Origin: Nitrosopumilaceae archaeon
GTDB taxonomy: Archaea > Thermoproteota > Nitrososphaeria > Nitrososphaerales > Nitrosopumilaceae
Direction of reading: 5' to 3'
DNA length: 64,000 bases
NCBI GenBank assembly: GCA_965208905.1
Contig: OZ242365.1
Span: forward strand, 2,150,776-2,214,775
Part shown: positions 1 through 64,000 of the stretch, piece by piece
Layout of the letters: each line of letters starts with the position of its first letter
Position numbering within the stretch: the first letter of the stretch is position 1
The notes under the pieces: model-generated
What the model saw: the letters and a program-made list of their open reading frames with translations, nothing else
Databases searched by the model: none
Told to the model about the DNA's origin: nothing
Made by a program: the position numbers and the translations under genes

Positions 1-535
1 ACCAAATCAAACGATTATACAGGAAGGCTGACGGCATTGCCGTGAATACCATAAACCAGACTGTATCACGTGTTGTACAGGGTACGGATGCCGTCATAGC
101 CGAGATACTATCCATACAGGACATGACCGCACATGGTGGGAACTACAAAAAACACATGAACCGTTCCATGCGGGAGAATAGGCTTGGCGAGTTCCTGCGG
201 AAGTTGGCGCAGCGATGCGAAAAAGAAGGCATTCCATTGTGTGGGGTGATGGCCAACTATACAAGCCAGACGTGCCATGTGTGTGGTCATGTAGATTCGG
301 AGTCGCGTATATCACGCGACCAGTTCATTTGCACTAATTGTACCAGAGTATTTCACGCGGACGTAAATGCCGCCTGGAATATTCTGTATCGGGTGGCGGG
401 GAACGTCATCCTTAGACGGCCGGAGCATAAGGAGGGTTACAAGCCAACACCCACCATGCTCTATACTATACAACGAGGCCGTCAGAAAAGGCATGAGTGT
501 ACGGCTGAGGCTGTGTACTTTTGTATATAATTCCC
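1..535 (+). mobile_element. Right part of a tnpB element ending in ...TATAATTCCC (GGGAATTAT-type terminal repeat)
   Basis: The same ATAATTCCC terminus closes the complete element at 31489-32926 and the remnant ending at 46550. Confidence 0.7.
3..530 (+). CDS. tnpB: TnpB-family RNA-guided nuclease, 3' part (truncated by window edge)
   Basis: The frame is open from position 3. It has a RuvC-II acidic residue (IAEIL), a TSQTCHVC...CTNC zinc ribbon and RuvC-III HADVNAA. Confidence 0.9.
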   Translation, partial: QIKRLYRKADGIAVNTINQTVSRVVQGTDAVIAEILSIQDMTAHGGNYKKHMNRSMRENRLGEFLRKLAQRCEKEGIPLCGVMANYTSQTCHVCGHVDSESRISRDQFICTNCTRVFHADVNAAWNILYRVAGNVILRRPEHKEGYKPTPTMLYTIQRGRQKRHECTAEAVYFCI

Positions 536-573
536 TATTAAATAAATATCGCATGTCTTTTTACTATAACAAA

Positions 574-2106
574 ATGAAATTCATATTCATAATTATGTTA
601 ATGGTGGGCATCTCCATCATACCTGCCGCTTTTGCAGAGCACGAGCAGGTCACAATTACTATACAACCCAAAGGCGCAACCTGTGAGATGAATGATCCGT
701 GCTTTACACCAAATACTGTAACTGTAAATACTGGAAGTGAAGTGGTATGGTACAATGGCGATGATGGGCCTCGCAACATTGTGATTGCCACATTGGGAGA
801 CTGTACTGCAGATATGGATGCATGTATGTTTGATGATTCTGAAAGTCTAATCAACACAGCCTCAATACTTGTGAGTACCACCATACACGAGAATGATAAA
901 TACAGTATGGTATTTGATGAGATTGGAACTTTTCCCTTTTATGATCCAAACTATGCAAGAACTCCCGGAACCATTACAGTTCAAGAATCTCCAGATACAG
1001 AAGAGTATCGTAAAATTACAATTGGTGGCGTGTTTGACATTACGGGAAGTTGGGCGCTAGTTGGTGATGAAACAAAGACTGCCACAGATATAGCGGTTGT
1101 TGACTTTAACAAATTTCTTCATGCTACAGGAGCAGATTGGCGACTTGCAATACAGATAGAAGATAGTCAGGCCAATGGTAATGTTGCTCTAGAAAAAGTG
1201 TCGTCACTAAATGGTAGAGGGGTAGACCTCTTGGTGGGTATGGCACTAAGCTCGCATATTCGTACCTCGTATAACTACATAGAGAGCAATGACATGCTTG
1301 TAGTAAGCTGTTGTTCGACTGCTGCAACTTTGGCCATAGAAGATCACATATTCAGACTTAGGCCCGATGACAGTAGGCAGGCTCCGGCGATGAACGCCAT
1401 GCTAGAAAACGCTCAGATAGAGGTAGTATACATGATAAACCGAAATGATGCTTGGGGCGATGGTTTCAAGAATGGTATACGAGATATATTTGATGGAGTG
1501 TTTGTAGAGGGAATCAGTTATGATCCAAATCAAAGAGACTACTCTGTTGAGGCATCCATAATAGATGAAGACATAAAAAAACTAATTGATGAGTATGGTG
1601 CCGAGAAGGTCGGTGTATTCTACGTAGGCTTTGATGAATTGATACTGCTGGTCGAAACATTGGAGAATTACCAGCATGCGGCGCAGGTGAGATGGTTCGG
1701 TTCCAACACACAGGCTGATGCAGATCAATTCATAACAAATCCCACATCTGTAAGGTTCTTTGAGACGACAAACTTTACAGCAGTAAAGACTGTGACACCA
1801 GATAATCTCATACGACAGTATCTTGATGGTAGGATATCGGAGATATATGACCGCGAGCCTAGCATATACAGTCACTCTGCATACGATGCCATCTGGCTTC
1901 TGGGATATGCAATACACATGACACAGAGTACTAATCCGGACGTGTTGAAGAGTGCGATACCACTGATAGCAGAAAGAATGACTGGCTCTTTTGGATACCT
2001 ACGACTCAATGATGCAGGCGATGTAGCCACAGAGTCCTATGAGATATGGTCCGTACGCGACAGTCAGTGGGTAATGGAGTATACCTATGACACTGGAGTC
2101 AAGTAA
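574..2106 (+). CDS. Secreted protein: cupredoxin-like domain fused to a type I (LIV/branched-chain amino acid-like) substrate-binding domain
   Basis: Signal peptide MKFIFII...AFA. FTPNTVTVNTGSEVVWYN is cupredoxin-like. IGGVFDITGS, FRLRPDD, AYDAIWLL and GSFGYLRLNDAGD are PBP1 motifs. Confidence 0.8.
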   Translation: MKFIFIIMLMVGISIIPAAFAEHEQVTITIQPKGATCEMNDPCFTPNTVTVNTGSEVVWYNGDDGPRNIVIATLGDCTADMDACMFDDSESLINTASILVSTTIHENDKYSMVFDEIGTFPFYDPNYARTPGTITVQESPDTEEYRKITIGGVFDITGSWALVGDETKTATDIAVVDFNKFLHATGADWRLAIQIEDSQANGNVALEKVSSLNGRGVDLLVGMALSSHIRTSYNYIESNDMLVVSCCSTAATLAIEDHIFRLRPDDSRQAPAMNAMLENAQIEVVYMINRNDAWGDGFKNGIRDIFDGVFVEGISYDPNQRDYSVEASIIDEDIKKLIDEYGAEKVGVFYVGFDELILLVETLENYQHAAQVRWFGSNTQADADQFITNPTSVRFFETTNFTAVKTVTPDNLIRQYLDGRISEIYDREPSIYSHSAYDAIWLLGYAIHMTQSTNPDVLKSAIPLIAERMTGSFGYLRLNDAGDVATESYEIWSVRDSQWVMEYTYDTGVK

Positions 2107-2123
2107 TTTTTACTTTTTTTATT
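2106..2123 (+). terminator. Archaeal oligo-T terminator
   Basis: The run TTTTTACTTTTTTTATTT follows the stop codon directly. Confidence 0.55.
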
Positions 2124-4008
2124 TAGTCATACAATATTGTCACATAATCAGAGTGTAGACAGTATTGTTCTAAAAATAAGATTATCTCATAAGAGTTTAT
2201 GCGTAATTGGCATGCTTGTTGTATAAGTAATTATGATCTATCAATGCTATTTGGCAAATATTCTAAATGTGCAGTAGAATTTAGTGGGTTTTGGCATCAT
2301 ACTATGTAAAACAGGTTTACAGTAGAGATTTTAGCGATACGTGTTTTCAACAGTGCCGACAGCCCAGTGGATATTCCCAAAAGCCGTGCGCAGTATCGTG
2401 CATTTGCATCATGGTCCGCTATATTAGCAGGCGGTATACGATACCGCCATACACTAGGTCTCTGTATGATGCCTTCATACAGAGTATCTTATCCTTCCAA
2501 GTTGGGAGGATAATGCCGCATCTGTGTCCTTGAATGGCTCGGCAGGCCGACTTGACGGGGTTATTTTATGGGTTTGTGTGAGTCGTGGACAGCCCCGATC
2601 AACCTAGAATATATTTAAATGTGTACCCTAAGGAGTCCTTAATGGTGAAATCAGGAGCCTTGTCACGTTTAGTCACAACCAATGCGCGGTTTGCGTTGCC
2701 CGCAGTGGCACTGATTGCACTTGTAGCGTGCCTTGCTCCTGCAGTAGATGCCTATGGCACTACACAAGATCGCACCCTGTATGATCAAAGCAGCATTGAT
2801 TCTCGAATAAATGCAGAGGTGGACAGAATACAGGCGCTATATGCAGCACAAGGACAAGCTGCATTTGACACAATCACGTCTGCGGGATTGGCAGACGCTA
2901 ATACGGCAATTTTGTACGTAGTGAATGCTGACACTCTGCAGATAGTGGCACATGCTTCGGATCCTGGACAGGTGGGTCAGGTTGCACAAACCCTGAGAGC
3001 GGCGGACAAATCCTACAGCCAAATTCGTGCCGAACTGGCGCAAAATAACCGAATATGGATAACAAACATAGACACAAACCCTGCCAACTTGGAGTTTCAG
3101 ACAACGCGCACACTGTTGCATCTGCATGACGGCTACATTTTTGCTGCGGGGCACCTCCTACCGGATACCGAAATACAATTGTTCATAGAGGAAAAAGTAA
3201 AGATGTATGACTCATATGGCGATGCAGAAGCATTCTTTGATAGTATTACCCCTGATAGTCCCGTCCTTACGGATGAGCTGTATATGTTTGTGATAGACTA
3301 CTCTGCTTGGATGAGGGTGGCAGATGAGGTGGTACCCGCCCGAGTGGGACAATCCGAGACCATACTGGACACCTCCGCTAGGTCCGTAGAGGATGTCTTG
3401 GCGGATCTTGGGGAAAATGAGGGTACATGGGCAGAATACACATTCCACAACCCTGGTACTGATATAATACAGATCAAGCGCACCTGGCTATACCTGTATG
3501 ACGGCTATGTCTTTGGCTCCGGATATTATCCCAGCGATTCTAGGGCGCAGGCACAGGCAGACTCGGCCAAAATACTGTATGCGGCCCATGGCCAGGATGC
3601 CTTTGGTATGATAACGCCAACCGAACCTGACCCTCTGTCAATACAGTCAACCTTCGTACTGGATGCGACAACCTTGGATGTGGTGGCTCACGCCAGGGCG
3701 CCCAACTTGGTAGGAACCACCAACACATATCTTGATGCGGCCGACAGGCCCTTGGAGACTATACTGGCAGAACTACAAGATGGCGGTGTCTGGGTGTGGC
3801 ACATGGACAGGAATCCTGCAACCCAGACCAACCAACTCACACGTACGTATCTCACCATATATGATGGATACATGTTTGGCGCAAGCTACTCGTTACCCGA
3901 CTCTAGGATACAGTCTGTGGTGGACGAAGCAATCTACACCTACAGGAACGACCCGGAGAGCGGCTTTGAGGTGATCACCTCGGGGACGCTCAACAGACTG
4001 GACATATA

Positions 4009-5118
4009 TAGTTAGGTGCATAAATAACCCGACACCAGTTTTACACCGGTAGGATTTTGTCTAAATTTCTGAACAGAATGCTGCGCGGATCAAACTTTAT
4101 TTCCAGCGACTCGTATATCCGCATGATTTTCCTCCGGAAATATCTCTTGGCAGGTCGCTTGAAAGTCCGCCGTATCCTTGCCTTGCCGTTGAGCCACAGC
4201 CATTCGGCCGGATTCAGAAATGGTGAGTACGGCGGCAGAAATATTAGTTTGATGAAATCACTATTCTTTTTCAAGTATCGCTTTACGCGGCTAGAGTTGT
4301 GATATGCAGCATTATCCAGTATTACGGCAACCTTGCCGAACCGTTTTTTCGTCTTGTTCAAATATCTGATAAAGGACCTGTCGTTGGCCTTGCTAGCGGC
4401 CATATAGCATGTCTGCCCATCTAGCGTGATGCCACCGTATATGGTCTGGCGCTGGTTGCCGAGTGGCGTTTGTACCGGTATGGCATCACCGCGTGTATAG
4501 ACTGCGCCGCTGCCAAACATACTTAAATTTTGGTGGCTTTCGTCTACCATCACGAGTGTAAAACCGTCCTTTTCAAACATTTCTGCCTCCTTTTTGGTGT
4601 CTTTCTGCCAGATTTCGAGATCTTTCCTTGGTGGAATTCGGTCGGATATCCGGGGAGTCTTCCGTATAGTGAAGCCAAGAGACCTAAGGATACGGCGCGC
4701 TTGTGATTCGCTGTATTTTATGCCGGTCTTTTTCTCAGCCAGTTTAACAAATCCGTAGGCGGTAAATCGCTTGACACCGTTAATTATGTTCTCTAATGTG
4801 TGGCGCGGTACGAAAGATGGACGGCCAGGCCTCGCACCATCGGCGAGGCCATCCAGGCCTTTGTGGTCGTAGGCATTAAGCCAATCATATATGGTGCTAC
4901 GATCGACACCAAGCACATCCGCTGCCGCAGAGATGGTATATCCTTTAATGCGCACCATGTTTACGGCTACGATACGGGCGTGCTGTGTCGCACTCTTAGT
5001 CTGTTTTAGGGCAGCCTTTATTTTTTGGGCATTAGTTTGGTTATTCATATAATTAGTTAGTAATTTTGATCATTTATGTATTTCTAATAGAGTGTAGGAT
5101 TATTTATGCTCCCAACTA
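4009..5118 (-). mobile_element. IS630-family insertion sequence
   Basis: Imperfect TIRs TAGTTAGGTGCATAAATAACCCGACAC and TAGTTGGGAGCATAAATAATCCTACAC. TA duplication at 4007-4008 and 5119-5120. Confidence 0.95.
4041..5048 (-). CDS. IS630-family transposase
   Basis: N-terminal HTH. DDE motifs VDES, ILDNA and LPPYSPFLNPAE. Confidence 0.95.
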   Translation of the reverse strand: MNNQTNAQKIKAALKQTKSATQHARIVAVNMVRIKGYTISAAADVLGVDRSTIYDWLNAYDHKGLDGLADGARPGRPSFVPRHTLENIINGVKRFTAYGFVKLAEKKTGIKYSESQARRILRSLGFTIRKTPRISDRIPPRKDLEIWQKDTKKEAEMFEKDGFTLVMVDESHQNLSMFGSGAVYTRGDAIPVQTPLGNQRQTIYGGITLDGQTCYMAASKANDRSFIRYLNKTKKRFGKVAVILDNAAYHNSSRVKRYLKKNSDFIKLIFLPPYSPFLNPAEWLWLNGKARIRRTFKRPAKRYFRRKIMRIYESLEIKFDPRSILFRNLDKILPV

Positions 5119-6069
5119 TATCCCGCCGTCAGAAACTTTACGCATATAGTCGCACATGGCACGCTGCCGCACCTGATCGGACCGCTTCCGAGCTTTCAGA
5201 TAACAAGATCCAACGAGGATATATGGCGCGTGGCCGCGGAAAGCGGTACGGTATGGTCACTATACTCCTTTGTAAACCCTTTTACCGGTGCGGATCAGAT
5301 CAAGCGAGGAATCAATATCTTATACGATGACTACCTCTTCGCATCCACCTACACCCTTTCTGATGCAGATACCAGATCAGTTGTGGACTATGCCATATTC
5401 ACCTATGAGTCCAATAAGGAGAACGATGTCTGGATAGACCTAATCACCCCCGATGAACCCATCATAACCGACGACCTCTACCCGTTCGTCATAGATGCCG
5501 CCTCCTGGACCAGACTGGCCGATGGCGTAGTGCCGGACCGGGTCGGAAAGGCCGAGACTATTCTGGACACCTCTACTCGGTCCGTCGAGGATGTCTTAGC
5601 CGATCTGGAGGCCAACGGGAGTGTCTGGGTGACCTACACGTTCCACAATCCGGCCACCGGAGTGGAGCAGCTCAAGCGCAGCTATTTACAGCTGCGCGAC
5701 GGGATGGTCTTTGGCTCCGGCTACTACCTACTTGATTCACAGGCCCAAGCAGCCGCATACGGTAGTGTCTTGGATTATAGCGTCAAAGGCATGGACGCCA
5801 CCCTTGCAGACATCAATACAATCCCTGAGGAGCCGGTCTCCACGTACGGCTTTATCGTCAACCCGCATAACGGAACCACGATAGCACAGAGTGTGGACTC
5901 TGACCTGATAGATAACACCAACGACTGGGATGCCATTATTCAGGTACTCTCCGTAGAGGAGATACTGGATGTAACAGGCAGCGAGCCCGGCATGTGGGTC
6001 AGCTACACGCATACAGAGCCTGTAACAAGCCAGGAAGAGACCAAGCGCACATGGCTTATACTGAATGAT

Positions 6070-8345
6070 GGCCTGATATTTGGGTCCGGATACTATTCAT
6101 CCAACATCCCCGAGTCCGACGTCCAGTTTGCAGTAAGCAACGCTATCCGCACCTACGAGGCCAACAAGGAGAATGACGCGTGGGTGGATATCATAACCCC
6201 CGATGAACCCATCAGGACCGATGCCCTGTATCCGTTTGTGATAGATGCCGCAACTTGGACCAGACTGGCTGATGGTGTCGTACCCGCCAGGGTGGGACAG
6301 CCCGAGACCATACTGGACACCTCCAGCAGGTCAGTAGAGGATGTCTTGGCGGATCTTGAGGAGAATGGTTCCACATGGGCTACGTATCTGTTCCACAATC
6401 CGGCCACCGGCGTGGAGCAGCTCAAGCGCAGTTACCTTGAGATGCGCGACGGAATAGTCTTTGGCTCAGGTTATTACACGCTGGACTCAAAAGTACAGTC
6501 GACACTGCACGGTCGCATACTAGAGTACGAGCGCGACGGCAGAGACGCAGTGCTTGCCTCAATTAATGTGATACCCGATGAGCCGGTCTCCACGTATGTG
6601 TTTGCAGTCGCCCAACTGACCGGAACCACGGTGGCGCAGGGTGTGGACTCTGACCTGATAGATAACACCAACGACTGGGATGCCGTTACGGCCGTAATAC
6701 CAGTACAAGATATCATTGATACAATAAGCAAGGGAACCGGCATATGGGTCAGCTATGAGCATATAAACCCCGTAACGGGTCAGGATGAAATAAAGCGCAC
6801 ATGGCTTGTCATGCACGGCGGCCTGATATTTGGGTCCGGATACTACTCGTCCAACATCCCCGAGTCCGACGTCCAGTTTGCAGTAAGCAATGCCATACGC
6901 ACCTACGAGGCCAACAAGGAGAATGACGCGTGGGTGGATATCATAACCCCCGACGCACCCATCAGAACAGACACAATGTATCCGTTTGTGATAGATGCCG
7001 CAACCTGGACCAGACTGGCTGATGGTGTCGTCCCCGCCAGGGTGGGACAGCCCGAGACCATACTGGACACCTCCAGCAGGTCAGTAGAGGATGTCTTGGC
7101 GGATCTCGAGGCGAATGGTTCAACATGGGCTACGTATCTGTTCCACAATCCGGCCACCGGCGTGGAGCAGCTCAAGCGCAGCTACCTGCAGCTACGCGAT
7201 GGGATAGTCTTTGGCTCCGGCTACTACGCACTGGATGCTCAGGTACAGACATCGCTGAACGGCCGCATATTGGAGTACGAGCGCGACGGCAGAGATGCAG
7301 TGCTTGCCTCAATCAATATGATACCTGATGAGCCGGTCTCCACGTACGTGTTTGCAGTAGACCAACAGAGCGGGACCACGGTGGCGCAGAACGTCGATGC
7401 CAATCTAATAGACAGTGTGCCGGATTGGGATGCTGTTATGGCCGTAATCCCCGAACAGAATATCATTGATACAATAAGCAAGGGAACCGGCATATGGGTC
7501 AGCTATGAGCATATAAACCCCGTAACGGGTCAGGATGAAATAAAGCGCACATGGCTTGTCATGCACGGCGACCTGATATTTGGGTCCGGATACTACTCGT
7601 CCAACATCCCCGAGTCCGACGTCCAGTTTGCAGTAAGCAATACAATCGGCATCTACGAGGCCAACAAGGAGAATGACGCGTGGGTGGACATCATAACCCC
7701 CGATGAACCCATCAGGACCGATGCCCTGTATCCGTTTGTGATAGATGCCGCAACCTGGACCAGACTGGCTGATGGTGTCGTACCCGCCAGGGTGGGACAG
7801 CCCGAGACCATACTGGACACCTCAGAGAGGTCCGTATATGATGTCCTTGCAGAGCTTCGGGCGAAGGGCAGTCTGTGGATCATGTATACATTCCATAATC
7901 CAGCTACCGATTTGGAGCAGCTCAAGCGCAGCTACCTACAGCTGTACGATGGGATAGTCTTTGGCTCCGGCTACTACGCACTGGATGCTCAGGTACAGAC
8001 ATCGCTGAACGGCCGCATACTGGAGTACGAGCGCGACGGTAGAGATGCAGTGCTTGCCTCAATCAATGTGATACCTGATGAGCCGGTCTCCACGTACGTG
8101 TTTGCAGTAGACCAAACCGGAACCACAGTAGCGCAGGGTGTGGACTCTGACCTGATAGATAACACCAACGACTGGGATACCATTGTAGCCATAATCCCAG
8201 AACAAGACATTATAGATGTGATAAGCAAGGGAACCGGCATGTGGGTCAGCTATGAGCATACGAACCCCGTAACAGGCCAGGATGAAACAAAGCGCACGTG
8301 GCTTGTCATGCACGGCGGCCTGATATTTGGGTCCGGATACTATCC
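6070..8345 (+). repeat. Intragenic tandem repeat of ~750 bp (two Cache-like domains per unit)
   Basis: G(G/A)CCTGATATTTGGGTCCGGATACTA recurs at 6070, 6820, 7570 and 8317 (periods 750, 750, 747). A more diverged unit precedes it. Confidence 0.95.
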
Positions 8346-8733
8346 CTGAAATAATTCTGTGTTGCCTCCCGATGTATGGCCGCAGCAACGTTGATCTCTC
8401 TCCTCTCCAAGCTTGCTGGCATCATGTAGTGACAAGCCCACACCCCAACCCATACCGGAGATAATGAAAGGTGTGGCCGTGAACTTGTGTGGATAATTAT
8501 CAAGCAGCCAAGCTGATATTCATGGGAGCAGTAATGGCGTGGGGCCCTATGGCCGCATATATTCGAAGAGATTTTCGCCGCTTACGTCGCTGTTCAGGAT
8601 TATCCTTGCTGTGTGCCTTTTTTGTCTTTGAGAGTTCCTTATTTTTTGATTTTTTGTATGGAACGCGCTCGTCTGCGGCAAAGTACATCCTGATGATGTC
8701 ATTATATCCATAGATGGAAAACCGCCCTCCGAA

Positions 8734-9230
8734 TTGCAGTATGATCGTTCCGTAGGCGAGTATGTTGTCGTACAATTGGAGAACAGAACAATACAGGTAC
8801 AACTAGGCTACATGGGTGAGCGGTTCGGCATTCACAGATACATGGACTCGCCAAACAGTCTGGACAGGCTGACGGTACAGAACCTGGCAGCACACACTAC
8901 ACCTGATGGGATTGTCATATCTGGTGACATACATAATATCGGCAGCACCAAACTAACCTCTTTGACACTCGATAGGCTTACCATACGTATCTGGTAATCA
9001 CGCAGGATGATACAACCGGTGATGTGTTGTTGTACCATAACGGGACAGATTATGGGGCATATTCAGCCGCTGCAGGGTATATGACATTTCACTTTGGCGA
9101 TATGTTGGACATTGATCTGACCGGCCTGACCGTACATGACACCATACAGCACAGCCTATACCCAATGACATCAAACCCATACAGGGTTGTCATAACCGGT
9201 GATATGCATACCCAACTGGATCATCCATGA
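8734..9230 (+). pseudogene. Fragmented gene, possibly a pilin-like or surface protein remnant
   Basis: Two short consecutive ORFs in different frames. ISGDIHNIGSTKLTSL resembles archaeal pilin-type beta domains. Confidence 0.3.
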
Positions 9231-9277
9231 CTCCCACGCTTATGTCTTCTGTTAGCATCATACCTCGTACCATCCTA

Positions 9278-10135
9278 TCATGGGATTAAATCATTTGGGA
9301 GAAGAAAGTTTACTATGAAAGCATACCAACGCTCAAACTCAAATGGTATGGATGTACCAATGGTACCATCTGTATCTGAAAAGCAGATGGTCTTGGGGTT
9401 CTTATACGTATCCGTTGTAAGTTGGGGGCAATAATAGAATTTGTAATGAGGGTTCATATTGTTGGCATTTTCAATCTCAGCCTGCGCATCAGGGTCATGT
9501 TTTGCATTAAAGGCACTACACGATCTTTGGTCATTTTTTCTCATGCTTCCTATAATCGCCATTATTGCATCTTTGTTGAGTGGAGTACTGTTAAACAACA
9601 CTAAGTTTTCCGTGTTGTTTGGGAACAGTGATTTTGTCATTTCTCTAATTGTACGATTGACGTACCTTTCCTTACCTAAAACCACAAATGCGTTCTGTTT
9701 CAATAAAAACAAGAAGTGAAGACGGTTTCGCACTGTGATGTACTGTGCATCTTTATTCTGACGTTCTTGGGCCTCTACTATACAACTAAGCACATAGTTT
9801 GTATCGTCACTATCATCTAAGATACTGAGTTCAAACTCAATTTTTTGGATCGGACCTTTGAGATCATTAATGGTCCACTTCTTCTCTCCCCTCATTATCT
9901 CATTTAGAATGTTAGTCAATCTGATCGGCAATCCCAAGCTATAGAATGCTGCCCTCCTATACATGATATGATATCCAGGTGGCATTATAAAAAATACTCT
10001 TGCCGGGTGAGTCATCTCACTAATAGTACTTGTCCCTAAGTGGCGTCGAGTGTCGACATAACCTACGCTTCCACCCCAGATGTACAATTTCCACTCCACA
10101 CACCTGATGTACACTGATATATGTCTCCATTCCAA
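9278..10135 (-). CDS. Hypothetical protein (start uncertain, probably downstream of 10135)
   Basis: Long AT-rich ORF with no recognised motif. Confidence 0.55.
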   Translation of the reverse strand: MEWRHISVYIRCVEWKLYIWGGSVGYVDTRRHLGTSTISEMTHPARVFFIMPPGYHIMYRRAAFYSLGLPIRLTNILNEIMRGEKKWTINDLKGPIQKIEFELSILDDSDDTNYVLSCIVEAQERQNKDAQYITVRNRLHFLFLLKQNAFVVLGKERYVNRTIREMTKSLFPNNTENLVLFNSTPLNKDAIMAIIGSMRKNDQRSCSAFNAKHDPDAQAEIENANNMNPHYKFYYCPQLTTDTYKNPKTICFSDTDGTIGTSIPFEFERWYAFIVNFLLPNDLIP

Positions 10136-10332
10136 GTCACTTTTTTGACAGTCTTGTACAGATCATAAGTTCTTGACACCTTCCACACTGTAGTCTGGAA
10201 TCAGGTACTTCCATGGAAGTACGAAGTTGGCGTTACAGGGACGCGTTCATGTCCTTTCTGTACTCTTGCCTGCGTCCAGTGTCCCCTGTACCCTGATCTT
10301 CTGCGGATCGTCACGACGACCCACCCGAAAAG

Positions 10333-11292
10333 TCAGTAAACGATCACATTTGTGTGTAGCACGTCACTGTGCTGGTAGTCAAATACCTCCACGGTCAGAC
10401 AGATCTCGCCAGTCTTGTTTGTCACGTCGACCACCAGCGGACTGCCGTACATCGTACCCGAAAACAGACTTAGTTGGCCTGTTCCACAGCTGCTACGCCA
10501 CTTATATCCGCTGATGTTGTTTTCTGCATCGAACGTCGTAGGCCGTACCGTTAGCGTGTTTCCGCTTTGAGTGGATTGTATCCCAAAAACTTGCGGTGGA
10601 GTATTATCCCTGACGGTTATGATCTTTGTCGTATAATCGTGTAGAGAACCGTCAGAAACATTAAGCCCTACCTGTATTCGTATATCTCCATCATCATCAG
10701 GTATCGCTGGTGCGTAAAAGTCCGTATTCTCGCCATAGTGCCAAATATACCCATCATAGTCGGTCACGTTCCAAAAGTAGGTCAAATCGTCTCTGTCTGG
10801 ATCTGACGTTCTGTCCCCGATTAGATCCACTAGCGTGTCCTCAAATACCGTAGAAGGTGCCACGATTACTGCATTTGGTGTCCTGTTGTGATTTGGATAC
10901 TTTTCCTCTTCTGGATCATCCCTAGGTTGCGTGTTGCCCGGTATTGTCACGCTGACCGAATCACACGCAACCCTGTCCCATGCGTTTGAAGAATCTCTTA
11001 CGTCCTTATCCAAGGCGCACACAGTATACGTTATACGATCTCCGGGTGAGTGATTTCTGGTGTCTTGAATTGACGTGACATGGGACGGCATGAACCAACC
11101 AGTCTTACCTTGAGTTATATCATATGCGTCCACTCTCGGATCGTTTACGTCATTCCAGTATACGTTGATGCTACTTCCGCTTATTGAAGCCCTGGCGTTT
11201 ATACTTGCGGCCTCGGCCTCAAATATAGAGTAGGCTCCAAGCATGCATACTGTTAGCAGTGCGGCAATAAGTATCGCGGTTTTGCGATCCAT
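10333..11292 (-). CDS. Secreted protein with FN3-like and PKD/Ig-like domains
   Basis: Signal peptide. NRTPNAVI...TSDPDRDDLTYFW...VSDG is a PKD-like motif. Confidence 0.75.
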   Translation of the reverse strand: MDRKTAILIAALLTVCMLGAYSIFEAEAASINARASISGSSINVYWNDVNDPRVDAYDITQGKTGWFMPSHVTSIQDTRNHSPGDRITYTVCALDKDVRDSSNAWDRVACDSVSVTIPGNTQPRDDPEEEKYPNHNRTPNAVIVAPSTVFEDTLVDLIGDRTSDPDRDDLTYFWNVTDYDGYIWHYGENTDFYAPAIPDDDGDIRIQVGLNVSDGSLHDYTTKIITVRDNTPPQVFGIQSTQSGNTLTVRPTTFDAENNISGYKWRSSCGTGQLSLFSGTMYGSPLVVDVTNKTGEICLTVEVFDYQHSDVLHTNVIVY

Positions 11293-11469
11293 ATACTATA
11301 TAAGATATCTGATATTTAAACATGCAGTATGGCTTGGCTGTCGATAACCCACCAGAATCCGGGCTCACACGGCCGAGTGGGATATCACCAGTTTCGTTAA
11401 CGGCGCCGATGAGAAATTAGGAGGTAGATAAACCGGTGACAATCACGTAATCTAATAATCGGTGATGGT

Positions 11470-11726
11470 AGTAGATTGACCTCTACGGCCCATGGTTGTA
11501 GATGACCGGTATTTTTGTACTTGGCCCAGAGACGTCTTACGTGGCGTGTGCTGATATTCATGCTCTCTGCTATAGTGGAATTTGGAGTACCTTTCTTCTC
11601 ACGAATGATATATTTGATTTTATCATAATCCAGTTTGACCTGCATCATACTATTTAGGTTATACAGCTTAATGAAGTCGCATAATGTGCGTCTGATCCGG
11701 AGCGGACATAATTTTGTTACAATACA
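11470..11726 (-). mobile_element. IS481-family 5' remnant (left TIR plus HTH fragment)
   Basis: TIR TGTATTGTAACAAAATTATGTCCGC. The peptide VKLDYDKIKYIIRE...MNISTRHVRRLW matches the N-terminus of the transposase at 13034. Confidence 0.75.
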
Positions 11727-11924
11727 ACCTGCTGACCATATGCCCCTCGCCGATCTCCAGGAGAGACACGGCGCCCGCCTGAGTCCTGCCGCATCTCTCA
11801 TACATCCAACCAACCAGAACAGCGGTCGGGTCGTTGCCGCATGGCTTAGTCATGAGCAGATTTGACCTGAACTTGTAAGACACGATATCCCATCGCGAAA
11901 ACCACGGATTTACATGTGTAGATT

Positions 11925-12515
11925 CTAGTAATCATGCTCATCCCAGTCTGAACCTAACGGCACACTAACTGATATGATGTTCTCTTCTATTTCATATTTT
12001 ACATTTATACCTGGCTCGAATTTGGTAAACATGTTGTCCAGTAGCATCTTTATTAACATGGACCACTTGACTCCCATCTTGTGGTGGATGATCAAGTAAT
12101 GCATATCGCCATCTATTGTATGAGAAGAAGGGATACCCATAGACTGTATATAGTCCTCCAACGTTTCTATACCTGATTTGAGGCCATATTTGCCTTTTAT
12201 AAGCATGACCGCATCCTGAAAGATTGGGAGAATACAGTCCAAAAACCTAGCGATATCCTTTTCATCATTGTTCCGGATCATCATGGATAGCAGATCCTTT
12301 GATACTAGAATCATCCCGAGACTCTGCATATGTCTGTCCCATCTTGCCCATCTACTAAGTATACCGCTCGCTAAAGAATTCATCGAGATTCCAAGACGCG
12401 CCGAATCTGACTCCAGCGCAGTTACGGCATCGATTGGAACACGTAGTGATATATGTTTTGTCTTAACTGTTTTTTTCTGGTGGTATTTTTGTTCTATCAG
12501 TTTATCTTCGGGCAA
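11925..12515 (-). CDS. Thaumarchaeal protein with N-terminal ribbon-helix-helix-like region
   Basis: TKHISLRVP...LESDSARLGISMNSLA fits an RHH pattern. Confidence 0.65.
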   Translation of the reverse strand: MPEDKLIEQKYHQKKTVKTKHISLRVPIDAVTALESDSARLGISMNSLASGILSRWARWDRHMQSLGMILVSKDLLSMMIRNNDEKDIARFLDCILPIFQDAVMLIKGKYGLKSGIETLEDYIQSMGIPSSHTIDGDMHYLIIHHKMGVKWSMLIKMLLDNMFTKFEPGINVKYEIEENIISVSVPLGSDWDEHDY

Positions 12516-12561
12516 AATTGATGTCCAGTGCTATTAATAGCTTTCTATGGTGGACAACTAA

Positions 12562-12950
12562 TGTATTGTACGAAAATCATGTCGCGCTTCGGCCTGATCG
12601 TCAGCAATTGATATCGGCCTCCATCCACTTGGGATTCTGCCTTCTTGTATAATCTGTGGCGGTCTTGTTTCGGAATGCCATTAATGGTGTCTCATAGTTA
12701 TCTATGTCCAAAGCCCAGTGTAGTCTGTCTGTATTGTAGTACTCGATATAGGCATCTAAGCATGTGTAGCGCCACGCCTCATCCTCAACACTCTTGTGGA
12801 ACCGCTCTAGTTTGCCGTTGGTTTGTGGGTGGTATGGTCGCGTGTTGATTAGTCCTATGTCAAGGTTAAGTCATTCTTTCTCGAATAGGAGTGGGTCCAA
12901 GGACCGGTATGCTTCTTTCGGCCACCTCTACCAACAGAAGCGAATCCTGT
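12562..12950 (-). pseudogene. IS481-family transposase 3' remnant with right TIR
   Basis: The minus strand translates LINTRPYHPQTNGKLERFHKSVEDE...YYNTDRLHWALD and is frameshifted upstream. TIR TGTATTGTACGAAAATCATGTCGC starts at 12562. Confidence 0.85.
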
Positions 12951-12952
12951 AC

Positions 12953-13996
12953 TCTATTGTGCGGAAATTAGTTCGCCCTAACTTTAGACTGCCAACCAAA
13001 GAATATTTTAGTCTATATAGATCACGCAAACCCATGAGAGTCAATCTGACACAGAAGCAGATAGATTATATCATTCGACAATGCAGGAAAGGTAGTAGTA
13101 CATCACACATTGCTACAGAGATGAAGATTAGCCAGAGACGCGTACAACAACTCTGGGCAATGTATCGTGCAACGGGCAAGATTCCCACACTACAAATGCC
13201 AGGCAGACCCAAGATTCCTCCCACCGAGGAGCAAACCAACGTCGTACTAGCAGCACATCGTATAATGCCAGCAGGCGTCACAAGGATCACCAAGTACTTA
13301 AATCACAAGGGCATACAAATAAGTGAAAAAACGGTATACACAATCATGAAAGAAAACAATATGGTCACTCCATCTGCAGCAAAATCGCGCAGGCGTAAAT
13401 GGATACGCTATGAGCGCAGATACTCCAATGCGATGTGGCATACGGACTGGCATGCGATGAAAGATCCACGTTTTCAAGGCTACCAATTAATCACATATCT
13501 TGATGATGCGTCAAGATGTGTGGTTGGAGCCATGATATTCAAGGGGGCCACATCCGAGAACGCGGTAACAGTCCTGCAAAATAGCATTGTTGAGTTTGGA
13601 ACCCCGGCCACCATACTCTCCGACAACGGATCGTGCTTTGTGGGTGTGAGAAGAAAGATTCCTGCAAAATCATGGACCCCCACTATATTTGAGGCAGAGC
13701 TGCTTGACCGGGGTATTGAGTTGATCAACATCCGCCCCTACCACCCACAAACAAACGGCAAGCTTGAACGGTTCCACCGCACCTTGGAAGAAGAACTATG
13801 TCATTTTGGCAGCCTAGCGGAGTTTGTCGCGTACTACAACGAGGTGCGACTGCACTGGTCTTTAGACATAAACAATGGCGAGACCCCGCTACAGGCATTT
13901 CACAACAAAAAAGTACCAGATGATGTCAGGAAGAGTGACTTAGAATGGATGGAGAGGGACACCGATGACTAGGCGAAATAATTTCGACATAATACA
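12953..13996 (+). mobile_element. IS481-family insertion sequence
   Basis: Imperfect TIRs TCTATTGTGCGGAAATTAGTTCGCC and TGTATTATGTCGAAATTATTTCGCC. Confidence 0.85.
13034..13972 (+). CDS. IS481-family transposase (rve integrase core)
   Basis: Motifs WHTD, LDDASR, ILSDNG and PQTNGKLERFHRT. Confidence 0.92.
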   Translation: MRVNLTQKQIDYIIRQCRKGSSTSHIATEMKISQRRVQQLWAMYRATGKIPTLQMPGRPKIPPTEEQTNVVLAAHRIMPAGVTRITKYLNHKGIQISEKTVYTIMKENNMVTPSAAKSRRRKWIRYERRYSNAMWHTDWHAMKDPRFQGYQLITYLDDASRCVVGAMIFKGATSENAVTVLQNSIVEFGTPATILSDNGSCFVGVRRKIPAKSWTPTIFEAELLDRGIELINIRPYHPQTNGKLERFHRTLEEELCHFGSLAEFVAYYNEVRLHWSLDINNGETPLQAFHNKKVPDDVRKSDLEWMERDTDD

Positions 13997-14527
13997 TTAT
14001 TGTAGATTTCTGTATAATGATAAGAGATCATCATGATACAAGAGTAGTTGCCTCAGTGTTGCATCATTTATTGATACTAGGTTCTGCCTGCCGACTTTGT
14101 GTATCATACCCTTTGAGAGTAGTTTACCATATATCAGCCGGGGGCTCTTTACCTTATACGGGCGGAATATTGCATAATCTTTGATGGCAAACTTGTTGGT
14201 TGCATAGTAACGGAGAGCAGAGTTGTCCCACGGGTCCAGCTGCGTATAAATCGGCGATACTGCTATCAGCTCCAACATCGATATGTTCAGCGTATTGGCC
14301 ATATGGTACAAGCGTCCTTGTGGCGTCAGTGATAGTGGGGGGTGTACTATAAGGTTGTACTGTATGGCCCTATTCATGGATACTAGAAGGGTGTTGTGTT
14401 TTACTTGTATCACATACTCTAGTTGGTCCTGTGTTACTGTTCTATGAAATAAAATATCGACAATCTTTGATATGATACTGCCGGAGCGTATCATGTTATA
14501 TCTCTTCATTGTACGATTGCCATGCAC
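13997..14527 (-). CDS. Hypothetical protein, possibly winged-helix
   Basis: It overlaps the TFB stop, suggesting translational coupling. LSLTPQG resembles a wing motif. Confidence 0.55.
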   Translation of the reverse strand: MHGNRTMKRYNMIRSGSIISKIVDILFHRTVTQDQLEYVIQVKHNTLLVSMNRAIQYNLIVHPPLSLTPQGRLYHMANTLNISMLELIAVSPIYTQLDPWDNSALRYYATNKFAIKDYAIFRPYKVKSPRLIYGKLLSKGMIHKVGRQNLVSINDATLRQLLLYHDDLLSLYRNLQ

Positions 14528-15263
14528 GTAGGAGGTTCTTTAGGCCTGGTTCGGATATCTGCGCAGCAACCACTGCTTTACTTTTGGATATGCGTGTGCC
14601 GGCCAACACTATAGCTGCTGCCGCCACGCATTGAGGTTTCTTGCCATGCGTAAAGTTACACTTTTCCATTGCATTGAGTATCGACAGAACCCTTTGGGCA
14701 TCATATATGGACAGGTCCATATCAGTGCATAGCCGGGATATTATGGAGTGTGTATATCTGTCTGGTGTAATACCAGATACATACTGTATCTCTCTGTACA
14801 TCCTCAAGATGCGACGCATCTTTGTTGATATGCCGGGTATCTCTTTCCACCCCAGCACACGGCCATGTAGACGACAGGCCAACATCGTGGCTGCGGCCGC
14901 AATTACAGTCTTATCTTTACCGGTAGCAAAGTCACCATACACCAATCTGCGGCACAGTGAGTATGCCTCACGCCGTATAGTCGTGCCCACACCTATACAT
15001 TCTAGCATCTGCCGAAGCTTTACAAATATTCTTGACAGTGTTATTGCTTGTGAGTTTCGACGTGCAGCTATGCCATTGGCACCGTACTTTGTCCGGGGCA
15101 GCATAGTCCCGACACCATAATCGTCCCGGCCTTCACTCAAGACTGATGTGGCAGGCGTCTGCTCTGATACATTGCACTCTAGTACTATCCCGCATGAGCT
15201 ACATATTATTTCGCCGCGTATGCTGTCTATTATACTAGTTGTTTGTTTGCAGAGGCAGTTCAT
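14496..15263 (-). CDS. tfb: Divergent transcription initiation factor IIB (TFB) paralog
   Basis: N-terminal Zn ribbon (CLC...RGEIICSSCGIVL) and two cyclin repeats (GKD...IAAA...LACR; GKKPQCVAAAAI). Confidence 0.85.
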   Translation of the reverse strand: MNCLCKQTTSIIDSIRGEIICSSCGIVLECNVSEQTPATSVLSEGRDDYGVGTMLPRTKYGANGIAARRNSQAITLSRIFVKLRQMLECIGVGTTIRREAYSLCRRLVYGDFATGKDKTVIAAAATMLACRLHGRVLGWKEIPGISTKMRRILRMYREIQYVSGITPDRYTHSIISRLCTDMDLSIYDAQRVLSILNAMEKCNFTHGKKPQCVAAAAIVLAGTRISKSKAVVAAQISEPGLKNLLRAWQSYNEEI

Positions 15264-15469
15264 TGTGTATGCTCCGGGTTATACTTTACCAGTCTGCAGG
15301 GCTGTCGGTTTGTGGCCGCCCACTTATTCTGTAATTTTTTATCCATGCTACAATATAGTAGCATTAGTATTTAAGGTTGTAACACTATTGTAACATATAC
15401 ACCAGATGACTCTACATATATGGTGCAACCATGTTATATAAAATTAAAAAAGAAAAATTCAGAATGATA

Positions 15470-17188
15470 TCAGTTCTGCATACATCCGTCAGTTACGGCG
15501 GAGTCATAGTTAATTTGAACCAGTATTGAGGAGTTATCAACCAGATCTCCAGTTATCGTCAAGTCACTACCACTGAATTCAAATGGTAGACTAGATTCAT
15601 CCGCTATTATGGACGTATTGTTCACAAAGGTGAACTCTGCCTTTGTATCATAGCCAACCTTCAACTCCATGGTAACGAAGTTGTTAAGGCCATCAGCGCC
15701 ACTAAGATACCCTACTACACCTGTAATTCTTGCTGGATTGAGATCACAACCGAACGTTTTAGTATAACCTTGTACAAGACTAGTACTGCCATCAATATCA
15801 TTGATAGACACAAATGCTACCTGATCGGTCGCACTTATAGCCGTAGTTTTGCTCGGGGTTATCATACATTTGGCATCCTCAGCTGCTGAGAAGTACGATA
15901 CCTCTACCTGATATGCTTCGGCTCCTGCTAGTGCGGCCTTTGTAACATTACTGTTGGCATTTATATCCCCATCATTCTCAGTACCTGTGCTACGCTCTAG
16001 GTTAAAGGTAGTAGCACCACCAGCAGCCGTAAAGTTTGCAGCTATTGCGGTATTCTTTGTTGTGTTCACAATGAACTCTAAGGGTCCCGGACTGCTACCA
16101 GTATTAACACCAGTATTTCGATCATATACACTAGACTTGAATTCGATAGTCTTGCCTGCCTTTAGCTCCATAACATTGGGGTACTCTATGGCACGGTTGT
16201 ATAGTTGGGGATTATCAGCTCCAATATTAAAGTAGGTATCAAATAGCGTCTGGCTGTTGACAGTTAGTGAGACATCATTAAGACGTGCCGTGGGAAGATC
16301 GGTATCTGCCCGGTCAGATTCGCCACTATCATATATGGGGTTTTGTATAGTTCTATCCATCTTAGCACCATCTTTGACCGTAATTGTCGTGCGGTCATTC
16401 AAGTTAGTAGTGATCTTTTGTACAAAGACATCGGACTCACAGACGAATCTAAAGTCTGTAGTGTAGTATCCTGAGGCGTCATCAGCAACACCATCACCAC
16501 CAGTAGGTATCTTGGTTAAACCCTGTGTATACCAGGATAATAGAACCTTGCCGGTTGTACTAGCCGAATGTAAGTCGGTGGGTGCTGGGCCGATTCTGTT
16601 ACTTACAGACTCTTGTACAAGCCCTAACTCACTTTGAATTTCACTAACATCCTCCTGAAGTGTAGTTATACTAGATGTGAACGTACCAATCTGTGCCTGT
16701 AGGGCATCAAGTTTGTCAGATATGGTATCAAAGGATGTGTCAGCATCATCAACAATTGTATCTACAGTACTTTGAATGTCAGGCAACATATCTGCAAGGT
16801 TATCATAATTTGTCTGAGCCTCTCTGGTGTTCTCTGCATCAGTTGCTACAAATTGATCGAATTTGGATTCAAGATTATTAATCTTGGAGTCCACCGCCAT
16901 CACATCACTAGACACCTCAGATACTTTGTCAGACACCGTAGACAACTCATCAGATAGATCATTTATAACACTCAAGATTGGTGTAAAGTTGCTATCAAAG
17001 TTTGACCATAAATTAACTAGGTTTGACACCATTGTGTTGGTGTCAGCCGTAGTATCAACAACCGTAATAAGTCTCTCAGTATTAGTTTGCGCAAAAGCAT
17101 CATTAATCGTCATTGCTCCTGTCACCATTACTATAGATAACAGGAGTGCATGGAATGTTTTATCTTTCATTTTAAACACATATTCCAT
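15470..17188 (-). CDS. Secreted coiled-coil surface/fibre-like protein, paralog of 26749..28527
   Basis: Signal peptide ending AFA|QTNTE, a long heptad region and a beta-rich C-terminus with four Cys shared with the paralog. Confidence 0.8.
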   Translation of the reverse strand: MEYVFKMKDKTFHALLLSIVMVTGAMTINDAFAQTNTERLITVVDTTADTNTMVSNLVNLWSNFDSNFTPILSVINDLSDELSTVSDKVSEVSSDVMAVDSKINNLESKFDQFVATDAENTREAQTNYDNLADMLPDIQSTVDTIVDDADTSFDTISDKLDALQAQIGTFTSSITTLQEDVSEIQSELGLVQESVSNRIGPAPTDLHSASTTGKVLLSWYTQGLTKIPTGGDGVADDASGYYTTDFRFVCESDVFVQKITTNLNDRTTITVKDGAKMDRTIQNPIYDSGESDRADTDLPTARLNDVSLTVNSQTLFDTYFNIGADNPQLYNRAIEYPNVMELKAGKTIEFKSSVYDRNTGVNTGSSPGPLEFIVNTTKNTAIAANFTAAGGATTFNLERSTGTENDGDINANSNVTKAALAGAEAYQVEVSYFSAAEDAKCMITPSKTTAISATDQVAFVSINDIDGSTSLVQGYTKTFGCDLNPARITGVVGYLSGADGLNNFVTMELKVGYDTKAEFTFVNNTSIIADESSLPFEFSGSDLTITGDLVDNSSILVQINYDSAVTDGCMQN

Positions 17189-17521
17189 GTAATTTATATA
17201 AACATAATGGATCTAAGTTGGGGAATTATATCTGGATAGGCAAGGCAAATCCTGTAGGGTACATGTTTATAAAGTATTATGATATATCAGCTAACCCATA
17301 AGTGATCTGCAAATCAAAGGTAGATTCGTTAAATTGGTCTACGCCAGTACGCCAGTTTATTGTATATGCTTACACATCTGACGTTTTAGTATACGCTTGA
17401 TGCTCCAACCCATGCGCAGACTTCTGGACGTGCATCCTAAACTGCATATGCTGGGAAGGAGTTCTTGGGCCCGCCCTATCCATTATACGCGACCGCGGGT
17501 ATCACATACATGGTTGTAGTA

Positions 17522-18622
17522 TCAGTTGGGAGGTCCTAGACCTGTTCTGTCTATTGTATACCTGAGCACCTCCTTGAATGCCAGTTGTGTAATTGTTCTC
17601 TTGCGGCGTGACATGGATGCTACCGAGGCTGCCAGTACCACCTTTACCATCACCCAGACGTTGAACATCATTAGCGTGTATAGGAAACAAAACAGGCGTG
17701 CCCCAGGCTCACGACTCCGCGTCTTTGCCCTCATAGACTCTATCATTGCGTATCCGGACTCGATTCCCCACCGAACAGCATATGCAATAACGTCAATCCA
17801 AGGCAGGTTAGTAGCAAACCCGATGTACTGTACCTCAGGTAATTTTTCATCCTTTTTAGAGTCGTATCTTTTCCGTTTGGCTATCACCATGTTATATGAG
17901 GCAGTTGCATTGTATCCTGTCAGGGTGTTGCACAATACATTCTCAGTGGGATTGGTTGCAAAATAACGCAGTTTCTCTACTACACCATGAGTGTTACGGC
18001 AGGGCATTAGATAGGGTATGTTCAATTTATTCAGGTTTGATATATTCTCAGCCGAAAAGAACTCACGATCAAACAGACATAGTTTGATCATTATGCCATA
18101 ATTTAGACACTCTTGTATGATGACACGCACCATGTCTGGAACCGATGCTAGAGCCGGTACCGGCAGGCATCCTAGATTGAGACGAATGTTATTGTTGACG
18201 CATTGTATTGTTACATATCGCTCAAAATATTTGGTCCCGTTCTTGTATCTGTATATTGCCAACTCCCCTCCCCGTGTACGATCATATCTGGGTATGAGAT
18301 GCATATCTATTGCAACGACCATACCATCTTTGGGAAGCAGATTCAGCTGCTTTAGTTTGAGAAGCTGTTTTGCTACTGATTCTTTAAACATCTTTTGAAC
18401 ATTATCTGTATCCATCGTAGCCAACCGTCTCCGAAACCATTCATCGCTGGGGGAAACTCTTGCATAATTGCCTGCCGACACGCCAGATGCGCATCCTCCT
18501 ACAGAAGAGTTAGCACAAACTGCCCGTATAATTCCACCATTGAAATCCTGCACATCGTATAATGCGTTGTGTTTGGTAGAGATGTCAACCAATGGAGAGA
18601 TTGCGCCCTCCAAATGTTTCAT
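17522..18622 (-). CDS. ISH3/IS4-like DDE transposase (5' end possibly degenerate)
   Basis: Motifs VAIDMH, LFDREF and Y..RWGIESGY. Confidence 0.85.
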   Translation of the reverse strand: MKHLEGAISPLVDISTKHNALYDVQDFNGGIIRAVCANSSVGGCASGVSAGNYARVSPSDEWFRRRLATMDTDNVQKMFKESVAKQLLKLKQLNLLPKDGMVVAIDMHLIPRYDRTRGGELAIYRYKNGTKYFERYVTIQCVNNNIRLNLGCLPVPALASVPDMVRVIIQECLNYGIMIKLCLFDREFFSAENISNLNKLNIPYLMPCRNTHGVVEKLRYFATNPTENVLCNTLTGYNATASYNMVIAKRKRYDSKKDEKLPEVQYIGFATNLPWIDVIAYAVRWGIESGYAMIESMRAKTRSREPGARLFCFLYTLMMFNVWVMVKVVLAASVASMSRRKRTITQLAFKEVLRYTIDRTGLGPPN

Positions 18623-18911
18623 GATATTGGCTCGTACGGTCAGGTTGTTCTGGAACTCACGTACGGCCGGCCTCCTCTCAATGCTGGTCGTGCCGCGGTA
18701 CCGCCATCCGCATCAAGCAGACACAAATGCACCGTAAGCCAGTTTGGAACGATGATAAAGTCAGACAGTGTGTAGATAGATATTATACTGAACAGCAAGA
18801 AGGTATGCGTGCACGAGCCGACGCTGCCCAGATCCGCACAAACAGACACAAAGTCGGCATATAGTTCTAAAAATAATATTAAAAGAGGGGTACCTGACTA
18901 CATACTTTAGA

Positions 18912-19766
18912 TTGGGTATTGTGCGTGGTGTGTGTAGTCTAGGTTCTTTGGAGCTGCGTAGCCCCGTCATACTAGCGTCGGGGTTACAAGGAGATACTCC
19001 TCAAAGATTAAAAGAGGCCTATGATACTGGAGTAGGAGCCGTTGTAACAAAGTCTGTTACAATGGAGCCTCGCTCAGGACACCCGGAACCAAATATAATT
19101 AAAAGAGAGAATGGTGGCTGGATTAATGCAATAGGACTAAAAAATGTTGGAGCAAGACGATTTGCCGAAGAGTTGGGGCAGCCCACTTATCCGGTTATAG
19201 TGAGTTTAGCTGGCAATGATCCGTCTGATTTTGTACGAATGATCGAGATGTTTGATGGTGCTGCCGCCTTTGAGATTAATCTATCTTGCCCATCTGTTGT
19301 TACCTTTGGGTATAATGTTGGCGACGACACATCACTAACTACTGAAATAATACGCGCAGCAAAGTCTGCAACCGATGTGCCGATATTTGTAAAGATTGCA
19401 TATACAATGTTACAGTCCGTAGATGTATTTGTAAAAGCCGGAGTCGACGGCATAACTGCTATAAATACAGTACCTGCCATGGAGATAGACATTACCACCG
19501 GCAAACCAGAACTTGGCAATGGTATGGGTGGCTTATCTGGTCCTCCAATAAAGAGCACTGCCATATATACAGTACATAAGCTATCAAAGATACATGACAT
19601 ACCAATAATGGGATGTGGTGGGATATCGTCATGGCGTGATGCTGTAGAGTTTCTTTTGGCTGGAGCTGATGCCATACAGGTGGGTAGCGCTGCAATGGAG
19701 AACGTATCCGTATTACGTGACATAGCCAAAGGCGTTAAGGATTGGCAACTCAGTCATCACGCATGA
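18912..19766 (+). CDS. pyrD: Dihydroorotate dehydrogenase family 1 catalytic subunit
   Basis: Motifs PVILASG, VTKSVT, INAIGL.N.G, EINLSCP, GGLSG and GCGGI. Confidence 0.85.
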   Translation: MGIVRGVCSLGSLELRSPVILASGLQGDTPQRLKEAYDTGVGAVVTKSVTMEPRSGHPEPNIIKRENGGWINAIGLKNVGARRFAEELGQPTYPVIVSLAGNDPSDFVRMIEMFDGAAAFEINLSCPSVVTFGYNVGDDTSLTTEIIRAAKSATDVPIFVKIAYTMLQSVDVFVKAGVDGITAINTVPAMEIDITTGKPELGNGMGGLSGPPIKSTAIYTVHKLSKIHDIPIMGCGGISSWRDAVEFLLAGADAIQVGSAAMENVSVLRDIAKGVKDWQLSHHA

Positions 19767-19829
19767 TAGGCGGCGTTTGGACAGATATCGGATTTTGTAT
19801 GTGTTCACGCATGTTTCCCAGAGTACCTC

Positions 19830-20468
19830 CTATCTCACGGGATGCAGGAAGAGCAGCTGGCCTCCCTCGACTAGGTATCCATACCGTATGCGGGAGGTCG
19901 GGTTGAACTGTTGCTGGTCGTCGATGCCGTGTGCCTGCACGCCCAGAACGAAGAGGGTCTCGTATCCGAAGAGGCCGCCGATATCCAGTATGCCAGAGCT
20001 CTCCCACGAGCCGGTGTCGCCGGTGTACACATCCACGGCGGCGGAGGGGTTGGCTAGGGAAGCATCAAGTACGACGCTTCTGTCGATGTTGGCTATCCGG
20101 ATTACCACGCCGGTCCGGGGATCCAGAGTTACGATTCCAGCCTCGTTGGCGTTTGGAGCATCACCGCCGAACATTCCGCCTCCGGCCCTGTCCTCTTGAA
20201 TGTATATCCGCCCGTCCTCGGCCCAGGCCAGGTTGTCTGGGGATCTGAGTGCCTGGGACGGGCCCGCATCGCCGTCATAGATGATCTCCAGAACGGCCGT
20301 CATGGTGCTGAAATCTGTCCGGACTGTATAGGTGGTGCCGACTCTGTCCGACCCATCCAGCCAGGATGTGCCGGTGGACGCCAGCACGATCTCGTTGCAG
20401 CGCCCAAGACAATCTTGCCAGCGGTAGTCCAAGGATGGTGCGTCCCCCACTATATGTAGCGCATACAT
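19830..20468 (-). pseudogene. PhoX-like alkaline phosphatase, C-terminal fragment only
   Basis: Motifs SPDNL...GRIYIQED, WESSGILD and VQAH. The segment is much more GC-rich than its flanks and lacks the N-terminal part. Confidence 0.7.
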
Positions 20469-20574
20469 GGCGACATACCAGAACCATCTTGCCAGACCCT
20501 ACCTGAAAAAGGCGCTGGAGCTGGCGCCAGGGGATCCGGACGTGTTGGAGATGTTGGCACTTTTGGATGACTGA
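20467..20574 (+). pseudogene. TPR-repeat fragment
   Basis: Translates MATYQNHLARPYLKKALELAPGDPDVLEMLALLDD. Confidence 0.45.
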
Positions 20575-20796
20575 TGTGCCGTGCGTATCGGCGCAATCCC
20601 GCGGGATCATGGTGATATTCGACGGGTCCAGAGCGGGCATCATGGGTCGAGAGAACTTACGTACGCGTAGTACTCGGCAAAAATATCCAATGTTTGTGGA
20701 GTGATAATGGGTTTGGTTTGCACGAAAAAATATTGAATGTCATTACGGAATACTACCCATCAGAATATAGACGAAACGGAAATATTTTTCAGTCAA

Positions 20797-21288
20797 TTAT
20801 ATGCGTATGCCCAACTCGCGCAACATCTGAAACGTGTCTACATATCGTATGTTGAATTCTTCACAGACGTTGGGAATAAGAACTCTCCTCTTATTGTTAA
20901 GATTTAATCGTTCTTCAGTAACTACAGTAAGTTTTTTTGTTAGCGCATAAGAGATAACCCAAGCATCCGCATTATTGCTGTCTGCAAATTCAGCTACTGC
21001 TACTTCCTTAAAGTTTTGACCTTTGGCCCATTGTATAATACGGGCATATCCATCAACAACATCCCCTTGCTTCGTATTTTTCCACTCTTTAAAATTACTA
21101 GTAGCCCACTCTTTCAATTCTCGATTTTTAGTATCTATTTCATCATACACTTTATCTATACTCATTACCAATCCATCTTGAGCCACAAGAGCCAAGTTAT
21201 TCCAAAAAGCTGGAGCTATGTCAAAGGCATAATAGCGTTTGTGAGCCTCAATGAATACATTGGCATCTAGTAAATACTTGGATGTCAA
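20797..21288 (-). CDS. PIN-domain protein (DUF4411-like), putative toxin
   Basis: Motifs YLLDANVFI, ADAWVI, VVTEE and IPNVC. It overlaps the upstream gene by 4 bp. Confidence 0.88.
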   Translation of the reverse strand: MTSKYLLDANVFIEAHKRYYAFDIAPAFWNNLALVAQDGLVMSIDKVYDEIDTKNRELKEWATSNFKEWKNTKQGDVVDGYARIIQWAKGQNFKEVAVAEFADSNNADAWVISYALTKKLTVVTEERLNLNNKRRVLIPNVCEEFNIRYVDTFQMLRELGIRI

Positions 21289-22472
21289 ATCGGCACCCTC
21301 TTCTCTATGTGTTTTTTAATAGCATCAAAAGTCTTTGGAGTTGTGTGGGTGAGTGCGTAAGCTTCACGATATAGGGTTCGACCTTCCCCAACGGCGGTGG
21401 TTAAAATATTCATGAACCGGTGGCTTATGTAGGCGGGTATGGCTTTGTCAGGGGGCGCTCCACCCGACCTTTTCTGTTTTTCTGCGGCTTTCCAATCATC
21501 ATATATTCGTGTGTAGTCCTGATAAAAGGCATCAAATTGGGCCTGGGATATACATTCTGCATCCAAGGCTCTGCGCGCAGCAACAATCTTGCTCACCTTG
21601 AAACGACGGGCTATAGCGCGATAGACATCACCTGATACGGTAAACTCATCCCAATGTTGGGTTATTGCTTTGGTGGGAACCAATAGTTCGGCGGCGATCC
21701 TATTACATGCACGTTCTAGTTGGTTGTTTGCTGGTTGAAAATTGTGTAGATCAAATGAGGCGCTTTCTCCAAGCCATATGTGGGCCAACTCATGGGCTAA
21801 AGTGAACATTTGGGCACCAGGATAGTCGGCGCTATTAACAAAGATGAATGGCGCATAATCATCTACCAAGACAAAACCACGAAACTCCACCGGGTCTAGT
21901 TTACGACTGTGATGGTGTTTGACCATCTGTGTCCTCGCTAGAAATATTCGCTTCTTCTCTATTTTGGAACGTAAAACAGACCAATTAACCTCCTCTTTTT
22001 GGCTATTAGCCCATGCTTCCTGTAAGCTCAGTTCATCTTGAATCTTGGTGGCCACCTGTATAGGATCATCATGTATAGTACAGGAATTGACAAAGGGTAG
22101 TTTGTCCGCGCCAAGCTCTACAAGGTACTCCCGTACCCACTCTTGGCGCCGTTCTGTGAATTTGATGGTATCCTCAAGGTTAATGCTACGCTTTAGCGGT
22201 TTGGTGTTGTTCATGGTTCTAAAGTGTGGGATAGGTGATGGAGAGTCATCTGGCGGTTCAGAAAGTAGTAGGTAACCAAGTGGCGTATAGGTGGTTTTTG
22301 ATAATCTCTCTAATTGCAAAAGCGTTGGGGATTTGTCGCCAGCCAACCATTTTGGTAGACGTTTAAAGTTCGTCTTGGCAGATAGTTCAGATACACTCTT
22401 GCCAGATCGCCGTAGTGCCCATTCCAATACTTTTGGCTCTACATCAACATAGAGTCGACTCTGCTCTCCCAT
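21285..22472 (-). CDS. XRE-HTH plus ImmA/IrrE metallopeptidase
   Basis: N-terminal HTH. FTLAHELAH (HExxH) and E..CNRIAAELL. Confidence 0.9.
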   Translation of the reverse strand: MGEQSRLYVDVEPKVLEWALRRSGKSVSELSAKTNFKRLPKWLAGDKSPTLLQLERLSKTTYTPLGYLLLSEPPDDSPSPIPHFRTMNNTKPLKRSINLEDTIKFTERRQEWVREYLVELGADKLPFVNSCTIHDDPIQVATKIQDELSLQEAWANSQKEEVNWSVLRSKIEKKRIFLARTQMVKHHHSRKLDPVEFRGFVLVDDYAPFIFVNSADYPGAQMFTLAHELAHIWLGESASFDLHNFQPANNQLERACNRIAAELLVPTKAITQHWDEFTVSGDVYRAIARRFKVSKIVAARRALDAECISQAQFDAFYQDYTRIYDDWKAAEKQKRSGGAPPDKAIPAYISHRFMNILTTAVGEGRTLYREAYALTHTTPKTFDAIKKHIEKRVPI

Positions 22473-22635
22473 TACTATACAATAGATATACATCATATGT
22501 GTCTTTTTGTGTTCTCCGCTGTTCTCCGCGACGAGACGATGCACTGGGGGGTTATGAGGTTGGTGAGCTGTAACGCATGCTAAAATCAGTCAGTCGCCTA
22601 TAATTTTGGTCCGATATAGTATATTTTGGCTGATT

Positions 22636-23061
22636 CTATGAATGATTGCGAAGCAAACTACGATCCAATGAAACGTCAAGTATTCGTCGAGTATTCAACC
22701 TAGTGGAAATACGGAGATGTGGACATGTCTTTCTCCATGAAACCCGGCAGGCATCCCTGTCTAGTATCCTCTTCCTGCTGGGAGCCACCCTATCGACCTT
22801 GCCGTCCAGTCCGAGCCCATGCACGCGCAGCAGCCAGTCGTAGACGGTAGCATACGGCCTGCCCATATCTTTGGCCATCCTGTTGATGCTATCACATCTC
22901 TTCCTTTTGAGGATAGCCGTCAGTATGAGCAGCTCCATGTAGATCTCCTTGCAGTTGGGGATGGCGGCAACCATCTCTTCTAGTTCCGCCTCTGAAACAT
23001 CCGGAATGTACCCATCACCGATGGGCATCTTCTCAGGTTTTTCCGTTTTGGTGTATACCAT
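22636..23061 (-). pseudogene. IS630-like transposase N-terminal (HTH) remnant
   Basis: TVYDWLLR...GLDG..D...R matches the HTH of the transposase at 4041..5048. No DDE domain. Confidence 0.6.
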
Positions 23062-23194
23062 GGGGTATGCGAGCAGTTAGTCTGATCTTAATCTTTCGAT
23101 TGGTCACGCCACGGAATCGCTCGGATTGGGGCAAATTTATCGATTTGTGTCAGTACATCCATAATCTATCGAATCCTACTGTCCGCTAGTATGC

Positions 23195-24584
23195 CTACGT
23201 TTTACATCCTGCATTGGGGTTATTTTGTGCAACAACTAACTGTCGTATCAGACCAGTCAGTGATCCTAGTATATCTTCAGGTGTATCATCCGAGTCCGAA
23301 TATCTTTTTAGTAAATCTAATAGTTCGGTAGCAGACATCTCCTGTTGTTTCCTTAATGTAGATATCTCCTGACGCATACTATCTCTTTCATGTCTCATAT
23401 CAGCCACATCTCTAGAAAGACGCTCTAGAGTTCTATCCACCGCAGTCTCTAATTTTTGTATATTAGACGTCATTACATGGTTGGATTGTCGTAGTCTTTC
23501 AGTCTCCTCGATTGTAAGGTCAGGTACAACCTTGGTGTACTCTATTGCCAACTCCATCAGATTTGTCTTAAAGTAGTTCTGGTCTAATGATACAAGACCT
23601 CGATGTCCCATCATATACTCTTTTTTGATGAGAGAGGCTAGTGTTGAGTCTCCAGATGCAGCCTCTTTACATGTCTTGTTCCAAAATCGACGAAAGCCGT
23701 TCATTATAGGTACCTCGAATCTTTTGGATGTTTTAGTGCGTCGTAGTCCTGCCTTGGTGGCCATCCTGACCACACGGTCCCGAAGTATCTTTGTAGATGC
23801 GCTCCCATACGAGCCTCTCTGCACCAGAAATATCGGATCTTTTGGGTTTGGTGGCTGGCGTCTTAACTCGGCCCATGTACGACCATACACCTGCAAGGCA
23901 TCAAACGCCTCGGGCGTAATGAATGCAAGATAGCTCTCAGGAGATCCCCTATACACGCGGAGTACTGCACATGCTACGCTACCATCATTATTTTCTGGGC
24001 CTAGTACAAGACTGCCATCATTGATGCGATATATTGGTGTCAAATCTTCCCATATGAGGTTCAAACCTCCGGCACGCATGCCCGAGCTTGCCAATACCAG
24101 TACCAAGGCCCGGTCTAATGGGCCGCGTGCGTACTTTAGCATCAAAGATATCTCGTCTCTGATCCAGCCTCTGGACTCGGACATATTGTCTCTCTCTGGA
24201 TAGGTGGCATAGATTCTCTTCCAGGGTATGGTCACATCATTCATGTCAAGTAACTTTTTGATTGGCTTAAAGTAGTTTCCAACCGAGTCGGGGGTTTAGA
24301 TAATTAGTATGCTCTGTAGGGAGTTCTGTTCTCTCACGCAACTTCCTAGAGAGGCTCAACAGCAAGTCGCGCATCCATACGGGTTCATCCCTTCCTATAT
24401 CGACCATCTGTTGTGCACGTTCTTCAAATGTGCCTTCTAATACATCTTCGAGGATCTTGCATGTGACCTGTTTGAGTACCTGTGTGTACTTATCAGCAGT
24501 CTCCTTGGACTTTATACCCTGCTTAAACAACTCCAGTGGCGAATCGTCTTCTACTCTCACTATTTCGTCTCGGGTTATCTTCAC
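23195..24584 (-). pseudogene. Tyrosine recombinase/integrase split by a +1 frameshift
   Basis: Motifs SSGMRAG, NGFRR, MMGH and QNY. Deleting one base of the G5 run at 24290-24294 joins ORFs 24267..24626 and 23195..24244 (YLNPDSVGNYFKPIKKLLDMND). Confidence 0.85.
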
Positions 24585-24630
24585 ATGTAAGAATGTCAAA
24601 GAACCTATAAAAGAACAGTTAATCATGTAG

Positions 24631-25956
24631 ATCTCTGAGAATCTAGGTGTCGTTCAAGAGACTGTAGCTCCAGACCCCTCTGCCACTGCAATACCATCTC
24701 TGATGAGTGAGGTGAGGGACAATGTCATTAAAGCCAGCTTTTACGCAAAGCAATTTGCCGCTACCAATAACGAGAACGCCATAAGTCTTTGGCCAAAGAA
24801 TGACGACGCTTACGGCTTGGAGTATGACTTTACCTTTAGCTGTGACAAGCCTGTCCTAGTCGATACGGTTACGGTTACGGCAGAAGGGCCACTGAAGGGT
24901 GATGACGAGCTTCCTGCTGCTGGCAGTAGTAACGCTATTAGTGCGGGGGCTTATGGTCACCCACTTCTTGTTAGAACATACGATGACGATGATACCCGTC
25001 CCACTACACCTGCCGAGGAACTAATTCTAGATCCGGCAACAACAATCACGGTTAATGGTCGCACTATAGTAGATACTGACTTTGATACTGGTAGTAGTAA
25101 TGTTGCATTTATTAAGCCAGCAGACTTTGAGCTCATGCACCTAAATCCAGGACAGACACTGAACTTTAAGACGGAGGTAAACTTTAGAGCATATACTGAC
25201 GTTGAAAGTCCAGACTTTCAGTCCGAAGATCCACGAAAAGTTGGTTTCATATATAAACTGAATAGTAGCGATAAGGAGGTCACTGATACTAATGTTAATG
25301 TTCCATACTATCCTGCGGGCGGCTCCATAGGTGTTGACCATGATGGTGGTGATACCACCCCTACGATTGCGATAAACACATTCGCAAACCTAACCAATGG
25401 CAACTCCACACAACTTGAGCACTTTGACTTTGACATATTCAAAGTAAACGTAGATTACATATCACTAACTGGTAGCAATGCACAGTGTGCACTAAGCTTG
25501 CCTGATGACCCCACAATCTATCCACACAATCCATCTGCACTACTAATCAACTTGGTGGCTACCGGTGATGGTTTAATAAAGAACTTTGAGGCAATGGTAG
25601 ACTGTAACGACCGACCTACTAGAATTGTAGGTTCAGAGCTCAAGGCTAGTCATTCGGTGGGCGCTTCTGCGGCAGCTGCATCTAACTTGAAGATAGAGGC
25701 TGGCGGAGAGTCAATGTCCTTCAGATTAACCGAGGGTGAAACCCTAAACCTGTCTAGTACTACACAACCCAAGGCATTGAGCTTTGACTCTGGCACCATA
25801 ACGATTAGTGGTCAAGTACCACAAGTTTCAGGCGTGTTATTGAGTCTCAAGTATAATACATCTACAGGCAACACTTGTAGTATAGTTACACAATAATACA
25901 GTTTTTTCATTTTTTATTGTATAATGCCCCATATGGTGGCATAGATCCATATGGTG
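24631..25956 (+). repeat. Inverted repeat arm 1 (1326 bp): leaderless copy of the surface-protein 3' region and terminator
   Basis: Reverse complement of 26689-28014. Differences are clustered at 25729-25863, and a TAG immediately precedes the frame. Confidence 0.95.
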
Positions 25957-26029
25957 ATCTAAAGATATGATGTAAATCCAAGCAACAGTACGATGGCGCC
26001 CACCAACAAACCGTTAATTATACAAGTGG

Positions 26030-26270
26030 TTGTTGTCCAACCCGTCGGTGACTAGCTCCTTAGGCTTCTTACTAGCAACTTACTGTGCCTCCTTCAGCAA
26101 CGACCTAGTGTTGTACCAGTGCTTGGAATTGGCAACTTCCCGCGCTAGTATGAAGCGCGTCTCGCTGTCCATCATGGTGAACAGATGCTTCATGTTGCAG
26201 CTTGTCTTCACCCAGACCTCATCGGCATGCTACCGCTCCCCGACCTGAAGTGTAATAGTCCGGAGTAGCG
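26030..26270 (-). pseudogene. IS6-family transposase remnant
   Basis: The minus strand translates VGER*HADEVWVK...LFTMMDSETRFILA...KPKELVTDGL with internal stops. Confidence 0.75.
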
Positions 26271-26688
26271 AGCTGGACGGATATCCTCCTGCCCTACCTC
26301 AACGCTCTAGACATTTGTCCTTTTAAGCACGGGGCACAGATCGTCAACCTCATACACCCATATCTCTGCCATCCGAAAGTTCATGATATCAGAGTAACGT
26401 CCTCTCTAACATACCGAAGGCAAACCAACACATCGCGACGCCATAGAATAACGCGGCGGCGCCGGCCACAATAATTGCGCCGCGTGGAGTCTTTCTGTAC
26501 AGTTTACTCGGACTTACAGGTGTCTGCGGCATCTACATGCCATGTTTCGCACCTTTGAGCCGCCTCGCCATCCTTGCACTCATAACCCGTATTTGTGTAC
26601 ACATTGAGCTCGGCAACCCTCCCATGGATATTGTCCCCACAACCATCACGGCTACAGCCAATGACAATTGCCTAGTCAAGCCATTGAC

Positions 26689-28014
26689 CACCATATGGGG
26701 CTATGCCACCATATGGGGCATTATACAATAAAAAATGAAAAAACTGTATTATTGTGTAACTATACTACAAGTGTTGCCTGTAGCTGTATGATACTCGAGA
26801 CTCAATAGCACACCAGGAACTTGTGGTACTTGACCACTAATCTTTATGGTGCCAGAGTCAAAGCTCAATGAGTTGGGGCCATCAGTTTTGGTTAGGTCTT
26901 CACTAGGGGCACCCTGTAATCTGAAGGACATTGACTCTCCGCCAGCCTCTATCTTCAAGTTAGATGCAGCTGCCGCAGAAGCGCCCACCGAATGACTAGC
27001 CTTGAGCTCTGAACCTACAATTCTAGTAGGTCGGTCGTTACAGTCTACCATTGCCTCAAAGTTCTTTATTAAACCATCACCGGTAGCCACCAAGTTGATT
27101 AGTAGTGCAGATGGATTGTGTGGATAGATTGTGGGGTCATCAGGCAAGCTTAGTGCACACTGTGCATTGCTACCAGTTAGTGATATGTAATCTACGTTTA
27201 CTTTGAATATGTCAAAGTCAAAGTGCTCAAGTTGTGTGGAGTTGCCATTGGTTAGGTTTGCGAATGTGTTTATCGCAATCGTAGGGGTGGTATCACCACC
27301 ATCATGGTCAACACCTATGGAGCCGCCCGCAGGATAGTATGGAACATTAACATTAGTATCAGTGACCTCAGTATCGCTACTATTCAGTTTATATATGAAA
27401 CCAACTTTTCGTGTATCTTCGGACTGAAAGTCTGGACTTTCAACGTCAGTATATGCTCTAAAGTTTACCTCCGTCTTAAAGTTCAGTGTCTGTCCTGGAT
27501 TTAGGTGCATGAGCTCAAAGTCTGCTGGCTTAATAAATGCAACATTACTACTACCAGTATCAAAGTCAGTATCTACTATAGTGCGACCATTAACCGTGAT
27601 TGTTGTTGCCGGATCTAGAATTAGTTCCTCGGCAGGTGTAGTGGGACGGGTATCATCGTCATCGTATGTTCTAACAAGAAGTGGGTGACCATAAGCCCCC
27701 GCACTAATAGCGTTACTACTGCCAGCAGCAGGAAGCTCGTCATCACCCTTCAGTGGCCCTTCTGCCGTAACCGTAACCGTATCGACTAGGACAGGCTTGT
27801 CACAGCTAAAGGTAAAGTCATACTCCAAGCCGTAAGCGTCGTCATTCTTTGGCCAAAGACTTATGGCGTTCTCGTTATTGGTAGCGGCAAATTGCTTTGC
27901 GTAAAAGCTGGCTTTAATGACATTGTCCCTCACCTCACTCATCAGAGATGGTATTGCAGTGGCAGAGGGGTCTGGAGCTACAGTCTCTTGAACGACACCT
28001 AGATTCTCAGAGAT
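26689..28014 (-). repeat. Inverted repeat arm 2 (within and downstream of the full-length gene)
   Basis: Reverse complement of 24631-25956. Confidence 0.95.
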
Positions 28015-28527
28015 ACTACTCAACTGAGTCTGAAGTGCATCAAGTTTCTGGTTCACATTCTCCTCTAGAGCGTTAAGTCTAGCATTTGTACTGGTACTCA
28101 GATCGTTGACAGTAGCCTGCAAGTCGCTGCTATCACCCATGGACTCTACATGTTCATCTACATGCGCAACAGCATCCTTTACTGCATCTATCTCATCGGC
28201 TAGATCATCAATGGCACTTGCAACATCAGCGGCACCCGCTAGAGTTGTCTCAATATTAGTCAATTTGGATGTTATCTCGGCGTTTGATGAGCTGACATCA
28301 GAACTCAATTGGTCAACACTGCCAGTTAGAGCTTCTATAGATGCCATGAGACTGTTCAAGGCCTCCTGAATCATCTTTACAACACTATTGGTGTCATCAG
28401 TAGTATTTACAACAGTTGTTAATTTTTCAGTATTTGTCTGCGCAAATGCGTCAGTTATCGTCGTTGTACCTGCAATCACTACTATAGATAGTAGAAGAGC
28501 AGGTAGGAATTTACTTTTCATTGTCAT
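26749..28527 (-). CDS. Secreted coiled-coil surface/fibre-like protein (full-length copy)
   Basis: Signal peptide ...DAFA|QTNTE, a ~150-aa coiled coil and a beta-rich C-terminal region. Confidence 0.85.
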   Translation of the reverse strand: MTMKSKFLPALLLSIVVIAGTTTITDAFAQTNTEKLTTVVNTTDDTNSVVKMIQEALNSLMASIEALTGSVDQLSSDVSSSNAEITSKLTNIETTLAGAADVASAIDDLADEIDAVKDAVAHVDEHVESMGDSSDLQATVNDLSTSTNARLNALEENVNQKLDALQTQLSSISENLGVVQETVAPDPSATAIPSLMSEVRDNVIKASFYAKQFAATNNENAISLWPKNDDAYGLEYDFTFSCDKPVLVDTVTVTAEGPLKGDDELPAAGSSNAISAGAYGHPLLVRTYDDDDTRPTTPAEELILDPATTITVNGRTIVDTDFDTGSSNVAFIKPADFELMHLNPGQTLNFKTEVNFRAYTDVESPDFQSEDTRKVGFIYKLNSSDTEVTDTNVNVPYYPAGGSIGVDHDGGDTTPTIAINTFANLTNGNSTQLEHFDFDIFKVNVDYISLTGSNAQCALSLPDDPTIYPHNPSALLINLVATGDGLIKNFEAMVDCNDRPTRIVGSELKASHSVGASAAAASNLKIEAGGESMSFRLQGAPSEDLTKTDGPNSLSFDSGTIKISGQVPQVPGVLLSLEYHTATGNTCSIVTQ

Positions 28528-28569
28528 AATTCCCGTTCAAGTTTATTTAAATATTTCTAAGAACGCAAT

Positions 28570-29325
28570 CTACTTTGATAGGAAGGCATTCATCATTGTA
28601 GTGCGATCATCATGCGTGAAACAGTTGCGCCACACTAGTAGTTCAATCGATAGACCAGTATCCAGGTCCGAGTTGCGGCCATTATTCATTGCAATCTTGG
28701 ACATCTGAACACCCATTGAGGAGTTTTTGCATATCATATCGGCCACACGTTTGACTTCATCCATCAAATCATCATGAGACACGACACGATTCACTAAACC
28801 CATCGACAGAGCCTCATCGGCCTTTACCATCCTACCAGTATACACCATATCTTTGGCGTGCGCTATACCCACAAGGCGCATCAGTCTCTGAGTACCACCC
28901 CAACCCGGAGGTATTCCTATTGTAACTTCAGGCTGGCCTAGTCGTGCCTTCTCTGAAGCTATACGTATATCACAAGACATGGCCACCTCGCAACCGCCAC
29001 CCAAGGCAAAGCCGTTTACAGCGGCTATCACCGGTTGGCGGGTATGCTCTATGGTATTTGTGACTTTCTGGCCCAATTTGGCATATACGACAGACTCGTC
29101 TGCAGTTATCTTTGACATGTATGAGATGTCCGCGCCCGCAGAGAATGCCCTATCACCACTACCAGTCAGTATCACACACTTTATCTCATCATCTGTATTG
29201 ATATCATTGAACGTTGCAATTAGCTCGTTGGCCACATCAATATTCATTGCATTTAGTTTGTCTGGGCGATTTATGGTAACCAAGCATACACCATCAGATA
29301 TCATATCACGCAACACCAAGGACAT
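28570..29325 (-). CDS. Enoyl-CoA hydratase (3-hydroxypropionyl-CoA dehydratase/crotonyl-CoA hydratase, 3HP/4HB cycle)
   Basis: Motifs [17 protein letters not shown] and GQPE...PGWGGTQRL. It lies next to the ADP-forming synthetase as in Nitrosopumilus. Confidence 0.9.
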
Positions 29326-29328
29326 GAC

Positions 29329-31452
29329 TCATGACACCTCCTGAAGCTTGCGGCCCCACTGGTATAATGCCGAAGCGGCAGCTACCCAGTCTCTCAAATC
29401 CGAGTATACAGGTATGTTGTGAGATTCTATCATGGCAGTGACCTTCTGCGTATATGGACCACCGTTTCCACCAACCAGTAGCGGCTTTGTACCGTTGCAA
29501 TCTTTCAAATAGTTTACAATCACCTCATCTAGAGGGTCATCTTGAAAGACAAACCATGGCATCAATATATCGACATTCTCATCAGCTAAAAACGTCTCTA
29601 TTACAAACTTGTAATCTTCGGCAGACGCGCCACCAGTAACATCGGCAGGATTGCCACTTCCTATAACATAGGTGGGAGGAAAGTTGTCTACCATCTTTTG
29701 CCTAGACTCATCTGTAACAGTAGCTAGCTGTAGTGATAGTCGCTCAAACTGGTCTATGGCACCAATCATTGGGCCAGCACCATTACTACATAGAGACGTA
29801 CGGTTTCCTGATGCAGGAGGCTGCCACGACAAGGCCTTTGATACGGCGACCAACTCCTGATAGCTGTCTACAGATATGATACCCGCCTGACGCAAGGCAC
29901 CCATTATGATATTGTTGGTTCCGCCTAGAGAACCGGTATGAGAGGCGGCCTGCTTGGCACCAGCGGCACTTCGGCCACTCTTCCATATTATTATAGGCTT
30001 GTGTGTCTCGGCCATCACCCGCTTGGCGGTATTTATGAATTTGCGGCCATCTCCAAAGCCTTCCACGTATAGGGCTATGACACGGGTCTGCGGGTCATGC
30101 GCCAGATACCATATCATGTCGGCCTCGTCCACATCCGAACGATTGCCATAACTTATCATTTTAGACAGGCCAAATGTGTCAGCAGACTCTAAAAAGCTAA
30201 TCCCCATGGTACCACTCTGCGATAGTAGAGCCACATTGCCTAATTTGGCTCGAACCATTCGCTCCTGGCCCTGAAATGCACAGTCCAGTCTGTTGGCGGC
30301 ATTGAACATGCCTATACAGTTTGGTCCTATAATACGGATATTATGTTTGATAGATAGTTCTTTTATCTGGGCCTCGTACTCGGCGCGCTCACCACCTAAC
30401 TCTTTACCGCCACCAGATACTATGACAACACTGTGTATATCTTTTTTAGCGCACTCCTCTAGTATGGGAGGGGTCCTAGACAAATCGACAGAAACCACTA
30501 CCATATCCACATCGTCGGGAACATCAGAGATGGACTTGTAGCAGGGTATATCAAATATGGACTCTTGTGATGGGTTGATAGGATATACCGTACCTGTATA
30601 GTCATAGTTTACTAGACTGTCCAGTATGGAGTTACCTATCTTTCCTTTTTTAGATGAAGCACCCACCAAAGCTATAGACCTAGGAGTAAAGAACTGCTCC
30701 ATGTGATCTTTGTTTGGTTCGGCAACAGATACAGAGTTGTGTCGCATACTATCGTTCAGTATTATCTTAGCATCTACAACCTTGTATGATTTAGGATATA
30801 CCACCACAGGGTTAAAGTCTATACTGTTTATGTAGTCGGCATTGTCGATGGCCATAGTACCTATCTTTACTAACATATCACATACCATATCAATATCTAC
30901 AGGTTCACTACCACGAAAGCCCTTTAGCAGTTTTATACCACGCAGCTCCTCAAGCATCGACTTGGCATCTGAAGTATCAATGGGCAACATACGGAACGAG
31001 ACATCTTTCATTATCTCGGTCATTATACCACCCATTCCCACCATTATGACAGGACCAAATTGGGGATCATTTTGAACGCCTACAATCAATTCGATACCAC
31101 TGGGCACCATCTGCTCTAACAGTATACCCTTTACTGATGCTGTCTTAGAGAGACGCTTGTTCATATCTTTGAATACATCTTTGGCCTCGGAGGTCTTTTG
31201 TATGCCCACCTTTACACCTCCCACATCGGTCTTGTGTAGAATTTCGGGAGAGACTACCTTCATCACCATTGGAAAGCCCACCTTTTTGGCGGCGGATGAT
31301 ACATCCTTCTTTGATGTCACCAAGGCATACTTTGGTATGTCAACACCATACTTTTCTAAAATCAGTTTTGATAGCTCTTCGGTGATTACCTTGTGATCTG
31401 TCTTCATAGTCTCTTTGAATATCTTTTTGACTTTCTTCACAATGGGGCGCAT
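29329..31452 (-). CDS. ADP-forming acyl-CoA synthetase (probable 3-hydroxypropionyl-CoA synthetase)
   Basis: ATP-grasp (HKTDVGGV), CoA-binding (IIGPNCIG) and SHTGSL motifs. Confidence 0.9.
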
Positions 31453-31488
31453 GCGTAGTTCATATATTAAACTATGTGAAAGGTTCAG

Positions 31489-32926
31489 GGGACTTATCCC
31501 TGTAACTGTAACCTAAAAACAGCCAGACTTGTAAACCCATCTCATGAGTTAGGTTTTTAAAGTACTATAGTGTATAGAACGGTATATATAGATCACATAG
31601 TGTCCGCATAGACCTGACACGCCCTCAGGCGCGTCACATATCCAAAATACGGAACTCACAGCGGTTCGTGTATAATTGGGCCGTAGAGAAGTTGCTGGTC
31701 GACCCCACACTCACCGCATACGATCTCCAAAGTGAGTTTACCAAACTTCGCAGATGTACACCGCACCTACAGGAAGTGGAGCGCATATACCAAAATACGG
31801 CCATCCAGCAGGCCCGCACTGCTGCGGATGTCTCAAACAAATACGGCAACGGCAAACTAGGTTTCCGCTCCAGAAAGCGCGACAATACAAAGGCAGTATC
31901 ATGTGATGTACAGCCACGATTTGTGGACAACAAGCATGCGTCATTGCCGGGCCTTGGTGTTGTTGAGTTGCCTGAGGAGCAGCCATACCAATTTCCACAC
32001 AACTGGCTGTATGGCTCAAGGTCTTTCCGTTTGGTATGTGTAACACCAAAGTCGTGGATACATTATACGCCAGGTGACCACATATACAGGCTGCACATAA
32101 CATATGACGTACCTACACCCGAACGGGGCGCCAAGACTGGTGTTGTTGCCGGCATAGATAGGGGGATAACAAATCCAACGGTTGTCTGTAAGACAGACCA
32201 CAACACTTCGTGTATAATATCGTATGACACGGCAACCGCATTCCGCACGAACCGTACATGGAATGATGATGCGCGTCGTACCATATCACACCGCAACAAG
32301 CATTCCCGTACAACATACAAGATGAAACGTAAGCGAGAAAAGTACAATCGTGGTAATGCGAATGACCGCGAGTATGCGGAGTGGCTTCTAGTCAAGAAGA
32401 TATGCGAGGGCGTGGATGTGATATATGTCGAGCAGCTCCACCTTGAGGCCATGAGCAGGCGCGGTGGCAGGCACAAAAGGGGCATGAATCGTGGCATGAG
32501 GCTCATTCGGCATTATGCAATACTGCGAAAGATACGCATTATCGCAGAGCGGTTGGGCATCCGTGTAGTAGAAGTGAATCCAAAACGCACGAGTCAGGAG
32601 TGCAGTGTGTGCGGCTACACAAACAAGGAGAATCGAAATGGGGAGATGTTCAAGTGTATGGGATGTGGGCATGTAGCAAACGCCGACGGCAATGCGTCGG
32701 TGAATATAATTCAACGGGGGACCGGTATGAAGGTTCCCACGGGGGAAGGAATAGCTCTCGAAAGGCGTGAAATGGGCCGGACCCGGAAGCCACCTGTTTG
32801 TGCAGTTCCGGACGCCAGACGGCGGCGTGAGAATCAAGCGTGCAATCGACCCAAAACATCAAGCGTCATGAAGCATCTGGGAATGTACGCGTATGTTACG
32901 TATGTTCAGTAAGGTGGATAATTCCC
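31489..32926 (+). mobile_element. Non-autonomous tnpB element with TIRs and 8-bp TSD
   Basis: Ends GGGACTTATCC and GGATAATTCCC (10/11 inverted match). AGGTTCAG is duplicated at 31481-31488 and 32927-32934. Confidence 0.8.
31668..32912 (+). CDS. tnpB: TnpB-family nuclease (frame open from ~31578; true start may be near 31584)
   Basis: RFVYNWA, RuvC motifs GIDRG / YVEQL / NADGNA, and CSVC..CMGC zinc ribbon. Confidence 0.92.
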   Translation: MYNWAVEKLLVDPTLTAYDLQSEFTKLRRCTPHLQEVERIYQNTAIQQARTAADVSNKYGNGKLGFRSRKRDNTKAVSCDVQPRFVDNKHASLPGLGVVELPEEQPYQFPHNWLYGSRSFRLVCVTPKSWIHYTPGDHIYRLHITYDVPTPERGAKTGVVAGIDRGITNPTVVCKTDHNTSCIISYDTATAFRTNRTWNDDARRTISHRNKHSRTTYKMKRKREKYNRGNANDREYAEWLLVKKICEGVDVIYVEQLHLEAMSRRGGRHKRGMNRGMRLIRHYAILRKIRIIAERLGIRVVEVNPKRTSQECSVCGYTNKENRNGEMFKCMGCGHVANADGNASVNIIQRGTGMKVPTGEGIALERREMGRTRKPPVCAVPDARRRRENQACNRPKTSSVMKHLGMYAYVTYVQ

Positions 32927-33130
32927 AGGTTCAGAGATTTCATAGTCCTGAATTCAGTTCGCTATTTAAGACATAGGCTTGGCAAGCGATACGTATGGAA
33001 TAGAGGAAAATGTTACAGTATCATAACAAACCTTGATCCAGTCAAAGATACATCATGCGGCAAATGGAGCTTGGAAGAAGCACCAAGAAAATCCCAGTGG
33101 CGATGGGCACCTCTCACTTTAAGGCTGAGT

Positions 33131-33898
33131 TCATACATGACAAGAATCGTAACTACTCAAAACTTTATGCCTGCTCATATATCTATACGATACAACTGCA
33201 ACACCACACGCCGCCATGACTAGCATGGCTGCACCAAACTCGGGTATGACATGTGTGCCCAGCACGGTCACTGTACCGCCTGGATGCTCAAACTGTATCA
33301 CACGTGTTGTATCATTACTCACCTCTTGATGAGTCAATACAATATCCTGCTGATACACCACAAAGGGCCTATCTTTATCTTCATCTTTAGAATCTAATAT
33401 ATCTCGGGGTATAGACACTACGACCTGTCCCCCTCCGCGTATCTCCATGGTACTGTTGTGTTTGTCCAAGTATAGTTCTGTCACATTCTCCGTATGTATA
33501 CAATATACACCATCATTACCTGCATCTAGATATGTTCCATGACAGTCAATCTCTCCTATGCCTATATGGATGGCATACGGTGTAGTATCAGTACCTGCGC
33601 GCGCAGTAACCGTATATACGCCATCATGCCTCCAGTATGGCCCAGATATGTGCAAGTCTACAGAGAAGACACCATTCTCTGCCTCGGTCTGATCTACGGC
33701 GGCTATATTCCCAGCAGGATTCAATACTAGAACGGTGACCGGCTCCATATGGGTCGTATGGCCCCATATAGTTACTACAGACTGGCGGTCATGGTAAAAA
33801 CCATCAGTCCATATCATTACCCCCTCGGGGATATCCTCGGGAGTCTGGGCCGATGCAGGTATTATAGCAATCAGTAAGATTAAGCAGTACTTTAACAT
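33131..33898 (-). CDS. PEFG-CTERM sorting-domain surface protein
   Basis: Signal peptide and C-terminal GTHVIPEFG followed by a TM helix. Confidence 0.88.
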   Translation of the reverse strand: MLKYCLILLIAIIPASAQTPEDIPEGVMIWTDGFYHDRQSVVTIWGHTTHMEPVTVLVLNPAGNIAAVDQTEAENGVFSVDLHISGPYWRHDGVYTVTARAGTDTTPYAIHIGIGEIDCHGTYLDAGNDGVYCIHTENVTELYLDKHNSTMEIRGGGQVVVSIPRDILDSKDEDKDRPFVVYQQDIVLTHQEVSNDTTRVIQFEHPGGTVTVLGTHVIPEFGAAMLVMAACGVAVVSYRYMSRHKVLSSYDSCHV

Positions 33899-34053
33899 CG
33901 TTACATGGAACTAACTATTCATATTATATAAAGCGAAAATTTGTAAACATCTTGTTATTTCAAGTCATACAAGTAGCGCAAAATACCTGATAAGCGTGAG
34001 GTTGCATATCACCCTCAAGATTCATAAGTAAAAAAATAAAATTGATTGAAATC

Positions 34054-35775
34054 ATGTCTGTTTCAGATACATTTGGTTCTCTAGAGTACGTCTTGGACAA
34101 GTTCTCTAATACATGGACCTGGAAGGTGAAGGGGGCACGTGCAGTTACAATGTTGTCAGACCTGGTACCAGAAGCGTGGTACGGGGACGACATAAATGAG
34201 GCGATAGTCCCGGACAGACCCGAATGTATAGAGAAGATAAAGTGGATACTGGACAGATACCCGCTGGAGATACGCTCAAAGGCCGCGTGGCAAAAGAAGG
34301 CCAAGCCCACTAAGACGCACAACATCACACATACAAAGCACAAACTCAAGTTGGCCACACCAGGAGACCAGTTTCGGGGAGAGCTACTAAAGTTCCAAAG
34401 AAAGGGTTTGGACTTTTTGATAAAGTCCAATGGAAATGCATTATTGGCTGATGAGATGGGTCTGGGAAAGACGGTTCAGTCATTGGCATATATAGCCACC
34501 GAAAAGAGGGCGTTCCCCGTACTGGTGGTGGCACCGCTTGTTACACTCAACAACTGGCAGAGAGAGATTGCAAAGTTTCTAAAAAAGAAGAGCCGCAATG
34601 GTCGTCTGCTTGCAGATGAACATCCCACATCTATTATCATACGGACCGGACGTCAAGAGGACTTGGACAGATACGACTTTTACATCATAAATTATGAACT
34701 GTTGTACAAACGCCAGACAGACATTGCCAATGCCAACATAAGAACCATCATATGTGATGAAGTGCATAATTTAAGATCAGTTAGAACAAAGAAGTACTCA
34801 GCATTAAGAAGATTAGCATCGCTACCTTCGGTGACACGAAGGATTGGCCTCTCAGGCACGCCCATATACAATAGAGGCTCAGAGATATGGCCCATTACAG
34901 ACATACTAAAACCGGGAATGTTGGGTAGTTATGCTGAGTTTTGTGAGTATTTCTGTTATGTCAACGACAAGGGAAAGGCAACGGTACTAGAGAACAAGCG
35001 GCAGACGTTGCGCAAACAACTACAGGAGCATGTAATGCTACGCAGAAAAAAGTCCGACGTGCTAAAGGAGCTAAAAGAGAAGGTTAGATACAAGGAGATC
35101 ATTGATGCCAATACAACCTACTATCAGAACGAACTAGACAGAATATGGAAGAAGATGGAAGAAGAACAGAGGGAGGCAAAGACCGAGTTTATCAGATCCG
35201 CATCATACAGACGGGCCATACAGGGAGAGAGGGTTGCAGCCGGTATGGCAAAGATACCACATGTCACAAACTTTGTTCGAAACATAATGGAGATGGAAGA
35301 GAGTGTAGTAGTGTTCTGCCACCACAGGGCAATACACAGCATACTGCATGAGAATTTACAAGAGTTTGAACCTGCATCAATAATAGGGGGCCAGACAGAT
35401 AAAGTAAGGCAGAACAACATAGACAGATTTCAAGAGGGTAGTGCAAACATGATGATTGCAGGTCTGCGGGCAGGTAATGTTGGAATAAACCTAAGTCAGG
35501 CAAAGTATGTGGTCTTTGCCGAGCTAGACTGGAGTCCTGCCATACACAGGCAGGCGGAAGACCGACTTCATCGCATAGGCCAAAAGGAGACGGTCTTTGC
35601 ATATTATCTAGTGGGAAATGGTACATTAGATGAGCATGTCGCCAATGTACTAGTCGATAAAAGTTATGAGATTGATGGAATTTTAGACGGAACCGCTGAA
35701 CCCTACGAGAATCATGAAAAGGCGCAGATGATACTGGCTCAGATTCGCGATCAGTTATCCCAAAAGACAGATTAG
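34054..35775 (+). CDS. SNF2-family (HARP/SMARCAL1-like) helicase
   Basis: Motifs LLADEMGLGKT, DEVH, SGTP and QAEDRLHRIGQ. Confidence 0.92.
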   Translation: MSVSDTFGSLEYVLDKFSNTWTWKVKGARAVTMLSDLVPEAWYGDDINEAIVPDRPECIEKIKWILDRYPLEIRSKAAWQKKAKPTKTHNITHTKHKLKLATPGDQFRGELLKFQRKGLDFLIKSNGNALLADEMGLGKTVQSLAYIATEKRAFPVLVVAPLVTLNNWQREIAKFLKKKSRNGRLLADEHPTSIIIRTGRQEDLDRYDFYIINYELLYKRQTDIANANIRTIICDEVHNLRSVRTKKYSALRRLASLPSVTRRIGLSGTPIYNRGSEIWPITDILKPGMLGSYAEFCEYFCYVNDKGKATVLENKRQTLRKQLQEHVMLRRKKSDVLKELKEKVRYKEIIDANTTYYQNELDRIWKKMEEEQREAKTEFIRSASYRRAIQGERVAAGMAKIPHVTNFVRNIMEMEESVVVFCHHRAIHSILHENLQEFEPASIIGGQTDKVRQNNIDRFQEGSANMMIAGLRAGNVGINLSQAKYVVFAELDWSPAIHRQAEDRLHRIGQKETVFAYYLVGNGTLDEHVANVLVDKSYEIDGILDGTAEPYENHEKAQMILAQIRDQLSQKTD

Positions 35776-35848
35776 CTGCAAGTAATCAACCTGTGGGTGC
35801 ATAAAGTATACAATGTCGGTATTTGTTAGCGTGTTCAAACTGTTGCCA

Positions 35849-36256
35849 TCAGCTGATGGATGCCATAACCAACTTGTTTGAATCAAGGGCATTCTGCGCA
35901 TGTATTCCGTCCCACAAGAACGTATCAATGGTATATGTACCAGAGGTGGCAGGGGTCCAGGATACTGCAATATTTAACCGCTGGTCCGGTCCCACCTCAC
36001 CGCCAAACCACTTTAGCAGTACTGTGGAGCCGCTCTCATCGGCTATCTGTACTATATATACAAACTGTTGCGCGGTATCACCTTGATGGGTAAGTGTCGT
36101 GGCGATGTAAAATTTTTGATTTACATTTATGTGTCCAGATATGGGCATGCCATTAGCGTCTACAAGTGTAGGCTCGCCCAAAGTTGTACCAGTAGCTTGT
36201 GCCTGACTCTGCATGAGTAGTGCAATGCATAGTAATGGTATGGCAATACGATACAT
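35849..36256 (-). CDS. Secreted thaumarchaeal Ig-like hypothetical protein
   Basis: Signal peptide. FVYIVQI...SWTP..SGTY.I..FLW pattern. Confidence 0.75.
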   Translation of the reverse strand: MYRIAIPLLCIALLMQSQAQATGTTLGEPTLVDANGMPISGHINVNQKFYIATTLTHQGDTAQQFVYIVQIADESGSTVLLKWFGGEVGPDQRLNIAVSWTPATSGTYTIDTFLWDGIHAQNALDSNKLVMASIS

Positions 36257-36384
36257 TACATAATACTTGTAACTACAGACTTAAGGATGTTGTTACCTGA
36301 TGGTTTATTATATCATATACAGCCCGCATAATATCCATCAAAAATTCTGTATGTACTCAACTTTTACATCAGCATATGTCCTAG

Positions 36385-37637
36385 AGATGGAGTGGACCCC
36401 ATAGAATGTTACTGTTTTCGGCATGATTTTACATACATCTTCCATCATTTATTTGTCATCTCCAACTGTTCGGCAAATTCTACTGGTGTCATGTATCCGA
36501 TAGAGGAATGAATCCTCTCGGTGTTGTAATCTACAAAGGCCTTTGCAATGATCGTCTCTGCCTCCTGATAGTTCGCAAACTCGTGCGGCCAGATGTATTC
36601 CTTTTTCAGCGTCTTGTGAAATGATTCGACATGTCCGTTCTGCTCCGGCGTATTCTTGTAGATGAATTCATGTTTGCCGATGCCAAGGGCCTGGACCGCA
36701 TGTCTAAAGTCGTGGCTTGTATACTGGTTGCCGTTGTCCGTACGCAATCGTAATTGTGAGCAGTCAGGTTTCTCTGCGGCAACCGCGTTGGTGATTGAGG
36801 TGATTGCAATGTCTCGTGTGGCATTGACATCAAACGCGTAGGCGATCCACTTGCGCGTAAAGCAGTCAATTACGTTGAAGCAGTAGCACCAGCCGTCTAT
36901 ACCGCACCAGATGTATGTGATGTCCGTCTCCCACAACTGGTGTGGGGCTTTGGGTTTGAAGAGCTTTTGACCCGCTCGAATGATGTCGTTTTTGGTATTT
37001 TGTGGCTGGATGTAGCCCATTTTGCGATATATCCGCTGTATCTGCTTGCGGTTCACCACAATTCCCGTATCGCGCGTTATCTGGGCCGCCATGCGCCGTG
37101 TGCCGTACGTGGGCCTCTTTCTGCTCGTATCTAGCACAGTGCTCAATATATCCGGATTCAATCCCATGTCTCTGGGCTTGGGTTTGTAGTACCATTGGCG
37201 CCTGGATACGCCCGCATACCCTAGCGACTTGCGCAGGCTCAAATGTTGTTCCTGCATGATTTTTACCGCGTTCAATCGTTGCTTGCCTCCAAGGTTTTTT
37301 TTAAAGCGTCGTTTGCGATTGTCAGATCCCCTATGATTCGCTTTAGGTCGCCGTTCTCCTTTTTGATGGCCTTTATCGGATCCTTCTTTCCGTGATGGGT
37401 CAGTCCGGACTTGCCTGCGTCCATGAACTTTTGCCGCCAGGCTTGAAACGTTTGGGGATGAACGTTGTGCTTGCGGCACAGCTCGGCCGTGCCAATATTG
37501 GTCTTGATTGATTCCAAAACGATCTGGATCTTTTGGTCTGGAGTAAACTTTGTTCTTACCATGGCATCATCCCTCCCATTACGACTTTAAGCTGTATGAA
37601 CGTGAGTGTTCTCATTCTAGCGGGGTCCAGCCCATCA
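36385..37637 (-). mobile_element. IS3-family insertion sequence
   Basis: Imperfect TIRs TGATGGGCTGGACCCCGCTAGAATG and AGATGGAGTGGACCCCATAGAATG, enclosing orfA/orfB. Confidence 0.9.
36445..37562 (-). CDS. IS3-family transposase OrfAB (programmed -1 frameshift)
   Basis: OrfA 37272..37562 is an HTH. Slippery A8 run at 37295-37302. OrfB has WETDITY, RTDNG and NGHVESFH. Confidence 0.9.
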
Positions 37638-37725
37638 TAACACTACACCTATCACATAAACTTGCGGGAAGGCGCCGAATTTAGTAATCGTTTTGTGGGG
37701 GGTGTGCACAATAATACACAATACA

Positions 37726-37908
37726 ATGTATGATCGCAAGCTGACAATGTTGGGCCTAGCGTTATTGGCCGTTACCGTGCTGTTATATTACATGGAGGAT
37801 GAGACCATGCTCCAGTATGCATATGTGACCGGAGTGGCCATGCTTGCCATATTTTTGCTATCCTTTATACGATTCAACTTCAAATATATGGGATCTAACA
37901 AGAAATAA
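37726..37908 (+). CDS. Small membrane protein
   Basis: Two hydrophobic helices, directly upstream of pyrG. Confidence 0.6.
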   Translation: MYDRKLTMLGLALLAVTVLLYYMEDETMLQYAYVTGVAMLAIFLLSFIRFNFKYMGSNKK

Positions 37909-37932
37909 TAGCCCTACATTATACTAAAAAAT

Positions 37933-39528
37933 ATGAAATACATCTTTGTTACCGGAGGCGTGATGTCGGGCCTAGGAAAGGGCGTTGTCACCTCCTCCAT
38001 TGCCAAACTACTTCAGCTGGCAGGACTAAAGGTGTCGTGTATCAAGATAGATCCTTATCTGAACTATGATGCAGGTACAATGAACCCCATAGCTCATGGA
38101 GAGGTCTTTGTTACTGAAGATGGTGGAGAGTGTGACATGGATATAGGCAACTATGAGAGATTCTTGAACATCAACATACCTAAAAACCACAATATAACCA
38201 CGGCTCAGGTGTTTTCGGATGTCATAAGTGCAGAGCGGGACGGCAAGTATATGGGTGAGTGCGTTCAGATCATACCTCACATAACCGAAGAGATACGGAG
38301 GCGCATAGCCATGGTGGGAATAGATGAGTCCCTGGACGTTCTAATTGTGGAGTGTGGCGGGACCGTTGGTGACATAGAGTCGTTGCCGTTCTTGGAGGCT
38401 CTCCGACAGATGAGGGCAACCTGCCAAGCTGGTGATAATGTCTTGTTTGTACATGTGACACTTGCGCCCTCACTAGATGTAGTGGGCGAACAGAAGACTA
38501 AACCTACACAGCACAGCGTTCAGGAGTTGCGGCGTATTGGTATACAACCAGACTATCTGGCGGTGAGATGTACACAACCACTACAAAAGAAGACAAAAGA
38601 GAAGTTGGCCCTCTTTACAGGTGTGAATGAGTCTGATGTATTGTCATGTCATGATGCCAATTCAATATTTGAGATTCCAGGCATATTGTACGAGCAGGGT
38701 ATAGTGGACTCTATGTTTCGCAAGTTTGGCCATGTGGGGTTGATGGACTCTTCCAAAGACTGGGACACTTGGAATGGTGTAGTAAACTCGATGGTACAGG
38801 AAGGCAAAACTGTTCGTATAGCGATGGTGGGCAAATACGTGACACTCACCGACAGTTATGTCAGCGTGAATCAGGCGCTAAGACATGCTGCTGCAGACCT
38901 GGGCGTATCTATAAAGATTGATCTGGTAGATTCAGAGAGTATTCCCAAAGGCATGGTATCCAAATATGATGGCATACTGGTTCCTGGTGGCTTTGGCATA
39001 CGGGGGGCCGAGGGCATAATACAGACAGCTCAGGAGGCTAGAATATACGATACACCATACCTTGGAATCTGTTTTGGATTTCAACTTGCTGCTGTGGCCT
39101 TTGCTAGATATGCACTGAATATTCCCGATGCGCACACATCTGAGATTGTATCTGACACCAATAACCCTGTGGTGCACTTGTTACCTGACCAAGTCTCTGA
39201 TCATGCCACTGGCGGCTCTCTTAGGCTGGGCTCCCACACCATAAAGATCAAACCAGACACACTGGCCCATAAAATATATCAAAATCACACAATACAGCGC
39301 CGCCACCGGCATCGCTACGAGATAAACCAAGATATGATAACAAAACTAGAGGCGGCCGGCATGATATTCTCTGCGTATAGTGATGATGCCCGACGTATGG
39401 AGATACTAGAGATACCAGAATGTCGTTTTTACATGGGCGTGCAGTTCCATCCTGAGTTTAGCAGCAGACCTGGATTTCCAGAGTCGTCTTATCGTGCATT
39501 TGTAAAGTCCGCAGCCCGACTCAACTAA
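37933..39528 (+). CDS. pyrG: CTP synthase
   Basis: Motifs KYIFVTGGVMSGLGKG, GICFG, RHRHRYE and QFHPEF. Confidence 0.98.
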   Translation: MKYIFVTGGVMSGLGKGVVTSSIAKLLQLAGLKVSCIKIDPYLNYDAGTMNPIAHGEVFVTEDGGECDMDIGNYERFLNINIPKNHNITTAQVFSDVISAERDGKYMGECVQIIPHITEEIRRRIAMVGIDESLDVLIVECGGTVGDIESLPFLEALRQMRATCQAGDNVLFVHVTLAPSLDVVGEQKTKPTQHSVQELRRIGIQPDYLAVRCTQPLQKKTKEKLALFTGVNESDVLSCHDANSIFEIPGILYEQGIVDSMFRKFGHVGLMDSSKDWDTWNGVVNSMVQEGKTVRIAMVGKYVTLTDSYVSVNQALRHAAADLGVSIKIDLVDSESIPKGMVSKYDGILVPGGFGIRGAEGIIQTAQEARIYDTPYLGICFGFQLAAVAFARYALNIPDAHTSEIVSDTNNPVVHLLPDQVSDHATGGSLRLGSHTIKIKPDTLAHKIYQNHTIQRRHRHRYEINQDMITKLEAAGMIFSAYSDDARRMEILEIPECRFYMGVQFHPEFSSRPGFPESSYRAFVKSAARLN

Positions 39529-40510
39529 TACTGTATATCTTTTGTCGAGAGTCAAGTATGGACACTTTTCTGTGAATATGACCCTTCTCTAATAGACGTG
39601 TCAATGCAATACGAACTGTTCTGGCTGGGAGAAAGGTCTTTGCTATAAGCTCTTTCTGTGACATCTCCCCTTCATACTCTAGCATCTTTAGTATAAGCTT
39701 TGAGCTGGGCGGCATGCGTAGAAGGTCCTCGGCTAGATGTACTTTCTTTATCATGGCCGATACACTGGTGGTGTTATCTTCCATACGTATGATATGAGCT
39801 GGTGATTTGAACTTTGAATACTTTACACTCTCCTTGACTTTTAGTCGATCTACACCATCAAGTATAGTGTCGCAGCGTATATGTGAGGCAATCTCTGACA
39901 CCTCTATCTTACTGCTACTGGGAACCACTATGGGTCGGCGCGTAACATCCTGTGAGTTGACTGGAACTATTCCAAACACATCTGACCCCTGAAATATTAC
40001 CGGACCCCCTGTGGACATGGAGTATGCTGTTGAGCCCATGGGAGTCGATACTATTATGCCATCCCCACTATCGTGCCATACCTCATGTTTATTGACACTC
40101 AAGGTGTACTCTATCAGCGTAGCACTCTTTGCCGAAAAGACCGCAGCATCATTCAAAGCTATATGGGAGTTTTTGTCATCAACTATGACCTTTAACCGGG
40201 GTATCTCTACTATGTTGTAGTTTTTGGTGTTGTGTAGACGGTCTATATGTAATCCTATCTCTTTACTGTCTAGTTGAGACAGAAAACCACCTGCATCGCC
40301 CTCGGATACTCCAAGTATGGGAGCTGGTGGAACGTTGGGATTACGAAAGTATCTTCGTATGCCTTTATCTCCACCCGGTACTATTATGCACCCTATATCG
40401 CTTGATATATTGTCTGGTGTTACCTTCTTTATGCCATCATACTTTAGCCTCTCCAGTAACGTCTTTACAGCATTGGGCACTATACCATCATCTAATATGC
40501 AAATCTCCAA
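39521..40510 (-). CDS. NAD kinase-family protein with C-terminal winged helix
   Basis: Motifs GGD, ALND and DGIIVSTPMGSTAYSMSTGGP. The C-terminus is a MarR-like wHTH. Confidence 0.85.
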   Translation of the reverse strand: MEICILDDGIVPNAVKTLLERLKYDGIKKVTPDNISSDIGCIIVPGGDKGIRRYFRNPNVPPAPILGVSEGDAGGFLSQLDSKEIGLHIDRLHNTKNYNIVEIPRLKVIVDDKNSHIALNDAAVFSAKSATLIEYTLSVNKHEVWHDSGDGIIVSTPMGSTAYSMSTGGPVIFQGSDVFGIVPVNSQDVTRRPIVVPSSSKIEVSEIASHIRCDTILDGVDRLKVKESVKYSKFKSPAHIIRMEDNTTSVSAMIKKVHLAEDLLRMPPSSKLILKMLEYEGEMSQKELIAKTFLPARTVRIALTRLLEKGHIHRKVSILDSRQKIYSIS

Positions 40511-40535
40511 TATTATACAATGCGTAATAGGTTGT

Positions 40536-41399
40536 TTATACTTGCCTATATTTGACTAAATTGTAAAAGTATGATGCATTGGTTTGAATGGCTCCTTTTT
40601 TGGGGATCTTTGCCAAACCTAGCGCCTTAGAGTCCAATGCTGCCTGTACTGCGCCTCCCGCAAAGCATAGCGCCCAGAGAGCATCCTTCTCTTTTAGCAT
40701 TGTGCATAAAAAAGAGCCGCACAGTATGGCGCCCAAACCTGTAGTGTCATATATCTTCTTGTTGGGCAGCTCTATTGTGTATAACATGGTCTTGTCTAAC
40801 ATTACAATGTCTTTACCATTGGTGCGGATTACAGTTCTGGCACCCATCTTTTGTAGTCTTTTCATACCTTCTATCTCGTTGTCATCTCCAGTTATAGCCT
40901 GTATCTCGGCGGGATTTACTTTTAATGCGTCAACATCAGTCATGTCTAGTGTGGCAGGAGATGTATGTATCATGTTGTCTTCACCTGTAGTGCGCAACAA
41001 CCCTTGTGGATTATACAGTATGTAGCCATCTTGATTTTTTATTATATCTGGTGTTATCTCATGATATATGGGTGATATTATAATCCCGTCTCTGCTGTCG
41101 TTTTGTACCTGTATATCTTCACATTGATTTTGCAGGTACATCTTTCGTTTTAAGCCATCTATCACTATCTTGAATCTGGTGGTCGGTAATGCTGATGATG
41201 ACGCATCATGTTTAATGTTGGCATTTTGTAGATATTTTTTTGGAAAATCATCTCCAAATTTTGTCTGTATGCTAACATTGGACTTGAACTCTCTGGCCAT
41301 GAGTCCAGAGTAACACGCATCTCCGCCCGCCTGCTCATATGTAGAGTCTCCTATGTGTAATCTGTCCATTGCACAATGGGATATTACACTAACGTTCAT
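40536..41399 (-). CDS. PfkB-family carbohydrate kinase
   Basis: Motifs GG.ACY, LKVN..E and DTTGLGA. Confidence 0.8.
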   Translation of the reverse strand: MNVSVISHCAMDRLHIGDSTYEQAGGDACYSGLMAREFKSNVSIQTKFGDDFPKKYLQNANIKHDASSSALPTTRFKIVIDGLKRKMYLQNQCEDIQVQNDSRDGIIISPIYHEITPDIIKNQDGYILYNPQGLLRTTGEDNMIHTSPATLDMTDVDALKVNPAEIQAITGDDNEIEGMKRLQKMGARTVIRTNGKDIVMLDKTMLYTIELPNKKIYDTTGLGAILCGSFLCTMLKEKDALWALCFAGGAVQAALDSKALGLAKIPKKGAIQTNASYFYNLVKYRQV

Positions 41400-41508
41400 T
41401 TCCGGCCGATTCTTCGTTTATACTGGAGCATTTATCGCACAGTATTTTGCCACACACTATGGATACCTCTACATTTGATGTAAGGCAGCCATGACATAGT
41501 CCTCTCAT
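41389..41508 (-). CDS. Small zinc-finger protein
   Basis: MRGLCHGC...LCDKC, overlapping the PfkB start. Confidence 0.55.
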   Translation of the reverse strand: MRGLCHGCLTSNVEVSIVCGKILCDKCSSINEESAGNER

Positions 41509-42822
41509 GGAGTGTTGTGGTACGGGTTTGATTAATAGTCTTTTGTTGATTCCAGTATGTGGGGCTCTTTGTATCTGATGCGTATCCCCCTGAGTAGTAT
41601 TGATATTATACATAGTTGTACTAATACCAACTTGTATATATCTTGTATTATGTATAGTGTCGTAAAAATACTATTGGAATCTCCCAACTCGTGACCATGG
41701 CATGCCCATATAATTCTCTATTAATTGATTTATTGGGGTTGGTGTGCGGTCAGTCCTGCATGAATCATCCTTGAGGAAGGAGCTTGACACACAAATGCAT
41801 GATGCAATACGGCAGTATACATGAAAGATTTGAGATGATGCAGACCACAGGTATTATAAACTAGATTGCGATGCCGAATTCAGACATATGGAGGCGTATA
41901 TAATAAACTGACTTATTAATAAAATAAAAAATTAATTTTAATCTAATATCATACCAAGTCACAGGATGCAAACTTGAAGTGTTTAAATACAAAGATCATA
42001 CCAGAAACAAAATTAGAAAACATAACTATCTAAAAAAACCTATACTCATAGAAAGCCATTAACAAAATATACAATAAAAATCAAATTTTTAAAAAGGAAG
42101 ATTGTACAGATTATCAAATATGCTATACATCATATGGTCGAGTTCTACAAACTATTCAGCAAACATTCGGGCTGTATTATTTCCTCACATATTTGGTGAG
42201 GCACAAGTACTGAGGATTAAAATTACATATTTCAAATAAACGAATTACAACTTACACACTGCAGAATCGAATTTATGATCTTTGAACTATTACTGGAACG
42301 CATAAACAATCTAGATTTATCACATTCAGACTGAATAAGAATTAGGGTCAGAGTGGTAAGGGTTACCGTTATGTACAGAATCTATACAAAACATCATACC
42401 GCAATGCAGGAATCAAAACTCCGGCGTTCATCAAACGGTAGAGGTGGTCTACATCCAAAGTCTGGCGAACCGCCCATAGACAGTATAAAATACAACGAGT
42501 ACCTAAACTAAAAATTGACAACATAATTTTACTTACTAGCTATCTTTTGTAAGAAACACTTATGCATTTTGATTAATGTGGTAAGGTTTGTGTCTGCTAT
42601 TTTATCTGTGTATAATATGATCAAATTCATGTTTAATATTTAAAAAACATTAAAGAATGTTATAGTCCAATCCGCCGCAATTAGAAACATTGCAATATTC
42701 AGAAAATAGATCAAAATAAACATTATTTATAATCAAGGCACCTTAATATTCAGAAAGATGGTCAAACGACAAGTAATCAAAGTAAAATTTCATATAATAT
42801 TTGTACTGCATCATATAATATA

Positions 42823-43020
42823 ATGCAGATAAGATGCTCACTGTGTAACATGCTCTTTGATGATAGTGATGAGCTGATCCAGGAGAGAAAACGTAGACAT
42901 GAGCAATGGCATCGTCTGGATATGACATCGTATAAGCGCAACGCCATTATTGGCGATGTGGTGTGGATTCCCAATGATGCCCCACGTGATACTGGTATTC
43001 AAAATAAGATAAAAAAGTGA
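42823..43020 (+). CDS. Small C2H2-like zinc-binding protein
   Basis: CSLC...HEQWH. Confidence 0.55.
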   Translation: MQIRCSLCNMLFDDSDELIQERKRRHEQWHRLDMTSYKRNAIIGDVVWIPNDAPRDTGIQNKIKK

Positions 43021-43023
43021 ATT

Positions 43024-44055
43024 CTACTGATCGGTAGTATTCTCTGTGTCGGTTGGTGCAGTCTTTGTTTTTCTGGTAGTCTTTTTGGCTTTGGGATCTT
43101 CGGGATCAATTATACCGGCCTCACCAATACCAAATATGACCTCCTCTTCAGGATGGTGCGGACTGTCCACCATACGTGCAATTCTCTTTTTACCAGATTT
43201 TTTAAAGTAGACTCGATAAGTACTGGTATGAGCCACCACATTGCCACCAATGGGCTTTGTGGGATCTCCAAAGAATACATCTGGTGATGCCATCACCTGA
43301 TTGGTGGCCACCGCCGCACAGTTGTATGTCTCGGCTATGCGCACCAACAGATGTACAAAGTGGTTTAGCTTCTGCTGCCTCTCTGATAGCGTGCCCCGTC
43401 CTAGATACTCGGATCTGAATAGGCCCACTGCAGAATCAGCTACTAATAGCTTGATGTTACTCTCACGTATTATGGTGCCTGCTTCCTCAAGTATGAGTAC
43501 CTGATGGGAGCTGTTGTATGCACGTGCTACTATGATATTGTCTAGTATCTGTTGCGGATCCATGCCATTGGCCTGGGCAATAGAGACTATTCTCTCAGGC
43601 CTAAAGGTATTCTCCGAATCTATATACAGCACACCGCCTTCAAGTCCGCCCTCTTGTATGCTCTTTTGTACCATGACGCATAGTGTGTGGCAGAACTGCG
43701 TTTTCCCACAACCAAATTCTCCATACACTTCGGTAAGGGCTTGCGTCTCAACACCTCCATCAAATAGTGTGTCGAGGCAGTCGGTTCCGGTGGATATCTT
43801 TCCTATCTCTTGTCTACGTTTGTAGATGTCTGCTGCACTAACGAACTCTTTTGCCAGTTGTCCACTTTCGGATAGATGTTTTCTAGCTTTGGTGACTAGT
43901 TTTTCAGCAGTCTCTTTCTCCATCCCGGTAATACTAGCAATTTCAACAGGTCCTCGAACTATGAGATCCATCATATTGTGTATGCCTGCATCAGACAGTT
44001 TCCGTGTGGTTACTGGTCCGACACCTTCTAAACTGTCAAGTTTTATGTCTTCCAT
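43024..44055 (-). CDS. radA: DNA repair and recombination protein RadA
   Basis: HhH N-terminus, GEFGCGKTQ, FRSEYLGRG and IARMVDSP. Confidence 0.97.
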   Translation of the reverse strand: MEDIKLDSLEGVGPVTTRKLSDAGIHNMMDLIVRGPVEIASITGMEKETAEKLVTKARKHLSESGQLAKEFVSAADIYKRRQEIGKISTGTDCLDTLFDGGVETQALTEVYGEFGCGKTQFCHTLCVMVQKSIQEGGLEGGVLYIDSENTFRPERIVSIAQANGMDPQQILDNIIVARAYNSSHQVLILEEAGTIIRESNIKLLVADSAVGLFRSEYLGRGTLSERQQKLNHFVHLLVRIAETYNCAAVATNQVMASPDVFFGDPTKPIGGNVVAHTSTYRVYFKKSGKKRIARMVDSPHHPEEEVIFGIGEAGIIDPEDPKAKKTTRKTKTAPTDTENTTDQ

Positions 44056-44180
44056 TGTATAGCGTACGGTATCGTACATTATAAATATTACTAGTCTTTC
44101 ATCTGAGCTACAGAAACGTTATACGTTTCCACACATTTAGGGGTATGTGTGTCATACAGTACACTGCTATAAAAGACATT

Positions 44181-44356
44181 GAGAATAATTGCAATACGCA
44201 TCAAAGTCTATCTTTACTCCCTTGCAGATGCAAAACCCAAAAATTAGTCAATTTTTGCTACTTTGGCTAAATTACATCTTGTGTATAAGAAAAACCACCA
44301 CGAAGCATCTGGGAAGGTACGCGTATGTTACGCGTTTATCCAATGATATAATTCTC
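44181..44356 (+). mobile_element. Decayed MITE-like derivative of the 31489-32926 tnpB element
   Basis: Ends GAGAATAAT and ATAATTCTC. GAAGCATCTGGGAA(G/T)GTACGCGTATGTTACG is shared with 32870-32900. Confidence 0.6.
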
Positions 44357-44598
44357 AAGTATTTTGGTGAGTGGGCAGGCAACAGTTTTTTTATTACTGA
44401 ACGGTGGAACAGTCTTGTCGTCATGTATTGTGTTTATGTCCCATATGGCAAATGCACATATCATCCGGGCAGGACCTTATGCCAGGTTTAGACTATTTAG
44501 AATCACACCAAGTTTTGCAGAAATAACTTTGGTCGAACAGTTTTAATGCTTTGAGATTCTTATCATTGCTGTTGAATACCACCATTGCGGCGTTCTGC

Positions 44599-45678
44599 AT
44601 GGCAAATATCGGTCTTGTGGTGCTAATACTTGTGTTTCAGGGGGGTGGTATTACCGCATACGCCGAAGACAGTGAGGCTCAGGTACAATCTGAAAACCGC
44701 ACCGACATAATGGAGACCGACGGTGTATTGCACACCATACCGCTGGACAAAATAAGGTATGGCGGCGTGCCAAAAGACGGGATACCATCCATAGATGAGC
44801 CAATATTTGTTAACTCTACAGATGCGGACTTTGTATCGGGTTCAGAGATTGTAATCGGACTGACATTAGGCAATGAAACAAAGGCATACCCGTTATTCAT
44901 TCTGGTGTGGCATGAGATTGTAAACGATAACATCAACGGAACTTCAGTGGCCGTCACGTACTGCCCCTTGTGTTATACCAGTCAGGTATTTGAGAGGGTT
45001 GTAGATGAAAAAGATGTGGAGTTTGGAACCACAGGAAAGTTATACCAAAGTAACCTGTTGATGTATGACCGGCTCACTGACTCTTACTGGAGTCAGGCTC
45101 TGGGAATGGCTGTAAAGGGTCCACAAAGTGGGCAACATCTGGAACTTGTCCCGTTTGATCTCATGACTTGGGAAGACTGGCAGACTCTTTATCCGGATAC
45201 AGTAATACTTGGAACCGATACAGGGCATATCCGCGCATATAGTGTAGACCCGTACGGCTCGTATTATACAAGTCCGGGAATTTGGTTTCCAATAGATCAC
45301 CACGATCCCAGAATGCAACCAAAGGAGATAGTCGTAGGGCTCGGATTTAACGGTACGTTCAAGGCGTATAGACAAGCTGATCTGGAGTCCGAAGTTGTCA
45401 TTAACGATTCCATCGACTCCAGAGACATACTGCTACTTTCCATGTTTGAGGAAAACGCACGAGTATTTGACAGAACGTATGGCAACAACACCTTAGAGTT
45501 TACACTTGATTCTGAAAATATAACCGACACGAACACCGGCTCTGTGTGGAACTATGACGGGAAGGCTATCTCCGGTAATCTTACTGGAACCCAGCTTGTC
45601 CGACTTCCCATTGAACCCGGGTTCTGGTTTTCATGGTCCACGTTTCATCCCTCGACATTAGTATATGGTGATCCATAA
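44599..45678 (+). CDS. DUF3179-family protein
   Basis: Motifs PKDGIPSID, WHEIVND, TYCPLC and LYQSNLLMYDR. Confidence 0.9.
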   Translation: MANIGLVVLILVFQGGGITAYAEDSEAQVQSENRTDIMETDGVLHTIPLDKIRYGGVPKDGIPSIDEPIFVNSTDADFVSGSEIVIGLTLGNETKAYPLFILVWHEIVNDNINGTSVAVTYCPLCYTSQVFERVVDEKDVEFGTTGKLYQSNLLMYDRLTDSYWSQALGMAVKGPQSGQHLELVPFDLMTWEDWQTLYPDTVILGTDTGHIRAYSVDPYGSYYTSPGIWFPIDHHDPRMQPKEIVVGLGFNGTFKAYRQADLESEVVINDSIDSRDILLLSMFEENARVFDRTYGNNTLEFTLDSENITDTNTGSVWNYDGKAISGNLTGTQLVRLPIEPGFWFSWSTFHPSTLVYGDP

Positions 45679-45679
45679 C

Positions 45680-46159
45680 ATGCAACCCATAATCAAGGGA
45701 GTGTCTGTTGCTATTATCACAATGTCGATATATCTTTTGGTGGTTGTAGTTACAACGCCGGCTCTGGATCCGCTGCCTGCCGTTTCGGCCGCGTTTCAGG
45801 CCAACGCCATAGTGATAGTGGGTATGGGTGTGGGCATAGGACTGCAAGTAATCCTCTCCGAGAAAAGCAAGACGATGGGCTGTAGGTTACCCGCCAAAAG
45901 GCGCATATTTGGCGGAAATACGGGGGCCAGTGCCTCCACATCGTTCTTTTCTTTCTTTTCGTTGATTCCACTAGGGTGTTGCGGCTGGTGGCTCTACCTG
46001 TTGTCTTTACTGCCCGGCGTATTGGGAGTTGGGGTCACAGCAGTTCTTATAGAGTACAGTCAAGTGTTGGCGTATGCCGGGCTTGTCATGGTGTTCGGAT
46101 TTGTTGCGCTGGCAGCGTACCGTTTGAGACGTGAGCAAAGCATACGGCAGGCAGCATGA
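45680..46159 (+). CDS. Membrane protein with GCC motif
   Basis: About four TM segments, coupled to the DUF3179 gene. Confidence 0.7.
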   Translation: MQPIIKGVSVAIITMSIYLLVVVVTTPALDPLPAVSAAFQANAIVIVGMGVGIGLQVILSEKSKTMGCRLPAKRRIFGGNTGASASTSFFSFFSLIPLGCCGWWLYLLSLLPGVLGVGVTAVLIEYSQVLAYAGLVMVFGFVALAAYRLRREQSIRQAA

Positions 46160-46354
46160 CTATACGGGCCCACAGGTTCTTGTGTAAGCGCGGCTGTTTC
46201 CCGGCTTGCAACACTACACGTCACACCAGAGAACGATTGTACATGGAGTACCCAGTTATCCAGTCAGTGCTTGATGTTTCACAGGGGCGCCAATATACGA
46301 CCCCTCCATATCCAAGCGCCCCTTAACATAGGTGCTACCGATCTAAGCCAGCAA

Positions 46355-46550
46355 GGAGGGTATTCCACGCGGATGTCAATGCCGCCTGGAATATTTTACA
46401 TCGGGCAGCGGGGAACGTCGTCCTAAGGCGGCCGGGGCAGAAGGCGGGCTACTACACACAACATCCCACCATGCTCCGTTCAATACAACGAGGCCGTCAG
46501 AAAAGGTATGAGTGTACAGCCGAGGCTGTGTACTTTTCTATATAATTCCC
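46355..46550 (+). mobile_element. Orphan 3' end of a tnpB element (putative omegaRNA scaffold plus right TIR)
   Basis: About 84% identical by manual alignment to 348-535, ending in TATAATTCCC. No upstream tnpB ORF. Confidence 0.85.
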
Positions 46551-46585
46551 TAAACTATAAATGATGAACGTGGTTGTATAGTAAT

Positions 46586-46765
46586 ATGTCCTCGCAGATA
46601 TCGTTGCCAACGTGTAGTAGTTGCTTTAGGCCTATAATGCCCAATGACAAGTGCGTCAAATTTGAATGCCCTGACTGTGATACAACACGTATATGGCGCT
46701 GCGAGAGTTGTCGTGGGTCAGCGCGGCCATACACATGTAGCCAATGTGGGTTTGAGGGACCATAA
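46586..46765 (+). CDS. Zn-ribbon protein (DUF1610/HVO_2753-like)
   Basis: Four CxxC motifs and a CGFEGP end. It sits in the conserved position upstream of EF-1beta. Confidence 0.9.
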
Positions 46766-46766
46766 G

Positions 46767-47048
46767 ATGGCCCGTCTACTGTTCATTACAAAGATACTTC
46801 CCACTGCCATTGATGTGGACCTAAAAGGTTTGGCTGCAACAGTAAAGGATGCACTCCCTGATGATATGGAGCTAAAGAGGTATGCCACCGAGCCCATAGC
46901 ATTTGGTTTAGAGTGCATAAAGGCTGAATTTATCATAGACGATAGCGAGGGCCAAAGCGACGCGCTAGAAGATGCTGTACGCAGTGTTGAGGGCGTCAGT
47001 GAATTTGAGGTACTAAACATGAGCAGGATGTCTGTGGATATGAAGTAA
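46767..47048 (+). CDS. ef1b: Translation elongation factor EF-1beta
   Basis: Motifs KILP, EPIAFGL and VEGVSEFEV. Confidence 0.93.
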
Positions 47049-47049
47049 C

Positions 47050-49206
47050 TTGATAAGCTCAAAACCCTTACAGATGCGTGTAGCCGAAGCAATGAAACGA
47101 GACATAGGCAAGCGACGTGCCCGCATGGGCCCGGACGCCATGGACTTTTTGGGCGCCTCTCCGGGCGATATAGTAAAGATAACCGGTATGCGGTCCAGCT
47201 GCGCAATAGTGTGGCCTGCCGATGAGGATGAGACGACTCCCGGTATAATACGCATAGACGGACAGACCAGGACAAACATGGGCGTCTCTATAAACGACAC
47301 CATATCTGTGGTGAAGACGCAGGTAAAGACCGCACGCTCGGCAGTTCTCATACCCGTAAACGACTCTGTTACCATAGATGATGAGTTTACAAACTTTGTA
47401 AAAAATCGACTCTCTGATATTCCATTGATGCAGGGAGATGAGATATCCGTTAAAATTTTAGGCAATTCAATGATGTTTCGTATAGGTAAAACAATCCCAA
47501 ACTCTGTGATAAGCATAGCCGACTCCACATCTTTGGTCATATCTGATGAGCCGCCGGTTAATCAGAGGGCGCGCATAACGTATGAGGAGGTGGGAGGTCT
47601 GACTCAAGAGATAGGTGCCATGCGTGAGATTGTCGAGCTGCCCCTACGCCATCCTGAACTGTTTACCAGATTGGGTGTGGAGGCGCATAGTGGTGTCTTG
47701 TTGTATGGTCCACCCGGCTGTGGTAAAACACTCATAGCTAAAGTACTGGCCAGTGAGTCTGATGCCAACATGTTCTCCATCAGTGGTCCAGAGATTGTAA
47801 ACAAGTATTATGGAGAGACTGAGGCGCGTCTTCGAGAGATATTCCAAGAGGCCAAAGAGAACGCCCCCAGTATAATATTCATAGATGAGATTGATGCAAT
47901 AGCCCCAAAACGCGATGATGCCTATGGTGATGTCGAAAAACGTGTTGTGGCCCAGCTATTGGCACTCATGGACGGACTTGACGAACGGGGAAATGTGATA
48001 GTTCTAGGTGCCACAAATAGGCCCGATAGCATGGAGGCTGCACTGCGCAGACCAGGACGATTCGATCGTGAATTTGAGATATCTGTTCCCAATGTAGATG
48101 GTCGACTGGACATACTACAGATACATACCCGCGGTATGCCACTATCACAAGAGATAAACCTAAAGGATTTGGCCGGACAACTATATGGCTATACAGGAGC
48201 TGATATCAAATCATTATGCCGTGAAGCGGCCACAAGAGCCATACGCAGATATCTGCCACAGATGGATTTGGAGTCTGAACGCATACCAACCAAAGTTCTC
48301 AAAACCATGGAGATAAAACTAGTGGACTTTTATTTGGGAATGCACGAGGTGGTCCCCACCGCCATGAGGGAGTTTTATGTGGAGCGCCCCAAAGTCTTCT
48401 GGAAGGATGTGGGTGGCATGGACGATGTCAAGACTACACTGACAGAGAACCTTTTAGTATCGATAAAGAATCCCTCAAAGTTCTCAAATATGGGTATAAG
48501 GCCACCTAAGGGAGTGTTGTTGTACGGACCGCCAGGCTGCGGCAAAACATTGGTATCAAGAGCATTAGCCGCAGAGAGTGGCGCCAATATGATACTGGTC
48601 CGAGGCCCTGAGATACTATCAAAGTGGTTGGGCGAGTCTGAGAAGGCAGTTCGGGAGATATTCCGTAAGGCAAAGGCATCCTCGCCATGTGCTGTAATAT
48701 TTGATGAACTAGACTCATTGGCCAAAGTTCGGGAAGGTAGCGCCGGTGAGACCGTCTTGAGTCAGCTACTCACTGAGATAGAGGGGACCACTCCTGGGGT
48801 TGTAGTGATTGGCATCACCAACCGACCAGACGTATTGGATGCATCTCTGCTACGGACCGGAAGGCTTGATATGTCAATATATGTGGGGCCCCCGGACGAG
48901 GCCAACCGTCTAGATATCATAAAGATACTGACCTCCAAGATGCCTCTGGACTCTAGTGTAAATATTGGTGAGATAGCGGTAGCCACTAGTAACTATACTG
49001 GTGCAGACTTGGCAGCACTATGTCGGGAGACTGCTATCCGGGCCATGCGACACGACCAGAGTGCGATACACGATGTGGACTTTGCTGAAGCACTAAAAGT
49101 GATCAGACCTAGCATAACACAAGATATACATGACTGGTACGAGAATGTGGGCCAAAACATATCAAAAACAATTCCCAAAAAAACAGACAAGGTGTTCTAT
49201 GGATAA
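47050..49206 (+). CDS. cdc48: CDC48/VCP AAA+ ATPase
   Basis: N-domain plus two GPPGCGKT AAA modules. Confidence 0.96.
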   Translation: MISSKPLQMRVAEAMKRDIGKRRARMGPDAMDFLGASPGDIVKITGMRSSCAIVWPADEDETTPGIIRIDGQTRTNMGVSINDTISVVKTQVKTARSAVLIPVNDSVTIDDEFTNFVKNRLSDIPLMQGDEISVKILGNSMMFRIGKTIPNSVISIADSTSLVISDEPPVNQRARITYEEVGGLTQEIGAMREIVELPLRHPELFTRLGVEAHSGVLLYGPPGCGKTLIAKVLASESDANMFSISGPEIVNKYYGETEARLREIFQEAKENAPSIIFIDEIDAIAPKRDDAYGDVEKRVVAQLLALMDGLDERGNVIVLGATNRPDSMEAALRRPGRFDREFEISVPNVDGRLDILQIHTRGMPLSQEINLKDLAGQLYGYTGADIKSLCREAATRAIRRYLPQMDLESERIPTKVLKTMEIKLVDFYLGMHEVVPTAMREFYVERPKVFWKDVGGMDDVKTTLTENLLVSIKNPSKFSNMGIRPPKGVLLYGPPGCGKTLVSRALAAESGANMILVRGPEILSKWLGESEKAVREIFRKAKASSPCAVIFDELDSLAKVREGSAGETVLSQLLTEIEGTTPGVVVIGITNRPDVLDASLLRTGRLDMSIYVGPPDEANRLDIIKILTSKMPLDSSVNIGEIAVATSNYTGADLAALCRETAIRAMRHDQSAIHDVDFAEALKVIRPSITQDIHDWYENVGQNISKTIPKKTDKVFYG

Positions 49207-49496
49207 TGACTCTGCCCCTGCGCAACATAATACACGATAAGATTGTAGATGCCGGCTCACTGACCGACGAAGACCTATCAAAATCACTCTCCAAGGATGG
49301 GCATAATATCTCTACGGATATGCTAAACAAGATATTGTTGGGCCTAGAGATAGGTGGCATAATCAATGTCACGTGGTTTACAAAGGATATACGCAAAATC
49401 GAGGTTGCTGAGCTGGAAGAGGATGAGACCGACATTGAAGATAAAAAGATGCGTGAGAGAGAGTATGAGGCCAGCTTTCCTGGAGCTGATCACTGA
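49206..49496 (+). CDS. Conserved small winged-helix-like protein
   Basis: Coupled to cdc48. LNKILLGLEIGGII pattern. Confidence 0.75.
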   Translation: MTLPLRNIIHDKIVDAGSLTDEDLSKSLSKDGHNISTDMLNKILLGLEIGGIINVTWFTKDIRKIEVAELEEDETDIEDKKMREREYEASFPGADH

Positions 49497-49587
49497 TGTT
49501 ATCTAACTGGTAATAAATTTTCGATTTAACATGTTAGCACCATATAGATGGGCATCCTCTGACTATATGTCTAAAACAACAGTATCT

Positions 49588-50172
49588 TTACAGGTCGCCC
49601 AAGGAGCGTGAGTGCTTGGCCGTATGAGGCCTCTCACCTGAGTATCTGCGGCGCATGTGCCCTGATGGCCTGCCGTCCAGCAACTCCAAAAACCATGCCT
49701 CGTGCTCTATCTCTTCTGCTAGTATACTGGATGCTATCTCATATGTGGTGGGATCCTTGCCATGAGTCATCTTACAAACAATATCCCAGTTTACAATGGC
49801 GCCCTGTTCGGCCTTGAGACACTTTTCAAGTATTTGACGGAGTGTGGTCTTCTTTGTGGACTGTAGAAAGTCTGCTCCTGCCAACTTGCAAAACTCTGTA
49901 ACATCGGTGGGGAACTCGCCTCCCAACTGATATATTCGGTCTATACAAGATTCAAAGTGGCTCAGGTCCTCTAGTCTGGCATCCTCAATTACGCCCTTTA
50001 TGCCCTCACCTTCCATACCTGTACAGAATGCTCGCAAATTTGTAAAGTAATAGTATGCAACAAATTCCACAGATGCATTATACACCAAAGTCTCTAAGAG
50101 TTTATCCACATCTACGCCGTTCTTTTTTAGTACCTCTACGCCTACTACTTTGTGTTTCTTTGCAGCTGCCAA
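49588..50172 (-). CDS. DPS-like (ferritin-like) protein
   Basis: Motifs EFVAYYY, EDARLEDLSHFE and EEIEHEAWF...GH. Confidence 0.9.
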   Translation of the reverse strand: MAAAKKHKVVGVEVLKKNGVDVDKLLETLVYNASVEFVAYYYFTNLRAFCTGMEGEGIKGVIEDARLEDLSHFESCIDRIYQLGGEFPTDVTEFCKLAGADFLQSTKKTTLRQILEKCLKAEQGAIVNWDIVCKMTHGKDPTTYEIASSILAEEIEHEAWFLELLDGRPSGHMRRRYSGERPHTAKHSRSLGDL

Positions 50173-50244
50173 TCATCCTTCATGGCATGTTTTATTATAT
50201 TAATATTGTCAGAATACGTTTCTTGAAGGCTATATGTACACCTG

Positions 50245-51859
50245 GGTTCCTCCCGCAAAGTTGGGTGACGTTACACCACCACGCGGGATAGTCTGTCAGC
50301 CCAGTTGCTACAGCAACCCTGTATGAGTGGTGTGGGATCGAGGATTACATCCACGCCACGACGGACTTCGCCCAGACTGGCCGAAACCTGACGACCATAT
50401 CGGGATACGGCACTTGTTCGCCGTATATTCTCCACTGCGTTGACGTCGCGATCTACGCCAACTATATGGCAGCGGGTGCAGTCTTTTTTATGATAAGTCC
50501 CAGTTAGTATGGTTCTACATACAGCACATAGCTTGGATGTGTTGTGTGGACGCATATGTAATGCATCCACTCCCAAAAACCGGGATTTTTCATAAATTAA
50601 ATTTGATGCCTTTCGCATCATGGCAGAGTATAGCCTGCGACGCAAGCTGCGTCCAAACCTTCCACCCCTCTGCCAATTGTACGATATGTGGGTTAAATCC
50701 TCTAACATCACCAAACACCCGGACTGTGCGGCCCACTGTGCAATGCATAGTGCTATCACGTTCAGCACATGTTCGTGGTGGCGCATGGCTTTGGTTACCC
50801 TGCGCTTTTTAGCATTCTTCCTTGACTTTGTATGGTTATGCTGTATGCTCAATATGCATCGGCTCATCTGCCTCTTTATCTCGGCGGCCCTCTTGTGTTT
50901 ACCCTCCCTCTTGAGTTTCCTGTATCTGCGTCTGAGTTTGTTGTGTAACTTGCGACCACCATGTGTGACTTGTTGCTTTTCTCTGCGCGCCTCCTCTTTC
51001 TTATGTGTAATACGCCTTCCGGTACGTGCCGCATATGCGATATTATCATGTGTACGGGTATACGTATTGTTTGCATCCTCAGTCTTTGCCTCCTCAATGG
51101 CCTGTATTGTATCGGATAGATCAAATTGTACCATTGCATTCCTGTCTCCCACGGTGATGTTCTTTTCATTAATATCCACGCCAATTACATCCTTTGGTGT
51201 GCCGCCAACATGCCCCACATCCGTAAGTAATTCGATGATCTCTGACTTGCCGTGTGGGTGGGGCTTGTCAACCTCGGGCACGTTGTTGTAATATGTAATG
51301 GTGTATGTGGTTGGCGTGATCCACAACTCGCCCAACTCATTTTGTCCTATTTTACGTACCACATCTAAAGAGACGGGAATTGCTATCATGTGTCGGTGTT
51401 TTGATGAGCCAACATTTGCAATAGCCATATATCCGCCCGCTATCGGATTCAGCCTCCAATTTTGGTTTTTCAACTTTACAACCGGATTACAGAATACGGG
51501 CTCAGACACCTTCGTGCCCTGTACAGTCTTTGTATTGTACGTTTTATGGGCGGCAACCCCGTCCCGTATGGCGGTCTGCGTTATGGACGAATGTACTTTG
51601 GGGTCAGGGCCGCGCATCGTATGGTATATCAATGCGTTAACACCATAGGTATCCTTCCCCGTGTTATCTGCTATAATGTACGCCACTTCTGCCACCTTTC
51701 TGACATGTTCAAACACATGCCGCATGCCCAAATTTTTTGTGTATGGACGTGTTGCTGCCCTGCTATTTTTTACAAGAGCCATCATATAGTACGGTTTAAT
51801 GACGTATTTAACGCTATTCAACAACACATCAACCATCACCCGACTTTGCGGTAGGAACC
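50245..51859 (-). mobile_element. Non-autonomous tnpB element with 24-bp TIRs and 8-bp TSD
   Basis: TIRs GGTTCCTCCCGCAAAGTTGGGTGA and GGTTCCTACCGCAAAGTCGGGTGA (22/24). TACACCTG is duplicated at 50237-50244 and 51860-51867. Confidence 0.93.
50271..51785 (-). CDS. tnpB: TnpB-family nuclease (~504 aa, long basic insertion)
   Basis: RuvC motifs GVDIN / MLEDL / DRDVNA and CAVC..CTRC. The start was moved inside the TIR. Confidence 0.85.
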   Translation of the reverse strand: MMALVKNSRAATRPYTKNLGMRHVFEHVRKVAEVAYIIADNTGKDTYGVNALIYHTMRGPDPKVHSSITQTAIRDGVAAHKTYNTKTVQGTKVSEPVFCNPVVKLKNQNWRLNPIAGGYMAIANVGSSKHRHMIAIPVSLDVVRKIGQNELGELWITPTTYTITYYNNVPEVDKPHPHGKSEIIELLTDVGHVGGTPKDVIGVDINEKNITVGDRNAMVQFDLSDTIQAIEEAKTEDANNTYTRTHDNIAYAARTGRRITHKKEEARREKQQVTHGGRKLHNKLRRRYRKLKREGKHKRAAEIKRQMSRCILSIQHNHTKSRKNAKKRRVTKAMRHHEHVLNVIALCIAQWAAQSGCLVMLEDLTHISYNWQRGGRFGRSLRRRLYSAMMRKASNLIYEKSRFLGVDALHMRPHNTSKLCAVCRTILTGTYHKKDCTRCHIVGVDRDVNAVENIRRTSAVSRYGRQVSASLGEVRRGVDVILDPTPLIQGCCSNWADRLSRVVV

Positions 51860-51902
51860 TACACCTGTAACACTTTTTACAACATTGCAAGCTCTATACA
51901 TC

Positions 51903-52520
51903 ATGGTATTGCCTTCGGACCTTGAAGACCCGACACCTCCTCCCACTCTGCAGGACTTTAAAAGACAGTCTATTGAATTTATACAGGATATATCAAACGG
52001 CTACAAAGAGTGGGTGGACTACTACAATCTGCCGCCTGAAGAGGATGCCAAACGCCGTGCTGAGATTGATGATGTGGTGTCTCGTACATGCCAATGGATT
52101 ACACAGGTACCACAGAATCGTAGCGGACTATCTGTAATAACCGACGATGGTGTTCAAAAGATGGCCGAAGCTACAGCGGGTTGGCCCTTTCAGATAGGTG
52201 TCTTTGTAAATAATACATCCAGATACGTTTCAGTCACAGATGCACCTGTAAATATTCGGCTACGGGCGGTTGGCCAAAACGGACGAAGGGTGAAACTAGG
52301 ACGTCACTATCAAAGTCGTCTTCGTATTGATGCTACCTGCAAAGCCAGCATACCGGACGTTCCTGATGTTACATATGACTCGATGGATATAACACTCCAA
52401 CTACACGTAGAGAGTTGCGCACCCGGAGACTTGGTATCGTTTACACCAATATTTGTCGAGATGGAAGAAGATAGAGAGTTTAGCAGTCGCGGTAAGACGA
52501 CTCTGGTCTACTTTAAGTGA
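51903..52520 (+). CDS. Hypothetical protein
   Basis: ~205-aa ORF with no recognised motif. Confidence 0.6.
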   Translation: MVLPSDLEDPTPPPTLQDFKRQSIEFIQDISNGYKEWVDYYNLPPEEDAKRRAEIDDVVSRTCQWITQVPQNRSGLSVITDDGVQKMAEATAGWPFQIGVFVNNTSRYVSVTDAPVNIRLRAVGQNGRRVKLGRHYQSRLRIDATCKASIPDVPDVTYDSMDITLQLHVESCAPGDLVSFTPIFVEMEEDREFSSRGKTTLVYFK

Positions 52521-52524
52521 TGTC

Positions 52525-52839
52525 TCATATGGGAGTTACTTTGATGGCTACGCGCCGCTCCTCTGCGCGCAGCTCATTTGGATACTTTATACTGGATATC
52601 AGACTTATCAATGATGTGTCGTGTATCCGCTCTGCCGTACCATGTATTGTCTTGTTATGATCAAAATATATAACAACCTCTGGATTATACAGTGCATTTA
52701 AAAACCAGTCTGAATCCGGTCTATGCCGTGTAAAATAATACTCTCCATTATACAAGACGGCAGTTATCTTTACTGTGTGCGTCTGGCCAGTCTTTCTGCC
52801 GATGGTCTGCAGTCGTACTCGTATGGGTGGATTTGCCAT
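52525..52839 (-). CDS. Deazaflavin (F420)-dependent oxidoreductase/nitroreductase-like protein
   Basis: L.TIGRKTGQ...DWFLNA..NPEV. Confidence 0.8.
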   Translation of the reverse strand: MANPPIRVRLQTIGRKTGQTHTVKITAVLYNGEYYFTRHRPDSDWFLNALYNPEVVIYFDHNKTIHGTAERIHDTSLISLISSIKYPNELRAEERRVAIKVTPI

Positions 52840-52859
52840 ATACTAAATTAAATACAGGA

Positions 52860-53534
52860 CTAATTTGAGTGCTGTACAGATACCGTCTTTCGCCAGCGGT
52901 ATAGTAAGGCTGGTGGCAGTACTCCTAGTAATGGTGCCGTCATGTATAACCAGATGTCATTCATTATACCAGTAGTGATGGCAGGCGCCAGAGACCTGAT
53001 GGGGTTCATGGAGGCGCCAGATATGGGCCCAAAGAACCAGACATCAAAGGCTACCACACTTCCCACCACGAGTCCGGCCACCACTCCATGTACTTTGGTA
53101 CTCACTATACACAGTATGCCGCCCATCAAGAGTATGGTGGCCAGCACCTCTATGCTAAAGAAGGTCACCAAGTCCAAAGAGTAGTCCGGCCGATTCAGTC
53201 CCAAATCTGCATGATATCCCAATGTATACATAACAAAGACACTACCCAGTATACTTCCAATACCTTGAGCCACTAGGTATGTTGGCACATCGGACCATTT
53301 GGCATGGCGTGTTATGGCAAAACCTATGGTGACGGCCGGGTTGAAGTGAGCCATCGAGTACTTGCCAAATACAGACACCAGTATCCACAAGCCCAACAGG
53401 TGCATCAAGGCAATAAACTCCAAACCCAGAGTCTGTGAATTAAACCCATCATATACAATAGAGCCGGTGGCGGCAACCAAGAGCCCAAAGGTTCCCACAA
53501 GCTCGGCTACAAATATACGAATGTTAAATTTCAT
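52860..53534 (-). CDS. MIP/aquaporin channel (probably arsenite-related)
   Basis: AHFNPAVT and GASMNPIRS, coupled to arsC. Confidence 0.9.
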   Translation of the reverse strand: MKFNIRIFVAELVGTFGLLVAATGSIVYDGFNSQTLGLEFIALMHLLGLWILVSVFGKYSMAHFNPAVTIGFAITRHAKWSDVPTYLVAQGIGSILGSVFVMYTLGYHADLGLNRPDYSLDLVTFFSIEVLATILLMGGILCIVSTKVHGVVAGLVVGSVVAFDVWFFGPISGASMNPIRSLAPAITTGIMNDIWLYMTAPLLGVLPPALLYRWRKTVSVQHSN

Positions 53535-53917
53535 TACAGACTCGTTACCATATCCTTTACCTTACTCTCTATCATGTCCCGGATTTTGCGTACATCCTCT
53601 ATGTCTTTGCCCTTGGGGTCGGGTATGCCCCAATCTGATACTCTTTCAACAAATAGGGCTGGACACGACTCTGAGTCCATACAACCCATGTTTATAACAT
53701 CTTCAGATTTGTCTATCATTTTGGTGGTGAGCATCTGGGGCTTTTGCGCAGAAATGTCTATACCGACCTCGCGCATGGCCTCGACCACCACACTATTGGG
53801 CTTGGTCGCCGGCTGTGTCCCTGCACTGGATACACGTTCATGAGGAGCATATTTTTTAAGAAATGCCTCGGCCATTAGACTTCGACCTGCATTCTCCACG
53901 CACACGAAGAGTACCAT
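53534..53917 (-). CDS. arsC: Arsenate reductase (LMW-PTP family)
   Basis: CVENAGRS, MGC....CP and DP motifs. Confidence 0.9.
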   Translation of the reverse strand: MVLFVCVENAGRSLMAEAFLKKYAPHERVSSAGTQPATKPNSVVVEAMREVGIDISAQKPQMLTTKMIDKSEDVINMGCMDSESCPALFVERVSDWGIPDPKGKDIEDVRKIRDMIESKVKDMVTSL

Positions 53918-53929
53918 TGTATAATTTAC

Positions 53930-53965
53930 ATATCAACAGTAGTTTATATAAATCATCATTTATAT
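53930..53965. promoter_or_regulatory. Putative ArsR operator(s) in the divergent promoter
   Basis: ATATAAAT-catc-ATTTATAT (53946-53965) and an overlapping imperfect copy ATATCAAC-agta-GTTTATAT. Confidence 0.6.
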
Positions 53966-53971
53966 GACAAG

Positions 53972-54292
53972 ATGTCTATACCTACGTATAACATGGATGG
54001 TCTTAGACTGCTGCGATGTATATGTGATGAGATGCGATTTGGCATACTTGAACAACTAAGCCAGGGTGAGATGACTGTGGGTCAGATTGTACAGAAGATA
54101 AAAAGAGATCAACCATTGGTCTCACACCATCTAAAGACGCTAAAGGAGTGTGGGATTGTATCATCTGAGAGCCGTGGACGTCATGTCGTGTATCGTATAT
54201 CCAGTGAACGTCTCTCTGCCTTGATTGTGCAGATACAGGAAGCTGGCGATGAGATAAACGATATCTGTGATAGTACGTGTTGCGCAAAATAA
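53972..54292 (+). CDS. arsR: ArsR/SmtB transcriptional regulator
   Basis: VSHHLKTLKECGIV and a C-terminal CC pair. Confidence 0.9.
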   Translation: MSIPTYNMDGLRLLRCICDEMRFGILEQLSQGEMTVGQIVQKIKRDQPLVSHHLKTLKECGIVSSESRGRHVVYRISSERLSALIVQIQEAGDEINDICDSTCCAK

Positions 54293-54340
54293 ATTAGTGT
54301 AGTCGCTGTTATATGTTGCGATATTTACAGTAGTTACAAG

Positions 54341-54970
54341 TTGGAGGCCTATCTTGAAGTCATACTGAATCTGGCAGGGTTCTTGGTAGGTTTGGTTATT
54401 GGTATAATGTCGCTGATAGGGTTCAGAAATACGGCCAGCCCAACACTACTTCGATTGTCACTGGCGTTCTTCTCAATCAGTCTGGGGTTTATGATAGTCT
54501 GGATTGGATACATGGTGGAACTACTCCCTTCTAAACCCGGCCAGGCAGGTTGGTGGCTGGAGACGCTGGGAGTGGGTGTGCAAACACTGGGGTACTTCTT
54601 TATTGCATTTTCGCACGGCATAAAGACATTCTTTCCCAAATCTAGATACTTTCGGGCAGTTGGCGTATTTCCGCTGTTTTTAATCTCTTCTGTACAACTA
54701 GGCCACATATTGAGGTCCATCTCGTTTGTACTACTGGTGTATGGAGCAATTGAGACCATACTGTCATATTTGGAGAGCAGAAACCGTGGGGCCATATCCG
54801 TGGCCGTGGGCCTCTCTCTGCTGGCCTTGGGGGAGTTTCTCAGTTGGTACTCGATGGTCTTTCCGGGTACAATGGTCTATGCTGTATCGCTGATGATAAA
54901 GATAGGAGGCCTCGTATTCTTATTCATACCTGTAAGCCGCATACCATTTCAACGAATTCGGCTTGAATAG
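54341..54970 (+). CDS. Multi-pass membrane protein
   Basis: About 6-7 hydrophobic segments. Confidence 0.75.
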   Translation: MEAYLEVILNLAGFLVGLVIGIMSLIGFRNTASPTLLRLSLAFFSISLGFMIVWIGYMVELLPSKPGQAGWWLETLGVGVQTLGYFFIAFSHGIKTFFPKSRYFRAVGVFPLFLISSVQLGHILRSISFVLLVYGAIETILSYLESRNRGAISVAVGLSLLALGEFLSWYSMVFPGTMVYAVSLMIKIGGLVFLFIPVSRIPFQRIRLE

Positions 54971-55275
54971 CTTTTACAGTTGGGCAATAATGCATCTATG
55001 AGGTATATATCGGCTCAACTAATTATATAGTACCAAATATGACTTCCATCCAAACCTCAATTTTACCCTCCACAATTACGCTCAAAATCATACGCATTTA
55101 CGGCTAGACTTTGCCACCAAAACTGTCCTTATATGGATATACGTACCGACCATCAATTGTACAATTTGGATAATCTAACTTTCAGTGGGGTACAGTATTT
55201 GTCAAGTTTTTTAATACTATTGGTGAAATTATGATGACATTGCAGCATATTTAGTGACCTACATATGTAATAACG

Positions 55276-55545
55276 ATGGCTGGGTACAAGAGCAAAGTAC
55301 AGATTATAGGCGACATGCTTACATGTGCTGGCGATGGCGCCTCAGTATCGGATATGATCCAACAGTCAAGTACATCGTATAATAGGATATCCTCAATTCT
55401 GGGAATACTGATATCTCAGGGTTTGATGGAGCAGTGTGCTAGGCGTGATGGCCGTAAATACCAGACAAGTAGCAAGGGTCAGAACTTTTTACAAGAGTAT
55501 AAAGCATTTCAAAGATTTTCTGAGAACTATGGCATGACGATATAG
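55276..55545 (+). CDS. Archaeal winged-helix transcriptional regulator
   Basis: YKSKVQII..ML...KYQTSSKG. Confidence 0.8.
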   Translation: MAGYKSKVQIIGDMLTCAGDGASVSDMIQQSSTSYNRISSILGILISQGLMEQCARRDGRKYQTSSKGQNFLQEYKAFQRFSENYGMTI

Positions 55546-55549
55546 CCGA

Positions 55550-55795
55550 TTACTCTTTTTTATTATTGCATTGGGGGCACCCGTCTTTGGTGACGGCACT
55601 TCCACATTCGGCGCAGAACCCTAGTCCAGCCTCAAGCATTATGCTGCGTTTACGCCACACACTGAACCACTTGATTCCAAAAAAGACAGCTGCTGCTGTT
55701 ATCATTGCAAATACTGGCGTAGTAAATGGTATCATGCCTATGGCCAACATGATTGCTCCTAATAGCAGTATGGTGTCACGTCTCTCAAACTTCAA
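55550..55795 (-). CDS. Small membrane protein with C-terminal Zn ribbon
   Basis: TM hairpin followed by CAEC...CPQC. Confidence 0.6.
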   Translation of the reverse strand: MKFERRDTILLLGAIMLAIGMIPFTTPVFAMITAAAVFFGIKWFSVWRKRSIMLEAGLGFCAECGSAVTKDGCPQCNNKKE

Positions 55796-56045
55796 TTATA
55801 CATCTGTGATTTATGCATAATTAAAAAGATGATGGGGGCTCGGCGTTGGTATACTCTGTCATCATTTTGTGCATCAACACTCTAACTCCTCCTCACAGCC
55901 CCCATGTGTAGTGTATTTGCACTATATTTTGATTTAGTATGTTTAGGCATGCAGACCTATCACAAAGTTGGGTGATACCACATCTATGAGATTGTCTGTT
56001 GGATTATCTGCTCCTGTAACCTTTATCATATCTTGTAATGGACAC

Positions 56046-56777
56046 TTAGTTTTGGCCACCATCCAGCAGATTATTCACCATATCCAGTACAGTCTTGTCG
56101 TGAGGATCGCGGGGATATGGTAGTGTGTTTGGTATGTCGTGTGTGATGCGACCATCCAAAGCCGAGAGTTGTATGATGCGACTCCCCAACACTACGGCCT
56201 CCAGCAGGTGGTGTGTGACGAAGAGTACTGTTTTACCTGTCTGCTTCCATATGCGGTACATCTCACCCATCAGGGTTATTCGTGTCCCATAGTCCAGAGC
56301 CGAGAAAGGCTCATCCATCAATAGTACGTCCGGATCAAGTGCTAGGGCACGAGCGATGGCAACCCTCTGCTTCATTCCCGTGGAGAGCTCGTGTAAGTAC
56401 TTTTCTCCTTCACCGTCCAGATTCATCATGTGCAGCATCTCATTAGACTTTGCTGCTCGTTTGTCGGCCGAAACGCCATGCATCTGTAGACCAAACTCTA
56501 TGTTGTTGCGCACATTCAACCATGGAAAGAGTGCCCCTTCTTGAAAGACCATAACGGCTCGACCATGGGGACCTTTGATTGGCTCATTATCTATTAGTAT
56601 GCTTCCCGCATCCGGTAACTCAAAACCAGCTATCATGCGCAAAAGCGTGGTCTTGCCACACCCCGACGGGCCGGTTATGCATATAAAGTCACCACTCTTT
56701 GCTGTGAGGTTCACCCCCCCATATAATAAAGAGCCTCCTCCCAACTGTTTCGATACGTTGCATACCTGTACATGCAT
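56046..56777 (-). CDS. ABC transporter ATPase (nitrate/sulfonate-type)
   Basis: Motifs GPSGCGKT, LSTGMKQR, LMDEPF and FVTH. Confidence 0.9.
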   Translation of the reverse strand: MHVQVCNVSKQLGGGSLLYGGVNLTAKSGDFICITGPSGCGKTTLLRMIAGFELPDAGSILIDNEPIKGPHGRAVMVFQEGALFPWLNVRNNIEFGLQMHGVSADKRAAKSNEMLHMMNLDGEGEKYLHELSTGMKQRVAIARALALDPDVLLMDEPFSALDYGTRITLMGEMYRIWKQTGKTVLFVTHHLLEAVVLGSRIIQLSALDGRITHDIPNTLPYPRDPHDKTVLDMVNNLLDGGQN

Positions 56778-56948
56778 GGAGTGGGTGCGCAACGGCGCTA
56801 TAAAAACCGAGCAAGACCTACATGATGTGACAGATCATGCAACATATGGTAGACTTGATGAATAATGTATGGTTAATTACAACCATCTGTGATGCGACTC
56901 GTAGATTCTACATAATGATATGAAAAATTGTGTATATGAAATTTGAGA

Positions 56949-58982
56949 TTATAGTATTATAATCGCCACAAAGGCGGGAACAAAGACTATGGCTACAGTG
57001 TTTAGTAGTTTTATTACAGTATTTAGTGCAGGACCGGCAGTGTCTTTGTAGGGATCCCCAATTATGTCGCCGACGACGGCCACCTTGTGTTGTTCACTAC
57101 CTTTCTCGCCGCGCATCTCTACCAATTTCTTGGCATTGTCCCACGCGCCACCGGTGTTTGCCAGATGGTACGCCAAAAATATGCCCGTGACCACCGAACC
57201 CATCAATAGGCCGGCCACCGCCGTCGGACCCAATAGTACACCTAGTATGATGGGAGACGCTATGGCAATAATTGCAGACTTCCACAGCTCACGTATGGAT
57301 GCCACAGTGGCAATATCTACACATTTGGCATAGTCGGGCTTGGTCTTGCCAGTTAAAATACCTGGACTCTCTTTGAATTGACGGCGCACCTCATCAACCA
57401 TCTTGCTTGCCGCACGCGAGACACCATTAATTAACTGACCAGTTATGATAAACGGCAACAGTCCGCCGACAATCAGGCCCACTATGACTGCTGGGTTGGT
57501 CAGCGAGTAGTCCAGACCCAATATGCCCTCAAATACATGAGCCGCCTCAAACTGAAATGCCTGTATCATGGCCAAGGCAGCTAGTGCCGCACTTGCTATG
57601 GCAAAGCCCTTTGTTACTGCCTTTGTTGTGTTACCCACTGCATCTATCTCGTCGGTAACCTTGCGGTTTGACTCCCCCATTCCTGTCATCTCCACTATTC
57701 CGCCAGCATTATCTGCTATGGGACCAAACGCATCTATACTTAGGACTATGCCTGCAAGACTTAGCATTGCCATGGCTGTTAATGAGGTTCCAAATATGCC
57801 ATACAGAACAGGGTCGGCATCAGGAGGTGCGGCTGCCGAAGATATGGCAAATGATATGATTATGGCGGCTACAAGTGCAATCATGAACGGACCAGTGGAC
57901 TGTAATCCTTTGATTATGCCCATGAGGGTCAAAGAGGCATAGCCCCAACGCGCCGACTCGGCTATCTCTATTACGGGGCCAAACTTGTAACTGGTATACC
58001 TGTCGGTTATCTTTTGAATTACGGGTACCAGAGCCACGCCTACTATCGTGGCTCCAAACAGGGCATATGCGGCCTCACCTTCCACTAGTATAGTCAAAAA
58101 TACAAAGTTTAGTGCTATGGCGATGGCTGCAGAAACATAGAATGATGTGTTTAGAGGCTTCATAACATCTGATATGTTGGTGCTTCGTACTATGATGACT
58201 CCAATTATTGATGCCAACATTCCAGAGGCGCCCACCAAAATTGGGTACATGAACAAATCCGGAGCACCTATCAGGGCGGCAATCAGGAGTGATGCCAGGA
58301 TTGTAACTATATATGATTCATAGACATCCGAGCCCATGCCCGCAGCATCACCCACATTATCTCCCACATTGTCGGCTATTGTGGCAGGATTGCGTGGATC
58401 GTCCTCTGGTATGTTGGCCTCCACCTTGCCCACCAGGTCGGCGCCCATATCTGCAGCCTTTGTAAATATACCGCCGCCTATACGTATGAAGAGTGCAATA
58501 AGGCTAGCGCCTATGCCCACACCTGCTATGGTTATGGGATCCGGAAATATCATGTATAGGCCAGCAATTGCCAGTAGCGCCATGGCTGGAATCGTCAGTC
58601 CTACAGTAGCTCCTCCCCGGAACGCCATGGCAAATGTCTTACCCAGACCCTCGCCACTCAGATTTGCTGCCCGAACAGCAGCCTTGACGGTAATCTTTAG
58701 TGATATCAGGCCTGCCACTGCTGAGAGTGCGGCCCCTACGGCAAATGCTATACCGTTGGAATAGTTAAGAAATGCCCCAATTATTACCGACAAGCCTATG
58801 GCCACAGGAATTATAATCTTCATCTCACGACGCAAAAATGCTGCAGCTCCTACACGTACAGCTTCGGATATCTCCAACATCTGTGGTGTACCTGCATCCT
58901 GACGCGAGATCCACATGGCCAAGCCTACCGCAATTAAAATAGATGCAATGCCTGCGCCTATAGGTAACATCTCCAGCATCAT
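56949..58982 (-). CDS. hppA: Membrane H+-translocating pyrophosphatase (K+-independent type)
   Basis: Motifs DMGADLVGKVE, EDDPRN, DNVGDNVGD, GNTTKA and GDPYKD. Confidence 0.96.
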   Translation of the reverse strand: MMLEMLPIGAGIASILIAVGLAMWISRQDAGTPQMLEISEAVRVGAAAFLRREMKIIIPVAIGLSVIIGAFLNYSNGIAFAVGAALSAVAGLISLKITVKAAVRAANLSGEGLGKTFAMAFRGGATVGLTIPAMALLAIAGLYMIFPDPITIAGVGIGASLIALFIRIGGGIFTKAADMGADLVGKVEANIPEDDPRNPATIADNVGDNVGDAAGMGSDVYESYIVTILASLLIAALIGAPDLFMYPILVGASGMLASIIGVIIVRSTNISDVMKPLNTSFYVSAAIAIALNFVFLTILVEGEAAYALFGATIVGVALVPVIQKITDRYTSYKFGPVIEIAESARWGYASLTLMGIIKGLQSTGPFMIALVAAIIISFAISSAAAPPDADPVLYGIFGTSLTAMAMLSLAGIVLSIDAFGPIADNAGGIVEMTGMGESNRKVTDEIDAVGNTTKAVTKGFAIASAALAALAMIQAFQFEAAHVFEGILGLDYSLTNPAVIVGLIVGGLLPFIITGQLINGVSRAASKMVDEVRRQFKESPGILTGKTKPDYAKCVDIATVASIRELWKSAIIAIASPIILGVLLGPTAVAGLLMGSVVTGIFLAYHLANTGGAWDNAKKLVEMRGEKGSEQHKVAVVGDIIGDPYKDTAGPALNTVIKLLNTVAIVFVPAFVAIIIL

Positions 58983-59037
58983 TATATATCGTGGAATCAT
59001 GAACCCGTAAATATAAACTAAGGCAACGACTCTGAAC

Positions 59038-60490
59038 TGGGCTGTGACGTTATCTACGCGCGTCGTATAACACACGCTGTACAACACAGCTGCTACACAC
59101 TTGGGCTTTCACCCAATGCAACAAATGTTGGCAAATTACCATCCAGAGGAGTTTCCAAGAGACGTTCATTGTCGGTATGGCTTTGACGCCTAACCTGGTG
59201 ACCGCCTGTACCGGCAATCACGTCATTAACACCTGGAGGAATCGTGCAAGTGCCAAGATGTATCTTTCCTCTCGAGACCATTCCAGCCTCGTTGTATAGT
59301 TCGTAAACGCCCTGAGAGCGCTTACTCCATCGTATAATACGAAAAGCGAAAAGTATGTTGAAGGCGGCATTTACATCAGCATGGCATGCCATACCGCAGT
59401 TATAACACCTAAACTTACTACCCTCACGCCATGTATTCATGCTACAGCACATGCAGCACTGCTTTGAGGTATTTTTGGGGTCTATCTCAATGTATTCTAC
59501 ATTATACCGTAGGGATTTTTGCGCAATATCATTACGCGCCTTACCACACCTACTTTGTCGTGTTATGCGGTTCTTGGTCTTCTGACCCTTGCCTTTACTC
59601 GTCATGGTACGAAGGTTCATTCCCTCCATGATGATTCTATCACATTGTTTCATTAATTTCTTGTTAAACTTGCGCATCTTGTCGGTCTGACGGTTTCCCA
59701 TCTTTTTGTATATGCTATCTAACTGGTCGTAAAGTTTGCGCCACCTGTGGGAGTGTAGTTTACACCTGCTAATCTTCTTGTGAATCCGCGCTATGTTGCG
59801 CAGTGTATCTTTCTCTCGTAGTGTGAGCATAGCAATCGTACCATCGGACTTGCCTACAACTAAAGTGTGCTTGCCCCCCATATCTATACCTGCATGTACA
59901 CCCGTACAGACGCGGGCCGGTACATGCTCCCGTATTGTGATATGTAGTTCAAACTGTCTTTCCTTATCGGCATTATTCGTAACATCTACAATCTTGTATA
60001 ATTGTGAGTCTGAGGGCAGTTTACCTTTCTGTAGTTTGAATTGAACATTGCACTTTGGGAAGTATACTGTATTACCTTTGGATTTCTTGCCCAACGGCAC
60101 ATCACTAAACAGGGGATATGTCTTGCGCCCATACCTCACATATCTGCAATTTTCCAGCTTGTATCCTTCCCGTATGGCGCCGCGAGCCCAGGTCTGGGGG
60201 ATGGTCCGAAGTTTGGCGGCTATTTTTTGGGTGTCGAACACCGACAACCCAGCACGACGAGCCTCAATACCTGCATTAAGCCATATGTGGGATTCAGAAT
60301 ACATTGAGTCAAAGTATTTCGTAAGTTTGCTTGATGTCTTTAAACGGTACTGTAAAGTTTTTATAACGTACTTTTCTCCACGATACTGCATGTATAATAC
60401 ACTACTTGGTGGTATTTAAGCGGTAGAGGTTTGTCTACTATACAGTACATCGAGTTGTCTGGGGACGCGCGCAGATAACGTCACAGCCCA
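59038..60490 (-). mobile_element. Non-autonomous tnpB element with 27-bp TIRs and 8-bp TSD
   Basis: TIRs TGGGCTGTGACGTTATCT(A/G)CGCGCGTC (26/27). CTCTGAAC is duplicated at 59030-59037 and 60491-60498. Confidence 0.95.
59093..60391 (-). CDS. tnpB: TnpB-family nuclease
   Basis: KTLQYRL N-terminus, RuvC motifs GIDMG / IMEGM / HADVNAA, and a zinc ribbon. Confidence 0.92.
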   Translation of the reverse strand: MQYRGEKYVIKTLQYRLKTSSKLTKYFDSMYSESHIWLNAGIEARRAGLSVFDTQKIAAKLRTIPQTWARGAIREGYKLENCRYVRYGRKTYPLFSDVPLGKKSKGNTVYFPKCNVQFKLQKGKLPSDSQLYKIVDVTNNADKERQFELHITIREHVPARVCTGVHAGIDMGGKHTLVVGKSDGTIAMLTLREKDTLRNIARIHKKISRCKLHSHRWRKLYDQLDSIYKKMGNRQTDKMRKFNKKLMKQCDRIIMEGMNLRTMTSKGKGQKTKNRITRQSRCGKARNDIAQKSLRYNVEYIEIDPKNTSKQCCMCCSMNTWREGSKFRCYNCGMACHADVNAAFNILFAFRIIRWSKRSQGVYELYNEAGMVSRGKIHLGTCTIPPGVNDVIAGTGGHQVRRQSHTDNERLLETPLDGNLPTFVALGESPSV

Positions 60491-60758
60491 CTCTGAACCC
60501 CTACGGGAGTCAGACATCCCTCTCATCATAAGAGATGGTGACTGTCCACATTATTTGGAGACATATGTTGGTAGAACGTACCCGAAATATGATTGAGTGA
60601 ATACTCTAGTGATGAAACAAAAGAACTATGCGAAACAGTGACAGGCTGCTCAACATATTGCCCGTCATCAGCTCCGGAGGATGCTACAAAGGTTAGACTA
60701 TCGCCTGAGTCAATGAATGAGTGCCAGTCAGGCATCACGTCCTGTATACAAGATACAT

Positions 60759-61436
60759 TCAGAACCGTCTCTCTTTTGGCAGTAGTGGTGATAAGGCGCG
60801 CGCAAACTCCATCAGATTCTTGGTCTGATAATACACTACACCAGGACCGGTTATCTCTATGACCAGCGACTCACCACCAAATATGGTAGTCTTGAAACTC
60901 CCATGTCGTCTAACATCATATTGTATCGTACCCGACAGGGCCACCAGTTGATAGTTGTCTAAAATCATACTCTCATCTGCCTTTAGTGTAACCTTTCTGA
61001 TGCCGCCCCAACCGTCCACGAATACATCCCCTGTACCGATGGTCTTTAACATGAAGAGGTTACTTCCGAATATCCCCTTTGTAAAGCCCTGCCACTTTGT
61101 GTCCAGTGTTATGGTACCAGTAGATGCCACGTACGAGCCTGATTGTATTATGTACTCCTCGTCTACATGTATGACATCTATATCTCCTAGTACATTACCT
61201 GTGACGCCCAGCATGCAGTTATCCTCATGAGCCGTAAACTCGTTGACAAAGAATGATTCGCCGGCCAGTACCGTTGATTTTAATGTCCTGAATAGACCAC
61301 CCTCACGGGTCCTTGTGTTCGTAGTTATATCGCCACGCATGTACACCATCGCCCCTGCCTCGGCGGTAACTTTGTCATTCCAGTCCATAACAAAGTCCAC
61401 CATGCCTACCGGGTTCTTGACTATGTCGTATCGCAT
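60759..61436 (-). CDS. AIM24/TIGR00266-family protein
   Basis: Motifs AEAGAMVYM, GESFFVN and GPGVVYYQT. Confidence 0.9.
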   Translation of the reverse strand: MRYDIVKNPVGMVDFVMDWNDKVTAEAGAMVYMRGDITTNTRTREGGLFRTLKSTVLAGESFFVNEFTAHEDNCMLGVTGNVLGDIDVIHVDEEYIIQSGSYVASTGTITLDTKWQGFTKGIFGSNLFMLKTIGTGDVFVDGWGGIRKVTLKADESMILDNYQLVALSGTIQYDVRRHGSFKTTIFGGESLVIEITGPGVVYYQTKNLMEFARALSPLLPKERRF

Positions 61437-61579
61437 ATTGTACAATACATGGGGATGCGTAAAATGGTTTCGTAGAGGGAACACCATGAAACAGATGCCA
61501 CCAGCAGTCTGATTCATTAGTAATGTGGCTCATCCGCAACAATAGACAATACTAAAAATAAATAAAAAATATTCTCAAG

Positions 61580-61837
61580 TCAGGGACAGCCCTGCATCTT
61601 CTGTATGAAGTAGCCTTGAGATTTAATAGCATCTTCTACAGGAGCCGGAGCGCCTTGGGAGTGACAGAACTGACACTCTTTGGTGGTCATAACTGCGTCA
61701 CCCTCGCCAATGGATGTCAACCACTCCTTGCCATACTGTATGGCTTTATCGTGGTCGCGCTTGTCGGTGATGACATCAAAATGCATAGTGTGGCCATCAG
61801 AAGCCTTCACATATGTATCGTAGACGTGTACTTCCAT
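61580..61837 (-). CDS. DUF2024-family protein
   Basis: Motifs VYDTYV, MHFDVI, CQFCH and GYFI. Confidence 0.85.
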   Translation of the reverse strand: MEVHVYDTYVKASDGHTMHFDVITDKRDHDKAIQYGKEWLTSIGEGDAVMTTKECQFCHSQGAPAPVEDAIKSQGYFIQKMQGCP

Positions 61838-61870
61838 GTATATGCTTGAGAATGATGGGATATTTAGATT

Positions 61871-62308
61871 TCACGCAGTATTCTCTGTTTGTATAGCGAT
61901 TTCATGTATGTCATCGTCCATATACCACGCCCTAAATGTGTGGTCCACACCTGAATGTATGACCCAGGCAACGGGGTTTACATGCATGTACTCTCTGTCG
62001 GTCTCAGACGGTATGGCCAAAGATGCTGGATGTGAATGATATATCCCTACCACGTCCATACTGTTGTCGTATGCCTGTATTGTATCTTCATTGCTTATTG
62101 AAAATTGTATGGGTGATTTTGCAATATTCTCCATAAATGTTACATCCTGTACGATATACGTATCCTGTTTAATGATGCCATGCAATATGCCACAAGCCTC
62201 ATTGGGAATACACTCTGCCGAGTGCATGGCTAGTTTATTTAGTGTCTGTTTATCTATGATGATTTTGGATGGCGGTATACCTTTACCCCTCCACTTCAGG
62301 AGTCTCAT
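61871..62308 (-). CDS. JAMM/MPN+ (M67) metallopeptidase (start uncertain)
   Basis: PNEACG and YHSHP...PSETD. Confidence 0.88.
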   Translation of the reverse strand: MRLLKWRGKGIPPSKIIIDKQTLNKLAMHSAECIPNEACGILHGIIKQDTYIVQDVTFMENIAKSPIQFSISNEDTIQAYDNSMDVVGIYHSHPASLAIPSETDREYMHVNPVAWVIHSGVDHTFRAWYMDDDIHEIAIQTENTA

Positions 62309-63128
62309 CTGTTATAGTTTCATCAGGTATCACTTGCGCATCCTGTATGGTAAATATGGACTGCATCCATGGATGTACTATGCAAAAGTAGGTGTATTCG
62401 CCAACCGCTAGAGGTGTGGTATCCAAAAAGTATGTTTCTCCTGCATTGATCAAACCTGAATCAAACGTTGCACCAACATCATCCATACTACTTACTGTAT
62501 GCGCCACAAGATCCTCGTTAAACCACTCTATACCCGAACCCACACTCACCACCAACTCATCTGGCAGATAATCTGGATTGCCTTGTATATCAGATCCATT
62601 CAGTATGGTCGCTGTTACTATATTTCCTGTAAACGGTTCTGGCTCTGGTATCTCTTCTGGTACCTCTTCGGGTATGAGGTATGTATCTGGTCCCACCAGT
62701 CCAAATGCCATGTATGACACTATGCCTGCCGCCGCGGCCATGGCAAATATGGCGCCTAATGACTTTGTATACTGAGGCTTCTTTGTTGCTACATATGCCA
62801 TTATGACTGCCGGAAATGTTATTGCTATCAATATTCCCGCAAATACACCGGTTGTACTTATTGTATTAAACAGGAATCCGGCCATTCCAAATGCCAAGAC
62901 TATGGATAGGACCACTAACATTGTAGCTTTGGCCCTATTGCTTGTGGATATGCCGCCATCTAGTATCCCCGTGGCCAGAAATATCAACCCTATCATCATG
63001 GTGAGGCCTGTCAAGGCATGCATGCCATCAATGAATGTGTGTGCCAAGCCTGAGTAAGATATGACAACGCCCGCTAGCCCTATGGCTGTGAGCCCCATTC
63101 CGGGCATCATCAAGTCCCAATTACTCAT
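62283..63128 (-). CDS. Membrane-anchored blue-copper (cupredoxin) protein
   Basis: Several TM helices. AHTV...YFCIVHPWM supplies the copper ligands. Confidence 0.9.
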   Translation of the reverse strand: MSNWDLMMPGMGLTAIGLAGVVISYSGLAHTFIDGMHALTGLTMMIGLIFLATGILDGGISTSNRAKATMLVVLSIVLAFGMAGFLFNTISTTGVFAGILIAITFPAVIMAYVATKKPQYTKSLGAIFAMAAAAGIVSYMAFGLVGPDTYLIPEEVPEEIPEPEPFTGNIVTATILNGSDIQGNPDYLPDELVVSVGSGIEWFNEDLVAHTVSSMDDVGATFDSGLINAGETYFLDTTPLAVGEYTYFCIVHPWMQSIFTIQDAQVIPDETITDETPEVEG

Positions 63129-63400
63129 TTAACTACGATTTCTGTCATATCTAAATAATTCTTTGTTTCTATTATGCGAGAGTGGACACGTGCTCATCTA
63201 CCTTCAAGTCATGGATGTAAATACTTCCTCAGACCTAACATATGACTAAACTGTCTTAATATTGAAATCCCTGCTATTTACTAATTTTATTATGTCAGAT
63301 TTCTTTTACAAAGTTGGATGATGATCTAAACTGTATAGCTGATGGACAGGACAGAGGTAGATGGAGTCAAAGTGTGCAGTCACAAACACATTTTGTGTGC

Positions 63401-64000
63401 TCATCTCCTTATTGCCCTCTGTATGTATGCTGATGCCCGACGCATCTCATTGGCGGTGATATCTTTGGCAATATGCGCCACTCCTCGAACCCCCAACAAT
63501 GCAAGTATGGCGCCCACATGAAAGTCAAAGTCACCATCATCTGTTATCTGTTTTAGTGTATGCGGTTGCACATTATGAAGTAAAGAGTCGATGGCTACAT
63601 TGTCTAGGCGTGCCAATATCTTTCGTACTGTATGTTGAGCCTCAAACTCCCCTCCAAACCTCTTCTTCCAGATATGTGAATAGTTGAGATGGTTTCTGTC
63701 ATCCGTCTCCAAATATTTGACAACTGCTCTGCCTGCCAGCATTCCACCAGCGCCACTAGAGTATATGCCGCCACCGGTGGTGGGCTTTGTCTGCCCAGCG
63801 GCATCCCCCACTAGTATGGTATTGTCCCGAACCACATCTGGCAAGGGCCCGCCTACCCATATGGGAGCTATAATCCTGCGAAATATCGAATAGTTGCCCA
63901 TGTCATCCAGTAACGACTGCATGGTTGCTGTAACATCAATGCGGTATCCTCCAACACCAACCTTGCCTATACCACTTCGTGTAGGTATCACCCATGCAAA
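63401..64000 (-). CDS. Geranylgeranyl reductase-family FAD oxidoreductase (partial, window edge)
   Basis: LVGDAAGQTKPTTGGGI. Confidence 0.85.
   Translation of the reverse strand, partial: FAWVIPTRSGIGKVGVGGYRIDVTATMQSLLDDMGNYSIFRRIIAPIWVGGPLPDVVRDNTILVGDAAGQTKPTTGGGIYSSGAGGMLAGRAVVKYLETDDRNHLNYSHIWKKRFGGEFEAQHTVRKILARLDNVAIDSLLHNVQPHTLKQITDDGDFDFHVGAILALLGVRGVAHIAKDITANEMRRASAYIQRAIRR

Follow-up and report, generated by a model that had tools for sequence, protein, structure and literature searches.

Insertion sequences of the IS200/IS605 and IS607 families use Y1 or serine transposases, lack terminal inverted repeats (TIRs) and make no target-site duplications (TSDs) (PMC4810608, PMC13565253). 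The presence of TnpB, an RNA-guided nuclease, in transposons of the DDE type was first reported, as a rare layout, by Altae-Tran et al. 2023 (PNAS, PMC10691335), who, according to the available text of that article, distinguished six DDE-associated TnpB branches (DDE-1 to DDE-6) with inverted terminal repeats, together with solo TnpBs that have the same ends. The only DDE family named in that text is IS630, and in the available part of its supplement IS1595 and IS6 appear only among the listed transposase models; a review from 2026 (PMC13565253) names ISL2, IS630 and IS1031. In Fanzor, the TAM (the recognition motif of the nuclease) includes the fixed 5' TSD, and the scaffold includes the 3' TSD; homing by TnpB has been argued to be of little benefit to TSD-making transposons of the cut-and-paste or copy-in type (PMC13565253).

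Here we describe a window of 64,000 nucleotides from the genome (99.6% complete, single contig) of a sponge-associated archaeon of the Nitrosopumilaceae, in which three tnpB genes, in the elements referred to below as E1, E2 and E3, are each enclosed by TIRs and TSDs. We consider it probable that these elements are non-autonomous transposons of the DDE type, whose sole cargo is a working TnpB module composed of a nuclease gene and a 3' guide-RNA scaffold. The suggestion that TnpB in DDE shells might be novel as such did not survive comparison with the available text of Altae-Tran et al. 2023 (PMC10691335), by which it was preceded. However, that text was not found to discuss where the TAM lies with respect to a TSD of variable sequence, and a literature search turned up no paper that connects IS6 with TnpB, so that IS6-like shells and the TAM-TSD geometry outlined below were not found in print.

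The 1438-bp element E1 (31489..32926, forward strand; subfamily A1, IS1595-type ends) is bounded by TIRs at 31489-31499 and 32916-32926 (GGGACTTATCC and GGGAATTATCC, 10 matches in 11 positions) and flanked by identical 8-mers, AGGTTCAG, at 31481..31488 and 32927..32934, the latter of which would supply the first 8 nt of the guide. Its tnpB open frame (31578..32912, forward strand, 444 codons) matches the guided_TnpB model (NF040570; 2.8e-32, 112.5 bits against a cut-off of 100), and an alignment to Cas12f1 spans its motifs GIDRG, YVEQL and NADGNASVNI. An ATA codon at 31584-31586 stands where two of three A1 siblings and all three A2 copies have the expected ATG, and the first GTG is at 31668; full-length protein may therefore not be made from this particular copy. 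The 1615-bp element E2 (50245..51859, reverse strand; family B, ends GGTTCC...GCAAAG) has 24-nt TIRs at 50245-50268 and 51836-51859 (22/24 matching) and a TSD, TACACCTG, at 50237..50244 on the 3' side of tnpB, where the guide would start, and at 51860..51867 on the 5' side. Its tnpB (50271..51785, reverse strand, ~504 aa; TNB domain, 1.7e-6; motifs GVDINE, VMLEDL and DRDVNAVENI) is a weak match, which passes the threshold of PF07282 (28.5 versus 26.3 bits) and misses that of the NCBIfam guided_TnpB model; it represents a divergent clade with 32 full-length relatives, almost exclusively in records labelled Cenarchaeum. The 1453-bp element E3 (59038..60490, reverse strand; family D1, IS6-like ends) has 27-nt TIRs at 59038-59064 and 60464-60490 (26/27) and the TSD CTCTGAAC at 59030..59037, on the 3' side of tnpB, and at 60491..60498, on the 5' side, while its tnpB (59093..60391, reverse strand, 432 aa) matches guided_TnpB at 8.9e-32 (110.8 bits against the same cut-off of 100) and shows the motifs GIDMGG, IIMEGM and HADVNAAFNI. 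A fourth tnpB element, of subfamily A3 (genome positions 2149851-2151310; 28-nt TIR GGGAATTACATACAAAAGTACACAGCCT, TSD TATTAAAT matching at 8/8), is cut by the window start, and its 3' part occupies positions 1..535 (forward strand).

The TIRs and exact 8-bp TSDs around all three elements, as originally noted, can be read directly from the sequence. E1, E2 and E3 contain one long ORF apiece, which matches TnpB models, and no other cargo; all three products exhibit the RuvC D-E-D motifs, within which we take the acidic residues to be the catalytic ones, and have kept the zinc-finger cysteines. Genome-wide, about 75 TnpB loci were identified (PF07282 matches), with 45 full-length copies of tnpB elements in nine subfamilies; the TnpBs fall into eight or more clades of at most 35% mutual identity, all of them in TIR shells of three types, an unusually broad occurrence of this layout. 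The absence of tnpA, claimed for the three elements, extends to the whole genome, in which neither a Y1 transposase (0 matches to PF01797) nor a serine recombinase (0 matches to PF00239) was found. Nesting of mobile elements is frequent in this genome: an IS6-like element lies within a tnpB gene at 2095.8 kb, and a rve-type transposase lies within a copy of family C.

Among the 45 full-length copies, the flanking 8-mers are identical in 29, match at 7/8 positions in 6 and agree less well in 10, and the matching ones all differ from one another; as sibling copies elsewhere in the genome have different 8-mers, the TIR/TSD repeats are not due to chance. All four full A1 copies have their own exact 8-bp TSD, of the 12 full-length copies of family B, 8 are flanked by exact TSDs and the other 4 by 8-mers that differ from each other, and a second copy of the E3 type (genome positions 250605-252075) has a TSD of 7/8. 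The family A TIR start recurs, together with a TSD of at least 7/8, at 16 of the 20 loci of this family in four congeneric species. Reconstructed empty sites were contiguous in a sister species, with a single 8-mer, in 28 of the 45 cases; these include the site of E3, at which one CTATGAGC corresponds to two copies of CTCTGAAC in the window, but not those of E1 and E2, which are not clean empty sites in that species. The elements are multi-copy, and their insertion at sites still unoccupied in the sister species is recent.

Transposases of the IS1595, IS6-like and IS630-like kinds are encoded elsewhere in the same genome, in elements whose ends are of the same classes as those of the tnpB elements. 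Four intact IS1595 transposase genes (DDE_Tnp_IS1595) were found, all outside the tnpB elements, and transposase-bearing IS1595 elements have TIRs starting with GGGAATTATA and 8-bp TSDs in 3/3 cases; one of them (1770047-1772736) is identical to the A2 and A3 TIRs over the first 13 nt and has 9 nt in common with the right TIR of E1. An IS6-like element (18695-22054) has a perfect 50-nt TIR and an 8/8 TSD, and another IS6-like transposon (1337692-1341293) is identical to the TnpB element D6 in 38 of 40 terminal bases. The end of E3 resembles in part (GGGCTGT..GTTA) that of a transposase-bearing IS6-like element at 1130912. In the case of E2, no transposase-bearing element with its exact TIR was found in the genome, and only GGTTC is shared with the IS6-like ends, although its end fits what we take to be the classic consensus of IS6 ends. 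There are also 25 matches of the IS630 type, and the E/I tnpB elements are flanked by TA. The prediction of IS1595 and IS6 partners with the same ends is thus borne out for the IS1595 TIR starts and for D6, in part for E3, but not for E2. The three TIR types are dissimilar in sequence, as had been proposed, yet E2 and E3 both look IS6-like; and at least three captures of TnpB by DDE ends are plausible in view of the three shell types and the eight or more clades.

A guide RNA that begins with the TSD would require the TAM to be immediately 5' of the left TSD, and this is where a motif was found that is absent at the mirror position: TTA in the family of E2 (51868..51870 in the window, reverse strand, a candidate TAM directly adjoining the left TSD in tnpB orientation), TTG in the sister family and ACAN-TA in the IS630-type elements. 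These motifs were picked out by eye before they were tested statistically, whereupon TA at -2/-1 was counted at 11/12 left ends versus 1/12 mirror positions in family B (Fisher p = 1.1e-4), and T at -2 followed by A or G at -1 at 18/20 versus 2/20 in families B and C together (p = 5e-7); in intact E/I copies, ACA precedes TA by three bases in 5/5 cases versus 0/5 at the mirror position. No motif was seen beside the left TSD in the A1 and A2 subfamilies, including E1, and G at -1 in subfamilies A2-A5 was counted in 13/18 cases in this genome and 6/16 in other species. At the opposite end of the element, a structured RNA, the candidate omegaRNA scaffold, is predicted at 32740..32914 (forward strand), overlapping the 3' end of the E1 tnpB and the right TIR (RNAalifold -54.9 kcal/mol, 47 pairs); covariation in the E1 clade is modest, with five pairs changed on both sides, compared to 2.1 +/- 1.0 in shuffled alignments, none of 500 of which reached five. 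Conservation across 16 relatives of E1 stops at 32926, the last base of the right TIR. A search of Rfam gave no match, and the only RNA libraries containing the locus provide contigs, which give neither ends nor strand. The sharp end of conservation, the structure that includes the TIR and the motif are all in keeping with the prediction that the guide starts with the TSD and that the TIR forms the 3' end of the omegaRNA; RNA guidance and homing are inferences.

Other explanations of the shells differ greatly in credibility. That these are canonical IS200/IS605 or IS607 elements of the IS1341 type, with repeats that are coincidental or merely the usual end hairpins, is practically out of the question: tnpB-only elements of this type are common in archaea, to go by the available text of PMC3119063, but 29 exact 8-bp TSDs of differing sequence speak against such an identity, as does a genome devoid of Y1 and serine recombinases, and the 28 empty sites with a single 8-mer refute it. 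It is only a little less implausible that ordinary IS200/IS605-type elements became nested in MITEs by chance, in which case the TIRs and TSDs would say nothing about the upkeep of tnpB. Nested elements are indeed common in this genome; however, in E1, E2 and E3 the distance between the end of the tnpB frame and the right end of the element is 14 to 55 bp, and the family A frame extends into the TIR, which leaves no room for ends of the IS605 type. Moreover, entire units have moved together to dozens of sites, and the TnpB clades, at least eight, all reside in such shells in a genome with no Y1 match. The possibility that the TnpBs are exapted, nuclease-dead or regulatory (TldR-like) derivatives, which happen to sit in mobile shells, also seems quite improbable; many inactivated and exapted TnpBs are reported in the available text of Altae-Tran 2023 (PMC10691335), but in E1, E2 and E3 the D-E-D motifs and the zinc-finger cysteines are present, and the genes, far from being fixed at a single locus, are mobile and present in multiple copies.

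A stronger competitor, albeit an unlikely one, accepts the DDE-mobilised cassettes and attributes the motif to target choice by the transposase or transpososome, with TnpB acting at other targets or being carried as baggage. The same motif is found on the same side of four tnpB-less miniature elements (MITEs) and one composite with the same ends, which fits the proposed guide geometry but would also follow from a preference of the transposase, and the lack of a motif in A1 and A2 points in the same direction. On the other hand, the family B TIRs are nearly identical over 24 nt, so that a two-fold symmetric transpososome would have little basis for a one-sided preference, and three unrelated shell types show different motifs at the same place relative to tnpB. 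T-rich 5' motifs are, besides, what TnpB and Cas12 use. The baggage version is at odds with the median dN/dS of tnpB, 0.14-0.29 in four families, which shows that purifying selection acts on the gene.

Returning to the non-autonomous DDE-type transposons with a working TnpB module, we propose that the IS1595, IS6-like and IS630-like transposases would mobilise the tnpB cassettes in trans, and that transcription across the right TIR would yield an omegaRNA with a scaffold that terminates in the TIR and a guide composed of the right TSD copy and the downstream flank. An unoccupied allele, comprising the TAM, the 8-mer and the flank, would match the guide completely, while the occupied allele would match over 8 nt only, before the left TIR begins, and would be spared. 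TnpB could thus cut empty alleles, either on sister chromosome copies or in revertants that lost the element when its TSDs recombined, and the element would be restored by recombinational repair of the cut allele. An insertion would benefit only if a TAM lay exactly 8 bp upstream of it, and this restriction would account for the motif being confined to one side. Movement by copy-in, as attributed to IS6 elements, leaves no empty donor site, and for these elements the benefit would have to come from other empty alleles. More tentatively, and with slightly less than even confidence, we suggest that this archaeal lineage moved TnpB modules from Y1 or serine transposons into shells of three DDE families and re-wired homing for a variable 8-bp TSD, with the TAM 5' of the TSD, the TSD providing those 8 nt of the target that lie nearest the TAM, and the left TIR interrupting the match at the occupied site; TTA, TTG and ACAN-TA could then be the footprint of a drive that acts after insertion and by which only insertions next to a TAM are retained.

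The genome thus bears on the question of whether homing by TnpB can serve TSD-making cut-and-paste or copy-in transposons, as it combines several nuclease clades with a large number of recent, independent insertions whose empty sites are known. The geometry (TAM, then 8-bp TSD, then flank) is concrete and testable, and the candidate nucleases are compact, with very short putative TAMs (TTA, TTG). If the motif is the footprint of a drive, it would provide population-genetic evidence that TnpB shapes the survival of DDE insertions.

Compared to known systems, the elements described here resemble the DDE-associated TnpBs, in which, according to the available text of PMC10691335, tnpB lies between inverted terminal repeats with its 3' end near the transposon end and solo copies are presumably moved in trans; the tnpB elements of this genome likewise have inverted terminal repeats and occur as solo copies whose ends are those of elements that carry a transposase, and the IS1595 or IS6 shells may belong to the six branches distinguished there. 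Family A shares with the IS1595 family the TIR start (GGGAATTAT...) and the 8-bp TSD, but has tnpB as cargo and no DDE_Tnp_IS1595 transposase inside. The 8-bp TSD and the GG-initial TIRs, with ends shared at 38/40 positions in the case of D6, are reminiscent of IS6/IS26, from which the tnpB elements differ in having no internal transposase; the IS6-like elements of this genome represent an archaeal form, which carries cargo and has an N-terminal zinc-finger extension. With IS200/IS605 (IS1341-type) and IS607 they have in common the nuclease family and, presumably, the guide from the right flank and the TAM on the left side, but unlike them they possess TIRs and TSDs, and the 8-bp TSD intervenes between the TAM-like motif and the left end. 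Like Fanzor in eukaryotic TIR transposons, they are DDE transposons that are flanked by TSDs and carry a TnpB homologue; however, Fanzor is found in eukaryotes or their viruses, whereas this host is an archaeon with relatives labelled Cenarchaeum, and the 8-bp TSD varies, unlike that of Fanzor, and would have to be guide or target; only the TA-flanked E/I family looks similar to Fanzor.

Direct reading of the sequence bears out the original prediction of three elements in the window in which a tnpB gene is enclosed by terminal inverted repeats (TIRs) and 8-bp target-site duplications (TSDs). E1 (31489-32926, plus strand) has 11-nt TIRs matching at 10/11 positions and carries AGGTTCAG on each flank, E2 (50245-51859, minus strand) has 24-nt TIRs (22/24 matching) between two copies of TACACCTG, and E3 (59038-60490, minus strand) is bounded by 27-nt TIRs (26/27 matching) with CTCTGAAC on each flank. 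Every element contains one long ORF, and the RuvC-I, -II and -III motifs, which had been described as intact in the three genes, are found in all of them together with the zinc-finger cysteines. The ORFs of E1 and E3 score above the cut-off of the NCBI guided_TnpB model; for the E2 ORF, the Pfam TNB domain is the only model passed. Positions 31584-31586 in the window copy of E1 read ATA, where ATG is present in two of the three siblings of the same subfamily (A1) and in all three A2 copies; with ATA in place of the start codon this copy may be defective, though it has already transposed. A repeat of ~160 bp located immediately to the right of E1 (32942-33100), with further copies in the genome and in the sister species, looks like a small MITE, and a 34-nt segment at 44299-44332 that matches E1 close to its right end (positions 1379-1412, 94%) is probably what remains of a family A element.

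The genome is a single contig of 2,214,775 bp, the window included, and BLAST searches within it returned four full copies of E1, a further three in which the TIR differs, and 12 full-length copies of E2; E3 is present twice and has about ten relatives at greater distance. In 45 full-length copies from nine reference subfamilies, the flanking 8-mers vary between copies, and the two flanks agree exactly in 29 cases, at 7/8 positions in 6 and more poorly in 10. The sibling copies with different 8-bp TSDs were therefore found, and the TIR/TSD architecture is not a product of chance and extends across the genome. The reported lack of tnpA in E1-E3, whose single ORF is tnpB, extends to the entire genome, where a Pfam scan gave ~75 matches to the TnpB TNB domain and none to Y1 transposases or serine recombinases. 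According to an automatic scan corrected by eye, TIRs surround nearly all TnpB families of the genome; for D3, D5, D7, F, E and G the scan took internal or partial repeats, and the ends were reassigned by eye. The ends GGGAATTAT... are common to family A, which comprises three deep TnpB clades, while families B (including E2) and C end in GGTTCC...GCAA, family D (including E3) exhibits several GG(A/G)(A/G)CTGT... end variants, and family E/I has ends GAGTTTATGCGTAAT with TA flanking both sides. Identity between the TnpB clades is at most 35%. A solitary exact E-family end motif, GAGTTTATGCGTAAT, is present at window positions 2193-2207. Two identical A5/F elements (genome 1455264-1456902 and 2049469-2051107) are arranged so that the 8-mer on the left flank of one is that on the right flank of the other, and this match across the copies suggests recombination between them, i.e. 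an inversion or translocation.

In the closest species of the collection (G005, main contig compared), which is ~97% identical in the flanking DNA, 28 of the 45 insertion sites lead from the left flank through a single 8-mer straight into the right flank; two of these sites, both corresponding to copies with unequal 8-mers, have a junction gap of 12 or 17 bp. The E3 site reads ...GGCAACGA CTATGAGC CCCTACAGG... in G005, with one 8-mer vs two in the window. The expected empty sites with a single TSD thus exist for E3 and many other copies; no clean site was found in G005 for the window copies of E1, whose right flank is 11 kb away, and E2, at whose site 158 bp of other DNA are present. The sister species G005 harbors one full-length copy of all nine subfamilies in total, and the copy number of these families is therefore far higher in the present genome. 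Of 20 family A loci in four further species of the genus, 16 share the start of the TIR and have TSDs that agree at 7/8 positions or better; wider sampling for relatives of E3 returned one locus. Among 61 sampled Nitrosopumilaceae genomes, TnpB exceeds the Pfam cut-off in 9 and Y1 is found in 3, and no other genome approaches the TnpB count of this one.

Because their ends are common to tnpB elements and transposase-bearing elements, we infer that transposases of the IS1595, IS6-like and IS630 types move the tnpB cassettes in trans. Transposase-bearing IS1595 or IS6 elements with the same ends as tnpB elements had been anticipated, and they were identified for some families. Four intact IS1595 genes are encoded in the genome, three of them resolved to elements with GGGAATTATA... 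TIRs and exact 8-bp TSDs, and in one IS1595 element the first 13 TIR bases are those of subfamilies A2 and A3. The IS6-like transposase, with an N-terminal zinc-finger extension, is encoded by thirteen genes, and its elements are 3.4-3.6 kb long, with ~50-nt TIRs and cargo genes inside (in the one at genome 18695-22054, the 50-nt TIR is perfect and the TSD matches at 8/8). The TnpB element D6 has 38/40 terminal bases in common with the IS6-like transposon at 1337692-1341293, and the end of E3 is similar to that of the IS6-like element at 1130912. No transposase-bearing element with the exact ends of E2 was found in the genome, the IS6-like ends sharing only GGTTC. The IS630-type transposase gave 25 matches, in TA-flanked elements, which would suit the TA-flanked E/I tnpB family as movers. 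One intact IS630-type element lies in the window (4006-5121; 342-aa DDE_3 transposase, TIR TAGTT(A/G)GG.GCATAAATAA, TA flanks) and is one of a set of at least 10 near-identical copies in the genome. Three further observations concern the transposases: an IS1595 element at genome 1770047-1772736 (39-nt TIRs, TSD CAATTTTA, transposase gene at 1770084-1771043) carries DNA methyltransferase-like genes as cargo; a weak IS6-type match with two stop codons at window 26035-26235 is probably a decayed IS6-like remnant; and an IS6-like element at genome 2094889-2097160 lies within a family D tnpB, truncating the gene, with GIDMGG just past the IS end.

The median dN/dS of paralogous copies is 0.24 in family B, 0.21 in A3, 0.29 in C and 0.14 in D, and the TnpB protein is therefore under selection. 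An alignment of the E1 clade (16 sequences, five species) exhibits a mean column identity of 81% that breaks off after the final base of the TIR; the 25 nt beyond it are unrelated between the sequences. The RNA predicted for it by RNAalifold comprises 47 pairs (-54.9 kcal/mol), with TIR bases in the last helix, and five pairs are changed on both sides, vs 2.1 +/- 1.0 in shuffles (0/500 reach 5) and 0-3 in slid controls. This provides modest support for a putative omegaRNA scaffold ending in the TIR, in a region that is also protein-coding. Rfam gave no match across the window at gathering thresholds. In the interval 41000-60900, metatranscriptome contigs (sponge and marine, devoid of strand, ends and levels) cover the 3' part of the E2-family tnpB, and one of them continues beyond the element end into other DNA. 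Sponge RNA contigs from two libraries of one study link 50323 to 51664, which corresponds to an E2-family form with a 1340-bp internal deletion.

With the copies oriented by tnpB, the bases immediately 5' of the left TSD were compared with the mirror position on the right side; motifs were spotted by inspection first and Fisher tests were made afterwards. In family B, TA occupies positions -2/-1 in 11/12 copies (12/12 with one copy shifted by one base) and in 1/12 at the mirror (p = 1.1e-4), T is found at -3 in 8/12, and the TSD begins with C in 9/12. In family C, TT at -3/-2 is found in 8/8 copies on the left and 1/8 at the mirror (p = 0.0014 for TT), with G at -1 in 6/8 on the left and TTG at the mirror in 0/8. 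Taken together, B and C have T at -2 with A or G at -1 in 18/20 copies on the left and 2/20 at the mirror (p = 5e-7). In A2-A5, G is found at -1 in 13/18 vs 3/18 (p = 0.002), and intact E/I copies have ACA three bases ahead of TA in 5/5 vs 0/5. The left-side motif is also seen in four MITEs (miniature copies that lack tnpB) and in one composite, all bounded by ends of the B or C type. The generality of the motif is weakened by the A1/A2 copies, which have no left-side motif, and by family A in other species, where G at -1 is weak (6/16). At genome 924780-927837, 8 bp separate a family C tnpB element from a decayed element of 1.5 kb with B-type ends; the pair has TTAAACTC on both outer sides, as if the two had moved together as a 3058-bp composite.

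Should transcription of the guide, as for IS605 TnpB, proceed from the DNA beyond the right end, the guide would start with the right copy of the TSD. An empty allele, consisting of motif, 8-mer and flank, would then present a full guide match beside a 5' motif rich in T, such as TnpB and Cas12 use, and in the occupied allele the match would extend for just 8 nt before the left TIR. TnpB would cut the empty alleles, and repair would use the occupied copy. The main rival explanation is that the one-sided motif reflects an unusual preference of the transposase; however, a symmetric transpososome would hardly yield a motif on one side, above all in family B, where the two TIRs are nearly the same. 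For this reason we favour TnpB-mediated cutting of empty alleles followed by repair from an occupied copy.

The observation of tnpB elements with TIRs and TSDs is confirmed, and its interpretation as tnpB carried between DDE-mobilised ends stands for the most part, with DDE-type shells, shared ends and empty sites; it does not stand as a novelty, since tnpB in DDE-type transposon shells is a kind known since 2023. Papers on IS605, IS607 and ISC describe TnpB elements without TIRs and TSDs (PMC3119063, PMC4810608, PMC13565253). Altae-Tran et al. 2023 (PMC10691335) report six branches of TnpB associated with DDE transposases, with inverted terminal repeats in every branch, as well as solo TnpBs carrying the same ends. 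A 2026 review (PMC13565253) lists ISL2, IS630 and IS1031 for DDE-associated TnpB. In our literature search, no paper dealt with TnpB in IS6-like or IS1595 shells, nor with a TAM (the TnpB recognition motif) located 5' of a variable TSD, points on which the additional files of the 2023 paper may bear. What is new is the scale, with ~75 TnpB loci, three shell types and no Y1 or serine transposase in one genome, as well as the IS6-like shells around tnpB, the many dated empty sites of tnpB elements, and a TAM-TSD-guide geometry open to test. In Fanzor, as outlined in the same review (PMC13565253), a fixed 5' TSD is part of the TAM and the 3' TSD is part of the scaffold; these roles cannot apply to the elements described here, because their 8-mer varies. 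The nearest demonstrated behaviour is that in the IS200/605 plasmid gene-drive work (PMC11870625).

Follow-up and report, generated by a model that had tools for sequence, protein, structure and literature searches.

TnpB is normally tied to the IS200/IS605 and IS607 families, whose elements excise without a scar, and there it re-establishes the donor site. Published reports of TnpB within DDE-type inverted repeats also go back to 2023: Altae-Tran et al. (2023, PNAS, PMC10691335) described the DDE-associated TnpB branches DDE-1 to DDE-6, together with solo TnpBs that have the same ends and are presumed to be mobilized in trans. The main text of that paper names only IS630 (DDE-6), and a 2026 review (PMC13565253) names ISL2, IS630, and IS1031 as TnpB-associated. 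The same review discusses as unresolved what benefit TnpB brings to a DDE transposon, given that such transposons leave a double-strand break in any case. Fanzor is likewise a TnpB-type RNA-guided nuclease carried as cargo by DDE-type transposons with terminal inverted repeats (TIRs) and target site duplications (TSDs) (PMC13565253, PMC3627910).

We analyzed a tnpB element that lies directly upstream of the proton-pyrophosphatase gene hppA in a sponge-associated Nitrosopumilaceae archaeon. As in the DDE-TnpB branches (PMC10691335), TnpB is inside inverted terminal repeats and the 3' end of tnpB is less than 250 bp from the transposon end (28 nt here). Unlike in those branches, the TIR has no known transposase-bearing partner, and ends of the IS1595 type are named neither in that main text (PMC10691335) nor in the review's list (PMC13565253). 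The cargo, tnpB plus a 3' omegaRNA, is that of the IS1341 group of IS200/IS605 and of PATEs, and the many diverged copies per archaeal genome resemble haloarchaeal IS1341-group elements (PMC3119063). However, IS200/IS605 elements, which require a Y1 TnpA, are without TIRs and TSDs, whereas this element has both and the genome has no TnpA. The element shares with the IS1595 family an 8-bp TSD, which IS1595-family elements usually make (PMC8101967), and ends that begin GG(G), and sister tnpB families have the same 13-nt termini as that family. It differs in having no DDE_Tnp_IS1595 gene and in its TIR, which agrees with those of the IS1595 elements found over no more than the first 3-4 bases. 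Compared with Fanzor, the host is a prokaryote, the 432-aa TnpB is compact, and the element is non-autonomous.

Results

The tnpB element upstream of hppA is a discrete insertion. It is 1,453 bp long, and its edges are a 27-bp TIR with one mismatch (96% complementarity between the arms) and an exact 8-bp TSD, CTCTGAAC, at both ends (Table 1). An 18-nt core of the TIR occurs exactly twice in the window (the whole 64,000-nt stretch of DNA analyzed), against an expectation of 0.04, and two or more copies were seen in 0 of 100 shuffles. The tnpB stop, ending at 59093, is separated by 28 nt from the inner edge of the TIR at 59064, and 55 nt lie between the TIR and the hppA ATG at 58982. These measurements agree with the initial annotation, which had reported near-perfect 27-bp TIRs, the duplication, a tnpB stop about 28 bp from the TIR, and an element about 55 bp upstream of hppA. 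The element contains tnpB and an omegaRNA scaffold only, without a transposase gene. The predicted hairpin that includes the stop-to-TIR spacer has a comparable counterpart in paralogues, as judged by eye.

Table 1. Features of the element and its neighbors, by position in the window. G005 is the sister species with the empty site.
Feature	Position	Strand	Basis
hppA (H+-pyrophosphatase), neighbor	56949..58982	-	Pfam H_PPase, E 4.5e-226
TSD, hppA-side copy (CTCTGAAC)	59030..59037		direct reading; one 8-bp copy (CTATGAGC) at the G005 empty site
TIR at tnpB 3' end	59038..59064		inverted-repeat comparison and genome matches
Spacer, tnpB stop to TIR; part of a predicted hairpin bridging into the inner TIR	59065..59094	-	fold
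tnpB, 432 aa, RuvC D-E-D and CxxC..CxxC kept	59093..60391	-	ORF, Pfam, structure-chain alignment
omegaRNA scaffold, structured, overlapping the 3' end of the tnpB ORF	59095..59287	-	covariation, codon positions, RNA contigs
Archaeal TATA/BRE-like box CGCTTAAATA, ~22 nt upstream of the tnpB ATG	60413..60422	-	present in 10/11 paralogue upstream regions
TIR at tnpB 5' end	60464..60490		inverted-repeat comparison and genome matches
TSD, AIM24-side copy (CTCTGAAC)	60491..60498		direct reading
AIM24-family gene, neighbor on the other side	60759..61517	-	Pfam profile match

The sister species G005, of the same genus, has the empty site. Its spacer between hppA and AIM24 is uninterrupted and has a single 8-bp CTATGAGC at the place of the insertion, indicating that both the insertion and the 8-bp duplication are real. 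The empty site in G005 shows that the insertion is recent and postdates the split of the lineage from that species, in keeping with the recent insertion that the initial annotation had proposed.

The insertion left the TATA-like promoter box of hppA intact. A TATA-like AATATAAA of hppA is at 59010-59017, and the element is ~20 nt upstream of it, with tnpB and hppA on the same strand. We placed the true start of hppA at the ATG at 58982 because the ATG at 59000 is only 10 nt from the TATA-like box. The longest hppA ORF takes in part of the element, up to a GTG at 59087, and is an artefact; an ORF caller can thus lengthen hppA by 35 codons into the element. RNA contigs of hppA from three runs end at 58964-58975, a weak hint only.

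The cargo TnpB is intact and, judging from its motifs, apparently an active RNA-guided nuclease. The protein matched OrfB_IS605 (PF01385) at 38.8 bits (cut-off 30.5) and Cas12f1-like_TNB (PF07282) at 51.2 bits (cut-off 26.3). Its GIDMG, IMEGM, and HADVNAA motifs line up with D, E, and D of chain 9yyg_A, which we take, from ISDra2 TnpB, to be the catalytic residues, and the ISDra2 TnpB chains 8bf8 and 8exa matched over the same residue ranges (152-369). The TATA/BRE-like box upstream of the ATG is probably tnpB's own promoter.

A structured omegaRNA overlaps the last ~190 nt of the tnpB ORF. In covariation alignment A1 (24 homologues, 35 pairs), compensatory changes were found in 11 of the 35 pairs, and the covariation score was reached by 0 of 500 shuffles. 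Pairing was possible in 97.5% of alignment cells, compared to 92.4% in shuffles and 36-49% in slid controls, and the fold z-score was -3.28. Identity at codon positions 1, 2, and 3 was 0.83-0.86, 0.87-0.88, and 0.56-0.57 in the tnpB core and 0.78, 0.74, and 0.71 in the tail, such that third-position identity was 0.71 in the omegaRNA region versus 0.56 in the core. A scan of 58900-60600 with Rfam matched no family. Metatranscriptome contigs from three sponge runs (contig depth 0.7-6) cover 59072-59272; the TIR and flank at 58986-59066 are uncovered, and at that depth the contigs are silent on read-through. The initial annotation had the omegaRNA overlapping both a non-conserved TnpB tail and the TIR. 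The overlap with the tail was upheld by the covariation and the codon-position identities, and the tail itself turned out to be conserved among paralogues, at the nucleotide (RNA) level. Continuation of the omegaRNA through the 3' TIR and into the hppA-side flank is a step that we infer.

Other copies of the same ends are in the genome, and none is associated with a transposase. The genome is a single contig (99.57% complete), and a 23-mer of the TIR has eight matches in it, accounted for by two tnpB copies (the second at G000:C1:250605-252075), one 1,054-bp derivative that has the same ends and no tnpB, and two ends that are solo or degenerate. Inside, the two complete copies share 78% identity, whereas their TIRs differ at only 1-2 of 27 positions, which suggests, at the level of sequence comparison, that the ends are under selection. 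No transposase domain was found in the ORFs of the 1,054-bp derivative or beside the solo end at 1905800. A 399-aa ORF near the degenerate end at 1599470 was considered and rejected (no Pfam family, no informative Atlas neighbor, one 40% paralogue). The expectation that some other element or transposase would share these ends was therefore correct for elements and not for a transposase.

We found no indication of the TIR in related genomes or in two public collections. It was absent from the 150 other genomes of the family, G005 included, and from metagenome_contigs (0 matches). A 17-mer of the TIR had 42 single matches in genome_contigs, in unrelated bacteria and at about the number estimated by chance. 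Of 49 pattern matches to TnpB relatives in metagenome_contigs, none was confirmed by tblastn.

Several tnpB lineages of this genome are in elements with TIRs and 8-bp TSDs. A tblastn search of the genome with this TnpB gave 53 match rows, corresponding to roughly 45 places by our reading of the list. Close paralogues have TIRs and 8-bp TSDs, with the two copies of the TSD matching at 8 of 8 positions (c378, c769, c1380) or 7 of 8 (c250, c1948, c395). The genome has no TnpA above cut-off: the best E values were 0.35 for Y1_Tnp (PF01797) and 0.076 for Resolvase (PF00239, serine TnpA). Two other tnpB families (family 2, 14 loci; family 6, 9 loci) have termini, GGGAATTATATAC, that are identical over 13 nt to those of resident IS1595 elements A and D, which encode DDE_Tnp_IS1595 and a Zn ribbon. 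The G005 relatives of this tnpB/omegaRNA lineage also end in an IS1595-type terminus of the GGGAATTATATAC type. Resident IS1595 members were also seen to carry passenger genes.

The best reading is that the element is a non-autonomous carrier of the IS1595-family type that would be moved in trans. This reading is favored because the genome is without TnpA, tnpB lineages are in TIR elements with 8-bp TSDs, and two of these lineages share termini with IS1595. The footprint of the element itself is IS1595-like (8-bp TSD, ends beginning (T)GGG). Co-occurrence with IS1595 is uninformative because every one of the 10 genomes of the genus carries IS1595 DDE genes.

Alternatively, and in our view unlikely although deserving serious weight, the non-autonomous TIR/TSD and TnpB architecture could be the same and the mover a DDE enzyme of another family that makes 8-bp TSDs, or an IS1595/IS1016-type enzyme that was lost or is on an unassembled plasmid or virus. 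Consistent with this, no transposase with this TIR was found in the genome, 150 family genomes, genome_contigs, or metagenome_contigs, and the TIR matches resident IS1595 ends over (T)GGG only, that is, at 3-4 terminal bases. Of 10 IS1595 loci in relatives, 2 had definable TIRs, both unlike this TIR. There are also many other IS families in the genome, which were compared by ends only, and the 13 DDE_Tnp_IS240/rve-like genes (355-462 aa) had no convincing TIRs. On the other hand, none of the 15 repeated families with printed ends has termini like this TIR, all of the TSDs are 8 bp, and the same tnpB/omegaRNA lineage has IS1595-type termini in G005. The initial annotation had called the ends IS1016-like and proposed a search of the genome for an IS1016-group transposase with the same ends; the searches listed above did not reveal one. 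The element ends read TGGGCTG, and the IS1016 group presumably has GGGgctg-type ends and a transposase that lacks the Zn ribbon; the sole IS1595-type DDE here without a Zn ribbon (239 aa) has CGCTCAT-type ends. The label IS1016-like is unproven.

It is very improbable that the element belongs to the ordinary tnpB-only members of IS200/IS605 (IS1341 group), which a Y1 TnpA moves as single-stranded DNA, and that its repeats are coincidental. Each end has a small palindrome, GCGCGTGTC..GACACGCGC-like and seen by eye, that recalls the subterminal hairpins of the family (PMC3119063), but the review (PMC13565253) presents IS200/IS605 and IS607 elements as free of TIRs and TSDs, an 8-bp duplication is proven here by the empty site, chance cannot account for a 27-bp TIR, and no Y1 or serine recombinase is above cut-off in the genome. 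We give as little credence to a domesticated TnpB that is an RNA-guided regulator of hppA and no part of a mobile element: the position and strand of the element relative to the hppA TATA-like box would fit, as would a guide matching promoter-proximal DNA of hppA, but the catalytic triad is intact, the insertion is absent from the sister species, and paralogues with the same ends are at unrelated sites.

Sister family 2 has what looks like a target-adjacent motif (TAM) next to the TSD. In the flanks, A-T-N-G immediately precedes the TSD in an orientation-specific manner, at the end of the element where tnpB begins (A in 9 of 10, T in 9 of 10, G in 10 of 10). When two end-variant copies and the 913845 element were added to family 2, a G was at position -1 in 13 of 13 cases on the tnpB 5' side versus 3 of 13 on the other side. 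A G at -1 on one side was likewise present in 3 of the 4 elements that encode a DDE transposase, and a preference of the transposase could therefore also account for that base. The ATNG motif was absent from family 6, which has the same type of terminus as family 2. The 4 nt before the TSD in the lineage of the element upstream of hppA (AGGG, CAGT, CAGG, TTGG, ATGT, GAGT, ATAT, CATA, TATA) had no clear motif, and an automatic TIR/TSD finder applied to 17 further loci of this lineage recovered a single element, L098, and therefore gave no TAM for the lineage.

Two other models of the guide and the duplication were rejected. A hypervariable internal guide segment is known from loci of the aCas1-TnpB type; variability in family 2 begins exactly at the element boundary. 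TnpB cuts ~15-21 bp from its TAM, and a staggered cut by TnpB as the source of the 8-bp duplication was rejected because the conserved motif is directly adjacent to the duplication.

Discussion

Based on these results, we believe that the element is probably a non-autonomous TIR/TSD transposon of the cut-and-paste type with TnpB and an omegaRNA, moved in trans most likely by an IS1595-family DDE transposase, with a putative guide in the flank and a putative role in homing. A trans-acting transposase of this family would be the most likely mover of the TGGGCTGTGACG-type ends, and would have placed the element 55 nt upstream of hppA after the split from G005, leaving the hppA promoter box intact. 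Transcription of the omegaRNA would cover the last ~190 nt of tnpB and run on through the 3' TIR, such that the guide would be the 8-bp duplication and the adjoining hppA-side flank. Copies of this site that are empty, or from which the element has just been excised, could then be cleaved by TnpB, and recombinational repair would favor retention of the element.

More tentatively, we propose that homing by TnpB has been adapted to a DDE transposon of the cut-and-paste kind, a possibility toward which the case is suggestive and our confidence limited. The guide would start with the TSD, and the TAM would be in the flank on the other side of the element, immediately preceding the TSD (ATNG in family 2). 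Excision followed by microhomology repair, or an empty copy of the chromosome, would rebuild TAM, TSD, and flank as one site, which would be cut, and the element would be copied back. If this is true, then TAM-adjacent copies would persist and multiply and others would hop away, which would explain the motif in 13 of 13 family-2-type insertions.

For annotation, the results mean that tnpB-only genes should not be assigned to IS200/IS605 as a matter of course. The genome is a compact natural test system, with no TnpA, several tnpB lineages in TIR/TSD carriers, IS1595 transposases with ends matching two of the lineages, a dated insertion with its empty site, and a candidate TAM. If homing works as proposed, it would answer what a DDE transposon gains from an OMEGA nuclease.

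The tnpB element is a recent insertion with a duplicated target

The tnpB element is a real and recent insertion. We compared the hppA-AIM24 site among 30 relatives by DNA search and found that a relative of the same genus (G005) matched at 97% on the hppA side and 94% on the AIM24 side, with the two matches overlapping by 7 bases. The G005 site reads ...AAGGCAACGA-CTATGAGC-CCCTACAGG..., a single 8-bp target; at the same place the window has CTCTGAAC, the element, and a second CTCTGAAC. This clean empty site proves the 8-bp duplication and bears out the recent insertion proposed in the initial annotation. The occupied site was also found on contigs of a DNA run (coded X12) with a second organism label, and these contigs have an additional copy of the element with a different flank at 59038.

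The near-perfect 27-bp terminal inverted repeats (TIRs) with a target-site duplication (TSD), described initially from the sequence, were recovered by repeat search, and CTCTGAAC directly adjoins both arms on the outer side. The 18-nt TIR core occurs twice in the window (0.04 expected), and two matches were reached in none of 100 shuffles. The distances first estimated as ~28 bp from the tnpB stop to the TIR and ~55 bp from the element to hppA were 28 nt and, with the start at ATG 58982, 55 nt.

The proposed start of hppA is the ATG at 58982, because the alternative ATG at 59000 is just 10 nt from a TATA-like box. A GTG at 59087, the start of the longest hppA ORF, was rejected because it is inside the element (TIR region); automatic annotation could give hppA 35 spurious N-terminal residues (59000-59087). 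Contigs from three sponge metatranscriptome runs covered hppA at 58500-58975 and all ended at 58964-58975, close to the proposed start, a weak hint.

Features of the window and of the source genome (G000:C1, its single contig); c numbers are close paralogues, and L numbers are collected loci
Feature	Position	Strand	Description
TIR arms	window 59038-59064 / 60464-60490		27 nt, 96% complementary
tnpB ORF	window 59093-60391	minus	432 aa; sole long ORF within element
TATA-like box	window 59010-59017		~27 nt upstream of ATG 58982
hppA (neighbour)			H_PPase, E 4.5e-226 (Pfam)
Other neighbour			AIM24-family gene (Pfam)
Family-2 tnpB element, 3' part, cut by window start	window 1-535 (G000:C1:2149851-2151310)		ends GGGAATTACATAC; duplication TATTAAAT; one of the 10 A-T-N-G copies
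Family-6 tnpB element	window ~31488-32928 (G000:C1:2182263-2183703)		ends GGGACTTATCC / GGGAATTATCC; duplication AGGTTCAG
IS elements in window, examples	window ~13424-13747, 24627-25959, 26689-28019, 36544-36933
Second tnpB copy	G000:C1:250605-252075		TIR 23-mer at both ends; 78% nucleotide identity; TSD CTTAGTCA/CTTGGTCA
1,054-bp derivative	G000:C1:1880028-1881081		TIR 23-mer at both ends, TIRs as in window element; no tnpB, no duplication
Solo end	G000:C1:1905800		TIR 23-mer
Degenerate end	G000:C1:1599470		TIR 23-mer
399-aa ORF	G000:C1:1599539-1600735 (L156:1037-2236)	minus	C-terminal CxxC motifs
40% paralogue of 399-aa ORF	G000:C1:1053148-1054221
c378			TIR TGGGCTGGTAACTAAACG..; duplication TAGACTAA, 8/8
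c1948, c395			duplication 7/8 in each
c769, c1380			duplication 8/8 in each
c402			54-bp TIR; no recognisable duplication
c741, c1692			no clear TIR
L098 (G005)			duplication TAATATAT/TAATATAG
L104 (G005)			duplication TATAGTTA
IS1595-family elements (DDE + Zn ribbon)	G000:C1:1043578-1046414, 1770047-1772736, 675271-677401, 1211856-1213986		perfect 8-bp AT-rich duplications
Short gene-less elements	G000:C1:341419-341790 (372 bp), 658457-658571 (115 bp), 759618-760047 (430 bp)		GGGAATTAT-type ends; perfect 8-bp duplications
Family-2 elements with A-T-N-G, examples	G000:C1:33496-34967, 1310837-1312308

The TIR is shared by other elements in the genome

The source genome (one contig, 2.21 Mb, 99.57% complete) has eight occurrences of a 23-mer of the TIR, confirming that other elements share these ends. 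The two full copies differ internally by 22%, yet at only 1-2 of 27 TIR positions, which favours an existing cognate enzyme. No transposase-like gene was found beside the 23-mer copies in this genome. In the remaining close paralogues, at 67-78% amino-acid identity, the TIRs differ from this one and the duplications are again 8 bp; the element boundaries were partly set by eye from the flanks.

Of the tnpB 3' end, the 1,054-bp derivative retains the first 115 nt, with the last omegaRNA hairpin among them; none of its ORFs matched a Pfam family, and a 470-bp repeat adjoins the derivative. The stop of the 399-aa ORF is 37 nt from the degenerate TIR copy, the same layout as tnpB, and the ORF has no Pfam family or informative Atlas neighbour.

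An IS1595-family transposase is the best-supported candidate mover

IS200/IS605 and IS607 elements are described as having neither TIRs nor TSDs (PMC13565253; PMC3119063), whereas the window element has both and so lacks the defining features of those groups. No Y1 transposase or serine recombinase was above cut-off in the source genome. IS1595-family elements are reported to be usually flanked by 8-bp TSDs (PMC8101967), so the mechanism with the best support is mobilisation in trans by a DDE transposase of the IS1595 family.

Other tnpB elements of the genome have the ends of resident IS1595-family elements. A tblastn search with the window TnpB gave 53 hit rows, roughly 45 places by our reading of the list. 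Self-comparison of the genome defined two other tnpB families, family 2 (14 loci, ~1.47 kb) and family 6 (9 loci, ~1.42 kb), both with GGGAATTATATAC termini and 8-bp duplications. Two resident elements, A and D, with DDE_Tnp_IS1595 and Zn_ribbon_IS1595, end in the same 13 nt; their passenger looks, by eye, like a DNA methyltransferase. The 22 elements with GGGAATTATATAC-type termini and a duplication of 7-8/8 comprised 15 with tnpB, four with DDE genes and three short gene-less elements. In G005, relatives of the tnpB/omegaRNA lineage to which the window element belongs also end in this type of terminus (L098 and L104); one tnpB/omegaRNA module thus occurs behind several kinds of inverted ends.

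For the window element's own TIR, we infer an IS1595-family mover. IS1595 genes were present in every genome of the genus (10 of 10). Ends could be defined for two IS1595 elements from relatives, and their TIRs differ from that of the window element. The IS1016 assignment made initially was not confirmed. The resident IS1595 ends have only (T)GGG in common with the window TIR. A cognate transposase with the same ends was found neither in the source genome nor in 150 other genomes of the family, none of which had the TIR, and scans of public contigs gave nothing usable.

The genome is very IS-rich: it has no fewer than 15 families of repeats, 0.7-1.7 kb long, and 59 rve-domain and 31 IS240-type matches, several of them within the window. 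Two of the four IS1595-family elements have a large passenger ORF, by eye DNA methyltransferase-like with an HNH-like tail, and the three short gene-less elements, which resemble MITEs, derive from the same IS1595-type system.

TnpB in inverted-repeat DDE-type carriers is a kind of element already in print. Altae-Tran et al. 2023 (PMC10691335) describe six TnpB branches associated with DDE transposases. Inverted terminal repeats occur in every branch, the tnpB 3' end is mostly <250 bp from the transposon end, and solo TnpBs share ends with transposase-bearing relatives. Their main text names only IS630, and a 2026 review lists ISL2, IS630, and IS1031 (PMC13565253). Judged by title and abstract, none of the papers found to mention both IS1595 and TnpB deals with such carriers, and IS1595 may already be among the published branch lists.

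The 3' end of tnpB is an RNA element

We aligned 24 homologous 3' regions (15 from the source genome, eight from G005, and one from another relative, G008), leaving out two of the 26 collected, L110 (24-nt insertion) and L114 (diverged 5' part). RNAalifold predicted 35 pairs, 11 with compensatory changes; 97.5% of cells pair, compared to 92.4% in shuffles, and the covariation score was reached in none of 500 shuffles. Sliding the partner by 1-3 columns lowered pairing to 36-49%. One more helix, seen by eye (GGCACTTG..CAAGTGCT with GCGACACT..AGTGTCGT), was missed by the alignment. A 273-nt stretch of the window at the tnpB 3' end had a fold z of -3.28, and an Rfam search gave no family matching the region.

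Pairwise comparison of 11 paralogues gave identities at the first/second/third codon position of 0.83-0.86/0.87-0.88/0.56-0.57 for TnpB residues 1-347 and 0.78/0.74/0.71 for residues 369-432, which places the constraint on the C-terminal tail at the level of the nucleic acid, not of the protein. Covariation and codon-position identities thus bear out the overlap of omegaRNA and TnpB tail proposed initially. Sponge metatranscriptome contigs (X1, X2) over 59072-59272 and 59618-59830, at depth 0.7-6 with no ends visible, are compatible with an omegaRNA.

The TnpB product scored above cut-off for Pfam OrfB_IS605 and Cas12f1-like_TNB and aligned to the solved TnpB chains 9yyg (AI-designed nuclease) and 8bf8/8exa (ISDra2 TnpB), with GIDMG, IMEGM, and HADVNAA in the places of the RuvC D, E, and D; two CxxC pairs occur between these motifs. 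CGCTTAAATA, ~22 nt before the tnpB ATG and kept in 10 of 11 close paralogues, is a putative archaeal promoter for a near-leaderless mRNA. Premature stops break two of the 11.

Family 2 has a candidate target-adjacent motif

In family 2, only 5 nt separate the ORF from the end of the element, and copies are unalignable exactly from the boundary onward; on this reasoning, any guide must be flank sequence starting with the duplication. We counted flanks of the 10 copies with duplications of 7-8/8, oriented by tnpB, excluding three with decayed duplications (ACCG, TACA, and TTGA at the four bases). On the tnpB 5' side, the four positions that border the duplication from outside read A (9/10), T (9/10), N, and G (10/10), and the first base of the duplication was T in 9/10; no comparable motif was seen on the 3' side of these 10 copies. 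When two copies with variant ends (CATG, TATG) were added, together with the element at 913845 (GATG), G at -1 was found in 13/13, versus 3/13 on the other side.

The motif may instead be a preference of the transposase, and the comparison set is just four DDE elements, with flank pairs GGAC/TATG, ATAG/ATTA, GAGG/TAGA, and TTTC/AACA. Family 6, with the same terminus type, lacks the motif (AGTA, ACAC, GATA, TTAA, CTAT, TGAA), so A-T-N-G goes with the lineage of the TnpB and its orientation, not with the type of end. This is the behaviour expected of a target-adjacent motif (TAM), and we regard A-T-N-G 5' of the family 2 duplication as a candidate TAM. Nine flanks of the window element's own lineage showed no clear motif, and we therefore claim no TAM for that element. 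We believe that these results matter chiefly for the view they give across the whole genome and for the TAM-like motif, with which it becomes testable what TnpB does in DDE-type transposons.
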